The notes under the pieces: generated by a model | The model's database searches: none | The model's input: the letters and a program-made list of their open reading frames with translations, nothing else | What the model was told of the DNA's origin: nothing | NCBI GenBank assembly: GCA_963783885.1 | Contig: CAWAPJ010000031.1 | Location: 1 to 48,539 of the forward strand | From: Waddliaceae bacterium | Lineage (GTDB): Bacteria; Chlamydiota; Chlamydiia; Chlamydiales; SLFE01 | Direction: 5' to 3' | DNA length: 48,539 bases | Position numbers and translations under genes: made by a program | Shown here: positions 1-48,539 of the stretch, piece after piece | How positions within the stretch are numbered: position 1 is the first letter of the stretch | How the letters are laid out: each line of letters opens with the position of its first letter

Positions 1-102
1 AGAGGAGGGGAAATACCTGAACCCATACCGAACTCAGAAGTCAAGCCCTCCATCGCCGATGGTACTGCACGCAAGAGTGTGGAAGAGTAGGTCGCTGCCA
101 GG
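1..102 (+). rRNA. rrf: 5S rRNA, 5' end truncated by the window edge
   Basis: Typical 5S motifs (ACCTGAACCCATACCGAACTCAGAAGTCAAGC, CGCCGATGGTACTG, GAGTAGGTCGCTGCCAGG) followed by a T run. Confidence 0.95.
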
Positions 103-193
103 TTTTTTTTTGGAGTTTTGTAATTTGCCGGTTTTGTTCTTTGTGAGAGATGATCTAGCGGCCCATCTTTTGCATTTGACTCCTCGACAATAG

Positions 194-360
194 CTAGTGT
201 CCAGTCCCAAAAGTTTTTTCGACAAATTCCCATTATAAGCGTCGCGATGAGTCGATCATAAGCGGCTTAATATTAATCAATATTGAGCCGCTTATGATCG
301 ACTCAGCCCGGCAGCTTAGAATGAGAATTTGAACAAAAAACTTTTGGGACTGGACACTAG
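194..360. mobile_element. Palindromic MITE/RPE-like element 1 (~165 bp)
   Basis: 26-bp perfect terminal inverted repeat CTAGTGTCCAGTCCCAAAAGTTTTTT (194-219 / 335-360), a second imperfect stem, and a 27-bp inner stem (248-274 / 279-305) with one T.G pair; CTAG at both ends. Confidence 0.75.
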
Positions 361-462
361 TGGCTATTGCCTTCGTCGCCAAATTCAAAATCTGAATCAC
401 TATCTCACCCCTCACAAAGAACACACCGGCAAATCACAAAACTGTGTCTTGCAATCTGATCT

Positions 463-918
463 CTAGTCTCTGCTTTCTGCTTTTCTCAGCGGTTCAAAGG
501 TGTAGCCGTTGATTATTACTGTTGCTGTTTTTCTGGTTTGTCTTAATTCTTTGATTTTTTCTTCGGAAATGCTGCCTTTCAGGGTGAATTTTTTAAGCTG
601 ATCAATTTTCATAATCAGGGGAACATCAGGGTCTAAATCATCATCCATTTCAATCGTTAAGTTCTTCAATTTTTTGTGATTTCTTAAATTGGATAAATCA
701 AAAAAAATTGTGCAGTCGACTAATTTCAATGAATTTAAATTTGGAAAATATTGCTTAATTGCTTTTTGATGACACTCCATAAGTGTCGCACTTTTTAAAT
801 GGAGTTCATTATGTGGAGTGGTTTGTCTTTTCGACAAAACATAATTAAAAGCCACGTTGGGAGGAGGAAATTCAGTCAATGTTCTTTTTGTCCGCCGTTT
901 GCTCACAAAAAAACTCAT
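463..918 (-). CDS. Hypothetical protein with short leucine-rich-repeat-like segments
   Basis: 151-aa AT-rich ORF with LxxLxL patterns (FPNLNSLKL, KKLKNLTI, QLKKFTL). Confidence 0.55.
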   Translation of the reverse strand: MSFFVSKRRTKRTLTEFPPPNVAFNYVLSKRQTTPHNELHLKSATLMECHQKAIKQYFPNLNSLKLVDCTIFFDLSNLRNHKKLKNLTIEMDDDLDPDVPLIMKIDQLKKFTLKGSISEEKIKELRQTRKTATVIINGYTFEPLRKAESRD

Positions 919-985
919 AAGTTCTCCGTTGTTGATTTGTGTAAAATAAATTTTAAGAATGGTTGATTATCATTGCAAGAGATTA

Positions 986-1016
986 GATTTGGAGAGAATT
1001 CATTTCCCTCCAAATC
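986..1016 (-). terminator. Hairpin immediately after the cyclophilin stop codon, putative terminator
   Basis: GATTTGGAGAGAA...TTCCCTCCAAATC inverted repeat 8 nt past the stop; weak U-tract. Confidence 0.4.
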
Positions 1017-1024
1017 ATGAGGGG

Positions 1025-1567
1025 TTATTTGACGGTGATTTTTAAAATCTTGACTTGGGTATTGGGTTTGTCGGACGCATTGGTTTCAAGATTTTGAATT
1101 TTATCCACAATGTCGTAGCCTTCTGTCACCTCTCCAAATATTGTGTGGCGTCCATTGAGCCAAGGAGTAGGAGCTGTCGTAATAAAAAATTGGCTTCCAT
1201 TTGTATTTGGACCCCGGTTAGCCATTGCCAGTATGCCCGGTTTATCGAAAGTAACATCTGAAGAAAATTCATCCTCGAATTCATTTCCCCAGATTGACTC
1301 TCCGCCTGTGCCGTTGCCTTGAGGATCTCCCCCCTGAATCATAAAGTCCTTGATGACCCGATGAAAGATCGTCCCCTTATAATACCCGTCTTTTGAGTGG
1401 GTGACAAAGTTTTCTACAGTTTTGGGAGCTATGCCCGGCATGAGGGTTATTTCAATATTTCCTTGGGTGGTTTCAAGCGTCACCACGGGATTTTTTGCCA
1501 TTTCTGTCTCCTTAGCTTGTAAAAAAGTTAGTGATAAAACCGCACTTAATACGACAAATAGCTTCAT
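1025..1567 (-). CDS. Cyclophilin-type peptidyl-prolyl cis-trans isomerase with N-terminal signal peptide
   Basis: [32 protein letters not shown] and HTIFGEV motifs; start moved to MKLFVV, which has GGAGGT upstream. Confidence 0.95.
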
Positions 1568-1709
1568 AATACCTCCTATTGGCGTAAATCTTGAGAAAGC
1601 ACGATTTATAATAATATCATGGATTTGGCTGTATTTCCATGAAAAAAAGGCATTTTTGATGCTTTGGCATGAAATTTTCTTATTCTCGAACAGAATGCGA
1701 GGATTGCTT

Positions 1710-2780
1710 ATGCTGACGACAAATCGTTCATTTAAATTGTTCATTATAGGGGTTGTATTAATTTTTGCCAGCCTCATTCCCTATTATTGGGGAGTCCATC
1801 AGGTCTCCACTAATACAGTTATTCGGGCTGCTCTGGATATAGGGTCGGGAGCGACCAAACTCAGAGTTGCTGAAGTCGATCTCAACAAAAATAAGATCGT
1901 CAAAACGATTGTCAATACGCAGATTTCCGTTCCCTATCAGTTGGCATTAAGCAAAAGCGGCAACCAGACGATAGATGAAAAAACTATGGAGCAGGGTATT
2001 GAGGCAATAAAAAAATTGAAGAAATTGGCTGTAGAAAATCAGGCCAAAAAAATTGTCGGAGTAGCTACGGCTTCATTTAGGAAAGCGCATAACGGCGAAG
2101 AATTCGCTCAAAGAATTTTTAAAGAAACCGGAGTTCCTGTTTTTATAGTCGACCAGAAAGATGAAGGTGAACTCGGATTTTATGCCGTTGAAGCGACAAC
2201 GCCTATTGATGAGCATAAGGTGATTGTTTGGGATATCGGTGGGGGAAGTTTGCAGCTAACAGCGATGGACAAAGAAGGTAATATTATCGTCTATCGGGGG
2301 CATGAAGCCTCAATCCCTTTTCGGCAATATGTGATCCAAAATATTCAGGGGCGGGATGTCAAAATTTACGAGACTCCGAATCCTATGACTCTGGATGAAA
2401 TGAATCATGCCGAAAAACACGCCAGGCAGCTTGCTGCAAGTGTCGACCAATTTTTCAAAGACAAGATTAAAAACCCGGAAACAAATGTTTATGGGATAGG
2501 TAGTATCTTCAGCTTGGGGATTGAACCGCTGGCAAAGAAAAATCCTTTTACTGCGCAAGATCTCACTGAGGCTGTCAAACCACTGGCGGGGAAAACCGAT
2601 GAAGAGATGGGCGGAGGCGAGTTTGCGAATGTGAAGGCCACAAATGCTCTTTTAGTTATCGGCTTTATGAAAGAACTGGATATCAAAAAAGTGACGGTTG
2701 TCGATGTTAACGTCGCCGATGGAGCCTTTTTTGTCAAAAAGTTTTGGAAGCCTGATGAAGCTATGATTCAAAAGGATTAG
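1710..2780 (+). CDS. Ppx/GppA phosphatase family (ASKHA) protein with N-terminal membrane anchor
   Basis: [23 protein letters not shown] and WDIGGGS motifs; hydrophobic N-terminus; no C-terminal HD domain; start moved to MLTTN. Confidence 0.85.
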
Positions 2781-2794
2781 GAAGGAGAATAATT

Positions 2795-3424
2795 ATGGAA
2801 ACTAAAGGGTTTTCTGTTGGGGAATTTGTGAAAAAAGGGTGGCATATGATGCGTGAACATATGGCCTTTTTTATCGGATTCCTGCTTGTTTATTTTGTAT
2901 TGTCTATTATTCCTCGCGTAATCACCTTAATTTATCCGCATATTCACGTAGGAATATTAGCAGTCATTCAAATTGTTTTTTTTATTTTAGCGTTTGTGGT
3001 GTGGATCGGATTTTTGAAATCTGCGCTTAAGGTGGTTGATGGAAAAAGTCTCACATATGCAGACCTTTTCAGCAGTTTTCCGATAATCGTGCAATTTTTT
3101 ATCGCATGGGTAATCTATGGGTTGATTGTCCTTGTCGGATTCATTCTGCTTGTCTTTCCGGCTGCTATATGGGGATCGCGCTATTTTCTGTGGCCCTTTA
3201 TTATTGTTGACAAAGGTGTCGGTCCGATAAAGGCTTTGGAAATGAGCGGGAAAATGACCATGGGAGTTAAATGGGACATTTTCATGCTCTTAATTGCGAC
3301 AACAATCATTACTTTGCTTGGTGTCTTGTGCCTTTTTGTTGGTTGGTTTGTCGCCATGCCCGCCGCGACTATAGCACAAGTTGCCACTTACAGAATGCTT
3401 GAATCTCAGCATCAAAATGTGTAA
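2795..3424 (+). CDS. Integral membrane protein (DUF975-like)
   Basis: Several TM helices, 'PFIIVDKGVGPIKALEMS' motif, GAAGGAG RBS. Confidence 0.7.
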   Translation: METKGFSVGEFVKKGWHMMREHMAFFIGFLLVYFVLSIIPRVITLIYPHIHVGILAVIQIVFFILAFVVWIGFLKSALKVVDGKSLTYADLFSSFPIIVQFFIAWVIYGLIVLVGFILLVFPAAIWGSRYFLWPFIIVDKGVGPIKALEMSGKMTMGVKWDIFMLLIATTIITLLGVLCLFVGWFVAMPAATIAQVATYRMLESQHQNV

Positions 3425-3431
3425 ACTTAAT

Positions 3432-3470
3432 ATCGCAGCGAGCAGGTATAACCCTGCCCGCTGCGATTTT
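3432..3470 (+). terminator. GC-rich hairpin with short U-tract (intrinsic terminator-like)
   Basis: ATCGCAGCGAGCAGG-TATAAC-CCTGCCCGCTGCGAT-TTT between the membrane-protein gene and the ABC ATPase gene. Confidence 0.65.
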
Positions 3471-3472
3471 CT

Positions 3473-4378
3473 ATGAGCGTGCCTTTAAAGATAGAACATC
3501 TGACAAAAAATTACGGTCCTTTGCGGGCCGTTGACGATGTGAGTTTTGATATTCAGGAAGGGGAGATCTTCGGTCTTTTAGGGCCTAATGGGGCCGGCAA
3601 GACTTCCATTATTTCCATCATCACGACGCTTGAGGAGCCGACAGGAGGAGCTGCCTCCGTTTATGGCTATAATGTAGCAGAAAATCCCAAACAGGCTAAA
3701 TATGTGACGGGATGCGTGCCCCAGGAGCTGGTTCATCACGGATTTTTTTCTCTAGAAGAGGTCTTAGCTTTCCAGTCGGGATATTATGGGAAGTGGGAAA
3801 ACAGCAAAAGGATTGAATATCTCATAGATAAACTCGATCTTCAGGCCCACCGTAAAAAGAGGGTCAAGGAGCTCAGCGGGGGGATGAAGCGCCGAATGCT
3901 GATCGCCAAAGCGCTAGTTCACGAGCCGAAGCTTCTCCTTCTTGATGAGCCGACAGCCGGCGTCGATATCGAACTGAGGTCGACTCTTTGGGACTTTTGC
4001 CGCGAGCTTCAAAAGCAGGGAGTGTCGATTTTGTTGACAACGCATTACCTCGAAGAGGCCGAAGCTCTTTGCGACAGAGTTGGCTTTTTAGACAAAGGAG
4101 AACTCAAACTTCTTGGAAAGCCGAAAGATCTCATCAAGCAGCTCACCGAAAGAGAAGTTGTCATGGTATTAAAAGCACCTGTTGCCCCTGTGGTGCACCC
4201 TCATCTGGTTAGTCAATCCGACCACCAGCTGACTTTCAGGTTTGCCTCTTCAAAAAGCATGGGCGACCTGATTGCCGAACTTCCTCTGGATATTCGAGGC
4301 GTACAGGACTTCATTATTAGGGAAGGTAAACTTGAACAAGCATTCGAACGGATTATTTATAAAAAACATGGATATTAA
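3473..4378 (+). CDS. ABC-2 type transporter ATP-binding protein (YadG-like)
   Basis: Walker A GPNGAGKT, signature LSGGMKRR, Walker B LLLLDEPT. Confidence 0.93.
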   Translation: MSVPLKIEHLTKNYGPLRAVDDVSFDIQEGEIFGLLGPNGAGKTSIISIITTLEEPTGGAASVYGYNVAENPKQAKYVTGCVPQELVHHGFFSLEEVLAFQSGYYGKWENSKRIEYLIDKLDLQAHRKKRVKELSGGMKRRMLIAKALVHEPKLLLLDEPTAGVDIELRSTLWDFCRELQKQGVSILLTTHYLEEAEALCDRVGFLDKGELKLLGKPKDLIKQLTEREVVMVLKAPVAPVVHPHLVSQSDHQLTFRFASSKSMGDLIAELPLDIRGVQDFIIREGKLEQAFERIIYKKHGY

Positions 4379-5159
4379 TACCCCGCTTATACCTTTTGCC
4401 ACCTTATTTACTCGAGAAGTGAAACGCTTCATGAGAGTGATATTCCAAACGATTGCCACACCTTTGATCAGCACAAGCTTGTATCTGTTGATTTTCGGAC
4501 TCAGCCTCGGAGGCAGCATCAAGGTTCTTCCGGGAGTTTCTTATCTGGCATTTTTGATTCCCGGCCTCATTATGATGGGTGCGCTGAGAAATTCCTTTGA
4601 CAACGCTGTAGGATCGATCGTCACATCAAAATTTGTCGGCGAACTTGAAGATCTAAAAATGGCGCCGTTAAGTTCTTTGCAAATTGTTCTAGCGATGGGG
4701 CTTTCCGCAACCCTCCGAGGATTTATCGTGGCAGGGATCACTCTTCTTATCGGATATGGCTTCTTTTGGGCAGCTGAAGAGACTATTTTAATGGTTCGCC
4801 ATCCCTTCATTCTTGTACTTTTTTTATTTGTCGGTTCGATGGCCTTTGCCAATTTAGGGCTTACGGTTTGTATGATGGCGGTAAATTTTGAGCAGGTCAA
4901 TGCCATGAATACCTTCATTTTACTGCCTCTGATTTATTTGGGAGGGGTTTTCTTCTCGCTTAACCAGCTTCATCCAATCTGGCAGGTTATCTCTCAATTC
5001 AACCCGCTGCTTTGGATGGTCAACGGAGTTCGGTATGGAGTATTAGGAATTTCCGACGTTAACGTTGCCGCTGCTTTCGGTGTGACTTTCGCAACTTGGA
5101 TTTTGTGTTTTCTCAGTGCCCTTTGGAGTCTCAAGAAAGGGTCTTATCATCGCTGGTAG
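4368..5159 (+). CDS. ABC-2 type transporter permease (YadH-like)
   Basis: REVKRF, YLAFLIPGL, LGGVFFS and NPLLWMVNGVRYG motifs; overlaps the ATPase stop codon. Confidence 0.92.
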   Translation: MDINTPLIPFATLFTREVKRFMRVIFQTIATPLISTSLYLLIFGLSLGGSIKVLPGVSYLAFLIPGLIMMGALRNSFDNAVGSIVTSKFVGELEDLKMAPLSSLQIVLAMGLSATLRGFIVAGITLLIGYGFFWAAEETILMVRHPFILVLFLFVGSMAFANLGLTVCMMAVNFEQVNAMNTFILLPLIYLGGVFFSLNQLHPIWQVISQFNPLLWMVNGVRYGVLGISDVNVAAAFGVTFATWILCFLSALWSLKKGSYHRW

Positions 5160-6735
5160 CTGCTTTCGCTTTGCTTGTGTAATGGATAAATATCATAAAA
5201 ACGAGTACGAGAACCAAGCTGAGGACGAGAGGCAGGGTATAAGAGAAAGCTGCGTGGCTGCCGATCATGAATCCGGCTGCTAAAAATCCTGCAGAGCTTG
5301 CCGCAAAAGGGGGGATGGAATAAAACCATTGTGTTTTGAAATGGTCGACAGGATGGCATTTAGCCCCTGCTGATGACAAGATTGTTGAATCGGAAAGCAA
5401 GGAAATATGATCGCCAAAAGCCGCGCCTGAAAGGATAGCCCCCAAAGAAGGAAGTAAGATGGGTATCTGTTCGAGAGTCGCCGGGGCGGCCACTCCCTGC
5501 ATTCCCATCACAGTCGGAGTAATAAGCGGAAGAAATATGGCCACTGTTCCCCAAGATGTTCCGAGAGAGGCCGCGACAATCGAGCTTAGCCAAAAACAGA
5601 TAAGAGGCAGAAAGGCAATTGAAATTGATTCGGAGATCAGCGAAGAAATTTCCTTGCCCAGTTTTAAATCGAACTTTAGAATATCTGCCAACGTCCAGGC
5701 CAGCACAATGACCAAGGCGCTTCGGAAGCTGCTTGTGCAGTTTTGGATAATAATCCCTAGTGACTGCGTTATTTTAAACCTTCCCGAAAGTCGAAAATAT
5801 GCGACAGATACTATGAGAGCTGATGTCGAGGAAGCAAACAGAACAAAAGATATCGGAGTGCGGGTCATGAGCTGCCAGATTGATGTGCTTCCTTTGTCCA
5901 TGATAAACACATAGACAGCAATAAATAAGGGAAAGAGTAGGATGGGAATAAAAAAATCCGTAATCTTTGCCGATGATGAACTTTGAGAGGAAACTAACGA
6001 GTCGTCAGTAAAGGGATTTTCATATTTTTTCATTAATTCCAGCGATATGCGCGATCTGACTATCAACCAGAGAGTCGCGATTATCGTTAATGAATAGAGA
6101 ATATAAGGGATTGTTAAAAAGTAGATTGAATTAGGGTTCTCAAGAAGGATGGTTCCCTTTTCCACTTCCGGATGAACGCCGTTGTTGCTAAGAAGCCCGA
6201 TTACTAGAGCGGTAAAGCAGGAAAAGGGGCATATCGCCACAAGAGGTCCCGACATTGAATCGGCGAGAAAGGCTGTTTTGACTCGGGGAATTTTAAAACG
6301 GTCGAGGATGGGCCTCATAATCGAACTCACTGTAATGCTGCTGAGGCACCCGTCTATAAACAGCCCGTGAGAAAGTAAAAGCGAAGTTGTTTCGGCACCC
6401 CTGGAATCTTTAATTCTGCGGCTTGCTAAAGAGACCAATGCTTTGATTCCATTGGACTTTTTTACGAGTGTAAACAAAGCGCTTGAAGCAAAAATAAACC
6501 CGACAATAAATAATTTAGTGCTGCATGTGAAAGAGTCCCATGAGGACCACTTGTCAGTCTCGCAATTCATCAATAGGCGATGTGCTATCAGGTTAAAAGA
6601 GCCAAAAATCGAGCCGCTTGTGGCAATTAAACCGCCAAGTAAAATTCCTATTGAGAGCGATGGAATAATCCTGTGCGAGATAACCCCTATAACAAACACC
6701 ACTAGGGCGGGAAGGAATGGCAGTAGTCCGTCCAT
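5131..6735 (-). CDS. Na+/H+ antiporter NhaC-family (ion transporter superfamily) protein
   Basis: GTSWGT, GAAFGDHISLLSDSTILSS and HFKTQ motifs; many TM helices. Confidence 0.85.
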   Translation of the reverse strand: MDGLLPFLPALVVFVIGVISHRIIPSLSIGILLGGLIATSGSIFGSFNLIAHRLLMNCETDKWSSWDSFTCSTKLFIVGFIFASSALFTLVKKSNGIKALVSLASRRIKDSRGAETTSLLLSHGLFIDGCLSSITVSSIMRPILDRFKIPRVKTAFLADSMSGPLVAICPFSCFTALVIGLLSNNGVHPEVEKGTILLENPNSIYFLTIPYILYSLTIIATLWLIVRSRISLELMKKYENPFTDDSLVSSQSSSSAKITDFFIPILLFPLFIAVYVFIMDKGSTSIWQLMTRTPISFVLFASSTSALIVSVAYFRLSGRFKITQSLGIIIQNCTSSFRSALVIVLAWTLADILKFDLKLGKEISSLISESISIAFLPLICFWLSSIVAASLGTSWGTVAIFLPLITPTVMGMQGVAAPATLEQIPILLPSLGAILSGAAFGDHISLLSDSTILSSAGAKCHPVDHFKTQWFYSIPPFAASSAGFLAAGFMIGSHAAFSYTLPLVLSLVLVLVFMIFIHYTSKAKAATSDDKTLS

Positions 6736-6826
6736 AACTTCATAAAAGCATAAATTAGAATAATTTATAATAAGTTTTCTAAATATTTAAATTTTAATAA
6801 AATAGTTTTAGATAGGAGGAAATTAT

Positions 6827-7036
6827 ATGGTTACACGGCAGTTGAATTGGATAGTGACGCTGGTCATGTCGATTTTATTTGGAGGGCTTGGCGTTGACCG
6901 CTTTATGATGGGCCATATCTGGCTTGGAATACTTAAGTTCCTGACGGCAGGAGGTTTTGGTATTTGGTGGCTTGTGGATATTATTTTGATTGCGACAAAG
7001 TACCCTTTCGAAGGGGTGGAGTGGGACACACCTTGA
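6827..7036 (+). CDS. TM2 domain-containing small membrane protein
   Basis: LGVDRFMMG...GILKFLTAGGFGIWWLVDIILI is the TM2 signature; AGGAGA RBS. Confidence 0.9.
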   Translation: MVTRQLNWIVTLVMSILFGGLGVDRFMMGHIWLGILKFLTAGGFGIWWLVDIILIATKYPFEGVEWDTP

Positions 7037-7188
7037 CGGCGAAAAATGTACGCAAGCTTTTGATAAAGGTTGGGGCGGCTATGATATGCCTTTTAGCAGT
7101 CCCATCCTGCGATAGGAACGCGGACAATATGAAGCAGATTGAGAAGCCGAACACCGGCCCCCAGGGGGATATCATTCAGGACGACTGA
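7033..7188 (+). CDS. Possible small lipoprotein
   Basis: TTG start overlapping the TM2 stop codon; basic N-terminus, hydrophobic stretch and 'LAVPSC' lipobox-like motif. Confidence 0.3.
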   Translation: MTAKNVRKLLIKVGAAMICLLAVPSCDRNADNMKQIEKPNTGPQGDIIQDD

Positions 7189-8513
7189 ATTTTCCTTCCA
7201 AAAAGGGTTTGATTGTTATAGCCGTGCAATTTGACGTTGACGAGTTCTCCGACGTCTTTTTTGGTTCCGGGAAAAAGAACATTTTTCCAGCAGCGTGTGC
7301 GTCCTTTAACTAAATGCGGATCTTTTGCATTTACCGATTCCACGAGGATTTCTACCGTCTCGCCCAGCATTTGCTGCCTCTGCTTGGCGTAAATCGTATC
7401 CTGCAGTTCCATAAGACGGTGAAGCCTCTCTTGTTTGACCTCGTCGGGGATATCGTCTTTCCACCTCATGGCCGGCGTCCCTTTGCGGGCGCTGTAGGCG
7501 AAAAGAAACGCGACTGAGTACTCAATTTCTTTGAGCGCATCATAGGTCATTTTAAATTCTTCTTCGGTTTCCGTAGGAAAGCCGACGATAATATCGGTCC
7601 CTAAAGCGACATCGGGAACGATTTCCCTGAACATCGCGATTTTTTCCATGTACTGTTCCAAGGTATAGATGCGGTGCATTTTCCTCAGAATGCGGCTGGA
7701 GCCGGCCTGAATCGGGAAGTGGACAAATTCACAAAGAGAGTCCAGGTCGCGGACCGCTTCCATCAATTCCCGTGTGATATCGACAGGATGGCTTGTCATA
7801 AAGCGCACGCGTTCTATGCCTTCGATTTTGTCAATGCGGTAAAGCAGGTCGTGAAAGAGGCAGCCCATTTCGGGCTTGTCCTTGCCATAACTGTTGACAT
7901 TTTGGCCGAGCAGGGTGACTTCCTTGTACCCCTGATCTGCCAAGAGCCGGCATTCATTGATAATGTCGGCATAATCCCTGGAAACTTCAGGCCCCCTTGT
8001 ATAGGGCACAACGCAGTAGGTGCAGTATTTGTCGCACCCCCGTATGATCGATATATACGCTTTGACTTTGTCGTCCCGTTTGGCCTTAGTATAGTCAAGT
8101 TCAAATGTGAACTGATCGTCGGTTTTAAACGATTGCCTGCCGGTGGAAATGACCTCGTCAAGGACGAAATTCAGGTCGTGGATATTATTAGTCCCTAGTA
8201 CAAAGTCTATGTGGGGGAGTTTGCGAAATAGAGAGTCTTTTTTCGCGTTCGCCATGCATCCGGTGACACCTATTAAGGGGTTTTTTCTCTTTTTCCTTCC
8301 CAGTTGGCCGATCTTCCCCATGACCTTTCTCTCAGCGAGGTCCCGAATGGAGCAGGTGTTATAAATAAGGAGGTCCGCTTCATTTTCCAATAGGGTCCGC
8401 TCCAATCCCCGCTCTTCCAGAATGCCCACCATTATTTCGGTGTCGAGTTCGTTCATCTGACACCCGTAGGTGCGGATATAAAAAGTTTTTGGATTCCTAT
8501 TCTGCTTTTCCAT
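7176..8513 (-). CDS. miaB: tRNA-2-methylthio-N6-dimethylallyladenosine synthase
   Basis: TYGCQMN UPF0004 domain, radical SAM motif CDKYCTYC, C-terminal TRAM domain. Confidence 0.96.
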   Translation of the reverse strand: MEKQNRNPKTFYIRTYGCQMNELDTEIMVGILEERGLERTLLENEADLLIYNTCSIRDLAERKVMGKIGQLGRKKRKNPLIGVTGCMANAKKDSLFRKLPHIDFVLGTNNIHDLNFVLDEVISTGRQSFKTDDQFTFELDYTKAKRDDKVKAYISIIRGCDKYCTYCVVPYTRGPEVSRDYADIINECRLLADQGYKEVTLLGQNVNSYGKDKPEMGCLFHDLLYRIDKIEGIERVRFMTSHPVDITRELMEAVRDLDSLCEFVHFPIQAGSSRILRKMHRIYTLEQYMEKIAMFREIVPDVALGTDIIVGFPTETEEEFKMTYDALKEIEYSVAFLFAYSARKGTPAMRWKDDIPDEVKQERLHRLMELQDTIYAKQRQQMLGETVEILVESVNAKDPHLVKGRTRCWKNVLFPGTKKDVGELVNVKLHGYNNQTLFGRKIQSS

Positions 8514-8629
8514 GCGTTTAAGGATAAATCATCTCAAACTTTTAGGAAAGAGGATTTTTTTCTTGGCAAAAAGCTGTTAAAACGTTAATATATGAGCTTT
8601 AAACGACAAAAATCTAAGGTTATCCGACA

Positions 8630-9088
8630 ATGAAACAACATAACAAAGCTAAGATTCAAAAAACTTTTTTAAAGCGCAAAGAGGACGTTAACCGGAAATG
8701 GTTTATTCTGGATGCGGCCGGAAAAACGCTTGGTCGATTTTGTTCCGAAATTGCCAATATATTGCGCGGCAAGCACAACCCCGAATATACCCCTTATGTC
8801 GATTGCGGCGATGGAGTCATTGTTATAAACGCCGCTCAAATACGGTTGACCGGAAATAAGGAAGCGCAGAAGGTTTATCGCCGTTACACAGGCTATATAG
8901 GGGGTTTGCGCGAGACTGATTTTTATACCCAGATGGAGCGCGATCCTACGTTTGTTATCCATCATGCAGTCAAAGGCATGCTTCCCAAAAAGTCGAGCAT
9001 CGGAAGAAATCAGGCGACCCGCTTGCGCGTCTTTGCGGGCGAGAGCCACGATATGCAAGCCCAGAAACCGGTAAAAGTAAATATTTAA
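8630..9088 (+). CDS. rplM: 50S ribosomal protein L13
   Basis: WFILDAAGKTLGR, LRGKHNPEYTP and AVKGMLPK motifs. Confidence 0.98.
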   Translation: MKQHNKAKIQKTFLKRKEDVNRKWFILDAAGKTLGRFCSEIANILRGKHNPEYTPYVDCGDGVIVINAAQIRLTGNKEAQKVYRRYTGYIGGLRETDFYTQMERDPTFVIHHAVKGMLPKKSSIGRNQATRLRVFAGESHDMQAQKPVKVNI

Positions 9089-9099
9089 GGTGATTAAGA

Positions 9100-9507
9100 A
9101 TGGCAAAAAAAGAAGAAACAACTGAAGAATATGTCGCCACTGGACGAAGGAAAACGGCTGTTGCCTCAGTGAGGCTTCGACCCGGGTCGGGCAATGTCGA
9201 TATTAACGCGAGAGAATTTAAGGACTACTTTCCAAGCGAATTTCAACGAAACAATGTCTTGTCGCCATTGGAAAAGGTTGAGGGAAAGGATAAATATGAC
9301 CTTGTCGTTCGAGTCAAGGGAGGGGGTATTGAAGCCCAAGCAACAGCGATTAGGCTGGGCCTTTCAAGAGCGCTGGTTCTGGAAGATGAAGACCGTCGCC
9401 AGCATCTGAAAACAGAAGGGTATCTGACTCGCGATCCCCGTAAGAAAGAACGTAAAAAATACGGTCTTGCCGGGGCAAGGAAACGTTTCCAGTACTCAAA
9501 ACGATAA
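9100..9507 (+). CDS. rpsI: 30S ribosomal protein S9
   Basis: TGRRKTAVA; LTRDPRKKERKKYGLAGARKRFQYSKR. Confidence 0.98.
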   Translation: MAKKEETTEEYVATGRRKTAVASVRLRPGSGNVDINAREFKDYFPSEFQRNNVLSPLEKVEGKDKYDLVVRVKGGGIEAQATAIRLGLSRALVLEDEDRRQHLKTEGYLTRDPRKKERKKYGLAGARKRFQYSKR

Positions 9508-9523
9508 TTCTTCTACGGAGTTC

Positions 9524-9561
9524 AAAGAACCCTGGCTATTTAGCTTAGGGTTCTTTTTTTT
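9524..9561 (+). terminator. Intrinsic terminator of rplM-rpsI, possibly bidirectional
   Basis: AAAGAACCCT...AGGGTTCTTT stem followed by a T run, between convergent rpsI and ssb. Confidence 0.85.
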
Positions 9562-9563
9562 CC

Positions 9564-9941
9564 TTAAGATTGGCTTTTGACTTTTTGCGTGTGGCCGTCG
9601 GTTTTGTCGCTTTTTTTATCCAGAAATTGAACCCGTTCCGCTGCAACTCTAAGTTTGCACCTTTTGTCGCCGTCTTTTGAATACCAAACGTCGAGTTGCA
9701 AACGACCTTCAATAAGAACCGATGAGGAGACAGTCAGAGCTTCGGCGCAAGCCTCGGCTTGTTTTCCCCAAACAACAACATCAACAAAGCAAGCTTCTTG
9801 TTGTTTTTCTCCATGTAGATTAATGTAGTCGCGGTTTAATGCTACCAGTAAATCCGTGACTGCTACGCCATTCGGAGTTTTTCTCAGCTCGGGCTTTTTT
9901 GTTAGACGCCCTGCAATTATGACCTTGTTAAGGGATGCCAT
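9564..9941 (-). CDS. ssb: Single-stranded DNA-binding protein, short form without acidic tail
   Basis: MASLNKVIIAGRLTKKPELR, FVDVVVWGKQAE and VLIEGRLQ OB-fold motifs. Confidence 0.9.
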   Translation of the reverse strand: MASLNKVIIAGRLTKKPELRKTPNGVAVTDLLVALNRDYINLHGEKQQEACFVDVVVWGKQAEACAEALTVSSSVLIEGRLQLDVWYSKDGDKRCKLRVAAERVQFLDKKSDKTDGHTQKVKSQS

Positions 9942-10152
9942 CTGATCCTCAAATAGTTAATTACCTCTTTCTAACCCGACCTTATCAAAAAAAAAATTTA
10001 TGACAAACAAAAAATATATTTAAATTAAATGTTTTCTAAATTATTAAAAATCAATTTATTGTAAAATAATGACCAGCAATTTAAAACTCTGTGCCTTTGT
10101 GCCTTGAGTTTATTCAGTGGATCGAACGTTGATGACTCAAAATAAACAAGTG

Positions 10153-10182
10153 TTGACAGGCCCCTTATATCAAGCGTATAAA
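10153..10182 (+). promoter_or_regulatory. Putative sigma66/sigma70 promoter of the STAS gene-miaA unit
   Basis: TTGACA-N18-TATAAA, 33 nt upstream of the likely ATG. Confidence 0.5.
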
Positions 10183-10215
10183 GAAGTTAACATATTGAGG
10201 AACTCCGAGGTTTCT

Positions 10216-10560
10216 ATGGACGAGTCAGTCGCTATTGAGGAAAAAATCAACGGAAATGTTTTAATATTGTTGATCAAAGGCAGGTTGGATGCCATATCTT
10301 CGATTGATGTAGAGAAACAAATATTCAACTATATCAGCGAAGGGCACCACAATCTCATCCTGAATTTTTCTGAAGTCGATTATCTCAGTAGTGTCGGGAT
10401 GCGGCTTTTGCTCCGAACAACAAAAAAGCTAAAAATGCTTTCAGGCAAATTGGTGGTTTGCGAGATTAACACAAATGTTATGGATATTTTGAAAATGTCG
10501 GGGTTCGACCATGTCATAGAATTTTGCAATACTGAACAAGAAGCTTTGAAGAAATTTTAG
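10216..10560 (+). CDS. rsbV: Anti-sigma factor antagonist (STAS domain)
   Basis: GRLDA and VDYLSSVGMRLL (phosphoacceptor Ser) motifs; upstream of miaA as in Chlamydia. Confidence 0.9.
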   Translation: MDESVAIEEKINGNVLILLIKGRLDAISSIDVEKQIFNYISEGHHNLILNFSEVDYLSSVGMRLLLRTTKKLKMLSGKLVVCEINTNVMDILKMSGFDHVIEFCNTEQEALKKF

Positions 10561-10609
10561 CGCTGAATTAAACTCTACTTCAAAATGTTTGAATAAATAA
10601 GATGATCTT

Positions 10610-11644
10610 GTGAACAGCGGAATTTCATGCGGTAAAGATATACTAGAAAGATTGACATCGGGAAGCACCCATGTTCAGGAACAGCTGATTTTTCCTCCAA
10701 CAAAAGAAAAAAGGGCTAAAGTGATTGTGCTTGCAGGGCCGACTAGCTGCGGCAAATCGGCCCTTTCTATGATGCTTGCCGAATTGATCTCAGGCGAAAT
10801 CATATCAGCCGATTCCATACAGGTCTACAAAGGGATGGACATCGGAACAGCCAAGGCTTCTAAAAGAGATAGGATTAAAGTTCCCCACCACATGATTGAT
10901 ATTCGGGATATTTGGGAAGATTTCAATGTTGTCGATTTTTATCACGAATCCAAATTTTGCATCGACGCCATCCATAGTGCTCAGAGAGTGCCGATAGTTG
11001 TCGGAGGGTCGGGATTTTATATCCATTCTCTGCTGTATGGTCCTCCAAGCGGCCCTCCATCGGTTCCCGAGGTTAGGCAAAGGATGGAGGAACAATTTGA
11101 CCGCCTAGGGCCTGATGCTATGTTTGAAAGGCTCTCGCAACTGGATCTTGATTATGCAAAAACGATTACCCGGCATGATCGGCAAAAAATCGTCAGAGCT
11201 TTAGAGATTATTGAAATCACCGGTTCAAAAGTCAGTCAGTTGAGCTGGAAGAATAGGAGGATACCAAAGAATTATGATTTTCGGTGCTGGTTTCTCAACA
11301 GACCCAAGACCACCCTCTACCAGAGAATTGAAAAGAGATGTAATAAAATGCTTTCCCATGGATTGCTAGAAGAAGTGTCGAGGCTCGAAAAAATGGGGCT
11401 AAGAGAGAACCCTTCGGCCTCCCAGGCCATTGGATATCGTCAAAGCCTTGATTTTTTAAATGGGAAGCAAGATGAGCAGCATTATCTAGAGTTTGTCGAT
11501 AATTTTATGAGGGATTCAAGGCGATATGCCAAAAGGCAGCTGACCTGGTTCAGGAGAGAGCCTATGTTTCAGTGGCTTGATTTGGATCTGCACGATCCGG
11601 AGACCGCAATAGATTTGATTATAAATGATTTTGAGGCAAGATAA
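10610..11644 (+). CDS. miaA: tRNA dimethylallyltransferase
   Basis: GPTSCGKS, ISADSIQVYKGMDIGTAK and RRYAKRQLTWF motifs. Confidence 0.97.
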   Translation: MNSGISCGKDILERLTSGSTHVQEQLIFPPTKEKRAKVIVLAGPTSCGKSALSMMLAELISGEIISADSIQVYKGMDIGTAKASKRDRIKVPHHMIDIRDIWEDFNVVDFYHESKFCIDAIHSAQRVPIVVGGSGFYIHSLLYGPPSGPPSVPEVRQRMEEQFDRLGPDAMFERLSQLDLDYAKTITRHDRQKIVRALEIIEITGSKVSQLSWKNRRIPKNYDFRCWFLNRPKTTLYQRIEKRCNKMLSHGLLEEVSRLEKMGLRENPSASQAIGYRQSLDFLNGKQDEQHYLEFVDNFMRDSRRYAKRQLTWFRREPMFQWLDLDLHDPETAIDLIINDFEAR

Positions 11645-11667
11645 GAGGAAATTGTATAGTTTCTTCT

Positions 11668-11696
11668 TTGCATAAATTGCCTTTTTGGGTTATATT
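11668..11696 (+). promoter_or_regulatory. Putative sigma66/sigma70 promoter
   Basis: TTGCAT-N17-TATATT upstream of the 11742 ORF. Confidence 0.5.
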
Positions 11697-11741
11697 TGTG
11701 GTTAATGTTAGTCTAAATGCCCACAAGTAAAGAGATTGCCA

Positions 11742-13418
11742 ATGGACCAGCCTGATGAACAAAATTCCGATACCGTTTCTTGCTTGGAAACTAATGAAAA
11801 TGAGGTGAATCAGGATAGAGATATTATGCCCGAATCAGTGAATGAGGAAGATAAGCCCGAAAATTTACAAACCCCGCCTCCTCAAAAGAAGGGAGGGTAT
11901 GATGAATTTTTAACGGGACTTAAGGAACAAAACGCTCCCGAGCAAAAAATCGCTTATGTACTCGAATTTATGGAAAAGGCTATTTCCCAAGTGGGGGCCC
12001 CCTCCTTTAAAGAATTTTGGGATGCCAGAAAGCTTTGCCTTTCCCTTTTCAAAGAAGAAACCCTCTCTTTTTCCGTACGTTCGCATTTGTGGAATCGTTA
12101 TGTTGAATTGTCAAAAGAGGCTCATAGACTCAAAGAAGTCTTAGATGAACAAAGCGCTTTTGCCGCCGAGCAGATCGATCTGGCTATAAAGGCCCTTGAA
12201 GACGATATCAACAAGCTCGCTGAAGCCGAAAGTATGCAGCAGGAAATCACCTTTGATCCTCCTTCTAAATTTCTCGAGCCGAAAATTTCAGAGTACATCA
12301 AGATACAAACTGAATTGTCATTTCTTAACGCCTTTGCCGCCAGAATCAATTCCTTGCGAAAAGAGCTGATCAAAACTGAGATGCGCATTCGATTCAAAAA
12401 TAAATTCTTTCAACGTTTGTCTTCTGCTGGAGACAAAATTTTCCCCCGCCGCAAGGATCTCATCAAATTGATTAGTCAATTATTTATTGATGATGTTAGC
12501 TGTTTCATCGATGAAAATTTTACCTCTTCTAAGATCAACCAGCCCTTTTACTTTTTAAGGGATGAGATTAAAGCCCTTCAAAGCGCAGCGAAAATTTTGA
12601 CTTTAAATACACAGGCTTTCAATCAAACCCGTATGAAACTCAGCGAGTGTTGGGATAAAATTAAAAAAATTGAAAAAGAAAAGAAAAAAGAGAAAGCCAA
12701 ACTTAAGGCTGTCTTTAAGGAACATGCAGATTCTGTCGAAGAAAAAATTAAGGAATTGGAATTTCAATATGAAACCGGCAGTCTAAACGACGCTCAGGCT
12801 TCGAATCAAGTTCATGAAATTTCCCAATTTATGCGGCAGGTTCAATTGGGGCGGGACGATATCAAGGCTTTTCGCGATCGACTGAACCGTATTAAAGCAG
12901 ACATCCACGCCAGAGCCGCAGCCGCAGAGCAGGAAAGATTGAAGCAGGAAAAGCAGCAGCAGGAGCAAATCAACCTGAAGGCTGCTAAACTGATCGAGCA
13001 GTTGGACGCTCTTGCAGCGGAAATTGAATCCAGACCCATTGTGGAGGTCAACGAAGAAATTGAACGCCTGACTCAGGAAATGACTCTGCTTAAGCTCGCA
13101 AAATCTCTACAAAATGATTTTGACCGGCATTTACAGATACTGCGCGACAAGATTTCAGAGGCAAAAATTCGCAACCTTCCTAAAAATGATCAGGATGCTT
13201 ACGAGCAATTGAAAGTTTTATTGAGCGAGAGTAAAAAAAGAAGAAAAGAAATCAAAGAAAAATTAGAGTCTTATCGCAAGGCGGCAGGCACCTCAGGCCT
13301 GGATATGGAACAGGCCTTGAAACAACGCGAGCTTCTCGATCATGAGAAGGAGCGCTTGGAAAAGGTCGATGAAGAGATTCTTCAAATCAAAAGTAAAATC
13401 AGAGAATTGGAACAATAA
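11742..13418 (+). CDS. Conserved chlamydial coiled-coil protein (CT768-like)
   Basis: FWDARKLCL, LRKELIKTEMRIRFKNKFFQRLS and LSECWD motifs; position between miaA and rsfS/fabF recalled from Chlamydia. Confidence 0.75.
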   Translation: MDQPDEQNSDTVSCLETNENEVNQDRDIMPESVNEEDKPENLQTPPPQKKGGYDEFLTGLKEQNAPEQKIAYVLEFMEKAISQVGAPSFKEFWDARKLCLSLFKEETLSFSVRSHLWNRYVELSKEAHRLKEVLDEQSAFAAEQIDLAIKALEDDINKLAEAESMQQEITFDPPSKFLEPKISEYIKIQTELSFLNAFAARINSLRKELIKTEMRIRFKNKFFQRLSSAGDKIFPRRKDLIKLISQLFIDDVSCFIDENFTSSKINQPFYFLRDEIKALQSAAKILTLNTQAFNQTRMKLSECWDKIKKIEKEKKKEKAKLKAVFKEHADSVEEKIKELEFQYETGSLNDAQASNQVHEISQFMRQVQLGRDDIKAFRDRLNRIKADIHARAAAAEQERLKQEKQQQEQINLKAAKLIEQLDALAAEIESRPIVEVNEEIERLTQEMTLLKLAKSLQNDFDRHLQILRDKISEAKIRNLPKNDQDAYEQLKVLLSESKKRRKEIKEKLESYRKAAGTSGLDMEQALKQRELLDHEKERLEKVDEEILQIKSKIRELEQ

Positions 13419-13518
13419 CCCAAAATTCTGGTGATAAAATCCTAAAGATTTTCATTGCAACTTACTCATGTTTTGGCGATAGTATTTTTTTAGATGAATT
13501 TTAAATTTGGGTGAATAA

Positions 13519-15642
13519 ATGCCGTCGGAAAAATTTGGTATTCATGTTTTTAATCGTTCAGTCATGCAGAAGACCCTCCCCCCTGAAATTTTTCGCAATA
13601 TTATTTCCGCGTCTAAAGGGGAAGAGAGAATTCGTCCCGAATACGCCGATACAATTGCCGTTGCGATGAAAGAGTGGGCCGTAAGTCTGGGGGCAACGCA
13701 TTTCACACACTGGTTTCTCCCGCTGACAGGAGCTTCCGCTGAAAAACATGATTCCTTTATCGAGTGGAATCCTTCAGAGGATAAGATCGTCGAAAAATTC
13801 ACGGGCAAACAACTACTGCAAGGGGAACCGGATGCTTCATCATTCCCATCCGGCGGTCTCAGAAGCACTTACGAGGCCAGAGGGTATACCGGCTGGGATC
13901 CGACTTCTCCAGTGTTCATTTGGAAGGGTGGCGATGGCGTTACCTTATGCATACCGTCGGTGTTTTTTTCCTGGACAGGGGATGTTCTCGATTCAAAGAT
14001 CCCTCTTCTTAGATCCGAGAAAAAGTTAAACCATGCTGTGCTTCGCCTTTTGAAATTAACGGGCGTTAAAGCCAATTATATTTTTACAACTCTTGGCCTG
14101 GAGCAGGAATACTTTGTTGTCGACCGCAGCTTAAGAAACCTGCGCCCGGATTTGGTTTTAACCGGGAGAACGGTTTTAGGAGCTCCTTCGCCGAAAGGAC
14201 AGGAACTTCAAGACCATTATTTTGCATCTGTCAACGACAGAATCCTGAGCTTTATGCACGACTTTGAGTCAAAAGCACTTGAAGTGGCCATTCCGGTCAA
14301 AACCAGACACAATGAAGTCGCTCCATCTCAATACGAAGTTGCCCACGTCTTTGAAAGTTCCTCAACTGCTGTCGATCACAATATCCTAATGATGGAATTA
14401 ATGAGGCAGACTGCCGAAAAACACGGCCTGTCATGCCTTCTCCATGAAAAACCTTTCCATGGCTTGAACGGATCGGGTAAACACGCTAATTGGTCTATAA
14501 TGACTGACTCCGGCATCAATTTGCTGGATCCTTCAGATCTGCCGGAAAATAACTTACTGTTTCTCATCTTGCTCAGCTCTATTCTGGATGCCATCAATCA
14601 ACACGCTGTATTGCTCAGAGCGTCGATTGGGTCGGCTTCCAATGACTACCGCTTAGGAGGGCATGAGGCGCCGCCAGCGATCATATCCGTATATCTGGGA
14701 GAAGAACTCGAATCCCTTCTCAACGATATTGAAAAATCAGGGGGGCATATAACTGCCAAACGACCGGGAAAATATGATCTAGGCCTGGCAACTCTTCCCG
14801 ATCTTTCCAAGGATAATACCGACCGCAATAGAACGTCGCCATTTGCATTTACGGGGAATAAATTCGAATTTCGAGCTGTAGGATCTTCCTCCAATCCTTC
14901 ATTTGCCATCACAGTGTTGAACGCAGCTGTTGCCGAGAGTCTCAATAAGATCATTGACGATATTGAAACTAAATTAGGAAAAACGAAGACTTTGGACAAA
15001 AAGGGTGTGGGTCAGGCAGCGATTACTGTTCTTCAAAAACATATCAAAAATTCAAAGAATATTCGGTTTTCCGGCGATAATTATAGCCATGCGTGGGTCT
15101 TGGAAGCGAAGAAAAAACACCTTCCAAACATAAAAAAATCACCCGAAGCTTTTAAAGCCCTTCTGGACAAAAAAACTGCCAGCACGTTTCGCGGAATTCT
15201 TCTCGAGCATGAACTTGAGAGTCGCTATGAACTTATGATGGATCACTACATTCAAACGATTGAAATCGAAATTAAAGTCATGCTCGATATGTTTAGGACC
15301 CAATTGCTCCCATCGGCTATAAAAACTCAAAAAGATTTTGCCGAGAGTCTTGCATCTCTTAAACAGCTTTTGCCCTCTTCAAAGAAACTTTCTGCTCTCA
15401 AAACAGGATTGGAGAAACTGGCCGGAGCCATTGAAACTGCTTTGAAGTTGGCTGAAGAGCTCGTTGCCGTTCGCCTGGAGGCATCAAAACAAACAAATAT
15501 TACCCGAAAGGGCAATGCGTTTGCCAATAAGGTTCTTCCCATGTCCGATAAGTTTCGAGAAGCCGTCGACAACATGGAAGCTCTTGTTGACGACGAGTAT
15601 TGGCCTATTCCTAAATACAGAGAAATTTTATTCCTAAAATGA
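13519..15642 (+). CDS. glnA: Glutamine synthetase type III
   Basis: HFTHWFLPLTGASAEKHD, GEPDASSFPSGGLRSTYEARGYT and DRNRTSPFAFTGNKFEFR motifs; 707 aa. Confidence 0.96.
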   Translation: MPSEKFGIHVFNRSVMQKTLPPEIFRNIISASKGEERIRPEYADTIAVAMKEWAVSLGATHFTHWFLPLTGASAEKHDSFIEWNPSEDKIVEKFTGKQLLQGEPDASSFPSGGLRSTYEARGYTGWDPTSPVFIWKGGDGVTLCIPSVFFSWTGDVLDSKIPLLRSEKKLNHAVLRLLKLTGVKANYIFTTLGLEQEYFVVDRSLRNLRPDLVLTGRTVLGAPSPKGQELQDHYFASVNDRILSFMHDFESKALEVAIPVKTRHNEVAPSQYEVAHVFESSSTAVDHNILMMELMRQTAEKHGLSCLLHEKPFHGLNGSGKHANWSIMTDSGINLLDPSDLPENNLLFLILLSSILDAINQHAVLLRASIGSASNDYRLGGHEAPPAIISVYLGEELESLLNDIEKSGGHITAKRPGKYDLGLATLPDLSKDNTDRNRTSPFAFTGNKFEFRAVGSSSNPSFAITVLNAAVAESLNKIIDDIETKLGKTKTLDKKGVGQAAITVLQKHIKNSKNIRFSGDNYSHAWVLEAKKKHLPNIKKSPEAFKALLDKKTASTFRGILLEHELESRYELMMDHYIQTIEIEIKVMLDMFRTQLLPSAIKTQKDFAESLASLKQLLPSSKKLSALKTGLEKLAGAIETALKLAEELVAVRLEASKQTNITRKGNAFANKVLPMSDKFREAVDNMEALVDDEYWPIPKYREILFLK

Positions 15643-16235
15643 AAAAAATAGGACTTTACGGCGGAACTTTTGATCCTATACATTTCGGCCATTTGAATCT
15701 GATTATGCAGATAAAGGAGATGCGCGGCCTCGATGAGGTGTGGCTGGTCCCAACAGGCATCAATCCTTTTAAGATCGATAAAAAGGTGTCGGAGGCAAAG
15801 TATCGTTTGGCTATGACCCTGGCGGCGATTGAACCTTTTCCCCACCTCAAAGTTATGGATAATGAGCTTCAGCGTGAAGGGGTTTCATATGCGATCGACA
15901 CTTTAAAAGAATTTTTTGAGCTTCAGGACGATCATGAGTATGCCATTATCATCGGCGACGATGCGGCTGAAGGCTTTTTTCGCTGGAAAAGTGTCAAAGA
16001 AATTATTCAATTGGTTCCCATATATGTGGGGAGAAGATCCTGCGATTTTAAAATCGACAGCCTTATAGGGGATGCAGAAGTCCTCAATACCTTGAAAAAA
16101 GGGATGACAGACACAAAGATTGTCGAAATTTCCAGCACAGACATACGCCAAAGAGTGTCTCGGGGGCTCAATTGCTGCCATCTGGCCCCTCCAAAAGTCA
16201 TGGACATAATATATAAAAATGATTTATACTCTTAA
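15639..16235 (+). CDS. nadD: Nicotinate-nucleotide adenylyltransferase
   Basis: GGTFDPIHFGHL and ISSTDIR motifs. Confidence 0.95.
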   Translation: MKKIGLYGGTFDPIHFGHLNLIMQIKEMRGLDEVWLVPTGINPFKIDKKVSEAKYRLAMTLAAIEPFPHLKVMDNELQREGVSYAIDTLKEFFELQDDHEYAIIIGDDAAEGFFRWKSVKEIIQLVPIYVGRRSCDFKIDSLIGDAEVLNTLKKGMTDTKIVEISSTDIRQRVSRGLNCCHLAPPKVMDIIYKNDLYS

Positions 16236-16239
16236 TTAT

Positions 16240-16605
16240 ATGGAGAAGAAAGACTTAGATCTTATCGCGCAGACGATTTTCGATAAAAAAGGATCTAATA
16301 TATTTGTTTTGGACGTCCGGGGGCTGACCTCGATGACCGATTTTTTTGTTTTGGCCGAGGGAAATGTCGACCGGCATGTTAAGGCTATAGGGGACGCTGT
16401 TTTGGACTCCATGGCAAAATCGGGGTGTGAAGCTCTTAGGGTAGAAGGGAAACAGTTTGCTGATTGGATGGTGATTGATTTTGGCGATATTTTTGTCCAT
16501 TTGTTTACTCCCGGAGTTAGAGAAAAATATGGTTTAGAGTCTGTTTGGAGCAAAGGGAAAATTGTCGATGTTTCCATCGATATTTCGAAAAAAATAGCAG
16601 GTTAA
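16240..16605 (+). CDS. rsfS: Ribosome silencing factor
   Basis: DKKGSNI, WMVIDFGDIFVHLF and REKYGLESVW motifs. Confidence 0.95.
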   Translation: MEKKDLDLIAQTIFDKKGSNIFVLDVRGLTSMTDFFVLAEGNVDRHVKAIGDAVLDSMAKSGCEALRVEGKQFADWMVIDFGDIFVHLFTPGVREKYGLESVWSKGKIVDVSIDISKKIAG

Positions 16606-16607
16606 AT

Positions 16608-17849
16608 ATGACAAAAAAAAGAGTAGTCATCACCGGCTTGGGGGTTGTTTCCTGTTTTGGAAATGATGTGGAAGGCTTTATCGATGCTTTAATGGCTGGA
16701 AAAAGCGGAGTGAGATCGATCACTGAATTTCCGTGCGATGATTTTCCTACCCGATTTGCGGCTAAAATTTCAAATTTCGATCCCGACGGATATATCGACA
16801 AAAAGCAGGCAAGAAGGGTCGATAACTTTATCGCCTATTCTCTGGTTTCAGGAAAAAAAGCTCTTGAATCGGCAAAAATTGACAAAGAAAGCAAACTGGA
16901 CAAAAAACGATGCGGGGTTCTGATAGGTTCCGGCATGGGCGGACTCGACATGTTCTCTAATGCCGTTGAAACGCTAAAAGATAAAGGCATCGGCCGCATG
17001 TCGCCATTTTTCATTCCCTACACGATCACGAATATGGGAGGGGCGCTGCTGGCTATGGAATATGGATTCATGGGGCCCAATTATTCGATTTCGACAGCCT
17101 GCGCGACAGGCAACTACGCCATTGTCAGCGCTCTTAGACATATCCGCGATGGTGAAGCCGATTTAATCGTATGCGGTGGAGTCGAAGCCCCGATCAATGC
17201 CGTTGGTTTGGCCGGATTTTGCGCATGCAGGGCTTTGTCGACAAGAAATGAAGCCCCCGAAAAGGCTGCCCGTCCATGGGATAAAGACCGGGATGGCTTC
17301 GTTATGGGAGAGGGAGCGGGCGTGCTTGTTCTTGAATCCCTCGAACATGCTAAGGCTCGTGGAGCCAGGATCTATGGCGAGGTTCTGGGAGGGGCCTTTT
17401 CTTGCGATGCCCACCACATGACTATGCCTCGCGAAGACGGAGAAGGAATTGCTCTTTGCATCGACAAGGCGCTCAAGGATGCCGATGTTTCACCCTCCGA
17501 AGTGAATTACATTAATGCTCACGCGACTTGCACTCCTCTTGGGGATATGGCTGAAGTAAATGCCGCGAAAAGGATTTTCAAAAACCCTTCTAAAATTTAC
17601 ATGAATGCGACAAAATCCATGATAGGCCATGGCTTGGGAGCGGCGGGAGGCCTGGAAGCCGTCGCGACTGTCATGCAGATGAAGCGAAAAGAAATTCATC
17701 CCACAATAAATCTGGACAATCCTGAAGAGGGCCTCGATTTTATGACTCCGACAAAAGCAACAGATTGCGACATTCAAGTTGCAATCTCCAACTCCTTTGG
17801 CTTTGGCGGCCACAACGCCAGTGTTGTTTTCAAGTCCTACAAGGAATAG
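16608..17849 (+). CDS. fabF: 3-oxoacyl-ACP synthase II
   Basis: RVVITGLG, TACATG, INAHAT, GHGLGAAG and SNSFGFGGHN motifs. Confidence 0.97.
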   Translation: MTKKRVVITGLGVVSCFGNDVEGFIDALMAGKSGVRSITEFPCDDFPTRFAAKISNFDPDGYIDKKQARRVDNFIAYSLVSGKKALESAKIDKESKLDKKRCGVLIGSGMGGLDMFSNAVETLKDKGIGRMSPFFIPYTITNMGGALLAMEYGFMGPNYSISTACATGNYAIVSALRHIRDGEADLIVCGGVEAPINAVGLAGFCACRALSTRNEAPEKAARPWDKDRDGFVMGEGAGVLVLESLEHAKARGARIYGEVLGGAFSCDAHHMTMPREDGEGIALCIDKALKDADVSPSEVNYINAHATCTPLGDMAEVNAAKRIFKNPSKIYMNATKSMIGHGLGAAGGLEAVATVMQMKRKEIHPTINLDNPEEGLDFMTPTKATDCDIQVAISNSFGFGGHNASVVFKSYKE

Positions 17850-17853
17850 TAAG

Positions 17854-18276
17854 ATGGAACATTCCTATGGAATTATCCCATTAAAGCGGCGCGGAGAGGA
17901 TTGGTATGCCTTTATCGTCCATCGGACAAAGTCCGGAGGATTTTGGGAGTTTCCTAAGGGGCATATTGATGAAGGAGAGACTTCTCTTGACGCTGCTGAA
18001 AGAGAGCTGAAAGAAGAAACAGGCTTAACAATTGAAAGAATGCTCGAATTTAATCCCATCACGGAATATTACGAATATGAATGGCATGGAAAAACCATTC
18101 CTAAGGAAGTTCATTATTATCTGGCGCTTGTTGGAGGAGAAATTGCCCTGCAGCCGAAAGAAGTTGATGAGGGTAAATGGGTTCTCTTAAGAGAGGCTGA
18201 AAAACATATGACTCACGATACAAGCCGTTCTATTTCCAAAAAGGTCGCTTCACTTCTACTTAACCTAAGCCCCTGA
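17854..18276 (+). CDS. NUDIX hydrolase (Ap4A hydrolase-like)
   Basis: Nudix box PKGHIDEGETSLDAAERELKEETGL; follows fabF as in Chlamydia. Confidence 0.9.
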   Translation: MEHSYGIIPLKRRGEDWYAFIVHRTKSGGFWEFPKGHIDEGETSLDAAERELKEETGLTIERMLEFNPITEYYEYEWHGKTIPKEVHYYLALVGGEIALQPKEVDEGKWVLLREAEKHMTHDTSRSISKKVASLLLNLSP

Positions 18277-18425
18277 TTGCTACCTAAACCTCAGCTAGAG
18301 CTTACACGAGTGCGCCAGATACAACTGTAGCGTCGACGGCAAGGGTAATCCCTTGCCAAGTCACTACAGGCAGTAGATGGTGTGCTCGTGTAAGCTCTAG
18401 CTGAGGTTTAGGTAGCAATCAGGGT
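18270..18425. mobile_element. Palindromic MITE/RPE-like element 2 (~155 bp)
   Basis: 40-bp perfect inverted repeat (18271-18310 / 18385-18424), inner stems CTGTAG/CTACAG and GGCAAGGG-TAAT-CCCTTGCC; CTAAG directly repeated at 18265-18269 and 18426-18430. Confidence 0.8.
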
Positions 18426-18473
18426 CTAAGATAATTTTCTGGATATTTATTTCCTGATGAATATATTGAGGAT

Positions 18474-18929
18474 ATGCTTAAGGAGTTTAGAGATTTTGCC
18501 TTAAAGGGGAACGCTCTTGATATGGCGGTTGGTATTGTTATAGGAGCCGCTTTTAGCACTATTGTGAACTCGCTGGTCAATGACATATTGATGCCTCCAA
18601 TTGGACTTTTGCTTGGTCATGTGGATTTTTCGAATTTGTTTCTGACATTAAAAAATGGCACGCCATCGGGTCCATACGCGTCAGAGAGTGCGGCAAGCGC
18701 TGCGGGAGCAGTGACCATTAACTACGGTATTTTCATTAACAGTGTCATTTCATTTATCATCGTCGCTTTTTCTATATTTCTAGTTGTGAGGAACTTCAAC
18801 AAAGTACGCGACAAGTATCTCGGGAAAACAGAGGTAAAAGTCAAAGAATGCCCGGAGTGCTGCAGTCAAATCCCTCTGATGGCTAGAAAGTGCCCAAATT
18901 GCACATCTATCTTAGAATCAATAAAATAG
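18474..18929 (+). CDS. mscL: Large-conductance mechanosensitive channel with C-terminal zinc-ribbon-like tail
   Basis: MLKEFRDFALKGNALDMAVGIVIG; C-terminal CPEC...CPNC. Confidence 0.95.
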   Translation: MLKEFRDFALKGNALDMAVGIVIGAAFSTIVNSLVNDILMPPIGLLLGHVDFSNLFLTLKNGTPSGPYASESAASAAGAVTINYGIFINSVISFIIVAFSIFLVVRNFNKVRDKYLGKTEVKVKECPECCSQIPLMARKCPNCTSILESIK

Positions 18930-18998
18930 ATTTATATCCGATAAAAATAGCTGATACATTATATATTACATTAGAAGAATAGCTTGGAGGTATCGGTC

Positions 18999-19172
18999 AT
19001 GTTATATTGGGCTTTTGTATTTTTTATTATCGCTTTAATAGCGGCTTTTTTTGGCTTTGGCGGTATTGCGTCAGGAGCCGTAGGCATTGCGAAGATTTTA
19101 TTCTTTATCTTCGTGATATTATTTGTTATCAGCTTAATTGCGGGGCTTATTCGTGGAAGACCCCGGATTTGA
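18999..19172 (+). CDS. DUF1328/UPF0391 small membrane protein
   Basis: [35 protein letters not shown] matches the family consensus; GGAGGT RBS. Confidence 0.92.
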
Positions 19173-19183
19173 GGAGGTAAGTT

Positions 19184-19459
19184 GTGAATTTTAAAGTTTT
19201 AACTTTATTGTCTTTGTTGTCGCTGGCTTTCGTTGGATGCCAAACGGAAGGGCCTGCTGAAAAGGCGGGAAAAAAAATTGATGAATCAATCCAAAATCTC
19301 AAAGAGAAAGCTCATGAAATGATGGAAGATCAGGGTCCTGCCGAAAAAACGGGTGAAAAAATTGACAAGGGAATCGATAGTATTAAAGAGAAATCTCAGG
19401 ATTTAAGAACTCCTTCAGAGGAAAAGTCCCCGAATTTGCAACGATCATCAAATGGCTGA
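19184..19459 (+). CDS. Small stress-type lipoprotein with a duplicated GPAEKxGxKID motif
   Basis: Lipobox FVGC; two repeats EGPAEKAGKKIDE / QGPAEKTGEKIDK; GGAGG RBS. Confidence 0.8.
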   Translation: MNFKVLTLLSLLSLAFVGCQTEGPAEKAGKKIDESIQNLKEKAHEMMEDQGPAEKTGEKIDKGIDSIKEKSQDLRTPSEEKSPNLQRSSNG

Positions 19460-19467
19460 TAGGGACT

Positions 19468-20460
19468 ATGAAGATTCAGGGGTTTGCAGCAGAAAAATCG
19501 GCAGCTGAGCTGACACCTCTTGCTTATGATATTCCTGAGCTTGGGATCGAAGATGTTTTGATCGACATCACGCATTGCGGGATCTGTCACAGCGACATCC
19601 ATCTCATCGACGATGATTGGCAAATGAGCACATACCCTTTTATTCCCGGGCACGAAATCATCGGGATTGTGCGCGACGTTGGCAGCTTGTCATCGAATTT
19701 GTTTGTAGGTCAAAAAGTGGGGGTGGGATGGCAATGCGGGGCTTGTTTTTATTGCCAATGGTGCCTCAAGGGAATGGAAAATTTATGTGACCACCACCAG
19801 CCGACATGTGTTGGCAGGCATGGGGGGTATGCTGATGCGATTATAGTTGATAGCCGCTTTGCTTTTCCAATTCCCGATAATATGGATTCGGCAGGTACAG
19901 CTCCTCTTTTTTGCGGCGGAGCGACCGTTTATTCCGCTCTGAAAAACTCAGGCGTCAATTCCAGCTCGCGTGTTGGTGTTCTTGGTATTGGAGGTTTGGG
20001 ACATCTGGCTCTGCAGTTTGCAAAAGCAATGGGCGCTCATGTGACAGCTTTTTCTACATCATCTTCAAAAGAAAAAGAAGCTCTCTCACTCGGCGCCGAT
20101 CAATTTCTTCTCAGCCCGGATTCAAATCAGGAAGCATTCGATGTGATTCTCTCTACTGTGACTGCAAGTCTTGACTGGGAAAAATGGCTGTCACTTATTG
20201 GCCCCAGAGGAACTCTTTGTTTTGTAGGCGCTGCCCCGGGAACTATCGACGTGGGCATTCAGAGTCTGGTGTCTAAAGAGCGGAAGGTTTCGGGAAGTAT
20301 GATTGCAGACAGGCATACAATCTTAGAAATGCTAAGCTTAGCTTCGAGAAAAGATATCAAAGCAGTCGTGGAGGAGTATCCGCTAAAAGATGTGAACCAG
20401 GCAATTTCTCGTGTCAGGGAAAACAAAGTTCACTACCGAGCCGTTTTGACTATTTCGTGA
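19468..20460 (+). CDS. Zn-dependent NAD(P)H aldehyde reductase / cinnamyl alcohol dehydrogenase family (Ahr-like)
   Basis: CGICHSD, GHEIIG, CxxCxxC(x7)C and GIGGLGH motifs. Confidence 0.92.
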   Translation: MKIQGFAAEKSAAELTPLAYDIPELGIEDVLIDITHCGICHSDIHLIDDDWQMSTYPFIPGHEIIGIVRDVGSLSSNLFVGQKVGVGWQCGACFYCQWCLKGMENLCDHHQPTCVGRHGGYADAIIVDSRFAFPIPDNMDSAGTAPLFCGGATVYSALKNSGVNSSSRVGVLGIGGLGHLALQFAKAMGAHVTAFSTSSSKEKEALSLGADQFLLSPDSNQEAFDVILSTVTASLDWEKWLSLIGPRGTLCFVGAAPGTIDVGIQSLVSKERKVSGSMIADRHTILEMLSLASRKDIKAVVEEYPLKDVNQAISRVRENKVHYRAVLTIS

Positions 20461-22936
20461 TAATTCCTGCTTTTTTCAACATTTTTTTTGCACCGAATTC
20501 TGTTAACAAAAATTGGGTTCCTGTTATTGTCCAGGCCATTTCCACATGCTTATCATTAATCAGGTCATTCAGGCAGATATAAAGGTTGTCGTCTTCGATA
20601 ATTTGCCTGTTAACAGTTTTGCAAAAGTCGAAGATCAGTTCTTCGAGTTTCGAATACATGTGAAAGGTTACAGATACTTCTTGATCTAATACTCTAGACA
20701 AATTCTCATGAATGATTGTTTGAAGAATTTTGCTGACAGCCCCCTTTCCATTCGAATAGGAGTAGAGGGGTCCCTTTGACTTTAGTGGAAGACGATGAAA
20801 GGTGAAAGGTATTCCGTTTTCGTGTATAGAGGCTAGTGTTAGGATAAGAGTTTTATAAAATGTTTCATATTCCTGTTTTCTGAGAAAATCGATAATCCAT
20901 GAAAATTGGTAGGCGGTTATTGAAACGTCTTTTTGATTCGTTTGATCAAGAAGGTCAAATAATAACCTGTTTTCTCTTAATTTTTCTTTTATGAATGACA
21001 AAGGATAACCTAGCAGAGCTTGACATTGCTTATCGTCATAGGGGCAATCCTCAATCATGTTTTCAAGGACTTGAGAGTTGATTCCTTTGGGCAAGTGGTC
21101 CCTTGTCGGCGGTATAAAAACTTGTGGAAACGTCCCGGGAAACAACACGCATCTCTTCGGAGATCGAGTGAGTATTTTAGATGACTTGCCATTTATATTC
21201 TTAAGCGCCCTTCGAATTATGAGGGTATCCTCATCAAGATCAAAAAATTTTCTCCTATCGAGAATATATCGAGAAAGAAAATAAACTTCGTTTTTATTTT
21301 CCAAGGTTCCCAGTTTATAATTGCATATCGAAAGGAATTTATTATTGAATTCTTTCTGCGAAGAATTCCCGATTTGCAATGCCTCCTTAACTATCTGGAA
21401 AATGATTTTGAATTCCTTTTCGCCAAAATAAGCTGAAAGAAATGGGAGTGCATGTTGAAGAATTTCTTCATCAATATTTTGATCTTGTACAAATATCGAC
21501 AGTTTGAGTATATCCGCTATGCTCCAATGGGTCAAAGATGATGTTTGTAAAGAATTTGTCAGTTCCGTGATGTTGTTTCGTTTCTTTTTGCCTTCTATAG
21601 CTCTAAATTTTTCAAACAGTACTTTTATTGTATTCTTATTGTCTTCTTCCAATGTGATTATTTGATTTAAAAAGGGGGTTATTTCCCTGCGCTCTATTGG
21701 ATCTTTGAATTTTGCTAATGTTTTGAGAATAAATTTTATGTCATCAGCAGACATTTTCGGTGTTCTTAATGAATTTGCTAGTTCGACAATTTCCCTGCGC
21801 TCTATTGGATCTTTGAATTTTGCTAATGTTTTGAGAATAAATTTTATGTCATCAGCAGACATTTTCGGTGTTCTTAATGAATTTGCTAGTTCGACAATTT
21901 CCCTGCGCTCTATTGGATCTTTGAATTTTGCTAATGTTTTGAGAATAAATTTTATGTCATCAGCAGACATTTTTGGTGTTCTTAATGAATTTGCTAGTTC
22001 GACAATTTCCTGTCTTTTATGTCTATCTTTTATTTTTGCCAAAAATTTCATAATTCTTTGAAGAACAAAAAGATCCATTTCTGGTTTTTTTAAAGAAATG
22101 ACCTGATTTGTAATTTCATCAATTTCTGCTGGATCTTCGATATTTTGGAATGCTTGATGTATCATCCCTATTGCGGGCATTGCGGCAGTAGTAAGATCCG
22201 GTAGTTTCAAGGATTGAATCACTCTTATATATACCCTGCGTCTTGTGGAATCTTTGATTTCTGCTAAACCTTTAACAATCACTAAAACATGCCAATTATC
22301 CATTTTCGGTGTTTTGAATGAATTTGCTAGTTTGGCAATTTCTTGCCGCTTTTCTTTCTTGTCGATATTGACCAACTGCGTAAGAATTTTCACCAGGTGG
22401 CAATCCCACTTTTCTGTTATTTTTAGAAGATTGATAAGATCAATACATTCTTTTAGCTCTCCTGGATTATTGACTTTAGCTAATGCGTTAAGAAGTTCAA
22501 TTATGCTAGAGGCGCTAATCACTGGTGCGTTTAAAGAATTTATCAACGTGACTATTTCCTTTCTCAGCTCTGGATTTTTTATTGCTGACAAATGAGATAC
22601 TAGATTACCTAAATCAAAACCATTTGCTATTGGTCTTTTTAAAGATTTTGCCTGGTAGACAATTTCTTTATAATCATCTTTATCCAAAAGTGTTATGGCC
22701 GTTATGAGATGTGTAATATTTGACTCGGATTCGCTGTCATCGATGAGAATTTTTACCAAATCAATGAGTTCTTTGAACTTTTTATCGAATAGACTTTTCT
22801 CAACAGACGACATATTTGCAAGCTGTCCTGTGGAAATAAAGATTCTTGCGACTTTAGCTATTCTCTTTTCAACTTCATTGTTTGTTTTTAGTTGCTGAAC
22901 ACTTGTGTGATTGGGCCTTGTTCTTTCAACTTGCAT
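20450..22936 (-). CDS. 828-aa helical 36-residue repeat protein, candidate secreted effector
   Basis: Long AT-rich ORF with roughly a dozen degenerate 36-aa repeats, three of them identical. Confidence 0.8.
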   Translation of the reverse strand: MQVERTRPNHTSVQQLKTNNEVEKRIAKVARIFISTGQLANMSSVEKSLFDKKFKELIDLVKILIDDSESESNITHLITAITLLDKDDYKEIVYQAKSLKRPIANGFDLGNLVSHLSAIKNPELRKEIVTLINSLNAPVISASSIIELLNALAKVNNPGELKECIDLINLLKITEKWDCHLVKILTQLVNIDKKEKRQEIAKLANSFKTPKMDNWHVLVIVKGLAEIKDSTRRRVYIRVIQSLKLPDLTTAAMPAIGMIHQAFQNIEDPAEIDEITNQVISLKKPEMDLFVLQRIMKFLAKIKDRHKRQEIVELANSLRTPKMSADDIKFILKTLAKFKDPIERREIVELANSLRTPKMSADDIKFILKTLAKFKDPIERREIVELANSLRTPKMSADDIKFILKTLAKFKDPIERREITPFLNQIITLEEDNKNTIKVLFEKFRAIEGKKKRNNITELTNSLQTSSLTHWSIADILKLSIFVQDQNIDEEILQHALPFLSAYFGEKEFKIIFQIVKEALQIGNSSQKEFNNKFLSICNYKLGTLENKNEVYFLSRYILDRRKFFDLDEDTLIIRRALKNINGKSSKILTRSPKRCVLFPGTFPQVFIPPTRDHLPKGINSQVLENMIEDCPYDDKQCQALLGYPLSFIKEKLRENRLLFDLLDQTNQKDVSITAYQFSWIIDFLRKQEYETFYKTLILTLASIHENGIPFTFHRLPLKSKGPLYSYSNGKGAVSKILQTIIHENLSRVLDQEVSVTFHMYSKLEELIFDFCKTVNRQIIEDDNLYICLNDLINDKHVEMAWTITGTQFLLTEFGAKKMLKKAGIITK
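21681..22010. repeat. 108-bp tandem repeat, 3 copies (coding, 36 aa)
   Basis: Units start at 21681, 21789 and 21897; only one synonymous difference (ATTTTCGG vs ATTTTTGG). Confidence 0.97.
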
Positions 22937-23060
22937 ATGAATTCCTTTTTTTTAAAAAAAAATTACACCACAAGCGGCATTTAATAGCCAGATGTTAAGT
23001 TTTTATTGAATTGAATTAGTTAAAGGCGTAAGATCAATTGCTTATTTGGGGGAAGTTGAC

Positions 23061-24128
23061 ATGCTGCAGCCTTTTTTGGAACTGTTTCTTTCTTCGGGAT
23101 CAATCATCAGTCTCGATCATGAACGATTGCTTGTCGGATTCGGGGAAAGAAAATGGATGAAAGAGATTGAAGATGAATCGAGGCCCGCATTTTATTTTCC
23201 TGATTTTTTTTTGGAGACAAAGACTCCTTGGTTTCAACAGGAATTTTGCTTTGAAGTGAGCGCCGCTTCTTTTTTAGAAGAGCTTTGTCATAAAGCCGAC
23301 CATTCCTGTTCGCTTATGTGGACGCCCCCTGACTGCAGTATATTTCAGTGGGGCTTTAATGATCTTAAAAAGCGATTTTCTCAAGGCATTTTATCCAAAG
23401 GGGTCCCCTACGTTTTTGAAACGTCAAAAGATGCTGTCGGGCCTTCTCAGATTCATCATTTCCTTGTCAGCTTGCTTCGCTTTGCTTTGCTCCATCCTGT
23501 CTATTGCTATGGGTTTTGGGAGGATGGCGAAGGGATTCTCGGGGCTTCCCCCGAGCTGCTCTATAATGTGGAAAAAAACGAGAGTCCCAAACTGAAGACT
23601 GTTGCTTGCGCGGGAACTTTAGGACGGCAGGAAACGGAAGAGGCGTTTAAAAGCGATCCAAAAGAGCTCGATGAGCATGAGCGGGTGATTGAAGGGATTA
23701 AGGATTCGTTAACGCCGTTTGGTAAGGTGAGCATTGGAAAAATGGACATCCTTGATCTGGGATCTCTGGCGCATTTACTGACGCCTATTGAGGTTGAGTT
23801 GGAGGGGCGTTATGATTACGAGGTTGTTGTCAAAGCATTGCATCCAACTCCCGCTTTGGGAGCATTTCCCCGAAAGGAGGGGAGAAAGTGGCTGATGGAC
23901 TACCGCCAAAAAGCTGAAAGGGGGCGGTATGGAGCCCCTGTCGGATTCGTGCGGGGAGGGGGCGACGAAGCGGGATTTTATGTCGCGATACGAGGGATGC
24001 AATGGAATAAGGAGAGGATTTCCATCGGGGCCGGTTGCGGTGTGGTTCCGCAAAGCGATTTTGAGAGGGAATGGGAGGAGGTCGGTCGAAAGATTCGGTC
24101 GGTCAAGGAGGTCTTTTCGCTTGTTTGA
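23061..24128 (+). CDS. menF: Isochorismate synthase
   Basis: LGASPELL, ELDEHERV, LHPTPALG, VAIR and GAGCGVV chorismate-binding motifs; first gene of the men cluster. Confidence 0.88.
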   Translation: MLQPFLELFLSSGSIISLDHERLLVGFGERKWMKEIEDESRPAFYFPDFFLETKTPWFQQEFCFEVSAASFLEELCHKADHSCSLMWTPPDCSIFQWGFNDLKKRFSQGILSKGVPYVFETSKDAVGPSQIHHFLVSLLRFALLHPVYCYGFWEDGEGILGASPELLYNVEKNESPKLKTVACAGTLGRQETEEAFKSDPKELDEHERVIEGIKDSLTPFGKVSIGKMDILDLGSLAHLLTPIEVELEGRYDYEVVVKALHPTPALGAFPRKEGRKWLMDYRQKAERGRYGAPVGFVRGGGDEAGFYVAIRGMQWNKERISIGAGCGVVPQSDFEREWEEVGRKIRSVKEVFSLV

Positions 24129-25671
24129 ACCATGGCTGGGGCAAATTTTGCAGGAGATTGTTGGACGGGGTGTGGGAGAGTTTTGTATTTGCCCCGGCAA
24201 GCGGAATGCTCCATTGGTATGGGCCCTCGAGCAGTATCCGGAGCTTGAGCTGCATCATTGGTACGAAGAGAGGTCGGCGGCTTTTTTTGCCCTGGGAAGG
24301 GCGAGGGCAGCCGGCAGGCCTGTCGCTGTCGTGACCACAAGCGGAACCGCGGCTGGCGAGCTTCTTCCCGCCGCGATGGAAGCGAATTATTCAGGTGTTC
24401 CTTTGCTGTTGATAACGGCTGACCGGCCGAGGAGATTTCGAGGCTCCGGGGCTCCGCAATCGGCAAATCAGGTGGGTATTTACAGCAATTTTACCTCTTT
24501 TGAACAAGATTTGGAAGTAGGAGAGCTTTGCAGTTTGCAGCACTGGAATAAAAGAAATCCGGCCCACCTCAATATTTGTTTTGAAGAACCGCAATCGATA
24601 TTTGATTACCGACTTCCTCCTTTGGAGTTGGAAGCGGAAAGTTTCAGCGCGGAATTGCCTGTGAAGCGGGAGTCTTTGCGAAAGTTCCATTCTTTTTTGG
24701 AATCTGCAAAGCGCCTTCTCGTTGTCGTCGGGACGCTTGGAGAAGATGCCAGGCAACCCGTTTTGGATTTTCTGCTCAAATTGCAAGCCCCGGTCTATTG
24801 TGAAGCAGTGTCGGGATTAAGAGAGCGGGAAGAGTTAAGGCTTCTTAAGGTTCGAAGCACCGAAGGGCTGTGGGAGCAGCCGATTGATGCCCTGTTGCGC
24901 ATCGGGGGAGTGCCGACATTTCGGGGATGGCGCGACCTAGAGGACCTCGAAGGAAAAGTAGAGGTATGTTCAGTAAGCCAAGCGCCCTTTTCGGGCTTGA
25001 GCTGGGGTTCGGTGATTCATACGTCTTTAAAAGACTTTTTTCCAAAAGTTACAGTAGACAGAACCTTGAATTGGAGCCCCTGCTTTGCCGATCCTACTGA
25101 GCTGTTTGCTAAGTATCCGAAAGCCGAGCCGTCGTTAATCCATGAGCTGTCCAAAATCATTCCGCAAAACAGCAGGGTTTACCTTGGCAACAGCCTTCCG
25201 ATAAGGGAGTGGGATCTGGCAGCCTCAGGAAAAGCGGCAAGCGATGTCTGGGCAAGCAGGGGACTGAATGGAATTGATGGACAGCTGTCTACATTTTTCG
25301 GTCTTTGCGACCCTGAGAAGGAAAATTGGGCAATTATTGGCGATCTGACAGCCCTCTACGATCTTGCAAGCCCCTGGATTTTATCAAAAATGAGAGATTG
25401 CAGAATGAAAATTGTTGTGGTGAATAATGGTGGAGGGATGATCTTCTCTCGGCTCAAAATGGGGGAGGCGTTTCTCCATCGCCACAGCTATGACTTTTCC
25501 TATTTCGCAAAAATGTGGGGGCTTTGCTATGAGAAATGGAGTTCTGTCCCTAAAACAGTTGATTGCAAACCTCAGAGTCTCATTGAGTTGATCCCCGATG
25601 AACAGCAAACGGAAAAGTTTTGGAGGAGCTATCGAGATTTATGCGCTTCACGGCTTCTTGGGACGGCCTAG
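24121..25671 (+). CDS. menD: SEPHCHC synthase
   Basis: ICPGKRNAPL, ERSAAFFALG, TTSGTA, SRGLNGIDG and GDLT...NNGGG ThDP motifs; start moved to a TTG overlapping the menF stop. Confidence 0.93.
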   Translation: MFEPWLGQILQEIVGRGVGEFCICPGKRNAPLVWALEQYPELELHHWYEERSAAFFALGRARAAGRPVAVVTTSGTAAGELLPAAMEANYSGVPLLLITADRPRRFRGSGAPQSANQVGIYSNFTSFEQDLEVGELCSLQHWNKRNPAHLNICFEEPQSIFDYRLPPLELEAESFSAELPVKRESLRKFHSFLESAKRLLVVVGTLGEDARQPVLDFLLKLQAPVYCEAVSGLREREELRLLKVRSTEGLWEQPIDALLRIGGVPTFRGWRDLEDLEGKVEVCSVSQAPFSGLSWGSVIHTSLKDFFPKVTVDRTLNWSPCFADPTELFAKYPKAEPSLIHELSKIIPQNSRVYLGNSLPIREWDLAASGKAASDVWASRGLNGIDGQLSTFFGLCDPEKENWAIIGDLTALYDLASPWILSKMRDCRMKIVVVNNGGGMIFSRLKMGEAFLHRHSYDFSYFAKMWGLCYEKWSSVPKTVDCKPQSLIELIPDEQQTEKFWRSYRDLCASRLLGTA

Positions 25672-26308
25672 CGACTGGTCGTTTCTAGCGGGAGCTATTG
25701 CTTGCGATCTCTTTTCGGAAGAGTCGCTAGCGCATGAAACATTTACCGAATGGGCGAAATGGTTTAACAAGGAAACCGCCTCAGACGCGCCGAAACTGCT
25801 GATTGGCTACTCGCTTGGCGGCCGGCTGGCATTGCACGCTATCGTCGACAGTCCGGAAATGTGGCATGGGGCGGTGATCATTTCTGCTAATCCCGGATTG
25901 GTCTCGGGTAAAAAAGAGAGAATTGAAAAGGACGCCTTTTGGGCAAAGCGTTTTTCAAATGATTCTTGGGACTGCCTCTTGCAGGATTGGAATAGCCAGC
26001 AGATTTTCAAAAATGAACAGCATCATCCGATTCGCCGAGAATCGGATTTTAAACGAATGGGCTTGGCAAGAGCGCTGCGGCAATGGTCTCTGGGAAAGCA
26101 GGAAAATTTGCGCCGGACAATTTCCGAGCTAAATATCCCGCTCCTTTGGATATGTGGAGAGCATGATCAAAAACCCGGCTCTCTTTTTCATCCAAAATCA
26201 AAAATTTGCATTGCGCCGCAAGGGGGGCATCGCTTAGTATGGACACATCAACCATTGCTGAAAGAAGAAATTAAAAGATTTAAGGAGTCGTTATGTCAGC
26301 AGCATTGA
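25598..26308 (+). CDS. menH: SHCHC synthase (alpha/beta hydrolase)
   Basis: LHGFLG and GYSLGGRLA motifs; located between menD and menB. Confidence 0.88.
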
Positions 26309-27123
26309 CAGAAGAGTGGACTGAAGTCAAAACCTACAAAGATATCGAATTTCATCGCATGGGGGCAGTTGCGAAAATCACGATCAACCGTCCTGAGATT
26401 CACAACGCTTTTCGTCCCCTGACTGTCGATGAGATGCAGGATGCATTTGCCGAGTGCCGCTACGACGATTCAATCGGCGTTGTTATCCTCACAGGAAAGG
26501 GAGGCCGGGCATTCTGTTCGGGAGGGGATCAAAACATACGCCAGCATGCCGGTTATGTGGGTGGCGATGGGGTGCCGAGGCTCAATGTGCTCGATCTTCA
26601 AAAACAGATTAGGAATCTGCCAAAGCCTGTCATTGCAATGGTAGCCGGCTATGCCATCGGAGGGGGGCATGTCCTGCATGTCGTTTGCGATTTGACGATC
26701 GCAGCCGACAATGCGGTCTTCGGTCAGACTGGGCCGAAAGTCGGGTCCTTTGACGGAGGGCTGGGCAGCAGCTACCTCGCCCGTATCGTCGGCCAGAAGA
26801 AAGCTAGAGAGATCTGGTACCTGTGCCGGCAATATTCGGCCGCAGAGGCTCTTGAAATGGGCCTTGTCAACGCAGTTGTTCCTTTGGAAGATCTGGAAGA
26901 CGAAACGCTTAGATGGTGCGATGAAATCCTTCAGCATTCACCCATGGCTCTTCGTTGTTTGAAATCGGCGATGAACGCCGACTGCGATGGGCAGGCAGGG
27001 CTCATCGACCTGGCGGGTAATGCCACACTGCTTTATTACATGAGCGAAGAGGCGAAAGAGGGGCACTCGGCTTTTAAAGAAAAGCGGAAACCCGATTTTT
27101 CAAAATTTAAACGGTATCCTTAA
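26293..27123 (+). CDS. menB: 1,4-dihydroxy-2-naphthoyl-CoA synthase
   Basis: [19 protein letters not shown] and [14 protein letters not shown] motifs. Confidence 0.97.
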
Positions 27124-27126
27124 AAA

Positions 27127-28023
27127 ATGACCAAAGATATGGGAAAGATTCGCCACTGGATATTGGCTGTCCGGCCTAAGACGTTAACCGTGGCTTTTGT
27201 CTCAGTTCTGGCGGGAACCTCTCTAGCCTGGTCTGTGGGAACTGTCGATTGGCTCATTGCATTTTTGGCTCTCATTTGTTCGCTGCTTATACAGGCGGGA
27301 GCCAATCTGATCAATGACGCTGCTGACTTCAAAACAGGAGCCGACACCGAAGAGAGGATTGGATTTCCCCGGGCAGCTCAAATGGGGTGGCTGTCTTATG
27401 AGCAAGTCTATTATGGCGGGCTTGCAGCTTTTGGGCTGGCATTTTTTCTTGGCATCCCTCTTATCATTAAGGGGGGAGTTCTCATCCTATTTCTTCTGAT
27501 CGTGTCAATATTGTCCGGTTACGGCTATTCGGCGGGCCCCTATCCGCTCGCGTATCATGGTCTTGGCGAGCTTTTTGTGATGATCTTTTTTGGATATGTC
27601 TGTACATCGGTGCCTTATTATTTGCAAACAGGAGCGATAGATGGAAAAATTCTATTGGCCGCAACCCAAATCGGCCTCCTCTCGACACTCCTCATAGCCA
27701 TCAACAACACAAGGGATATTGAGGGGGATAAAAAAGCCAATAAAAAAACGCTGGCGGCCATTTATGGGCTGAGATTTGGAAAGATAGAGATATCATTCAC
27801 TTTGCTCATTCCATTTTTACTCAATTTATTATGGGTTATGATGAACTATCAGATTGCGGCATTTTTGCCCTTGAGCCTCTTGCCTTTCGCGACAATCATT
27901 GCCCAGGGTATCTGGAAGTTTAATCCCGGAAGAATATATAACGGCTATTTTGTTTTATCGGCGTTGCTTCATTTAGTTTTTGGTCTGCTGTTATCTTTGA
28001 GTTTTGTCCTTCAAGTGTTATGA
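27127..28023 (+). CDS. menA: DHNA polyprenyltransferase
   Basis: RPKTL, NLINDAADFKTGAD and NNTRDIEGDKKANKKTLA motifs. Confidence 0.95.
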   Translation: MTKDMGKIRHWILAVRPKTLTVAFVSVLAGTSLAWSVGTVDWLIAFLALICSLLIQAGANLINDAADFKTGADTEERIGFPRAAQMGWLSYEQVYYGGLAAFGLAFFLGIPLIIKGGVLILFLLIVSILSGYGYSAGPYPLAYHGLGELFVMIFFGYVCTSVPYYLQTGAIDGKILLAATQIGLLSTLLIAINNTRDIEGDKKANKKTLAAIYGLRFGKIEISFTLLIPFLLNLLWVMMNYQIAAFLPLSLLPFATIIAQGIWKFNPGRIYNGYFVLSALLHLVFGLLLSLSFVLQVL

Positions 28024-28895
28024 AAATCTTTTTCCATATCTATCAACTTTCTACAAGAAAGGGAGCGCTTTTAAAGGTTATCTTCAAAGGCGGTTTGACA
28101 GGCTATGCTGACTGCCATCCCTGGCCTGAGCTCGGAGATCTGCCTCTTAAAGAACAACTCAATTGTCTTGTTGACAGCAAAACGACAAAGCTTACAGAGC
28201 AGTCGCTCAAATTCGCAAGGATTGATGCCGAGGGGCGCTGTGAGAAAAAAAATTTGCTGCGTCCTCTTAAGATTCCTAAAAGTCACTATCTTTTAATGAA
28301 GCTCGGCAAGAACTCCCAAAAAGAGATTGAACAGGCATTCAGCGAAGGATTCGAGCATTTTAAGGTAAAATTAGGTGCAGATCTTGAGGAGGAGCTAACG
28401 ATTTTGAAACCAATGCTGAAGATTCCTCGTACACGCTGGCGCCTTGATTTCAACAATCAACTAAAACAACCGGCTTTATTGAAAACTTTAGAAAGCGATG
28501 TCATTGAATTTGTCGAAGATCCCTTTCCTTGTGATAAAAGATGGTATGATTTTCCCTTCGCGATTGCCTCTGATCGCCAGGAAAATCCTCCCGAAAATTC
28601 TTACAAATACAAAATCGTTAAACCTGCTATCGAGAAAATGATCGAAAGCTCAAAACCTCTTATTGTTACGTCGTATTTAGGTCATCCTATCGGACAGGCG
28701 GCAGATGCTTTTACCGCAGCAAGCCTCGCAAAGCAATGCGATGTTAGAGTGTGCGGGCTTTTGTCTCACAGAGTTTACACTCGCAATTTGTTCAGTGAGA
28801 GGCTATCATGGCGGGGAGCCGAATGGAAACATCCGGAAGGTACTGGATTTGGTTTTGATGATTTATTAGAGGGGATAAACTGGGTTAAGTTATGA
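28020..28895 (+). CDS. menC: o-succinylbenzoate synthase (divergent enolase superfamily)
   Basis: FKVKLG, RLDFN and FVEDP motifs; position in the men cluster. Confidence 0.85.
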   Translation: MKIFFHIYQLSTRKGALLKVIFKGGLTGYADCHPWPELGDLPLKEQLNCLVDSKTTKLTEQSLKFARIDAEGRCEKKNLLRPLKIPKSHYLLMKLGKNSQKEIEQAFSEGFEHFKVKLGADLEEELTILKPMLKIPRTRWRLDFNNQLKQPALLKTLESDVIEFVEDPFPCDKRWYDFPFAIASDRQENPPENSYKYKIVKPAIEKMIESSKPLIVTSYLGHPIGQAADAFTAASLAKQCDVRVCGLLSHRVYTRNLFSERLSWRGAEWKHPEGTGFGFDDLLEGINWVKL

Positions 28896-30014
28896 CTTTT
28901 GAATGGGACAGCGATCACACAATTGTCTTAATGAATCCTCGAATGCCCGGCAAGGATCTTTATACCCACAAACTTTACGACATTGGGCTTAAGGGTCATG
29001 TCTGGCTGGCAACTTCGGGCACGACCTCTATCAAATGGGTCGCTTTGTCCAAAGAGGCGATTCTCCACTCGGCACGGTCGGTCGGCAAGCACTTAGCTAT
29101 GTCTGCTGAAGATATCTGGGTGCACGCCCTTCCAGATTTTCATGTCGGGGGGCTTGCAATTTGGGCCAGAACCTTTGTTATGGACGCCAGAGTTGTCGAC
29201 TTTAAAGCCCAATCAAAATGGGATCCCAGAGCCTTTCGCGATTGTCTGGCATCGTCAAACGGCACGCTCACATCTCTTGTTCCGGCTCAACTCTACGATT
29301 TAGTCTGTCTTCAGCTCGAGGCTCCTCCGGCTCTTCGCGCAGTCCTTATCGGAGGAGGAAGGCTTGACTCATCTCTTTACTCCATGGCTGTGAATCTTGG
29401 ATGGAAATGCTTGCCGACTTATGGGATGACCGAAACAGCCTCGCAGGTAGCGACGGCAAAGCCGGAGAGTAAGGCCGATCTGGAGCTTCTGCCGCATGTG
29501 AAGGCAAAAATTGATGATGAAGGATTGATTTGTATAAAATCCCCATGTCTGCTGACATGTTATACAGAAATCGGCGTCAAAACGGTCATCACCGATCCTA
29601 AGAAAAATGGGTGGTTTTGCACCGAAGACGTGGGGACAATTAAAAATAACACCATCAAAGTGATGGGCCGCAAGTCTGATTTTATCAAAATTGGAGGAGA
29701 AAGCGTCTCGCTCACTCTTCTCGAAAGTCTGTTTGAAACCCTCAAGCTTGAATATGGCGTTACAGAAGATATGGCATTAGTGGCGTTTCCCAATGAGAGG
29801 CTCGGCCATGTAATTCACCTGGCAACGACCCATGAATCACTTAGGCTTTTAACGCTTGTCGAGGAATTTCAAAAAAGGGTTCATCCTTTTGAGAGGATCA
29901 GGCAAATTCGATCGGGTAGAGAAGATTCCAAGAGGACCGTTGAACAAGCTCATCAAGAGCGAGCTGCTTAATTTGATTTCTGATACTCATTCGGAGATTT
30001 TAAGTCCTTTGTAA
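28892..30014 (+). CDS. menE: o-succinylbenzoate-CoA ligase, with an apparent 1-nt frameshift near the 3' end (ORF as assembled ends at 29971)
   Basis: TSGTT, TYGMTETASQ, TEDVG and GRKSDFIKIGGE motifs; the IPRGPLNK (A10) motif is in a different frame after GGG at 29914-29916. Confidence 0.85.
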
Positions 30015-30232
30015 TACCAAAGATAAGAACGATATAATGATCTGAACGACAAACGTGCCCGCTTTGGTATTTTATTCCAGATCCAACAATTTTCTAATAA
30101 TTTAACAGGGTGTGCAGGATCGCTCGGGGTAGGATAGGCAGTATTTTGTATCTTGCCCCAGGCGATGAAGTTCTTTTTATCATTCCTATTGTTGAGTTGT
30201 TCAATTTTCAGTGGTTAAAAATGCTCGAAGAT

Positions 30233-30964
30233 TTACTGTTTCTGCGCCAGAATAAGTGTGGCGATTCCGCCGAAAAGGGGCTTGATTGCCACATGTGAAA
30301 AGCCGGTTTTGACCAGATCGTCTGCTATGCTATTCGGCGAAACGAATTCATGTATGCTATTGCAAAGGTATTTGTAAGCTTCTTTATTGGAGGTGGCAAG
30401 TTTGCCGAGAAGGGGAAGGGCGGTAGTTAGGTAAACATGGTGACCGAAGCGAAGAAATTTGTTTTGCGGTCTTGTGAGCTCAAGAATACCGAAATGTCCT
30501 CCCGATTTAAGAACCCTTAATGTTTCCTGAAAACAGAGGGAAGGATTTTTGATATTACGTATGCCATAGGCTACAGTTGCGGCATCGATGAAATCATTGT
30601 CGAGAGGAATTGACTGAGCATCGGCCTCAAGATAGTGAATTTCGTGGCGGGCGATTTTTAAGTTACGAGCTTTTTCTTGCGCGCAAGAGAGCATTCCTTC
30701 GGAAAAATCGAGCATATAAGCAGTGACAGGATCTTTTCGACGTCGGAGATAAGGAAAGGCAATATCGCCTGTTCCACAGCAAAGATCCAGAATTGTTTTT
30801 GGTTTAAAGGGGGAATAAACATGCTTGATCAGTTCTCGATTCCACAATCGGTAAGTTTGAAACGAAAGAATGGCGTTGCCTCTTTCATAATTGACGGCAA
30901 TATCATTGAACAGTGCCTTGATGGACTCGGGATTTTGTTTGCCGTAGGGGAAAGTTCTACTCAT
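30233..30964 (-). CDS. ubiE: Demethylmenaquinone methyltransferase (UbiE/MenG)
   Basis: LDLCCGTGD, DFSEGML, YGIRN and AYKYLCNSI motifs; start moved to MSRTF. Confidence 0.95.
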   Translation of the reverse strand: MSRTFPYGKQNPESIKALFNDIAVNYERGNAILSFQTYRLWNRELIKHVYSPFKPKTILDLCCGTGDIAFPYLRRRKDPVTAYMLDFSEGMLSCAQEKARNLKIARHEIHYLEADAQSIPLDNDFIDAATVAYGIRNIKNPSLCFQETLRVLKSGGHFGILELTRPQNKFLRFGHHVYLTTALPLLGKLATSNKEAYKYLCNSIHEFVSPNSIADDLVKTGFSHVAIKPLFGGIATLILAQKQ

Positions 30965-31181
30965 CTTCAGGTTCGTTTTCTTTTTGTTTTTCTGTTTTTT
31001 TGCATATTTCACAGCTGATATCCCGGCCGCAACGTTCATCGCGGGCTTTTTCCGGGTCCATTCCGCAGGCTCCCCGAATGATACGTGCCTTGCCAGTGAG
31101 CAGAAAGCCGATGCCCAGCAATGCACAGGCGACTATGATCACTCCGAAAGCTAGTAAAATTGTGGTTACAATAGGATCCAT
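30957..31181 (-). CDS. Small single-TM Cys-rich protein (NqrM/DUF539-like)
   Basis: N-terminal TM helix followed by RGACG...C...CEIC; GAGAGG RBS; stop overlaps the ubiE start by 8 nt. Confidence 0.7.
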   Translation of the reverse strand: MDPIVTTILLAFGVIIVACALLGIGFLLTGKARIIRGACGMDPEKARDERCGRDISCEICKKTEKQKENEPEDE

Positions 31182-31213
31182 ATTAACCTCTCACACTTAT
31201 TATAGCATTTCTT

Positions 31214-33565
31214 TTAATCGTAGTCTACGTGGCAATTCGGGGTTAAGGGGATAGCTTGGCAGGTTAGAATTTTCCCCTTTTCCGCTTCGCTGTCGCTAAG
31301 AGCTTGATGCTTATTCATGATGATTTTTCCGGATTTGAGTTGGGCAATACAGGTGCTGCAGATGCCTTCTCTGCAGGAAAATGGGGGATTGAGATTTTCC
31401 CGGATGGCCGTATCGAGGATGCTTTCGTCCGGACGGCAGATAATTTGGGTCTCGCGGCCGTCAATTTTTACAGTCACCGTTTTTGTTTCCGCATCGGATG
31501 CTTCTGTTCCCTCGCCGACAATTAAAGGCTCGGCCCAAGCAGCCCCATGAACTTCCTCAAACGGTTCTGCGAGGGATGTAAATGTCTCTACATGGATTTT
31601 TTTCTCGGACACATTTTTTTGCTTGAGGGCCTCTTTTACCAAGGCAACCAGCCCTTGGGGGCCGCAGAGATAATACTCGGCATCGATCGGGCATGTTTGT
31701 AATATTTGATTGACTTTTTCGGCATCCAGCCGGCTGATAACATTTTTTCTGGACGAGTTGTTGACGGAGAGGCTGTGGATGACGTTAAATTTTTGACTGA
31801 ATGCCTCCTGCAGCTTTTCCAGGTCTTTGTCAAAAATGATCGAGTTGCTGTCATGATTGGCGAATATGAGTTTGACTTGTTCAACATGGGGTTCTTTTAG
31901 TATTGTGCGGATAAGGGACATGATCGGCGTGATGCCGCTTCCACCTGCAAACATAATGTAGCGCGCCGCTCCCGGCTTAGCTGTAAATTGTCCTGCCGGC
32001 GGGAGTACCAAGACTTCATCGTTTTCCTTGAGCTGATCGATCAGATCGTTGGAAATGAGACCTTGTTTGATTCTCTTGACAGTAATTCTCAGGTGCTTGT
32101 CTTCACCTGGATCGCTTGAGAGGGAATAGCAACGTTTATGCAGTTGTCCGGCATCCAGTAAGCGCAGCGTGATAAACTGTCCCGGTTTGTATTTGAATTC
32201 CTGCTTTAAATGATCGGGAATTTCGAAATAAAAAGAGGAGGCATCCTGTGTTTCCTGATGGACTTTTGCCACTTTTAGCATATAGTAGCGGTGCAGTTTG
32301 CCATAATTGGACTGATATTGAAACCATGAACCGTCCACATCCAGTTTTTGAGACCCGAGTGCTAGAATCTTCATGATTTTCGGAGCGATATATTTTTGGA
32401 CAAAAGGAAAGATGATACTTCTGATTTTCTTAAGAGCGGGATTATGAATGCCGAGGACGGCTTTTCCAAGCAGTCTTTGCATGCGGAAAATTTTCTTTGC
32501 TTCCGATTTTCTTTTTTGGACAAACTCGTTCAGATGAGAACTTCTGACAATTTCGTGATTATCTTTCAATGCTTGCATAATTAGAGGGTGGGCTAAGACA
32601 GCATCCTGAATGGCCAGCTTATTGCCTTGAGCTCCGATAGGCGATGCGATATGAGCGGCATCCCCAATAAGAAGCAGGCCGTCTTTGGTCCATTGTTTAG
32701 CAATGGCAATTTTAACATCGAGGTAAGAGCATTGATCGAAACTTAAAAGCACTTGCGGCAAAATGTCCTTAAGAATCGGCTTTGTCTCGATGAGGCGATT
32801 GCGGAAAGCTTCAATTCCCCCTTTTTTCAGCTCGGGATACGCTCCTTTCGGCAGAATCCAGCCGACCCGGATATGACCTTTTTCCTGAGGTATAAAGATG
32901 ACCATGCCATTTTTGGAGATCTCAAGGCCCAAATGATATTTTTCCGCTTCGACTGTCGGGAGATCAAACCAGACGACATCAAACTGATCTTTTGATTTGT
33001 GAAGTTCAATTCCTGCGGCGCTGCGAAGGGTCGAAAATCGCCCGTCGGCTGCGACAACAAGCCTGCTGCTTATGATTTGCTCCTCATTATCGATTTGTAC
33101 TTTCACGCCCGAAACCATTCCGCCCGCGAAGGCAAGATCTACTGCGGGAGTATTGCCAAGAAAGGTGAGATTGGGAAATTCTGACGCGAGTTGTATGATT
33201 TTTCTTAGAAACGGTCCTTGCTGCATGGAGAGGGCATAGTTATAGGGTTTGTCCAGAATGTCAAGGCCAAGCGTTAAAAGAGGACGCCCGCTGTCGGTGA
33301 TTTTAAATTCGTACATTTTTGAGTGATCAATCTCTAAAAGCTCATCCAAAATGCCCATTTGGTCTAAATATTTGATAACATCCGGCTGATAGGCCGGACC
33401 TCTGAATTCCCTCTCAAAAGATGTGTCTCGTTCAATCAGGAGGACATCGATTCCGCTCCTCCCCAATAGGTAGCTGAGAACAGCTCCGGCAGGACCGGCC
33501 CCGACAACAATGACATCGAATTTTGGTTTTGATGAGGAGCTTTTTTCAGTTATTTTCACTATCAT
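31214..33565 (-). CDS. Fusion of an FAD-dependent monooxygenase (UbiH/PHBH-like) with an FNR-type reductase and a 2Fe-2S ferredoxin
   Basis: N-half has GAGPAG, AADGRFS and LIGDAAH; C-half has RCYSLSS, GGSGITP, YLCGP and CREGICSTC...LTCQ. Confidence 0.88.
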   Translation of the reverse strand: MIVKITEKSSSSKPKFDVIVVGAGPAGAVLSYLLGRSGIDVLLIERDTSFEREFRGPAYQPDVIKYLDQMGILDELLEIDHSKMYEFKITDSGRPLLTLGLDILDKPYNYALSMQQGPFLRKIIQLASEFPNLTFLGNTPAVDLAFAGGMVSGVKVQIDNEEQIISSRLVVAADGRFSTLRSAAGIELHKSKDQFDVVWFDLPTVEAEKYHLGLEISKNGMVIFIPQEKGHIRVGWILPKGAYPELKKGGIEAFRNRLIETKPILKDILPQVLLSFDQCSYLDVKIAIAKQWTKDGLLLIGDAAHIASPIGAQGNKLAIQDAVLAHPLIMQALKDNHEIVRSSHLNEFVQKRKSEAKKIFRMQRLLGKAVLGIHNPALKKIRSIIFPFVQKYIAPKIMKILALGSQKLDVDGSWFQYQSNYGKLHRYYMLKVAKVHQETQDASSFYFEIPDHLKQEFKYKPGQFITLRLLDAGQLHKRCYSLSSDPGEDKHLRITVKRIKQGLISNDLIDQLKENDEVLVLPPAGQFTAKPGAARYIMFAGGSGITPIMSLIRTILKEPHVEQVKLIFANHDSNSIIFDKDLEKLQEAFSQKFNVIHSLSVNNSSRKNVISRLDAEKVNQILQTCPIDAEYYLCGPQGLVALVKEALKQKNVSEKKIHVETFTSLAEPFEEVHGAAWAEPLIVGEGTEASDAETKTVTVKIDGRETQIICRPDESILDTAIRENLNPPFSCREGICSTCIAQLKSGKIIMNKHQALSDSEAEKGKILTCQAIPLTPNCHVDYD

Positions 33566-35504
33566 CGACTTTGGCGGTTTTTGTTTTTGAGCTTTTGCCG
33601 CCTTTTTTTAATTCCATTTTTGGAGGGACAATATCGATCCAAATAGGAGAGCTCCATGCCATATGCCCGTCTTCTTGGGTCACTCGGAGATAGTAATAAG
33701 CAAAAGGGGGTTGTTTGTCCACTCCTTTGAGGGAATTTTTCTCCAATGGGGTCATGTCGTCATATTCGTAGTCGGAATAGTAATCCTCGGGATTTATCGT
33801 ATGGATTACATCTCCATTTCGAATAATCTCGATTTTATTGAGCTTTGCCGTTCCGGCGACATAGCCTGATATGTGCCTGTTAACTAGAAGCCCTGGTTTT
33901 TCCGATGTGTCGATTTCGGCTCCCATAGGCTCTCCGGCAATCGACAGTCCGACTATGATCCTTTCCCCTGTCGTCGCATAGCAACGGCGGTTGTAAAGGG
34001 CTTCGAAGATTGATTCTCTTGTATGGTTTTTGGTGAGCATTGCAGTTAACCCAGGAGGGTATTGCGTTTGTTCGTGTTCAAAAAAGTCGTAATAAATCCC
34101 GCGGTCATCAAGTCCGCCGGCCACAAATCCAAATCGACAGTTGTTATTGAGAGCATTTTGGATGGACCCTTCGGCTGATTCCACGACTCCATTTTTTTTG
34201 GAGGGGGTAATGGGACAGGGATTTCCTTCTTTTTTGGTGTTCTCGGACGACCCCCAGGCATTGTAGATCTCGACAACACGTTCAAATTCGGGATTCCAGT
34301 TTTTAAAATTGTAATGATATCCTTTTCCCATGGTAAAAGTCGGTATGGAGATCAGTTCTTTGGGGGAATAGGATTTATAGATTTTATTCAGGGAATTGTA
34401 TTTGGTGTCTTTTTTTCTCAAGATTTGTTTTTGGTCCTTGGCAAAGACAAACTGTCGAACTCCTTCCTTTCCCGGTTCTCCTTCCCACTGAAATCCCGGA
34501 AATGTTGAGAATCTGTCTTCCTCGTTGAATTCCTGGACATTACCTGCTATGAGTTTCCAAATTTCATTCGAAGTTTCCTCGGAATTCTGGCTGGGAGAGA
34601 CGCCGTAGAAGTTGTAGGCCAGCTCATCTCTGAAGTGCCTTAAGCAGCTTTCAATGTTTTCCGTCGAGTCGACCCTTTCGGATTCTCCATGGAGCGTGCC
34701 CCACAAAAGCTGTTCTTCAAGATCGGAAAAGCATTTCATGGGTGGAGAAAAATAAATATTTTGCGTGGACATGTTTTTTAGCTGCACAGTGTAGACGCCA
34801 GGATCATTAAAATAAAGATTGGGAAGGGTGATATAGCCGGTTTCGGGAATAAACAGCTTCCAGCTTAGGTTTTCCCTCAAGTGTTCGTGAGAGAGCTCAA
34901 TGAGCGTGTTTTCGCTATCCGTAGTGCTTGTCAGGTTCCCGAACTGGTCTTCAAAACGAATCACGACATCAAATCGTTTGTTTTTGGCAACGAAAGAGGG
35001 TGTAATGGCTTTGATATTATCAAGCTCGTTGCCTTTGATATCAATGGAAAAGACTTCAGGATCGGCGTATTTGCCTTTCCCGGTAGGATCAACATAGAGA
35101 TAAAAAGCCCTCCGCCTTTGCGCGTTGGCCTGAGCTTGACTCCCTTTTGGGTTCGCTCCCCACTTTTTCTCTTTAGGGTCTCCCATAAAGATAGTCACAG
35201 GCTCTCCTGCGGGAACTTTAGCGGGCAGTTTGAACAGGTATTTGGGAATGATATCATTAGCCCCGAAAACTTCTTCCGGAGCAAATGGTTTGCCATTTCC
35301 CGCTTTGGCGTATATGACATTTTCCCCAACTTTCATGTCTGTTACCGGGGCCTCCCAGTCGATCGGCCTTCCGTTGCTCATTATGTCGAACAGCAGCAGC
35401 GTTCCCTGAGGGAGGGCGGAAGAGGGGGTGAAAATAAATTTCCAGGTTCTAAATTCCCCGGCATAAGCAACAGGGGGTTCACAAGCACAAATCGACCGGC
35501 GCAT
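33546..35504 (-). CDS. DUF3604 / PHP-like domain conserved chlamydial protein (CT425-like)
   Basis: WGTLHGES, EIYNAWGSSE, GFVAGGLDDR, RRCYATTG and YYLRVTQEDGHMAWSSPIW motifs. Confidence 0.85.
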   Translation of the reverse strand: MRRSICACEPPVAYAGEFRTWKFIFTPSSALPQGTLLLFDIMSNGRPIDWEAPVTDMKVGENVIYAKAGNGKPFAPEEVFGANDIIPKYLFKLPAKVPAGEPVTIFMGDPKEKKWGANPKGSQAQANAQRRRAFYLYVDPTGKGKYADPEVFSIDIKGNELDNIKAITPSFVAKNKRFDVVIRFEDQFGNLTSTTDSENTLIELSHEHLRENLSWKLFIPETGYITLPNLYFNDPGVYTVQLKNMSTQNIYFSPPMKCFSDLEEQLLWGTLHGESERVDSTENIESCLRHFRDELAYNFYGVSPSQNSEETSNEIWKLIAGNVQEFNEEDRFSTFPGFQWEGEPGKEGVRQFVFAKDQKQILRKKDTKYNSLNKIYKSYSPKELISIPTFTMGKGYHYNFKNWNPEFERVVEIYNAWGSSENTKKEGNPCPITPSKKNGVVESAEGSIQNALNNNCRFGFVAGGLDDRGIYYDFFEHEQTQYPPGLTAMLTKNHTRESIFEALYNRRCYATTGERIIVGLSIAGEPMGAEIDTSEKPGLLVNRHISGYVAGTAKLNKIEIIRNGDVIHTINPEDYYSDYEYDDMTPLEKNSLKGVDKQPPFAYYYLRVTQEDGHMAWSSPIWIDIVPPKMELKKGGKSSKTKTAKVDDSENN

Positions 35505-35552
35505 AAATAAATCTCCAAATCTTCAAATAAGAACATTATGACTAAAAAAAGA

Positions 35553-37112
35553 TTAAACCGCAAACTCAACGGCTCTTTTTTCCCGTATTACCGTAACCTT
35601 GATTTTACCCGGATATTTCATCTCTTTTTCGATCTTTTTGGATAGGTCGCGTGCCAAGTTGAGAATGCCGTTGTCGTCAACCATGTCGGGCATCACGACA
35701 ATTCTCACTTCACGCCCTGCCTGCATCGCATAGGCCTGTTCAATCCCGGGAAACTCGTAGGCGAGATCTTCGAGTTTTCGAAGACGTTTGAAGTATTCTT
35801 CGGCAGCTTCGACTCTCGCCCCGGGTCTTGAGGCGGAAATTTTATCTGCCGATCCGCAAAGGGCCCCTTCAACTGTGATCGGCTTAATTTCACCGTGATG
35901 GCAGCCGATGCCGTTTGCGACCTCTTCTGTTTCTTCATATTTGAGGGCAAGGTCCCGTCCGATCAGAGCGTGGGTGCCTTCAATTTCGTGGGTTGCCGCC
36001 TTTCCGATGTCGTGGAGCAGGCCGATTCTTCTTGCCAGCTCGTCATTGAGGCCCAATTCCGAAGTCATAATCCCCATAAGATGAGAGACCTCTAGAGAAT
36101 GTTCCAGAACGTTTTGCCCATAGCTGTAGCGAAATTTTAATTTTCCGAGAAGGTCGATCAGTTCGGGGTGCAAATTGATGATGCCTGCTCTCATTGCGGC
36201 GTCTTCTCCGCTTTTTTTTATTTGCTTTTGGGTTGACGATTTAGCTTTTTCCACAGCCTCTTCAATTCTTGTAGGGTGGATTCTGCCGTCGGAAACCAGT
36301 TCTGAGAGGGCCAGTTTGGCGATATTTTTCCTCACTGGATCAAAGCCCGATATAATCACGATTCCGGGGGTTTCATCAATGAGAAAATTGACCCCTGTGA
36401 GTCTCTCGAGCGTTCTGATATTGCGGCCATCCCTTCCGATTATCCTTCCTTTCATATCGTCATGGGGAATGGAGACAGTAACCGTGGCCGTCTCCGATAC
36501 TGTCTCAACCGCCAGCCGGTTGATTGCTGTCGCTATGATGCCGGCCGCTAGTTTTTCACATTCTTCTTCGGTCTCTTTCTGCGACCGTCTGATCAATTGA
36601 GCCGCATCTGACTTGATTTCATCCTTAACTTTCTTAAATAACTCGTTTTTAGCCTCTTCCAGTGACAAGCCCGAGAGGCGCTCCAATTCACTAATGAGAA
36701 GGATTTGCTTTTGTGAAAGGCTCTTTTTGTCGTCTTCGAATTGTCCGCGCCTGGCCTGTAGGATGGCTTCTCTTTTATCAATGTCTTGCAGTTTCTTTTC
36801 AACGAGGTTCATCCGCCTTTCCAGTTTGTCTTCCCGTTCTTTTAATCTTTCTTCACGTTCGCTATGTTTGAGCTTTTCCCTTTGCAGCTGTTCTTCGGTT
36901 CGCCGAACCATCTCTTCTTGTTTTTGCTTGATTTCAAGGTCGGAATTTTTCCGGACGATTTCAGCTTTCATTTCGGCTTTGCTGATAATTTCCTGTGCTA
37001 AAGTCTTGAATTGACCGATTTTAATCCGATAATAGACCCACATCGAGAAGAGGCCGACAAGCGCGCCAAAAAAAGAAAAAAGCAGTATAGAAATAATTTG
37101 ATCGATACTCAT
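35553..37112 (-). CDS. rny: Ribonuclease Y
   Basis: N-terminal TM and coiled coil, KH domain (MKGRIIGRDGRNIR), HD domain (LLHDIGK), ISASRPGAR. Confidence 0.97.
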   Translation of the reverse strand: MSIDQIISILLFSFFGALVGLFSMWVYYRIKIGQFKTLAQEIISKAEMKAEIVRKNSDLEIKQKQEEMVRRTEEQLQREKLKHSEREERLKEREDKLERRMNLVEKKLQDIDKREAILQARRGQFEDDKKSLSQKQILLISELERLSGLSLEEAKNELFKKVKDEIKSDAAQLIRRSQKETEEECEKLAAGIIATAINRLAVETVSETATVTVSIPHDDMKGRIIGRDGRNIRTLERLTGVNFLIDETPGIVIISGFDPVRKNIAKLALSELVSDGRIHPTRIEEAVEKAKSSTQKQIKKSGEDAAMRAGIINLHPELIDLLGKLKFRYSYGQNVLEHSLEVSHLMGIMTSELGLNDELARRIGLLHDIGKAATHEIEGTHALIGRDLALKYEETEEVANGIGCHHGEIKPITVEGALCGSADKISASRPGARVEAAEEYFKRLRKLEDLAYEFPGIEQAYAMQAGREVRIVVMPDMVDDNGILNLARDLSKKIEKEMKYPGKIKVTVIREKRAVEFAV

Positions 37113-37217
37113 ACATTTTCAAATTATCAGAATCCTGAGAATTAGGGAAGAGTTTTTCAGTTTACAAACAAATATGGAAATATTATACTGCTTTTAATTA
37201 ATTATTAGGGAGTAGAA

Positions 37218-37760
37218 ATGCATTCAGATCATTATAATAACTATCATCATGGTTTAATTTTATATCAGAAAAATCAGTTAGTTGATGCGACTGTTCAATT
37301 TTGGACAGCATATAACAAGATAAATCAGTTCCCAGAAGAAAAAAGGCAGGACTGGATGCAAAAAGATCTCATTGAGATTGTCCAGGCTCTGATTAGGGCT
37401 CAGATTGGGCTTCTTGCCAAACAAGAAATCTGTATCGACCGAAATCGCCAAATAAATGTGATTAAAAATCTTATTGAAAAAGAAATTATAAAAAAAGGCG
37501 CAGCCCACGACCCCTTCTTTGACGAGATTTATAAATACATAAAGAATAGGGAGCAGTGCCTCCAATTGGGTAAAAAAGGTTTAGAGCTTTGCGAAAAGGG
37601 AGAAGTTCGTCAAGGTGTCAAGAAGCTGGAAAGTGCATACAAGTCGCTCGAAAAAATTAGAATTTACAAAGAAATGAATTTAGTACACGAGATTGATGCC
37701 GCTTTGATATTGAAAACATTGAATTCCTACAGCAAAGTTTTTACGCCTGATAAGGGGTAA
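37218..37760 (+). CDS. Hypothetical helical (TPR-like) protein
   Basis: 180-aa ORF with GGGAG RBS and two TPR-like segments. Confidence 0.6.
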   Translation: MHSDHYNNYHHGLILYQKNQLVDATVQFWTAYNKINQFPEEKRQDWMQKDLIEIVQALIRAQIGLLAKQEICIDRNRQINVIKNLIEKEIIKKGAAHDPFFDEIYKYIKNREQCLQLGKKGLELCEKGEVRQGVKKLESAYKSLEKIRIYKEMNLVHEIDAALILKTLNSYSKVFTPDKG

Positions 37761-37838
37761 GTGTCTTGTCGAAGGCTCTGATTGCTACCTACATTAATGC
37801 AGATTGCGATTTCTTTTGGCAATTGATTTCATTGTTTG

Positions 37839-39158
37839 TCATCGGTTATTTTTCTTAGGAGTTATTTTAACTCGTTCAACACCGCGTTCATTTGATTTGA
37901 TCACTTCGATTTTAAAATCGTCGTGGTCTATGATAAATCCCCGATTGGGAATTGTTCCAGTGCGGTGATAAATATAGCCGCCCAGGGTGTCGTAATCGGT
38001 GTCCTGGGGAATTTTAATGCCCAGCTTCTCTTCCATATCGAGGATGTTCATCTTTGTGTCGACAAGCCAGCTTCCATTTGCAAGAGGAGAAAAGAGCTCA
38101 ATGTCTTCGTCATATTCATCGGCGATTTCTCCGACAATCTCTTCTAAAATGTCTTCTATCGTGACAATTCCTTCCGTCCCCCCATACTCGTCCACAACAA
38201 TTGCAAGATGAAGCTGTTTTTTTCGGAACTCCTGTAAAAGATGAGAGATTTTTTTTGTTTCGGGAGTATACATCGTTTTCTTCACTATTGACTCAATAGG
38301 AGCTTCCAGGATTTCCGGTTTATCGGGATTTTCGGCAAATTTCATGTACTCGAGCAATATGTCTTTATACATGAGGATGCCAAGGATTTCATCGACACTA
38401 TTTTTGTAAACAGGGATGCGGCTGTATCCTTCTTCGATGATCTGATTGGCTGCGTCTTTTACAGAGGTTTTTCCATTTAGAGCAAAAATGTCGACACGGG
38501 GGACCATAACTTCCCGGGCAATGCGGTTTCTAAAGGTAACCACCGATTCGATCAGTTCTTTGTCAGTGTTGTCCAGTGCTTCTCCGGTATCCGCTTCCTG
38601 GATCATTTCGATGAGCTGCTGCTTTACCCTCATTTGAGGCTCTGAGAGTTGATTGGTGAGACTGGTTTTTGAAAGAGATTTGAATATTAGCAGCATGGGA
38701 AAGGAAAGGGGAAGTAGCAGGAGAATAAAGGGAGAGGAGATGGGTGCCAGATAGATCAGCGATTGCCTGGGATAACGGGTACCTGCCGTTCTGGGTATGA
38801 GCTCTCCTAAGATAAAGTAGATCAAGATGAAAATTAAGGTCAGGATAATGAACCACGTCAAGTTAAATGCAGATAAGGGGAACAGGTTCAAAGCGTAGAG
38901 AAGGATTACGGCAAAAAAAGCATAAAGGAATCGCATAATGCTCAGGGTGCAGAGAACGACAAAATAAACAGAATCAAATTCGTGCCCTGAAAAGATGCGT
39001 TGATGGATAAAACGAATGAAGAAAGTTCGCCCAAGGCTTCTTTGGTACTTTTGGGGTTCTCGTCGAAAGAACCTTTTCAGAGCGAAATTTGTAGCTGTTA
39101 ATGTGAAAAGGGCAATGACGATCAGAATAAGGATGCTGATGATGAGTGCGATGGTCAT
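37839..39158 (-). CDS. HlyC/CorC family transporter (CNNM-CBS-CorC domains)
   Basis: GELIPR, AREVMVPR, YSRIPVY, VVDEYGG and TIEDILEEIVGEIADEYD motifs. Confidence 0.93.
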   Translation of the reverse strand: MTIALIISILILIVIALFTLTATNFALKRFFRREPQKYQRSLGRTFFIRFIHQRIFSGHEFDSVYFVVLCTLSIMRFLYAFFAVILLYALNLFPLSAFNLTWFIILTLIFILIYFILGELIPRTAGTRYPRQSLIYLAPISSPFILLLLPLSFPMLLIFKSLSKTSLTNQLSEPQMRVKQQLIEMIQEADTGEALDNTDKELIESVVTFRNRIAREVMVPRVDIFALNGKTSVKDAANQIIEEGYSRIPVYKNSVDEILGILMYKDILLEYMKFAENPDKPEILEAPIESIVKKTMYTPETKKISHLLQEFRKKQLHLAIVVDEYGGTEGIVTIEDILEEIVGEIADEYDEDIELFSPLANGSWLVDTKMNILDMEEKLGIKIPQDTDYDTLGGYIYHRTGTIPNRGFIIDHDDFKIEVIKSNERGVERVKITPKKNNR

Positions 39159-39173
39159 AATTTTAATTATAGC

Positions 39174-39626
39174 TCATTTCAATCTAAGGTCAAGATCGAG
39201 GTTTTTGAGTCTTAGAAGGTGGCGTTTTTCGGCATCCCGCATTTTGAGGCGGTCCTCTTCCGAGATGTCATCATAACCCATAAGATGCAGCAACCCGTGA
39301 ATCGTATAGAGAAGGGCTTCATCATAAGGGTCGCAGCCCGTGTCCTTTGCGTATTTTATAGCGGTAAAAGGACAGACAAATATTTCACCCAGAACATGAT
39401 AGGATTCTTGCGTTCCAGAATCTATTGGAAATGAGATACAGTCGGTTAAACTTGGGTCGTCAAAAAATTTTATATGGAGGTCGCAAATCGCAGTCCGGTC
39501 GATAAAATTGACCGAAACCTCATCAGTTTTCACTCCTTCCGATGAGATGATTTCACGCACAATCACAGGAACAGCCTCCTCATCGAGGGGCAAATCAGCT
39601 TGCTGATTGACGACTGTGACGATCAA
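39174..39626 (-). CDS. ybeY: Endoribonuclease YbeY
   Basis: TDCISF and HGLLHLMGYD motifs. Confidence 0.93.
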   Translation of the reverse strand: MIVTVVNQQADLPLDEEAVPVIVREIISSEGVKTDEVSVNFIDRTAICDLHIKFFDDPSLTDCISFPIDSGTQESYHVLGEIFVCPFTAIKYAKDTGCDPYDEALLYTIHGLLHLMGYDDISEEDRLKMRDAEKRHLLRLKNLDLDLRLK

Positions 39627-39787
39627 ACTGAGATATTCGGTGTTTTGGGCAAACCTTTAACGCTATTGTTCTCATCTTTTTTCCAACGGCCGAGCTTTTT
39701 CAATACTTCGATTCTCTCGTAGCGTTTCAGAACATTTCGCTTGACGGCGCCTTTATTAGACTTTCCAAAACTTTTATGTCTAGACAT
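39623..39787 (-). CDS. PVC small basic (signature) protein, 54 aa, absent from the ORF track
   Basis: Hand-translated MSRHKSFGKSNKGAVKRNVLKRYERIEVLKKLGRWKKDENNSVKGLPKTPNISV; the RNVLKRxER...GLPK signature is present; TGA overlaps the ybeY TTG. Confidence 0.92.
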   Translation of the reverse strand: MSRHKSFGKSNKGAVKRNVLKRYERIEVLKKLGRWKKDENNSVKGLPKTPNISV

Positions 39788-39799
39788 TGTTGATTACCC

Positions 39800-39973
39800 T
39801 TATTTAATCTTAGGAATAAATACGTTATTTGCCAAATCTCCCTCGACAGCGTTGCCGTGTTCTTTAAATCCTTTGGGAAGATTGTCTTTTTTTTGTCCGG
39901 TTTTTTCGGAAGGGGGCAGCGGCCTTCTGGGGGAGACTGCTCTTCGTTTTGATTGCTTGCTCATTCGTGTCAT
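39800..39973 (-). CDS. Small basic chlamydial protein, 57 aa, absent from the ORF track
   Basis: Hand-translated MTRMSKQSKRRAVSPRR...NNVFIPKIK; AGGAGA RBS; resembles the recalled Chlamydia MTRMSKQARRR...FIPKI protein next to the signature protein. Confidence 0.85.
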   Translation of the reverse strand: MTRMSKQSKRRAVSPRRPLPPSEKTGQKKDNLPKGFKEHGNAVEGDLANNVFIPKIK

Positions 39974-40073
39974 GGATTTTCTCCTGATTTATACCACAAA
40001 TTATAAAGATACGGGAGGTTTAGAGCAATGGAAATTTTGAGGGGCCTCAGACGATGAGTTTTTAAAGAAATTA

Positions 40074-40103
40074 TTGACAAATATAGAGAAAATTTATTAA
40101 AAT
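40074..40103 (+). promoter_or_regulatory. Putative sigma66/sigma70 promoter
   Basis: TTGACA-N18-TAAAAT, 27 nt upstream of the ATG at 40131. Confidence 0.5.
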
Positions 40104-40130
40104 TTAACAAACTTTTATTAAAATATAATT

Positions 40131-41234
40131 ATGAATCCTACAGATAGCATTAATTCATATCCCGGCGTGCATCAAATTCATGACACAAATCAGGGCAGCC
40201 CTGGGGTCCAGAGGCAGGAAAGGCTGCCGAAAGACGTCTTGGAGGCCTTAGAGGATGATGATCTCGAACGGGCAATGGCCTTGCTTAGGCAGTATGAGAA
40301 TGAAGGCCTCGAAGGTGAGAATGAATTTTTGGACAAATTGATGAATATGCTCATGAGTGCGATAACATTTAAATTTATCGTCGCTAAGCCTGCCAAGGAA
40401 AGGGCAAAACAAGTCAAAAAACCTCAAAATCAGCGTACCAGCGTTAAAATGAGATCTTTGGCCAAAGGGTTCATCCGTATGCTTGCATCTCCGATGAGAG
40501 TTTTGGGAAAAGCCTTGTTTAAAGGGTGGAAAGCACTTTCCGGGATGAGCCGCGCCGCAAACCGTTATTTGATTATGCCTGCCGTTCGATTTGCAGCCGC
40601 TCCCTTTATCCAATCATACAAGGCGCTTAGCGAGCGTTTCGGCAACGCCCTCCGATTCGCAAAGGAAATTTCGGATCGAGTGAAAACGCGTTTCGAAGAA
40701 ATTCGAGAAAAAGCGTCGGAAAAGATCGAAAAAGCAGCCCATGAAATACGCGAACTAGCAAAGCCTATAAAAATGTGGCTGACCCATAAATTCAATGAAT
40801 TTGTCGAGAAGCAGCAATGGATTAAAGAAACTCTGGGGCAGCAAATCCAGCCAATCGTTCATGCCGCCCATATGCTCATAAATCTTATGTCGGTTGCGCT
40901 TGTCCCCTTTGCCTTCGGAGCCGGGCAAATGAGGAGAGGGGGCAAATTGATTAAAAAGGGGATGGATAAAGTTAAAGGGGCTTTTAACCGAGCGAAAAAT
41001 TGGATCAAAGGCAAATTCAAAAAAGGATATGGTTATATTCAAGCGGTTGTTCAAGCATGCGTTTTAGCGATCGAGCGCGTTTGGCTTTTGATTTTGGAAA
41101 AAGTGCTGCTATTTTTGAAAAAACTATGGTTATGGCTCTTAGCACCTTTTAAGCTTCTTGCACGGATTCTCATGGCGATTGCAAATCGTCTCAACAATTA
41201 TTTACAAAAATCCATACGTCGTCTATATAATTAA
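40131..41234 (+). CDS. Hypothetical protein with long basic amphipathic helices
   Basis: 367-aa ORF with its own promoter-like sequence; polar N-terminus followed by K/R-rich amphipathic helices. Confidence 0.7.
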   Translation: MNPTDSINSYPGVHQIHDTNQGSPGVQRQERLPKDVLEALEDDDLERAMALLRQYENEGLEGENEFLDKLMNMLMSAITFKFIVAKPAKERAKQVKKPQNQRTSVKMRSLAKGFIRMLASPMRVLGKALFKGWKALSGMSRAANRYLIMPAVRFAAAPFIQSYKALSERFGNALRFAKEISDRVKTRFEEIREKASEKIEKAAHEIRELAKPIKMWLTHKFNEFVEKQQWIKETLGQQIQPIVHAAHMLINLMSVALVPFAFGAGQMRRGGKLIKKGMDKVKGAFNRAKNWIKGKFKKGYGYIQAVVQACVLAIERVWLLILEKVLLFLKKLWLWLLAPFKLLARILMAIANRLNNYLQKSIRRLYN

Positions 41235-41307
41235 TTCAAACTTGAGTAAACTTTTTATGTTTACAATTATTAACAACGGAGGGATTTAAACCCCCCCCCA
41301 CTTTACT

Positions 41308-41456
41308 GGTAAGCATTCGGCGATATACGTTCCCGGATAACTTGCGAGGGCTTTGGTCTGCTTTGGCAACCCCTAAAGGGGTTGCCTGTATCAGGCGCCT
41401 TGCAGCTCTTCGCCCGCGCTGCGTTCTCCAGGAACGTATATCGCCGAACCCTTACC
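41308..41456. mobile_element. Palindromic MITE-like element 3 (149 bp) with 6-bp target-site duplication
   Basis: 30/34 terminal inverted repeat GGTAAG...CTTACC; TTTACT repeated at 41302-41307 and 41457-41462; apical hairpin GGCAACCCCT-AA-AGGGGTTGCC. Confidence 0.8.
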
Positions 41457-41508
41457 TTTACTGGTGGTTTAAATTATCAGTGTAATAGCTTGAAGCGGAG
41501 AATGAATA

Positions 41509-41811
41509 GTGGATATAAGGACTCATTTTATTGAATTGTTTAAAATGGAAGTCGTCATTATCGGCGGCTGCCTATGTCTTGCTACGGCGGCAAGGAACTT
41601 AGGGAAAAGCAAAATTAACTTTAGTGATGAAATGATCAGCAGATTGGGAAGGGCTATTCTTGGAAATTTAGGGGGCATTTTGCTCTTTAATGCATTTAAT
41701 TTCACTTTTCCTGTGCACACGTCTAAACTCAGGGTTTTCAAAGCGAAATATGGAACTTTATTCGTTTTCTCAATACCGGTTCTGACATTTACAGGGGCCA
41801 TGATCAAATAG
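41509..41811 (+). CDS. Hypothetical small membrane protein
   Basis: 100-aa ORF with three hydrophobic segments; GGAG upstream; converges on rsmE. Confidence 0.45.
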   Translation: MDIRTHFIELFKMEVVIIGGCLCLATAARNLGKSKINFSDEMISRLGRAILGNLGGILLFNAFNFTFPVHTSKLRVFKAKYGTLFVFSIPVLTFTGAMIK

Positions 41812-41812
41812 A

Positions 41813-42520
41813 CTACTTGTTCATCAAATGGACAATAAGCCCTGCAGCGGTCATTGCGGCGGTTTCAGTTCTTAATATGTTAGGGTTCAGCTTGACTCCT
41901 ACCGCTCCCAAAATTTCAAACTTTTCGATTTCCGATTTTTCAAATCCGCTCTCCGGTCCAACAAAAAAACCGGTTTTGGCATCCGGTTTGAAGACTGCTT
42001 GAAGAAATGGGGCCGACTTGCGAATGTCGCCGAAATAGAATGGCGCTTCAAGCCTCGTCCATTTTTCTAATTCAGGTTTTATTATGAGGCTTGGAAGCCA
42101 TAGCCTCCCGCATTGTTTCAAGGCTGATATGCAAAGGATTTTTAACCGCTCCAGCTGAGCGGGCTTGATTTCTTTCTTGCCGCTTTTTTTTCCGGGGAAA
42201 AGCCAAAACTGCGTGACTCCGAGTTCTGTTCCTTTTTCGATAATAAAATCCAATTTTTGCGGACGTGTAAAGGCCTGGGCCAGGATAATCTCTTGAGAAT
42301 GTTTTTTATATTGTCGTGTTGAGGCTACGCTCAGTATAGCCTGTTTTTTTTGAATCTCTTTAACGACGGCTTTAGCCAGTACTCCTTGACCGTTGATAAG
42401 CTCGACGGCATCTCCCTGCTTGACTCTCATAACGTTAGCAAGGTGATGAAATTCTTTATCCCTTATTTCAAGCGATGCACCTTCTGATATCGGGCTGTCT
42501 ATAAAGAACCGGTCAATCAT
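41813..42520 (-). CDS. rsmE: 16S rRNA m3U1498 methyltransferase
   Basis: HHLANVMR, EKGTELGV, KQCGR, VGPESGF and ILRTETA motifs. Confidence 0.95.
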   Translation of the reverse strand: MIDRFFIDSPISEGASLEIRDKEFHHLANVMRVKQGDAVELINGQGVLAKAVVKEIQKKQAILSVASTRQYKKHSQEIILAQAFTRPQKLDFIIEKGTELGVTQFWLFPGKKSGKKEIKPAQLERLKILCISALKQCGRLWLPSLIIKPELEKWTRLEAPFYFGDIRKSAPFLQAVFKPDAKTGFFVGPESGFEKSEIEKFEILGAVGVKLNPNILRTETAAMTAAGLIVHLMNK

Positions 42521-42596
42521 GGAGCCGCCTACAACATTCCGGCAAAACCGGATTTTTAGCTATTTTGCTGACCTTTGCCATTTGGCTCCATAAAAG

Positions 42597-43844
42597 TTAC
42601 TTTTCTTTGACGACTATATTGTGATTGTTAATGGAGATATCAAGCTCCAGGCGTTGGTGTCGACTTTTATAGAGTCTAAGTTTTTGCATGAAATTTCGAA
42701 AACGGTTGCGCCACTGCTCTTCATTGCTGGCATTGGGAAGACCTCCATGAGGAGAATTTTCACGGTATTGTTTGCTTAGAAAGGCGACATAACGATTTTC
42801 TAAAATTTGCGGTTGGATGAATTCGACGCTCCATTTGAGACTGGTTCCATTTTCCTGAGGAAGCGCTATAATGGATATCTCTATATAATCTTTGACGATT
42901 TGAATAAATAATTGGCTCACTTCATATGCGTATACATTCATATTTAGGAAAGGGATGCCGTCTTTTATATCAATGAGTTCATTTGTTTGGAGGGTGAATG
43001 TTTTCGGGTTGACTTGTCCCAGATGTTCGGTCGGATAATATACATGAATGGGGAGGGGAGTCTCAAGGGGGATGAATTTCTTGCGTAAAAATTCAATCCA
43101 CATTTGTTCTGCGTTGGGGTCGTTAATCGGCTGGAACGGAGGATTGAGAAAGGGAATATAGACTTTCTTCCAGCTTGTTGGAACTTTGAAGTAAATAACA
43201 TCATCGGAAAACGCCCCTGTTTCCGGCGGTTTTAGGCTGGCAAGGTCTTCTTTCGTGATGTTGTTGAGATTGAATATCAGCTCCAGCCCTTCAAGTTTGA
43301 CCTTTTCTACCTGTTCTTCGGGTCCGCTTAAGGTTTGCATGAGTTTTTCCGGCCAAATACCAAGAAACATGTAGGATCTGGGTATATTTCCCACGGGCTG
43401 TTCGACCTCGATGGGGACTTTTGTTGTGACAAATTTGCTTAATTTAATGATAAATTCCTGAGAAGAGGTGCTTTTAATACTTTTTGAAAGATCGATGTTG
43501 GGGTTTAAGCTGATGATGTTTTTTTTGCTGATTTGTACAAGCCATTCATTAGGGGCATTGTCCGCATCAAGAATAACTTCGATATCTCCAGGTTCTAAGC
43601 TTTCAATGACCTTTTTCGTTCCCGAAACTGTAATGGTTGCCCGTCTTTTAAGAATTCCGTTCGGAAGAAGTCCGTCAATGGTTTTATTGGGTTGAAGGTT
43701 AATGATGCGGATGGGAACGCCGACAAGGGTTTTTGTCTCGTTGATCGACTGATTGACAAACCACCAGGCGACTACGGCAATAACAATGGCGATAAGCTTT
43801 TGCTTCCAATGATTCGCTATTAATTGCGAGAAAGGTTTACTCAC
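42597..43844 (-). CDS. ybbR: YbbR/CdaR-like regulator of diadenylate cyclase
   Basis: HWKQKLIAIVIA TM helix and YbbR-like beta segments; GTG start overlaps the dacA stop. Confidence 0.8.
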   Translation of the reverse strand: MSKPFSQLIANHWKQKLIAIVIAVVAWWFVNQSINETKTLVGVPIRIINLQPNKTIDGLLPNGILKRRATITVSGTKKVIESLEPGDIEVILDADNAPNEWLVQISKKNIISLNPNIDLSKSIKSTSSQEFIIKLSKFVTTKVPIEVEQPVGNIPRSYMFLGIWPEKLMQTLSGPEEQVEKVKLEGLELIFNLNNITKEDLASLKPPETGAFSDDVIYFKVPTSWKKVYIPFLNPPFQPINDPNAEQMWIEFLRKKFIPLETPLPIHVYYPTEHLGQVNPKTFTLQTNELIDIKDGIPFLNMNVYAYEVSQLFIQIVKDYIEISIIALPQENGTSLKWSVEFIQPQILENRYVAFLSKQYRENSPHGGLPNASNEEQWRNRFRNFMQKLRLYKSRHQRLELDISINNHNIVVKEK

Positions 43845-44631
43845 TTCTATACCACCGTTTGAAACGTTCAATGAGGTTGAAAGATTTTTCAAATTTCATT
43901 TGAGGGGGATTAAAAATGCTGCCTAAAATTCCTTTGAACCTGTCCATTTTCACGCCTCGGGTCATGATGCCGTCTCTGGCGATTGCGACTCTTCCTGTCT
44001 CCTCGGAAACGACAATAACGAGAGCGTCGGATAGTTGGCTGATACCCAAAGCTGCCCGGTGGCGCGTCCCCATTGATTTGGAAAGCTGTGAAGTGTCGTC
44101 TGAAAGGGGAAGGATTGTGGAAGCAGAAATAATTTTGGTCCCGCTTATAATCACCGCTCCGTCATGCAGCGGTGTGCTTGTTGAAAAAATCGTCTCGAGA
44201 AGTTCGGGGGAAAAGGTGGCATTGACAATGACGGCTTTTTGGGCATACTCATCTAAGGAGTCCTGATTTTCCAGCAGGACGATAGCGCCGATTTTTTTTT
44301 CTGCCAGCCGATAGATGCTGTGGGTGATTCCGTTGAGGAATTTATCAAACTCTGTCAATTCCCGGTATTTTTTTCCTTTGACGCTCAATTTTGATAAGGC
44401 CAGCCTCAGCTCGGGCTGAAATATTATCAGCAGAGCGATTACGGCCACATTGACAAAATAATACATCAGTTTTTGAAGGACGGGAAGCTGGAGCCAATAG
44501 ACAATAGCGTACAGGGCCAGGAACGCAAGAATGCCGTAGAGGAGGTCCATTGCCCGGGTGTTCCAGAAAAAGGAAAGCAGGTAATAGATGATCAAAGCGA
44601 TGATGAAAATTTCTAAAAGCGATATAAACAT
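43837..44631 (-). CDS. dacA: Diadenylate cyclase CdaA/DacA
   Basis: Three TM helices, IFQPELR, TPLHDGA, GTRHRAALG and VSEETG motifs. Confidence 0.96.
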   Translation of the reverse strand: MFISLLEIFIIALIIYYLLSFFWNTRAMDLLYGILAFLALYAIVYWLQLPVLQKLMYYFVNVAVIALLIIFQPELRLALSKLSVKGKKYRELTEFDKFLNGITHSIYRLAEKKIGAIVLLENQDSLDEYAQKAVIVNATFSPELLETIFSTSTPLHDGAVIISGTKIISASTILPLSDDTSQLSKSMGTRHRAALGISQLSDALVIVVSEETGRVAIARDGIMTRGVKMDRFKGILGSIFNPPQMKFEKSFNLIERFKRWYRSE

Positions 44632-44698
44632 CTTCTCGTCCGCTAGTTAAGGGCTGCCTGGCAATCTGTTGGTTGAATTTGTAAGGAACCCCGGCTCA

Positions 44699-44853
44699 GC
44701 CCGCATACCACACAGCCTCTCGGCCAATTTGTTTGCCGATTTTACATAAAACTCTCACCGGTCTAGTTTTACAACTATGCCGTTCCTCGAGTTTTTGCAA
44801 ACTCGGACAAACATCTTGCCCAACTTGCTTCGAGATCCTGGAGAAATGCGGAC
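44699..44853. mobile_element. Degenerate palindromic MITE-like element 4 (~155 bp)
   Basis: Ends GCCCGCAT / ATGCGGAC flanked by TCA on both sides; inner arms TGTTTGCCGATTTTACATAAAACTC / GAGTTTTTGCAAACTCGGACAAACA; apical TAGTT-TTAC-AACTA. Confidence 0.55.
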
Positions 44854-44942
44854 TCAGCCCTATATTGGCCGATTACTAGATTATAATCAACGTTTTACTT
44901 GAGGCTTTCAAGGCCCTTGAGTTATGATAAAACGTTTAAGGT

Positions 44943-45950
44943 ATGAAATACGCAAATTTTAAATCTTTTGTCAAACATCTGGAATCGGCCGGCCCCGACC
45001 ATTTCGCGCCGGTTTATCTAATTTTGGCTAAAGATTCTTTTGAAATACAGTCGGCCGTGCTGCAGATACAAGAGAAGGCTCTGGTTCATGAACCTCTGAA
45101 AAGCTTTGATTCGACACACGCAGCCGAGGCTGTCGGCGCCGAGCTCAATTCATTTTCGATGTTCGGCGGGCGGAAGATCATCGCCCTTCATCGGGTGGAC
45201 AAGGCCTCGATGCCGCTAAAGAAATTGGTCGAGTCTTATCTTGAAAACCCTGCAAACGAAGTGATTTTGGTACTAACCGCAAGCTCTCTTGCGGCAAGCA
45301 CCAAATTTTACAAAGCTTTGGAAAAAAAAGGGGTAGTCCTCAATTTAACCGGGCCGGAAAAACCCTGGGAAAAAGAAAGCCGCATGGTTGACTGGGCTGC
45401 CTGGCAGGCGGCTCAGTCTGATAAGCAGCTGGATCGACAAGGGGCTCTGGCGCTGATCCGCCATGTGGGAACGGATGCGTCTTTGCTTCATAGCGAGCTT
45501 GAAAAGCTTATCTGCTATGTGGGCAGCCGCCGGCAGATAACCGAGAAAGACATTGATACCTTGTGCCCTGTTGTCAATCAAGAGACCGTCTGGCAGTTGG
45601 GGGAGGCCATTTTTCACTCGAACGCGTCAAAAGCTATACGGATAGGAAAAGATCTGTTGAATAATCAGGTTCCGCTGATTGTCCTGCTCAGGCAAATCCG
45701 CAAGCAGTTTCAAACCGGCTGTTTTGTTGGCTCTGTTTTAGCAAGCGGATCCGACCAGGCGGATATTACAAAAGAGTTTCCGTATATGAGGGGCCGCATC
45801 CTGCAGCAGCATGTTCAAACGGCTAAAACATACGGAATCGAACGCTTTGCAAAAGGGATTGCCGCTATTGACCGCACAGAGGTTGAAGCAAAAAACAGCT
45901 CTGCTGCCGACGAGGCGCTTTTTGAACTTTTAATCGCTAGGTTGACATGA
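44943..45950 (+). CDS. holA: DNA polymerase III delta subunit
   Basis: SMFGGRK, LHSELEKLICY and VWQLGEAI motifs; size and synteny fit. Confidence 0.88.
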   Translation: MKYANFKSFVKHLESAGPDHFAPVYLILAKDSFEIQSAVLQIQEKALVHEPLKSFDSTHAAEAVGAELNSFSMFGGRKIIALHRVDKASMPLKKLVESYLENPANEVILVLTASSLAASTKFYKALEKKGVVLNLTGPEKPWEKESRMVDWAAWQAAQSDKQLDRQGALALIRHVGTDASLLHSELEKLICYVGSRRQITEKDIDTLCPVVNQETVWQLGEAIFHSNASKAIRIGKDLLNNQVPLIVLLRQIRKQFQTGCFVGSVLASGSDQADITKEFPYMRGRILQQHVQTAKTYGIERFAKGIAAIDRTEVEAKNSSAADEALFELLIARLT

Positions 45951-46657
45951 CGAAAGGCAAACTTTTGCTACTTCCCAATGTTTTAGGCGATGTGCCGCAT
46001 CATGAAGCCTTTCTACCTCCAAGTGTAGACAAGGCGGTTTCGACACTGGACGGCCTCATCGCCGAAAGCGAAAAAGGGGGGAGGCGCTACCTTGGGCGTT
46101 TTCAGACGAAAAAAAAACCAAGGGAAATTCCCATTGCGCTGCTAAACAAACACACACAAGACTATGATTTTCTCCTGGAACCTGTGAAGAATGGAGAAAT
46201 CTGGGGAGTGGTGTCCGATGCTGGCCTCCCTTGTATTGCCGATCCGGGATCTCATCTTGTGAAAAGAGCAAAAAAAATGGGCCTTAAAGTGCAAGCCTTT
46301 GTCGGGCCCTCGTCTTTGATGCTTTCGCTGATGCAATCGGGACTGACGGGGCAGCAGTTTTACTTTCAGGGCTATCTGCCAAAAGATCAGAAAAAGCGAA
46401 AAGAGCGTATTGAGGTGCTGGAAAGGCGGTCGAAACAAGAAGGGTCTACCCAAATTTGCATTGAGGCTCCGCACCGAAATCGGCATACTCTAGAAACTCT
46501 TCTCGAGGTTCTTGATGAAAAAACCCTCCTTTCGGTTGCGTGGGAACTGACACTTCCAACCCAAGGGATACTCACCCAACAGGTGGCTATTTGGAAGAAG
46601 AGTCCGCTGCCTGCTATCGAAAAAAAGCCGGCAATTTTCCTCTTCAAATCAGATTAA
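45947..46657 (+). CDS. SAM-dependent tetrapyrrole-methylase / RsmI-like methyltransferase
   Basis: SDAGLPCIADPG, VGPSS, FYFQGYLP and IEAPHRN motifs. Confidence 0.9.
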   Translation: MTKGKLLLLPNVLGDVPHHEAFLPPSVDKAVSTLDGLIAESEKGGRRYLGRFQTKKKPREIPIALLNKHTQDYDFLLEPVKNGEIWGVVSDAGLPCIADPGSHLVKRAKKMGLKVQAFVGPSSLMLSLMQSGLTGQQFYFQGYLPKDQKKRKERIEVLERRSKQEGSTQICIEAPHRNRHTLETLLEVLDEKTLLSVAWELTLPTQGILTQQVAIWKKSPLPAIEKKPAIFLFKSD

Positions 46658-47740
46658 TTCAGAGGCGATAGTATCGTAGTGGAGTATGCCAAGAGGGGTC
46701 AGCTTGACTGTATTGTCATTGATGGCAAGCAGTCCATCTTCGACAAGGGCATCCAAGGCTTTTATATCCGGGCAGCTGTCGATATTGACGCCGCTTAAGA
46801 GCCGGAGGTTAATAACGAAACGTTCCCGAAGAGAGGCGGAAGGATCGAGCTTTTCTTCAAAGTCTGACGGCCGTTTATTTTCTTCAAGTAGCCGGCAGTA
46901 TTTATTTAAGTGGGCAATATTGCGAAAGCGGCAGCCGTTCCAGTAGCTGTATGCTGACGGACCAAGTCCTAAAAATGGCCGTGCTGTCCAATAACCGATG
47001 TTGTGTTGTGATTCGTATCCCGGTTTGCAGAAGGCAGAGATTTCATATTGGGAAAAACCGCAATCGTGAAGCGCTGTTTGGGCAGTTTCGTACATTTTCC
47101 GGCTTGAGCCTTCATCGGGGACTTGAGATTGAAGGATTTTTTTCTTTTTGTAAAAGACCGTATGGGGTTCAAAAGTCAGGTTATACAGGGAAATGTGGCT
47201 AATGGGAAGAGAACAGGCTTTTTTCAAGGTGTTATTCCATTGAAAGAGGGATTGACCTGGTATATCATACATCAGATCTATTGAAATGTTTGCAATGCCG
47301 GAGCTTGCAAGCGTCTCGACTGCCCATGCGGCTTTTTGGGAAGAGTGGGTTCTTGAAAGTGTTTGCAGAAGGGAGTCATCAAAAGATTGGACCCCCAGGG
47401 AGGCCCGATTGATTCCCTTACGGGCATATTCCAAAATGAGCTCTTTAGAGATGCCGTCAGGATTGACTTCGAGGGTGATTTCAATTTCCCCGGGATTGAT
47501 CCAGTTGAGAATTTCATCAATCCTCTCTGGGCCGAAAAGGGAAGGGGTGCCTCCGCCAAAGTAGATGGAAACGAGTTTATTTGTTTCTGAAATCCTACTA
47601 ATGCGCTGCCATTCTTTTCGCAATCCTTCAAGGAGCTGATCTTTATAAGATTCTTTGTCCGGAAGGACAAAAAAATGGCAGTAATCGCATTTCTTCTTAC
47701 AAAACGGAAGGTGAAAGTAAAGTGAAAAATCACCAATCAT
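46649..47740 (-). CDS. hemW: Radical SAM heme chaperone (HemW/HemN-like)
   Basis: YFHLPFCKKKCDYCHF, YFGGGTPS and QYEISAF...HNIGYW motifs; start moved to MIGDF. Confidence 0.92.
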   Translation of the reverse strand: MIGDFSLYFHLPFCKKKCDYCHFFVLPDKESYKDQLLEGLRKEWQRISRISETNKLVSIYFGGGTPSLFGPERIDEILNWINPGEIEITLEVNPDGISKELILEYARKGINRASLGVQSFDDSLLQTLSRTHSSQKAAWAVETLASSGIANISIDLMYDIPGQSLFQWNNTLKKACSLPISHISLYNLTFEPHTVFYKKKKILQSQVPDEGSSRKMYETAQTALHDCGFSQYEISAFCKPGYESQHNIGYWTARPFLGLGPSAYSYWNGCRFRNIAHLNKYCRLLEENKRPSDFEEKLDPSASLRERFVINLRLLSGVNIDSCPDIKALDALVEDGLLAINDNTVKLTPLGILHYDTIASELI

Positions 47741-48191
47741 CGGCGTCCGGGTCGATGATGCCGCCCCGCTTCCATCGATTCTTATCGCTGAAATAAGATT
47801 CTTCCTCGACAAAGCTTTCTTCCTTTTCGTTTTCCGAATCATCATCTTGCCCGCTGTCGGTTTTTTCAAATGCCGCTGATTGCGTATCTTCCGACTCGGA
47901 TTCAAAACCCGCTCCCGTTTCGGACATATCGATATCGGGAATGGTGGGCATTTCGGTAAAGCCCGCTCGAGTGGCGGTTCTTTTGGGGGCGATATATTCT
48001 TCGACTTCGCCGCTTTCTTTGAGAATTTGAAGCCTCTCTTTCTCTTCTTCGATTTTCTCTTTGACACTAAGAATTTCTTCTTTATGTTTTTCAATGTCTT
48101 TTTTAGGCACCAGACCGAGCTTTAGCCACTGCTCCAAGTCATGAAGTTCCGCCTCTAACTTTTTTAAACGCTCACTTTTTATTGTTCTCAT
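47730..48191 (-). CDS. Conserved chlamydial acidic protein (CT053-like)
   Basis: KSERLKKLEAELHDLEQW...FSDKNRWKRGGIIDPDADDW matches the recalled Chlamydia protein next to hemN. Confidence 0.8.
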   Translation of the reverse strand: MRTIKSERLKKLEAELHDLEQWLKLGLVPKKDIEKHKEEILSVKEKIEEEKERLQILKESGEVEEYIAPKRTATRAGFTEMPTIPDIDMSETGAGFESESEDTQSAAFEKTDSGQDDDSENEKEESFVEEESYFSDKNRWKRGGIIDPDADDW

Positions 48192-48345
48192 TGATCCCTT
48201 AAATTTGTTTGTGCTAATAGTTTTGGGAACTTCTGATTAGTAGAAGTTATTCCTCCAATTTGATTTTAACTATAATTAATAGCTAAAATCAAGTAAATAC
48301 ATCAACTATTTCAGAAGGATTACGTATCATATATAAAATGCGTTT

Positions 48346-48539
48346 TTAGAGCAAGGGATTATTGTGAGATTTTTGCCTGATTAAATGAAAAAATAACATA
48401 AAGAACGCAAAAAAGAGCTCAAAACTGGTAAAAATTGCATAGATGAGTTCTCCTCCCTGTCCAAAGCCATAGCTGTGAAGGCCGACTCCTAATATATAAT
48501 TGACTCCGTACCAAGTGAATGTAATGAACTGAAGACCGA
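48346..48539 (-). CDS. ccsA: 3' end of a cytochrome c biogenesis protein (CcsA/CcsBA), partial and absent from the ORF track
   Basis: Hand-translated GLQFITFTWYGVNYILGVGLHSYGFG...NNPLL*; GVN...GLHSY is the System II heme-ligand motif. Confidence 0.85.
   Translation of the reverse strand, partial: GLQFITFTWYGVNYILGVGLHSYGFGQGGELIYAIFTSFELFFAFFMLFFHLIRQKSHNNPLL

Follow-up and report, generated by a model that had tools for sequence, protein, structure and literature searches.

Rod-like palindromic elements in a Waddliaceae contig are probably MITEs of several insertion sequence families

Results

Palindromic elements in the window

The window, i.e., the whole stretch of DNA analyzed here, is contig CAWAPJ010000031.1 (positions 1-48,539) of Waddliaceae bacterium assembly GCA_963783885.1, a chlamydia-like genome of 2.16 Mb with a completeness of 88.9%. 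This genome is labeled G000 below; G001 is a congener, G003 belongs to a related genus, and G002 is a further relative. The contig starts inside an rRNA operon, and four palindromic intergenic elements, E1 to E4, are distributed along it. The window also holds two elements that were absent from the earlier note on this DNA, an outer palindrome (E0) and a mini-element of family F2 of about 70 nt. The features are as follows.

1-103, plus strand: 5S rRNA gene, 3' part (Rfam RF00001, 70.7 bits; gathering score 38)
114-443, unstranded: E0 outer palindrome (about 163 nt when E1 is left out), with arms at about 114-193 and 361-443
194-360, unstranded: E1, MITE with CTAG at both ends (194-197 and 357-360) and near-perfect terminal arms
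18265-18269, unstranded: left target-site duplication (TSD) of E2, CTAAG, at the element edge
18270-18425, plus strand: E2, 156-nt MITE, consisting of positions 1-135 of an insertion sequence (IS), i.e., terminal inverted repeat (TIR) and tnp-distal hairpin, joined to its last ~20 nt (other TIR)
18426-18430, unstranded: right TSD of E2, CTAAG, at the element edge
41301-41308, unstranded: left TSD of E3, CTTTACTG (8 bp), at the element edge
41309-41455, plus strand: E3, member of a ~160-nt MITE family; this copy has 147 nt and lacks 12-13 nt internally; ends GTAAGCATTCGG.../...CCGAACCCTTAC
41456-41463, unstranded: right TSD of E3, CTTTACTG (8 bp), at the element edge
42520-42590, unstranded: F2 mini-element, ~70-nt internally deleted derivative; ends GGAGCC.../...GGCTCC
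44695-44699, unstranded: left TSD of E4, CTCAG, at the element edge
44700-44852, plus strand: E4, 153-nt degenerate copy; MITE family ends CCCGCWTTTCTCACA
44853-44857, unstranded: right TSD of E4, CTCAG, at the element edge

The four rod-like palindromes described in the earlier note are real. Folded as single-stranded DNA, E1 reaches -69.8 kcal/mol (z -20.2), E2 -68.8 kcal/mol (z -16.7), E3 -46.2 kcal/mol (z -9.0), and E4 -25.6 kcal/mol (z -4.6), and none of the 200 shuffles of each element reached its folding energy. The elements are 147 to 167 nt long, and no ORF reaching 80 aa is listed within any of them. The arms of E1 pair over 47 nt at 89% (194-240/314-360), with inner arms of 32 nt at 91% (243-274/279-310); the inverted-repeat search gave 58 nt at 88% for E2 (18265-18322/18373-18430) and 34 nt at 88% for E3 (41308-41341/41423-41456), while E4, the weakest of the four palindromes, is not among the 24 inverted pairs listed for the window. 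An Rfam search of the whole window returned 5S rRNA as the sole match at gathering score, and E1 to E4 match no family.

All four elements are multi-copy: BLASTN against the 2.16-Mb genome located 5 loci for E1, 36 for E2, 24 for E3, and 7 for E4. The matches of each element belong to its own family only, consistent with the previous claim that no primary sequence is common to the four. The GGCAA...TTGCC apex that E2 and E3 were thought to share is a coincidence of the E3 copy in the window, the E3 family consensus at that place being CGACAACCCC..GGGGTTG. TIRs and TSDs accompany all four families. The flanking direct repeats that had been noted do exist, with three of them in need of refinement (E3 has the 8-bp CTTTACTG and E4 has CTCAG). 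The window was said to be devoid of transposase genes, which agrees with the ORF list, as far as inspection of such a list can go.

E2 and its IS982-family parent

E2 derives by internal deletion from an IS982-family IS of 1146 bp, whose copies in G000 are numerous and nearly identical. This IS has a single 279-aa ORF, ends ACCCTGATTGCTACC.., a 5-bp TSD, and at least 17 copies in the genome; all 17 left ends examined extend into one and the same IS of ~1146 bp (94.9-99.9% identity); of these ends, one is broken by an IS3-family IS and four reach contig ends. The 279-aa ORF scores 155.2 bits against NF033520 (IS982; cut-off 130), and the IS5 models stay under their own cut-offs on the same transposase. 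Nine of nine complete copies inspected are bordered by 5-bp C-NNN-G duplications (CTAAG three times, CGAAG, CATTG, CTATG, CAATG, CTCAG, and others), and E2-type MITE copies have 5-bp duplications too. Members of the IS982 family are about 1 kb long with one ORF, TIRs ending in AC, and direct repeats of 3-9 bp; with 1146 bp, one ORF, its TIRs, and a 5-bp repeat, the parent IS falls within this rule. Four distant IS982 members have a related TIR, ..ACCCAAGTTGCTACC.

At the E2 site the congener G001 has one pentamer, TCAAG, and reads TTAACTCAAGATAATTTTC; G002 is likewise without E2. Only the last codons of ORF 17779-18276 extend into E2, whose first bases supply the stop codon (18274-18276). E2 is rod-shaped from end to end because it consists of two TIRs and the ~115-nt hairpin that the parent IS carries inside each TIR.

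MITEs derived from IS982 elements have been published before. The MITE MITECca01 and ISCca4, its parent of the IS982 family, come from the Cardinium endosymbiont of Oedothorax gibbosus, and the passages of PMC9769881 on these elements presume that intact parental copies are the mobilizers. E2 resembles the MITECca01/ISCca4 pair, as these passages present it, in that an abundant IS982-family IS of a repeat-rich intracellular bacterium has given rise to a non-coding derivative with its inverted repeats. It differs in length (156 bp as compared with ~240 bp for MITECca01) and in its composition of essentially one IS end, i.e., TIR plus the ~115-nt conserved hairpin, and the other TIR. In PMC9769881, the term "secondary structure" is absent and "palindrom" occurs once, in a figure legend that describes the inverted repeats as palindromic; its passages on the elements mention no subterminal hairpin.

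E1 and the outer palindrome

E0 lies just 3' of the 5S rRNA gene, with E1 sitting at its apex; it appears as an inverted pair (135-178/380-423) and with a score of 168 over 114-443 in a self-reverse-complement scan. Behind a second 5S copy, an E0-type outer palindrome is again found on the 3' side (C8:19518-19839), with an E4-family element at its apex instead of E1.

The full copies of the E1 family in G000 (contigs C31 and C36) have CTAG at both ends, and solo ends (C9 and C25) have it at their single end; the copy on C2 has CCAG/CTGG instead. More than 20 places in G003 have an E1-like core, and CTAG flanks most of the 20 copies fetched. G003 also has an IS630 transposase (149 bits, cut-off 100) in an element with ends CTAGTACTCTGTCCCA / CTAGTACTTCGTCCCA, which match the E1 end CTAGTGTCCAGTCCCA.. 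at 13 of 16 positions; the likeness is confined to the terminal ~16 nt, the interiors being unrelated. The IS630 model NF033545 has matches in G003 and G002 and none in the 88.9% complete G000, where the mobilizer of E1 may have been lost. Insertion at the TA within CTAG with duplication of TA is what we take to be the IS630/Tc1-mariner-type signature. E1 is probably a MITE of this IS630/Tc1-mariner type, using CTAG as its insertion site and duplicating TA; a TA duplication and a terminal CTAG are not separable here because CTAG is palindromic. With five or more further families or single elements of G000, E1 shares a length of 161-167 nt, CTAG flanks, and near-complete palindromy, and in these respects it resembles MITEs of this type; the difference is that an IS630 transposase with similar ends was found in G003, of a related genus, and none in G000. 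In size and shape, the Correia/NEMIS elements of Neisseria are an analogue of E1.

E3 and E4

Twelve full-length E3 copies are present in G000, of which six have a perfect 8-bp TSD, two match at 7 of 8 bp, and one matches at 6 of 8 bp. Ends starting GTAA(GC) and 8-bp direct repeats are, we presume, the signature of the IS66 family, and E3 is probably an IS66-type MITE as judged from its GTAAGC ends and 8-bp TSD. G000 has an IS66 element of its own (tnpA, tnpB, and tnpC; 350 bits on NF033517) with ends GTAA[T/G]CGTCATT...; E3 and this element have GTAAGC alone in common, and past GTAAGC the E3 ends match the IS66 elements of neither G000 nor G001. We searched 401 genomes of the order for an autonomous partner with the same ends and found none. 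Allowing up to 2 mismatches, the 21-nt end pattern of E3 has 32 matches in G000, 23 in G001, and one or two in each of 6 of the 399 other genomes, and none of the listed matches in G000 and G001 is at an IS66 locus. It seems that the E3 family is old, diverged, and limited to this genus among the genomes sampled. The orthologous site in G001 lacks E3, but it has diverged and is not a clean empty site.

E4 is a MITE with a 4-5-bp duplication (TTAA, CTAG, or CTCAG). The copy in the window is degenerate, with ~6-7 terminal matches, and the family consensus CCCGCWTTTCTCACA is clear; elsewhere, TSDs of the family are TTAA twice, CTAG, and near-matches. Where the window has CTCAG[E4]CTCAG, G001 has a clean empty site with one CTCAG (...CCCCGGCTCAGTCTGATATTGG...). 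We counted 34 end motifs in G000 (control 8) and 46 in G001 (control 7); in three other genomes, the motif is no commoner than the control. End pairs 0.7-3 kb apart were found in none of 5 genomes, and a search for an IS1380 transposase as the E4 partner gave no score above cut-off.

A transposase-bearing element with matching ends, one of the checks proposed for these elements, is at hand for E2 (the IS982-family IS); for E1 its ends are similar only, and for E3 and E4 none was found. Contrary to what the earlier note named as its refutation, the elements are neither single-copy nor without empty sites in a relative, and E2 has the ends of an element that bears a transposase.

Further palindromic families

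Strong palindromes are 150-180 nt long at 43 of 145 loci, and grouping by sequence sorts 49 elements of 125-210 nt into 19 clusters. The F2 mini-element of the window matches at least 8 F2 copies elsewhere at 75-90% identity, and the ends of family F9 are those of a multi-copy transposase-bearing IS in G001. That at least 19 unrelated clusters of G000 arrive at rods of 150-177 nt may reflect a host-level or mechanistic constraint on length and shape, acting on mobilization or tolerance.

Discussion

Assignment of the elements and alternatives

We consider, with a probability of roughly 0.85, that E1 to E4 and the two further elements of the window are MITEs which transposases from other loci move in trans, and that they represent at least four lineages independent of one another. 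The window's MITEs, being short and non-coding, would either derive from insertion sequences or mimic them. The earlier proposal of non-autonomous, multi-copy fold-back elements from several unrelated families that move in trans is supported by copy numbers, TSDs, and unoccupied sites in the congener, which is clean at E4, has a single pentamer at E2, and lacks E3. Its other part, a single undescribed system, is not supported, as the families bear the end and TSD signatures of different known IS families (E4 is without assignment). Such a system would mean that one structure-recognizing enzyme moves all rod-like elements of ~150-165 nt irrespective of their primary sequence, for which the gathering of at least 19 unrelated palindrome clusters in so narrow a size range speaks. 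We regard it as very unlikely: TSD lengths differ by family (2/4, 5, and 8 bp), the end motifs are each typical of a different IS family, E2 demonstrably derives by deletion from an IS982-family IS, and F9 has its ends in common with a transposase-bearing IS. The elements are also short, palindromic, multi-copy, and from an intracellular bacterium, just as Rickettsia palindromic elements (RPEs) and REPINs are; RPEs and REPINs, however, are not defined by the TIR and TSD signatures of DDE IS families. Mobilization of single-stranded hairpins by a Y1 (HUH) transposase, of either the REPIN/RAYT or the IS200/IS605 type, would suit the hairpin-rich shape, and G000 does have one Y1_Tnp gene (157 bits), with nine matches in G001, six of them full-length. 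The sole gene of G000, however, has a TnpB-like ORF (as judged by eye) behind it, which is the IS605 architecture and not the REPIN/RAYT arrangement; the matches between this gene and E1-E4 are only 9-12 nt long, with E values of 0.01 and above. HUH elements have neither TSDs nor TIRs, both of which all four families possess, and REPs are 20-40 nt long as opposed to 150-165 nt. We found no RAYT link and give this explanation next to no credence.

The remaining alternative, which we think improbable although somewhat less so than the two above, is that the host has exapted the elements as structured RNAs or as terminator or stabilizer hairpins, and that they persist on account of folded transcripts that regulate neighboring genes; such a regulatory, transcript-folding role has been proposed for ERIC, YPAL, and Correia elements. 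The strong predicted folds of E1 to E4 are in its favor, and so are the compensatory differences in E3 arms (12 of 38 pairs across 16 copies) and the position of E2 at the 3' end of ORF 17779-18276, which takes its stop codon from the element and for which the better-folding strand is the sense strand. On the other hand, among nine E2-type MITE copies the favored strand has no consistent orientation relative to the flanking ORFs, sites are unoccupied in the congener, there is no Rfam match, and compensatory differences among MITE subfamilies may stem from different source elements. Please note that MITEs from several transposon families, as we read these elements, are an ordinary kind of thing.

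Hairpins at the ends of the IS982 clade

The ~115-nt hairpin is found at both ends of the chlamydial IS982 clade, 67-71 nt from the TIR motif, and is shared with relatives of 55-100% amino acid identity (other chlamydial MAGs and metagenomes); in L103, L036, and L108 (about 51-53% to 66% identity), its apex is variant, and 0 of 4 distant IS982 members (33-37% amino acid identity, ~930 bp) have such hairpins. In the alignment of 15 ends, compensatory changes occur in 39 of the 45 pairs, and the fraction of cells that are paired is 94.2%, as compared with 63.6±1.3% in shuffles (0 of 500 reach 94.2%) and 35-48% in slid controls. Besides these covarying stems, the conserved features are the apex AAGGGTAATCCCTT, the internal-loop motifs CAGAT[A/G]C / AGATG, and G·T pairs that are ten times as frequent as A·C (60:6) on the inward-reading strand. 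At all 15 ends this strand gives the better RNA fold, with a mean advantage of 18.6 kcal/mol. Both RNA and DNA as the folding molecule fit the G·T excess, since single-stranded DNA also tolerates G·T. We sought a canonical terminator or promoter at these hairpins and found none.

Going by these sequence comparisons, we tentatively suggest, in a joint proposal that we hold to be possible but somewhat more doubtful than not, that the hairpins inside both TIRs, which form the body of E2-type MITEs, form a single-stranded structure that is under selection and has its own function and, more broadly, that the convergence of at least 19 clusters on rods reflects a length or shape constraint. The most likely putative role is that of an RNA fold in transcripts reading inward from either side, insulating the transposase gene; alternatively, the hairpin may be a folded-DNA site used in transposition. 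Against an insulator role stand the missing canonical terminator or promoter and the inconsistent orientation of E2-type MITE copies relative to neighboring ORFs. A precedent is the terminal stem-loop of IS200, which terminates impinging transcripts (as summarized in a passage of PMC3196728); it lies within an IS end and affects transcripts coming from outside, as is proposed here for the hairpins of the IS982 clade. IS200 is a Y1/HUH element without TIRs, whereas the IS982 clade is of the DDE type and has, at each of its two ends, a hairpin of far greater length (~115 nt); these two hairpins are homologous and their role is putative. The hairpin would fold in RNA reading into the element, as an insulator against impinging transcription, and E2-type MITEs would inherit it passively from the parent IS. 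The more interesting result lies outside the window, in a parent transposon with unusually well-conserved folded ends.

Four rod-like palindromic elements of the window

Four rod-like palindromic elements (E1 to E4) were located in the window, and their boundaries and duplications were fixed by aligning copies together with their flanks:

E1, 194-360: palindromic element with CTAG at each end
E2, 18270-18425: palindromic element, flanking repeat CTAAG / CTAAG
E3, 41309-41455: palindromic element, flanking repeat CTTTACTG / CTTTACTG
E4, 44700-44852: palindromic element, flanking repeat CTCAG / CTCAG

The palindromic character described in the earlier note was confirmed. A repeat search of the window returned long inverted arms for E1 (47 nt outer, 32 nt inner), E2 (58 nt), and E3 (34 nt); the 24 inverted pairs listed for the window do not include E4. 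All four fold significantly as single-stranded DNA (z-scores of -20.2, -16.7, -9.0, and -4.6 for E1 to E4, respectively), with none of 200 shuffles of each folding as well as the native sequence. The flanking direct repeats are also real, except that the TTTACT and TCA originally noted are only portions of longer duplications. An Rfam scan of the window had a single match, to a 5S rRNA gene of which the 3' portion is present (1-103). In the genome to which the window belongs as contig C31 (Waddliaceae bacterium, GCA_963783885.1, hereafter G000; 2.16 Mb in 46 contigs, 88.9% complete), BLASTN found five loci for E1, 36 for E2, 24 for E3, and seven for E4.

Origin of E2 by deletion from an IS982-family element

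MITEs make up only a minority of the E2 matches in G000. Each of the 17 left ends that were examined runs on into one element of ~1146 bp at 94.9 to 99.9% identity; one of them is split by an IS3-family IS and four reach contig ends, as is common where assemblies break in repeats. The element starts ACCCTGATTGCTACC and has one protein product of 279 aa, which reaches 155.2 bits against the IS982 model of NCBIfam (cut-off 130); the closest relatives of this transposase are in chlamydial MAGs, the nearest of them labelled Waddliaceae. Duplications of 5 bp (C-NNN-G) flank all nine complete copies inspected. E2 consists of IS positions 1-135 plus the final ~20 nt of the IS, i.e., it is a deletion derivative of this IS982-family element. 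Five E2-like copies of 154 to 156 nt are present in G000, together with three "type B" MITEs of 159 to 161 nt from the opposite IS end, as well as a number of shorter deletion forms. MITEs derived from IS982 have a precedent in Cardinium, as published in PMC9769881.

The split copy (L003, G000 C5:63388-66000) is interrupted by a ~1.5-kb IS3-family IS with an OrfA of 106 aa and an OrfB of 296 aa (178.6 bits on NF033516). In the window, the ORF at 17779-18276 has its stop codon (18274-18276) inside E2, and in comparison with the congener genome G001 the E2 insertion swapped out the final residues of the encoded protein.

Hairpin ends of the parent IS and its chlamydial clade

The parent IS carries a ~115-nt hairpin directly inside each of its ~21-nt terminal inverted repeats (TIRs), and this layout with a hairpin at both ends was found again in related ISs of further chlamydial MAGs and of metagenomes. 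In relatives of 55 to 100% amino acid identity the apex AGGGTAATCCCT lies 67 to 71 nt from the TIR motif, and the hairpin arms contain the motifs CAGAT[A/G]C and AGATG; variant apexes occur in L103, L036, and L108, three relatives whose identity is about 51-53% to 66%, and a Parachlamydiaceae record has one TIR-like end without a hairpin (z -0.5). Four distant plasmid-borne IS982 members (33 to 37% amino acid identity, ~930 bp, related TIR) had no hairpin of the ~115-nt type in any of the four, and the hairpins are therefore regarded as a clade-specific addition. The rod architecture of E2 is thus inherited from the hairpin ends of its parent IS982 clade.

We aligned 15 ends, namely transposase-upstream and transposase-downstream ends from nine source loci plus the E2 of the window. 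RNAalifold predicted 45 pairs, with compensatory changes in 39 of them and a covariation term of -15.4. Paired cells amounted to 94.2%, whereas the 500 shuffles gave 63.6 ± 1.3% and never attained the native value; please note that the 15 ends are kin, some near-identical, so that such cell counts exaggerate the number of independent events. The slid-register controls, in which 35 to 48% of cells were paired, and the pair-type number are unaffected by this kinship. When each end is read 5'→3' starting at the terminus and going inwards, G·T outnumbers A·C by 60 to 6 on that strand, at both ends. This inward-reading strand also gives the better RNA fold in 15 of 15 ends, with a mean gain of 18.6 kcal/mol.

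The identical bias at both ends fits RNA that enters the element from either side better than a replication-strand effect, and the hairpins may act on transcripts entering from outside; a hairpin of this effect exists in IS200, reported in PMC3196728 to stop impinging transcripts. G·T is tolerated in folded DNA too, and such an RNA insulator gains no support from the MITE copies, whose orientation relative to the flanking ORFs is not consistent (mixed among nine E2-type copies). Nor does it gain support from the promoters and terminators predicted for the IS: their counts were at the shuffle level, with no canonical terminator or promoter at the hairpins. In our literature searches we found no description of structured ends for IS982-family elements.

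Four IS982 ends in G000 (C2:84637, C1:99873, C11:26821, and C8:107506) lack the hairpin and keep the basal bases, as would fit a palindrome excised between direct repeats of GAGCT. The F7 palindromes (169 to 171 nt; G000 C35:5523-5693, C4:15025-15193, and C10:99434-99508) have ends, AACCCGTGATTGTNACC, that resemble the TIR of the IS982 clade and a CAGATGG motif inside; F7 may derive from a second lineage of this clade.

Relationships of E3, E1, and E4

Members of the E3 family measure ~160 nt and have the ends GTAAGCATTCGG. Among 12 full-length G000 copies, the 8-bp duplications are perfect in six, match at 7/8 in two, at 6/8 in one, and at 5/8 in three. A duplication of 8 bp together with GTAA(GC) ends is the signature of IS66, and by its ends and duplications E3 is probably an IS66-type MITE. 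G000 holds one IS66 with tnpA, tnpB, and tnpC (350 bits), and its 23-nt TIR has only GTAAGC in common with E3. Among 31 relatives, E3-type DNA was found only in G000 and its congener G001; the 21-nt end pattern occurs 32 times in G000 and 23 times in G001, and among 399 further genomes of the order only six have it, once or twice each and always with two mismatches. One family copy (C6:2194) shares its flanks with G001, and its insertion is therefore older than the split of the two species. E3 copies share 67 to 89% identity with a fixed polarity, and a 16-copy alignment has compensatory differences in 12 of 38 predicted pairs, which could reflect either selection or different source elements. 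The GGCAA..TTGCC apex, earlier taken as common to E2 and E3, is not conserved across the E3 family. Two inverted E3-family copies surround a 235-aa ORF at G000 C25:12670-13758 (L004) in a composite-transposon-like arrangement; the ORF has no obvious transposase features.

CTAG at both ends is common to E1 and at least five other palindromic families or single elements of 161 to 167 nt in G000, where no match to an IS630 transposase was found. In G003, which belongs to a different genus of the family, an E1-like core at 80 to 82% identity occupies more than 20 places, and most of the 20 copies fetched have CTAG flanks. This genome contains a frameshifted transposase of the IS630 family (149 bits against a cut-off of 100), and the ends of that IS, CTAGTACTCTGTCCCA and CTAGTACTTCGTCCCA, equal the E1 end CTAGTGTCCAGTCCCA at 13 of 16 positions. 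The E1-like copies of G003 have two discrete end types, a and b. Arm-to-arm ("fold-back") copying as the source of their symmetry is excluded by the presence of all four end combinations (a/a, b/b, a/b, and b/a).

The ends of the E4 family are CCCGCWTTTCTCACA, and its duplications are TTAA (twice), CTAG, near-matches, and the CTCAG of the window copy. Of five genomes, only G000 (34 versus 8 in the control) and G001 (46 versus 7) have an excess of the end motif. No pairs of E4 ends 0.7 to 3 kb apart were found in the five. IS1380 was considered as a parent and rejected, with no match above the cut-off in the five genomes and weak matches having other TIRs.

Orthologous sites and the region downstream of 5S rRNA

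In G001 the orthologous E4 site reads CCCCGGCTCAGTCTGATATTGG with a single CTCAG, i.e., a clean empty site, and the E2 site reads TTAACTCAAGATAATTTTC with one pentamer; the related genome G002 is also without E2. E3 is absent from G001, where the spacer has diverged. The empty E2 site of G001 is followed, 9 bp downstream, by a different insert of 1.75 kb (C4:956067-957823, L016/L018), with ATAATTTTC repeated at both borders and an IS5-family transposase inside (227.7 bits). A 334-nt stretch of it is 97.6% identical to G000 C35:5701-6032, and the flanking genes have a lower identity of 86 to 90%. An IS5-family IS with hairpin ends was considered for G001 and rejected: the insert is composite, and intact IS5 copies from the G001 and G000 lineages have TIRs of 18 to 25 nt only and no hairpins.

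E1 sits at the apex (CAATAGC/.../GCTATTG) of a ~163-nt outer palindrome at window 114-443. The second 5S copy, on contig C8, again has the outer palindrome 3' of it (C8:19512-19842), with the same apex occupied by an E4-family element. In G001 (L031, L033), one copy of the 5S-downstream region carries an IS66, and in the other the left arm is cut at CTAG by a sequence starting like the CTAG-ended palindromic family F3. The stretch directly 3' of 5S rRNA is a hot spot for insertions. A second instance of nesting at a palindrome centre was observed in L072 (G001 C4:719420-719603), an E4-family copy with a ~40-nt CTAG-ended mini-palindrome at its central CTAG.

Palindromic elements across the genome

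A self-reverse-complement local-alignment scan of G000 returned 145 loci above a score of 30 (the maximum in 1500 shuffled windows being 24.8), a lower bound like all counts of this census, as degenerate copies of the E4 grade escape the scan. The lengths peak at 100 to 120 nt (48 loci), which we take to be mainly IS982 end hairpins, and at 150 to 180 nt (43 loci); elements of 125 to 210 nt (n = 49) fall into 19 sequence clusters. Strong palindromes from the 19 unrelated clusters bunch at 150 to 177 nt.

Several other repeats were observed. The palindromic family F2 has 8 to 12 copies of 162 to 167 nt with ends GAGCCACTTGCAAAA, and a ~70-nt mini-element of the window (42520-42590, ends GGAGCC/GGCTCC) belongs to it as a form with an internal deletion. 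F9, a palindrome of 329 nt (G000 C19:13113-13441), has 27-nt ends (CAGGGAAATTGCAT[A/G]AAGAAATTATTT) in common with a multi-copy IS of G001 (L088) that encodes a 394-aa transposase. Repeated coding segments (21681-22345) of the 828-aa window ORF 20450-22936 (-) match three to seven other places in G000 and look like a paralogous gene family.

Overall reading and significance

E1 to E4 are new members of known MITE kinds; the earlier interpretation was right that they are MITE-like in kind and wrong in treating them as one undescribed system. They could instead be read as REPINs served by a RAYT. However, the sole Y1 transposase of G000 is followed by a reading frame that, by eye, starts like TnpB, as in IS605-type elements, and its locus has matches of only 9 to 12 nt to E1 to E4 (E of 0.01 and above); the REPIN/RAYT reading therefore fails. 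As judged by titles and the opening of abstracts, no description of MITEs in Chlamydiae, Waddlia palindromic repeats included, was found among the papers listed by our literature searches.

Annotators should mask these repeats and label them as MITEs of IS982, IS66-like, and IS630-like types. Such MITEs account for contig breaks, changed gene ends (e.g., the stop codon within E2), and variable intergenic spacers in environmental chlamydiae. The interesting lead for mobile-element biology is this IS982 clade of chlamydiae, whose two ends both carry long, covarying, and strand-biased hairpins. E2 is a concrete example of a MITE taking its rod-like shape from its parent, and the clade offers a tractable case of how an IS may shield itself against outside transcription, or use folded DNA.

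Follow-up and report, generated by a model that had tools for sequence, protein, structure and literature searches.

The fused gene and its surroundings

The window, by which we mean the whole 48,539-nucleotide stretch of Waddliaceae DNA that was analysed, carries at 31214..33565 on the reverse strand a gene, P0001, whose predicted product joins a flavoprotein monooxygenase to an iron-sulfur reductase. The ORF list gives a 783-aa frame with an ATG start, and its translation contains no stop, in agreement with an earlier note on this DNA that had described a single uninterrupted ORF. The coordinates likewise bear out the spacing given there. The gene for a DUF3604 protein (P0002, PF12228; 33546..35504, reverse strand), a Chlamydiota core gene, overlaps the 5′ end of the fusion gene by 20 nt, and 32 nt separate the fusion stop from a 74-aa ORF (30957..31181, reverse strand) that is predicted to encode one hydrophobic helix and a tail of the form C-x(11)-C-x(5)-C-x(2)-C. 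This small ORF in turn overlaps by 8 nt the ATG (30964; start read from the sequence) of ubiE/menG, the demethylmenaquinone methyltransferase gene (30233..30964, reverse strand; NF001244 at 235.9 bits against a cut-off of 216, PF01209 at 173.8 bits). Convergent on ubiE is a classical menaquinone operon, menF-menD-menH-menB-menA-menC-menE (23046..29971, forward strand), with Pfam matches to Chorismate_bind, TPP_enzyme_N, hydrolase, ECH_1, UbiA, OSBS_N and AMP-binding.

Immediately ahead of the small ORF, at 31199..31227 on the reverse strand, a consensus scan matches 10 of 12 positions of a promoter-like sequence, TAGACT-17-TATAAT, whose second hexamer is preceded by TG; the site lies across the final codons of the fusion gene and the 32-nt gap. 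The same scan finds 17 such sites in the region and 10.1 ± 3.5 in shuffles, so that this one is a hint only.

Domain architecture and fold

Family models and motifs confirm the predicted layout of the chain: an N-terminal half of the class A flavoprotein monooxygenase type, then two linker helices, an FNR-type reductase and a plant-type [2Fe-2S] ferredoxin domain. Four Pfam domains score above their curated cut-offs, in the order FAD_binding_3, FAD_binding_6, NAD_binding_1 and Fer2, all encoded on the reverse strand. The monooxygenase domain (FAD_binding_3, PF01494) spans residues 16-358 (32492..33520; 139.8 bits against a cut-off of 22, E 1.7e-40), the FNR-type FAD-binding beta-barrel (FAD_binding_6, PF00970) residues 430-527 (31985..32278; 43 bits against 21.1), the NAD(P)H-binding domain (NAD_binding_1, PF00175) residues 538-644 (31634..31954; 58.8 bits) and the [2Fe-2S] ferredoxin domain (Fer2, PF00111) residues 699-773 (31247..31471; 55.1 bits). 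The linker consists of two long helices, residues 342-371 and 376-403 (32357..32542, reverse strand), as assigned by DSSP on the AlphaFold2 model. They close the monooxygenase fold, connect it to the reductase and also occur in unfused relatives, the alignment reaching residue 414 with 8uiu and residue 416 with the unfused Paenibacillus protein P0127.

The monooxygenase motifs GAGPAG (22-27), D174-G175-R176 and G301-D302-A-A-H305...P309...D321, which are the GxGxxG, DG and GD(AAH...P...G...D) fingerprints of class A, are invariant in 23/23 fused sequences. The same alignment holds invariant R478, Y480 and S481 of the flavin motif R478-x-Y480-S481, the nucleotide motifs G542-S543-G544...P547 and C634-G635-P636, and the cluster cysteines C731, C736, C739 and C769 (23/23), which are the RxYS, GxxGxxP, CGP and four-cysteine motifs of FNR/ferredoxin reductases. 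Pfam score, three fingerprints and a PHBH-type fold all agree with membership in class A (PHBH-fold), and the motifs and three Pfam models of the C half with the architecture class of FNR-like reductases bearing a C-terminal plant-type [2Fe-2S] domain.

AlphaFold2 folds the whole chain into one compact model (mean pLDDT 83.9, pTM 0.86). In Foldseek the N half is closest to the Bacillus niacini FMO structures 8urc/8uiu/8urd (TMt 0.88-0.90, 30-31% identity), and the following matches are PqsL, PnpA and squalene epoxidase (TMt 0.77-0.83 to PqsL, PnpA and PHBH). Solved relatives of the C half were drawn from NCBIfam and from the fold search of the whole model, which has 2pia among its matches. The possibility of a membrane anchor was rejected, the fusion's highest 19-residue Kyte-Doolittle mean being 1.71, on the Rossmann strand at residues 16-34.

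Finer family models all score the protein below their cut-offs. The best NCBIfam model for the N half is PRK06185 (NF004834), with 263.5 bits against a cut-off of 500, and for the C half PaaE (TIGR02160), with 283.1 bits over residues 428-783 against 420.8; no Paa oxygenase genes (paaABCD) were found among the neighbouring genes scanned. The same holds for the UbiH/UbiF/VisC/COQ6 ubiquinone hydroxylases (TIGR01988; 104.3 bits against 224.65), for geranylgeranyl reductase/MenJ (TIGR02032; 75 bits against 158.8) and for the rifampin monooxygenase Rox (rif_monoox; 71.5 against 800). In a PDB sequence search, Tet(50) and Tet(56) chains matched the fusion at E about 3e-8 at best.

Reality and distribution of the fusion

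The one-chain fusion is confirmed as real and is not an assembly artefact. Other assemblies contain 22 more fused homologs, which share 39-86% identity with P0001 and align with it end to end (23 sequences in total). Contigs of four public runs cross the linker region (about 32278-32488) without indels, examples being run X1 record 3 (31805-32641) and run X2 record 9 (32152-32483); run X1 is possibly the sample of origin. The stop or frameshift between the halves that had been named earlier as a potential refutation is absent from these contigs.

Among the best 150 matches from 1.84 billion representatives, the fusion makes up about 9 full-length clusters. It is present in 7/400 Chlamydiota genomes (~2%) and 3/120 Nitrospinota genomes; a family-specific motif scan of 185,579 species genomes yielded only 10 loci, and two single-protein locus scans gave one close relative each. 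In Chlamydiota and Nitrospinota the family is thus an accessory gene of patchy occurrence, and the fusion is retained in all four or five clades of its tree. The four Pfam domains, the 23-sequence alignment and these census counts support the proposal that this is a self-contained redox enzyme whose architecture is both unusual and rare. No paper describing a monooxygenase-FNR-Fer2 fusion was found in literature searches. The earlier note had held that its idea would fall if fused homologs were common, characterised and unlinked to quinone genes: they are not common, and no characterised one came up in the literature searches, but outside the Waddliaceae they are indeed largely unlinked to such genes.

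Two copies are incomplete: in genome G341 the gene falls into two frames that break near residue 502, and in G334 the frame stops at 551-554 aa. Either the fusion can be dispensed with, or the two copies are undergoing decay or were misassembled. The N half also has unfused homologs, Paenibacillus P0127 (414 aa, 42% identity) and P0130 (42%), that are as close to it as the distant fused members are; Paenibacillus WP_324893846.1 is an example of such an unfused protein at 42% identity. A locus search with generic GAGPAG-type patterns returned 80 unfused monooxygenase loci, actinobacterial and others, and at none of the 80 was the C half fused or adjacent. From Actinomycetota, the ESM Atlas lists a cluster of 804 aa (score 0.93, 90 members) that combines Fer2, NAD_binding_1 and FAD_binding_3; it is absent from the best 150 matches of the representative search, and 401 Actinomycetota genomes gave no fusion at E <= 1e-75. 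That last search scored only 2 candidates per genome, and a second fusion of the same kind, distant or independent, may exist.

Conservation of the neighbourhood

The fusion of the Waddliaceae clade lies in a variable interval that immediately precedes the small-ORF/ubiE unit. The small Cys-rich ORF and ubiE are, judging from the sequences compared, an ancestral unit that exists without the fusion. The 74-aa ORF is conserved in L098, L099 and L100 and is found in 11/15 fusion-less Chlamydiota slots (E <= 2e-5), and was rejected on the latter count as a specific partner of the fusion. Neither Pfam nor NCBIfam has a family that matches it, with E allowed up to 10; the label ‘NqrM-like’ that it had been given does not survive, as neither the window ORF nor two orthologs match an NqrM model at that level, and the resemblance is by eye only. 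The DUF3604 gene was rejected as a functional partner, being present in 150/150 Chlamydiota genomes (42-71% identity) against about 2% for the fusion, with a gene overlap that is not conserved (a 133-nt gap in L099, a 467-nt gap in L124).

Proposed function and comparison with known systems

Class A flavoprotein monooxygenases are mostly thought to accept hydride directly from NAD(P)H, with known exceptions. The premise in the earlier note that they need no Fe-S reductase fails for COQ6/Coq6, a class A enzyme that needs a ferredoxin reductase and a [2Fe-2S] ferredoxin (PMC4726752, PMC7615680). The FAD of yeast Coq6 is reduced by neither NADH nor NADPH (PMC4726752), and COQ6 turns over only with FDXR, FDX2 and NADPH, in a ferredoxin-dependent system reconstituted in vitro from three separate proteins (PMC7615680).

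For the fusion we give roughly even chances to a self-sufficient, soluble class A hydroxylase of aromatic or phenolic compounds, whose FAD would be fed along NAD(P)H -> FAD -> [2Fe-2S]; both the direction of the electrons and their target are what we infer. The FAD of the C-terminal half would accept hydride from NAD(P)H and pass electrons one at a time to the [2Fe-2S] cluster; the cluster would reduce the FAD of the N-terminal monooxygenase in two steps, and the reduced flavin would react with O2 to hydroxylate the substrate. In the Waddliaceae clade the enzyme may act on a compound of the naphthoquinone pathway, though this is the less probable part of the proposal. Since the cofactor motifs of both halves are invariant in 23/23 sequences at 39-86% identity, selection maintains the two halves as a working pair.

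The proposed logic, NAD(P)H -> flavoprotein reductase -> [2Fe-2S] -> monooxygenase FAD, is that of COQ6/Coq6 with FDXR/Arh1 and FDX2/Yah1 (PMC7615680, PMC4726752), of which the protein would be a bacterial, covalently joined equivalent. That system consists of three separate mitochondrial proteins with a reductase of the adrenodoxin-reductase type, whereas the fusion is one chain with a reductase of the FNR/PaaE type and an electron path that we infer, and it falls below the UbiH/Coq6 family model (see above). With PaaE, KshB and phthalate dioxygenase reductase the C half shares FAD_binding_6, NAD_binding_1 and a C-terminal plant-type Fer2, but PaaE/KshB-type reductases are separate proteins serving di-iron or Rieske oxygenases, and the only on-chain partner here is a flavoprotein. 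The self-sufficient P450s of the CYP116B class (P450RhF) also fuse an oxygenase to an NAD(P)H reductase and a [2Fe-2S] domain (PMC7260179). They join a haem-thiolate P450 to an FMN-type PDR reductase module, whereas the fusion has a flavoprotein oxygenase, in oxygenase-first order.

Among solved structures, the N half is closest to the Bacillus niacini FMO (8uiu, 8urc, 8urd; E 1.5e-53 over residues 15-414), a 2,6-dihydroxypyridine monooxygenase with which it has the two C-terminal helices in common and which in entry 8urd has 2,6-dihydroxypyridine bound. In the region of the GD motif the fusion family reads H-I-A-S-P-x-G-x-x-G-N-K, where the Bacillus niacini enzyme differs.

Alternative readings

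That the Bacillus niacini FMO is a stand-alone enzyme of 450 aa, with neither reductase nor ferredoxin domain, is a counterpoint to the proposed electron path. Together with the unfused homologs at 42% identity, it indicates that the monooxygenase fold of this family functions with no reductase attached and may accept NAD(P)H itself. The chain could then carry two activities, which we think unlikely; the reductase half would either return an auto-oxidising hydroquinone product to its reduced state or serve a separate enzyme of the di-iron or Rieske type. A precedent for the former is 2-aminobenzoyl-CoA monooxygenase/reductase, a class A monooxygenase fused to a product-reducing domain; for the latter, genome G000 encodes elsewhere two membrane fatty-acid desaturases and a small Rieske protein, which in principle could use a ferredoxin-type donor. 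But [2Fe-2S] modules of the PaaE/KshB type deliver electrons singly to a centre bound in a protein, and this chain has just one, the monooxygenase flavin; the intactness of both halves across 39-86% identity argues for direct coupling, and the whole-chain model, at pTM 0.86, also speaks against independent activities. A Pfam scan of the genes neighbouring the fusion shows no Rieske or di-iron oxygenase gene, as had been claimed, and a client oxygenase is conserved beside the gene in 0/19 loci. A much less probable alternative would make the N half a reductase resembling geranylgeranyl reductase/MenJ, which would saturate an isoprene unit of menaquinone with ferredoxin-type electrons. It can point to the 75-bit match to the GG-red-SF model, to 3oz2 among the PDB matches, to the position of MenJ near menG in mycobacteria and to an archaeal GGR that requires ferredoxin. 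Yet that score lies under its cut-off of 158.8 and far under the 263.5 of PRK06185, a true hydroxylase is the best fold match by a wide margin, and genome G000 has a separate GGR/MenJ-like gene (C14:13386-14378).

The other alternatives concern the substrate of the proposed hydroxylase. The Waddliaceae enzyme might hydroxylate the naphthoquinone ring, demethylmenaquinone or an intermediate of the pathway, and be expressed with ubiE/menG to yield a modified menaquinone. UbiH/Coq6-type class A enzymes do hydroxylate prenylated quinone precursors, and the gene lies on the same strand 32 nt upstream of the small ORF-ubiE pair, which converges on a full men operon. This arrangement is kept in 9/9 readable loci of the clade (the window, L098, L099, L100, L122, L123, L124, L126 and L127) at 47-86% identity, and all five other fusion-bearing genomes tested make menaquinone. 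The earlier statement that other chlamydiae carry futalosine genes between DUF3604 and ubiE was confirmed in 6/15 other chlamydial genomes sampled, so the interval does collect quinone genes; but these sit between the small ORF and ubiE, whereas the fusion lies upstream of the small ORF, in a slot that in other families holds a carbonic anhydrase, an ankyrin protein, an outer membrane protein or a symporter. The nine ubiE-linked loci all belong to one clade of the tree and so represent one event. At the loci outside it (L101, L102, L103, L104, L109, L110, L115, L119, L121 and L125) a quinone gene occurs in 0/10 of the fetched flanks, and in G314 and G341 ubiE and the mqn genes are on other contigs or > 130 kb off. 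The promoter-like site stands ahead of the small ORF, the UbiH-family score is less than half its cut-off (104.3 against 224.65), no O-methyltransferase or other follow-up gene is nearby, and ubiE is present in 133/150 Chlamydiota genomes, so that its co-occurrence with the fusion says little. The quinone-modifying role first suggested for the enzyme thus draws slight support from one clade and none elsewhere, and we consider it doubtful. More doubtful still is a bolder version, in which a single-chain counterpart of COQ6, ferredoxin and ferredoxin reductase, recruited into the Waddliaceae menaquinone unit, would hydroxylate the naphthoquinone head group or a precursor, with the small Cys-rich membrane protein as a further component of the quinone pathway. 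On a par with the simpler quinone role we place a detoxifying one, a minority reading, in which the enzyme, beside an efflux pump, would hydroxylate an aromatic compound that is imported or comes from the environment (be it a xenobiotic, an antibiotic or a metabolite of host or prey), as an accessory gene passed between lineages that share habitats. The distribution described above (7/400 Chlamydiota, 3/120 Nitrospinota, 10 loci in the motif scan) is of this patchy kind, and the nearest relative of known structure hydroxylates a small N-heteroaromatic in catabolism. The two genomes of Chlamydiota family f34 each have an efflux-type MFS gene immediately before the fusion gene or overlapping it, and the two pumps belong to different subfamilies, Tet(A)/(B)/(C)-like in G314 (145.8 bits) and EmrB-like DHA2 in G341 (188.8 bits). 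L115 has a Nudix/NrtR-type regulator directly upstream. However, a pump is present at only 2/19 readable loci, the MFS scores are far under the resistance-gene cut-offs (475 and 230.2), and the matches to rifampin monooxygenase and to the tetracycline destructases are as poor as noted above.

Significance

A one-chain enzyme of the proposed kind would be a tractable model for the reduction of a monooxygenase flavin by an Fe-S cluster in one-electron steps, and a ready-made self-sufficient hydroxylase for biocatalysis. If the enzyme did act on quinones, it would point to a modified respiratory quinone, and the bolder version would mean that chlamydiae make a previously unseen, oxygen-dependent hydroxylated menaquinone derivative. 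For chlamydial biology, the fusion would mark an oxygen-dependent accessory function.

Sequence, conservation and fold of the fused gene

The fused gene runs from an ATG start over 783 codons (31214..33565, minus strand), uninterrupted by any stop codon. Four Pfam domains score above their curated cut-offs: FAD_binding_3 (residues 16-358, 139.8 bits) in the monooxygenase, or N, half, then FAD_binding_6 (430-527, 43 bits), NAD_binding_1 (538-644, 58.8 bits) and Fer2 (699-773, 55.1 bits) in the C half. The 5′ end shares 20 nt with the DUF3604 ORF, and 32 nt separate the stop from a 74-aa ORF that overlaps ubiE (ATG at 30964) by 8 nt. Since frame, domains and neighbour spacing are as read here, the earlier note was right in its coordinates and description of the ORF, its four domains and its overlaps. 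No transmembrane segment is predicted. The nearest NCBIfam models stay below cut-off: PRK06185, ‘FAD-dependent oxidoreductase’, for the N half (263.5 bits, cut-off 500) and PaaE for the C half (283.1 bits, cut-off 420.8). The UbiH/Coq6 family model, at 104.3 bits, did not reach its cut-off of 224.65.

Twenty-two more proteins share the four-domain layout and align end to end with the query at 39-86% identity. Invariant in all 23 aligned sequences (query numbering) are GAGPAG (22-27), D174-G175-R176 and G301-D302...H305...P309...D321 in the N half; R478/Y480/S481, G542-S-G544...P547 and C634-G-P636 in the reductase part; and the cluster cysteines C731, C736, C739 and C769. Contigs from four public metagenome runs, recorded as soil and salt marsh, show zero indels across 30900-33700 and confirm that the fusion is one real chain; pieces from two runs cross the linker between the halves (31805-32641 in X1, possibly the window's source sample, and 32152-32483 in X2). 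The sole recurrent difference is a synonymous T>G at 32108 (CCA to CCC, Pro486), probably strain variation; contigs of three runs have G where the window has T.

Modelled in full with AlphaFold2 from an input of 23 sequences, the chain reaches a mean pLDDT of 83.9 and a pTM of 0.86; confidence is low at residues 1-12 and 664-676. The model's top Foldseek match in the PDB is a Bacillus niacini flavin monooxygenase (8urc, 8uiu and 8urd, the last with bound 2,6-dihydroxypyridine; TMt 0.88-0.90, 30-31% identity), followed by PqsL, PnpA, MtmOIV, PHBH, halogenases and human squalene epoxidase; the C half matches phthalate dioxygenase reductase (2pia). By sequence, 8uiu aligns with residues 15-414 (E 1.5e-53), and the following PDB matches are at 1e-13 or weaker. 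The solved B. niacini enzyme stands alone, whereas the fusion carries reductase and Fer2 on the same chain. Unfused N-half homologs of up to 42% identity include Paenibacillus P0127 (414 aa) and P0130 (443 aa).

Distribution

Searching 1.84 billion representative proteins with a 23-sequence profile gave, among the matches listed, about nine clusters of full-length fusions plus three partial clusters, and below them unfused N halves of ~400-440 aa and PaaE-like C halves. Clear orthologs (E < 1e-130) were found in 7 of 400 Chlamydiota genomes scored (four from Waddliaceae, family f1, one of them the window's genome; two from f34; one from f42), and orthologs were found in 3 of 120 Nitrospinota genomes. 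A family-specific scan with the back-translated motif GDxAHxASPxGxxGNKxAxxDA gave 10 stretches in 185,579 species genomes and 8 metagenome contigs; the pattern misses at least one carrier genome (G421), so this is a slight undercount. All 10 stretches belong to the Chlamydiota and Nitrospinota carrier lineages, though one record is titled Verrucomicrobiae. The fused gene lies in two frames, broken near residue 502, in G341, and its frame ends at about 551-554 aa in G334. A second fusion of the same kind, distant or independent, may exist in Actinomycetota, where the ESM Atlas lists an 804-aa cluster with Fer2, NAD_binding_1 and FAD_binding_3.

Gene neighbourhoods

The DUF3604 gene (33546-35504, minus strand), whose product weakly resembles CehA/McbA metallohydrolases at the C end, turned up in all 150 Chlamydiota genomes searched (42-71% identity), and it is a phylum-wide core gene; its overlap with the fusion is therefore uninformative on function. 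The overlap also varies, being replaced by gaps of 133 nt in locus L099 and 467 nt in L124. By coordinate comparison, DUF3604 and ubiE lie on the same strand in many Chlamydiota families, ~0.25 kb to 8 kb apart. Usually a quinone unit follows the DUF3604 gene on its strand.

We compared 15 DUF3604-ubiE gaps, all from genomes lacking the fusion. The 74-aa ORF (30957-31181, minus strand; one hydrophobic helix, then C-x(11)-C-x(5)-C-x(2)-C) has homologs in 11 of them (E <= 2e-5), with 2 more marginal. Such proteins, of 66-81 aa, are conserved in many Chlamydiota families (loci L128-L134 and L138-L142 besides the window), directly upstream of ubiE or of mqn genes. The ORF belongs to no Pfam or NCBIfam family, and the label ‘NqrM-like’ given to it earlier found no NqrM match in either; its product may be an accessory factor, so far unrecognised, in making menaquinone or in the menaquinone methylation step. 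The futalosine genes that the earlier note placed between DUF3604 and ubiE were indeed present in 6 of the 15 gaps, as radical-SAM MqnC/E-like and VitK2_biosynth (MqnA/D) genes between the small ORF and ubiE. Upstream of the small ORF are a beta-carbonic anhydrase gene in four gaps (three on the opposite strand) and, at L140, genes for a symporter, an ankyrin protein and an outer membrane protein. From these contents it follows that the ancestral quinone unit consists of the small ORF, mqn genes where present, and ubiE, and that the fusion is outside it, in a variable DUF3604-to-small ORF stretch holding unrelated genes. A promoter-like site just before the small ORF (31227..31199, minus strand; TAGACT-17-TATAAT with TG) is a consensus match only; the region has 17 such sites where 10.1 +/- 3.5 would be expected.

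All ubiE-linked loci fall within one clade of a quick, provisional maximum-likelihood tree built from 31 fused proteins, with SH-aLRT as its only support measure and a midpoint root used just for drawing. The order DUF3604, fusion, small ORF, ubiE was seen, whole or in its readable part, at 9/9 readable loci of that clade (the window, L098, L099, L100, L122, L123, L124, L126 and L127; L120 was too short), and a men operon is convergent on the unit wherever the contig extends far enough. Outside the clade, the flanks read at ten loci contained no quinone gene near the fusion. Directly upstream of it in the two f34 genomes are efflux-type MFS genes, Tet(A)-like DHA1 in G314 and EmrB-like DHA2 in G341; the arrangement is at L101 7728-11061 in the former (12-TMS) and at L103 9438-12454 in the latter (14-TMS). 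TPR proteins, methyltransferases and YjbQ flank the three Nitrospinota loci, and the flanks of L102, L119, L121 and L125 held nothing telling. At L115, from one Chlamydiota MAG, a Nudix/NrtR-type regulator (131-832, NUDIX + NrtR_WHD) is directly upstream and DUF2817 downstream; the B. niacini relative acts in nicotinate breakdown, and the pairing is possibly coincidence.

Mechanism and substrate

The domains, the cofactor motifs, the fold and the retention of the fusion among homologs are shown directly. The protein is most simply read as a self-sufficient hydroxylase. Electrons would pass from NAD(P)H to the FAD of the FNR module, on to the [2Fe-2S] cluster, then to the monooxygenase FAD and finally to O2 and substrate; the cluster's role as donor to the monooxygenase flavin is our inference. 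Squalene epoxidase and PqsL, which share the class A fold, draw on external donors. Coq6/COQ6 contradicts the premise that an Fe-S donor is never required by class A enzymes: neither NADH nor NADPH reduced the FAD of the purified yeast protein (PMC4726752), and substrate conversion by COQ6 required FDXR, FDX2 and NADPH together (PMC7615680). The COQ6-ferredoxin system is the nearest functional analogue. Counter-evidence to cluster-to-flavin transfer comes from the unfused homologs of close similarity and from the solved B. niacini enzyme, itself stand-alone, which show that the fold can do without a fused donor. The two halves might act independently, which we consider unlikely.

As to substrate, the earlier proposal of a novel quinone-modifying enzyme must be cut back to a minority hypothesis, because the ubiE linkage holds in a single clade and is absent at the ten other loci. 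All five other fusion-bearing genomes tested make menaquinone (futalosine MqnA/D in G314, G341, G421 and G401; MenB in G334), with ubiE and mqn genes located away from the fusion; ubiE itself is in 133 of 150 Chlamydiota genomes. In the window's genome (88.9% completeness) the only UbiA-family genes are MenA and a CyoE-type haem O synthase, and MqnA/D was not found, so any quinone substrate would be a naphthoquinone. A naphthoquinone-pathway compound in Waddliaceae is an unlikely substrate; equally unlikely is a toxic or imported aromatic dealt with alongside an efflux pump, as the f34 neighbours might suggest. That the fusion is a GGR/MenJ-like reductase is very improbable: the geranylgeranyl reductase model gives 75 bits against a cut-off of 158.8, and the genome has a separate GGR-like gene (C14:13386-14378). 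A second intact FAD_binding_3 gene was not found in this 88.9%-complete genome.

Other genes in the genome

The GGR/MenJ-like flavoprotein gene adjoins a membrane fatty-acid desaturase family gene (C14:12545-14378) and is 39.6% identical to L101 18095-19138. The genome also encodes another desaturase (C10:31712-32512) and a small Rieske protein (C2:22329-22499). Five co-directional ORFs at C29:70336-74983 (294, 657, 198, 112 and 282 aa) resemble, by size and order only, a cyoABCDE-type haem-copper quinol oxidase operon; the fifth is UbiA-family (PF01040, 199.5 bits). A second FAD_binding_3-like gene at C35:2116-3642, seemingly broken into two frames (181 aa and 216 aa), is perhaps a flavoprotein gene in decay. 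No Pfam family matches the long window ORFs 20450-22936 (minus, 828 aa) and 40131-41234 (plus, 367 aa) at E <= 0.001.

Significance

We found no described monooxygenase-FNR-Fer2 fusion in the literature searched, which takes in few subscription journals. The parts belong to known families; put together, they make a rare and new variant of architecture that merits enzymologists' interest as a model for electron transfer from an Fe-S cluster to a flavin monooxygenase.
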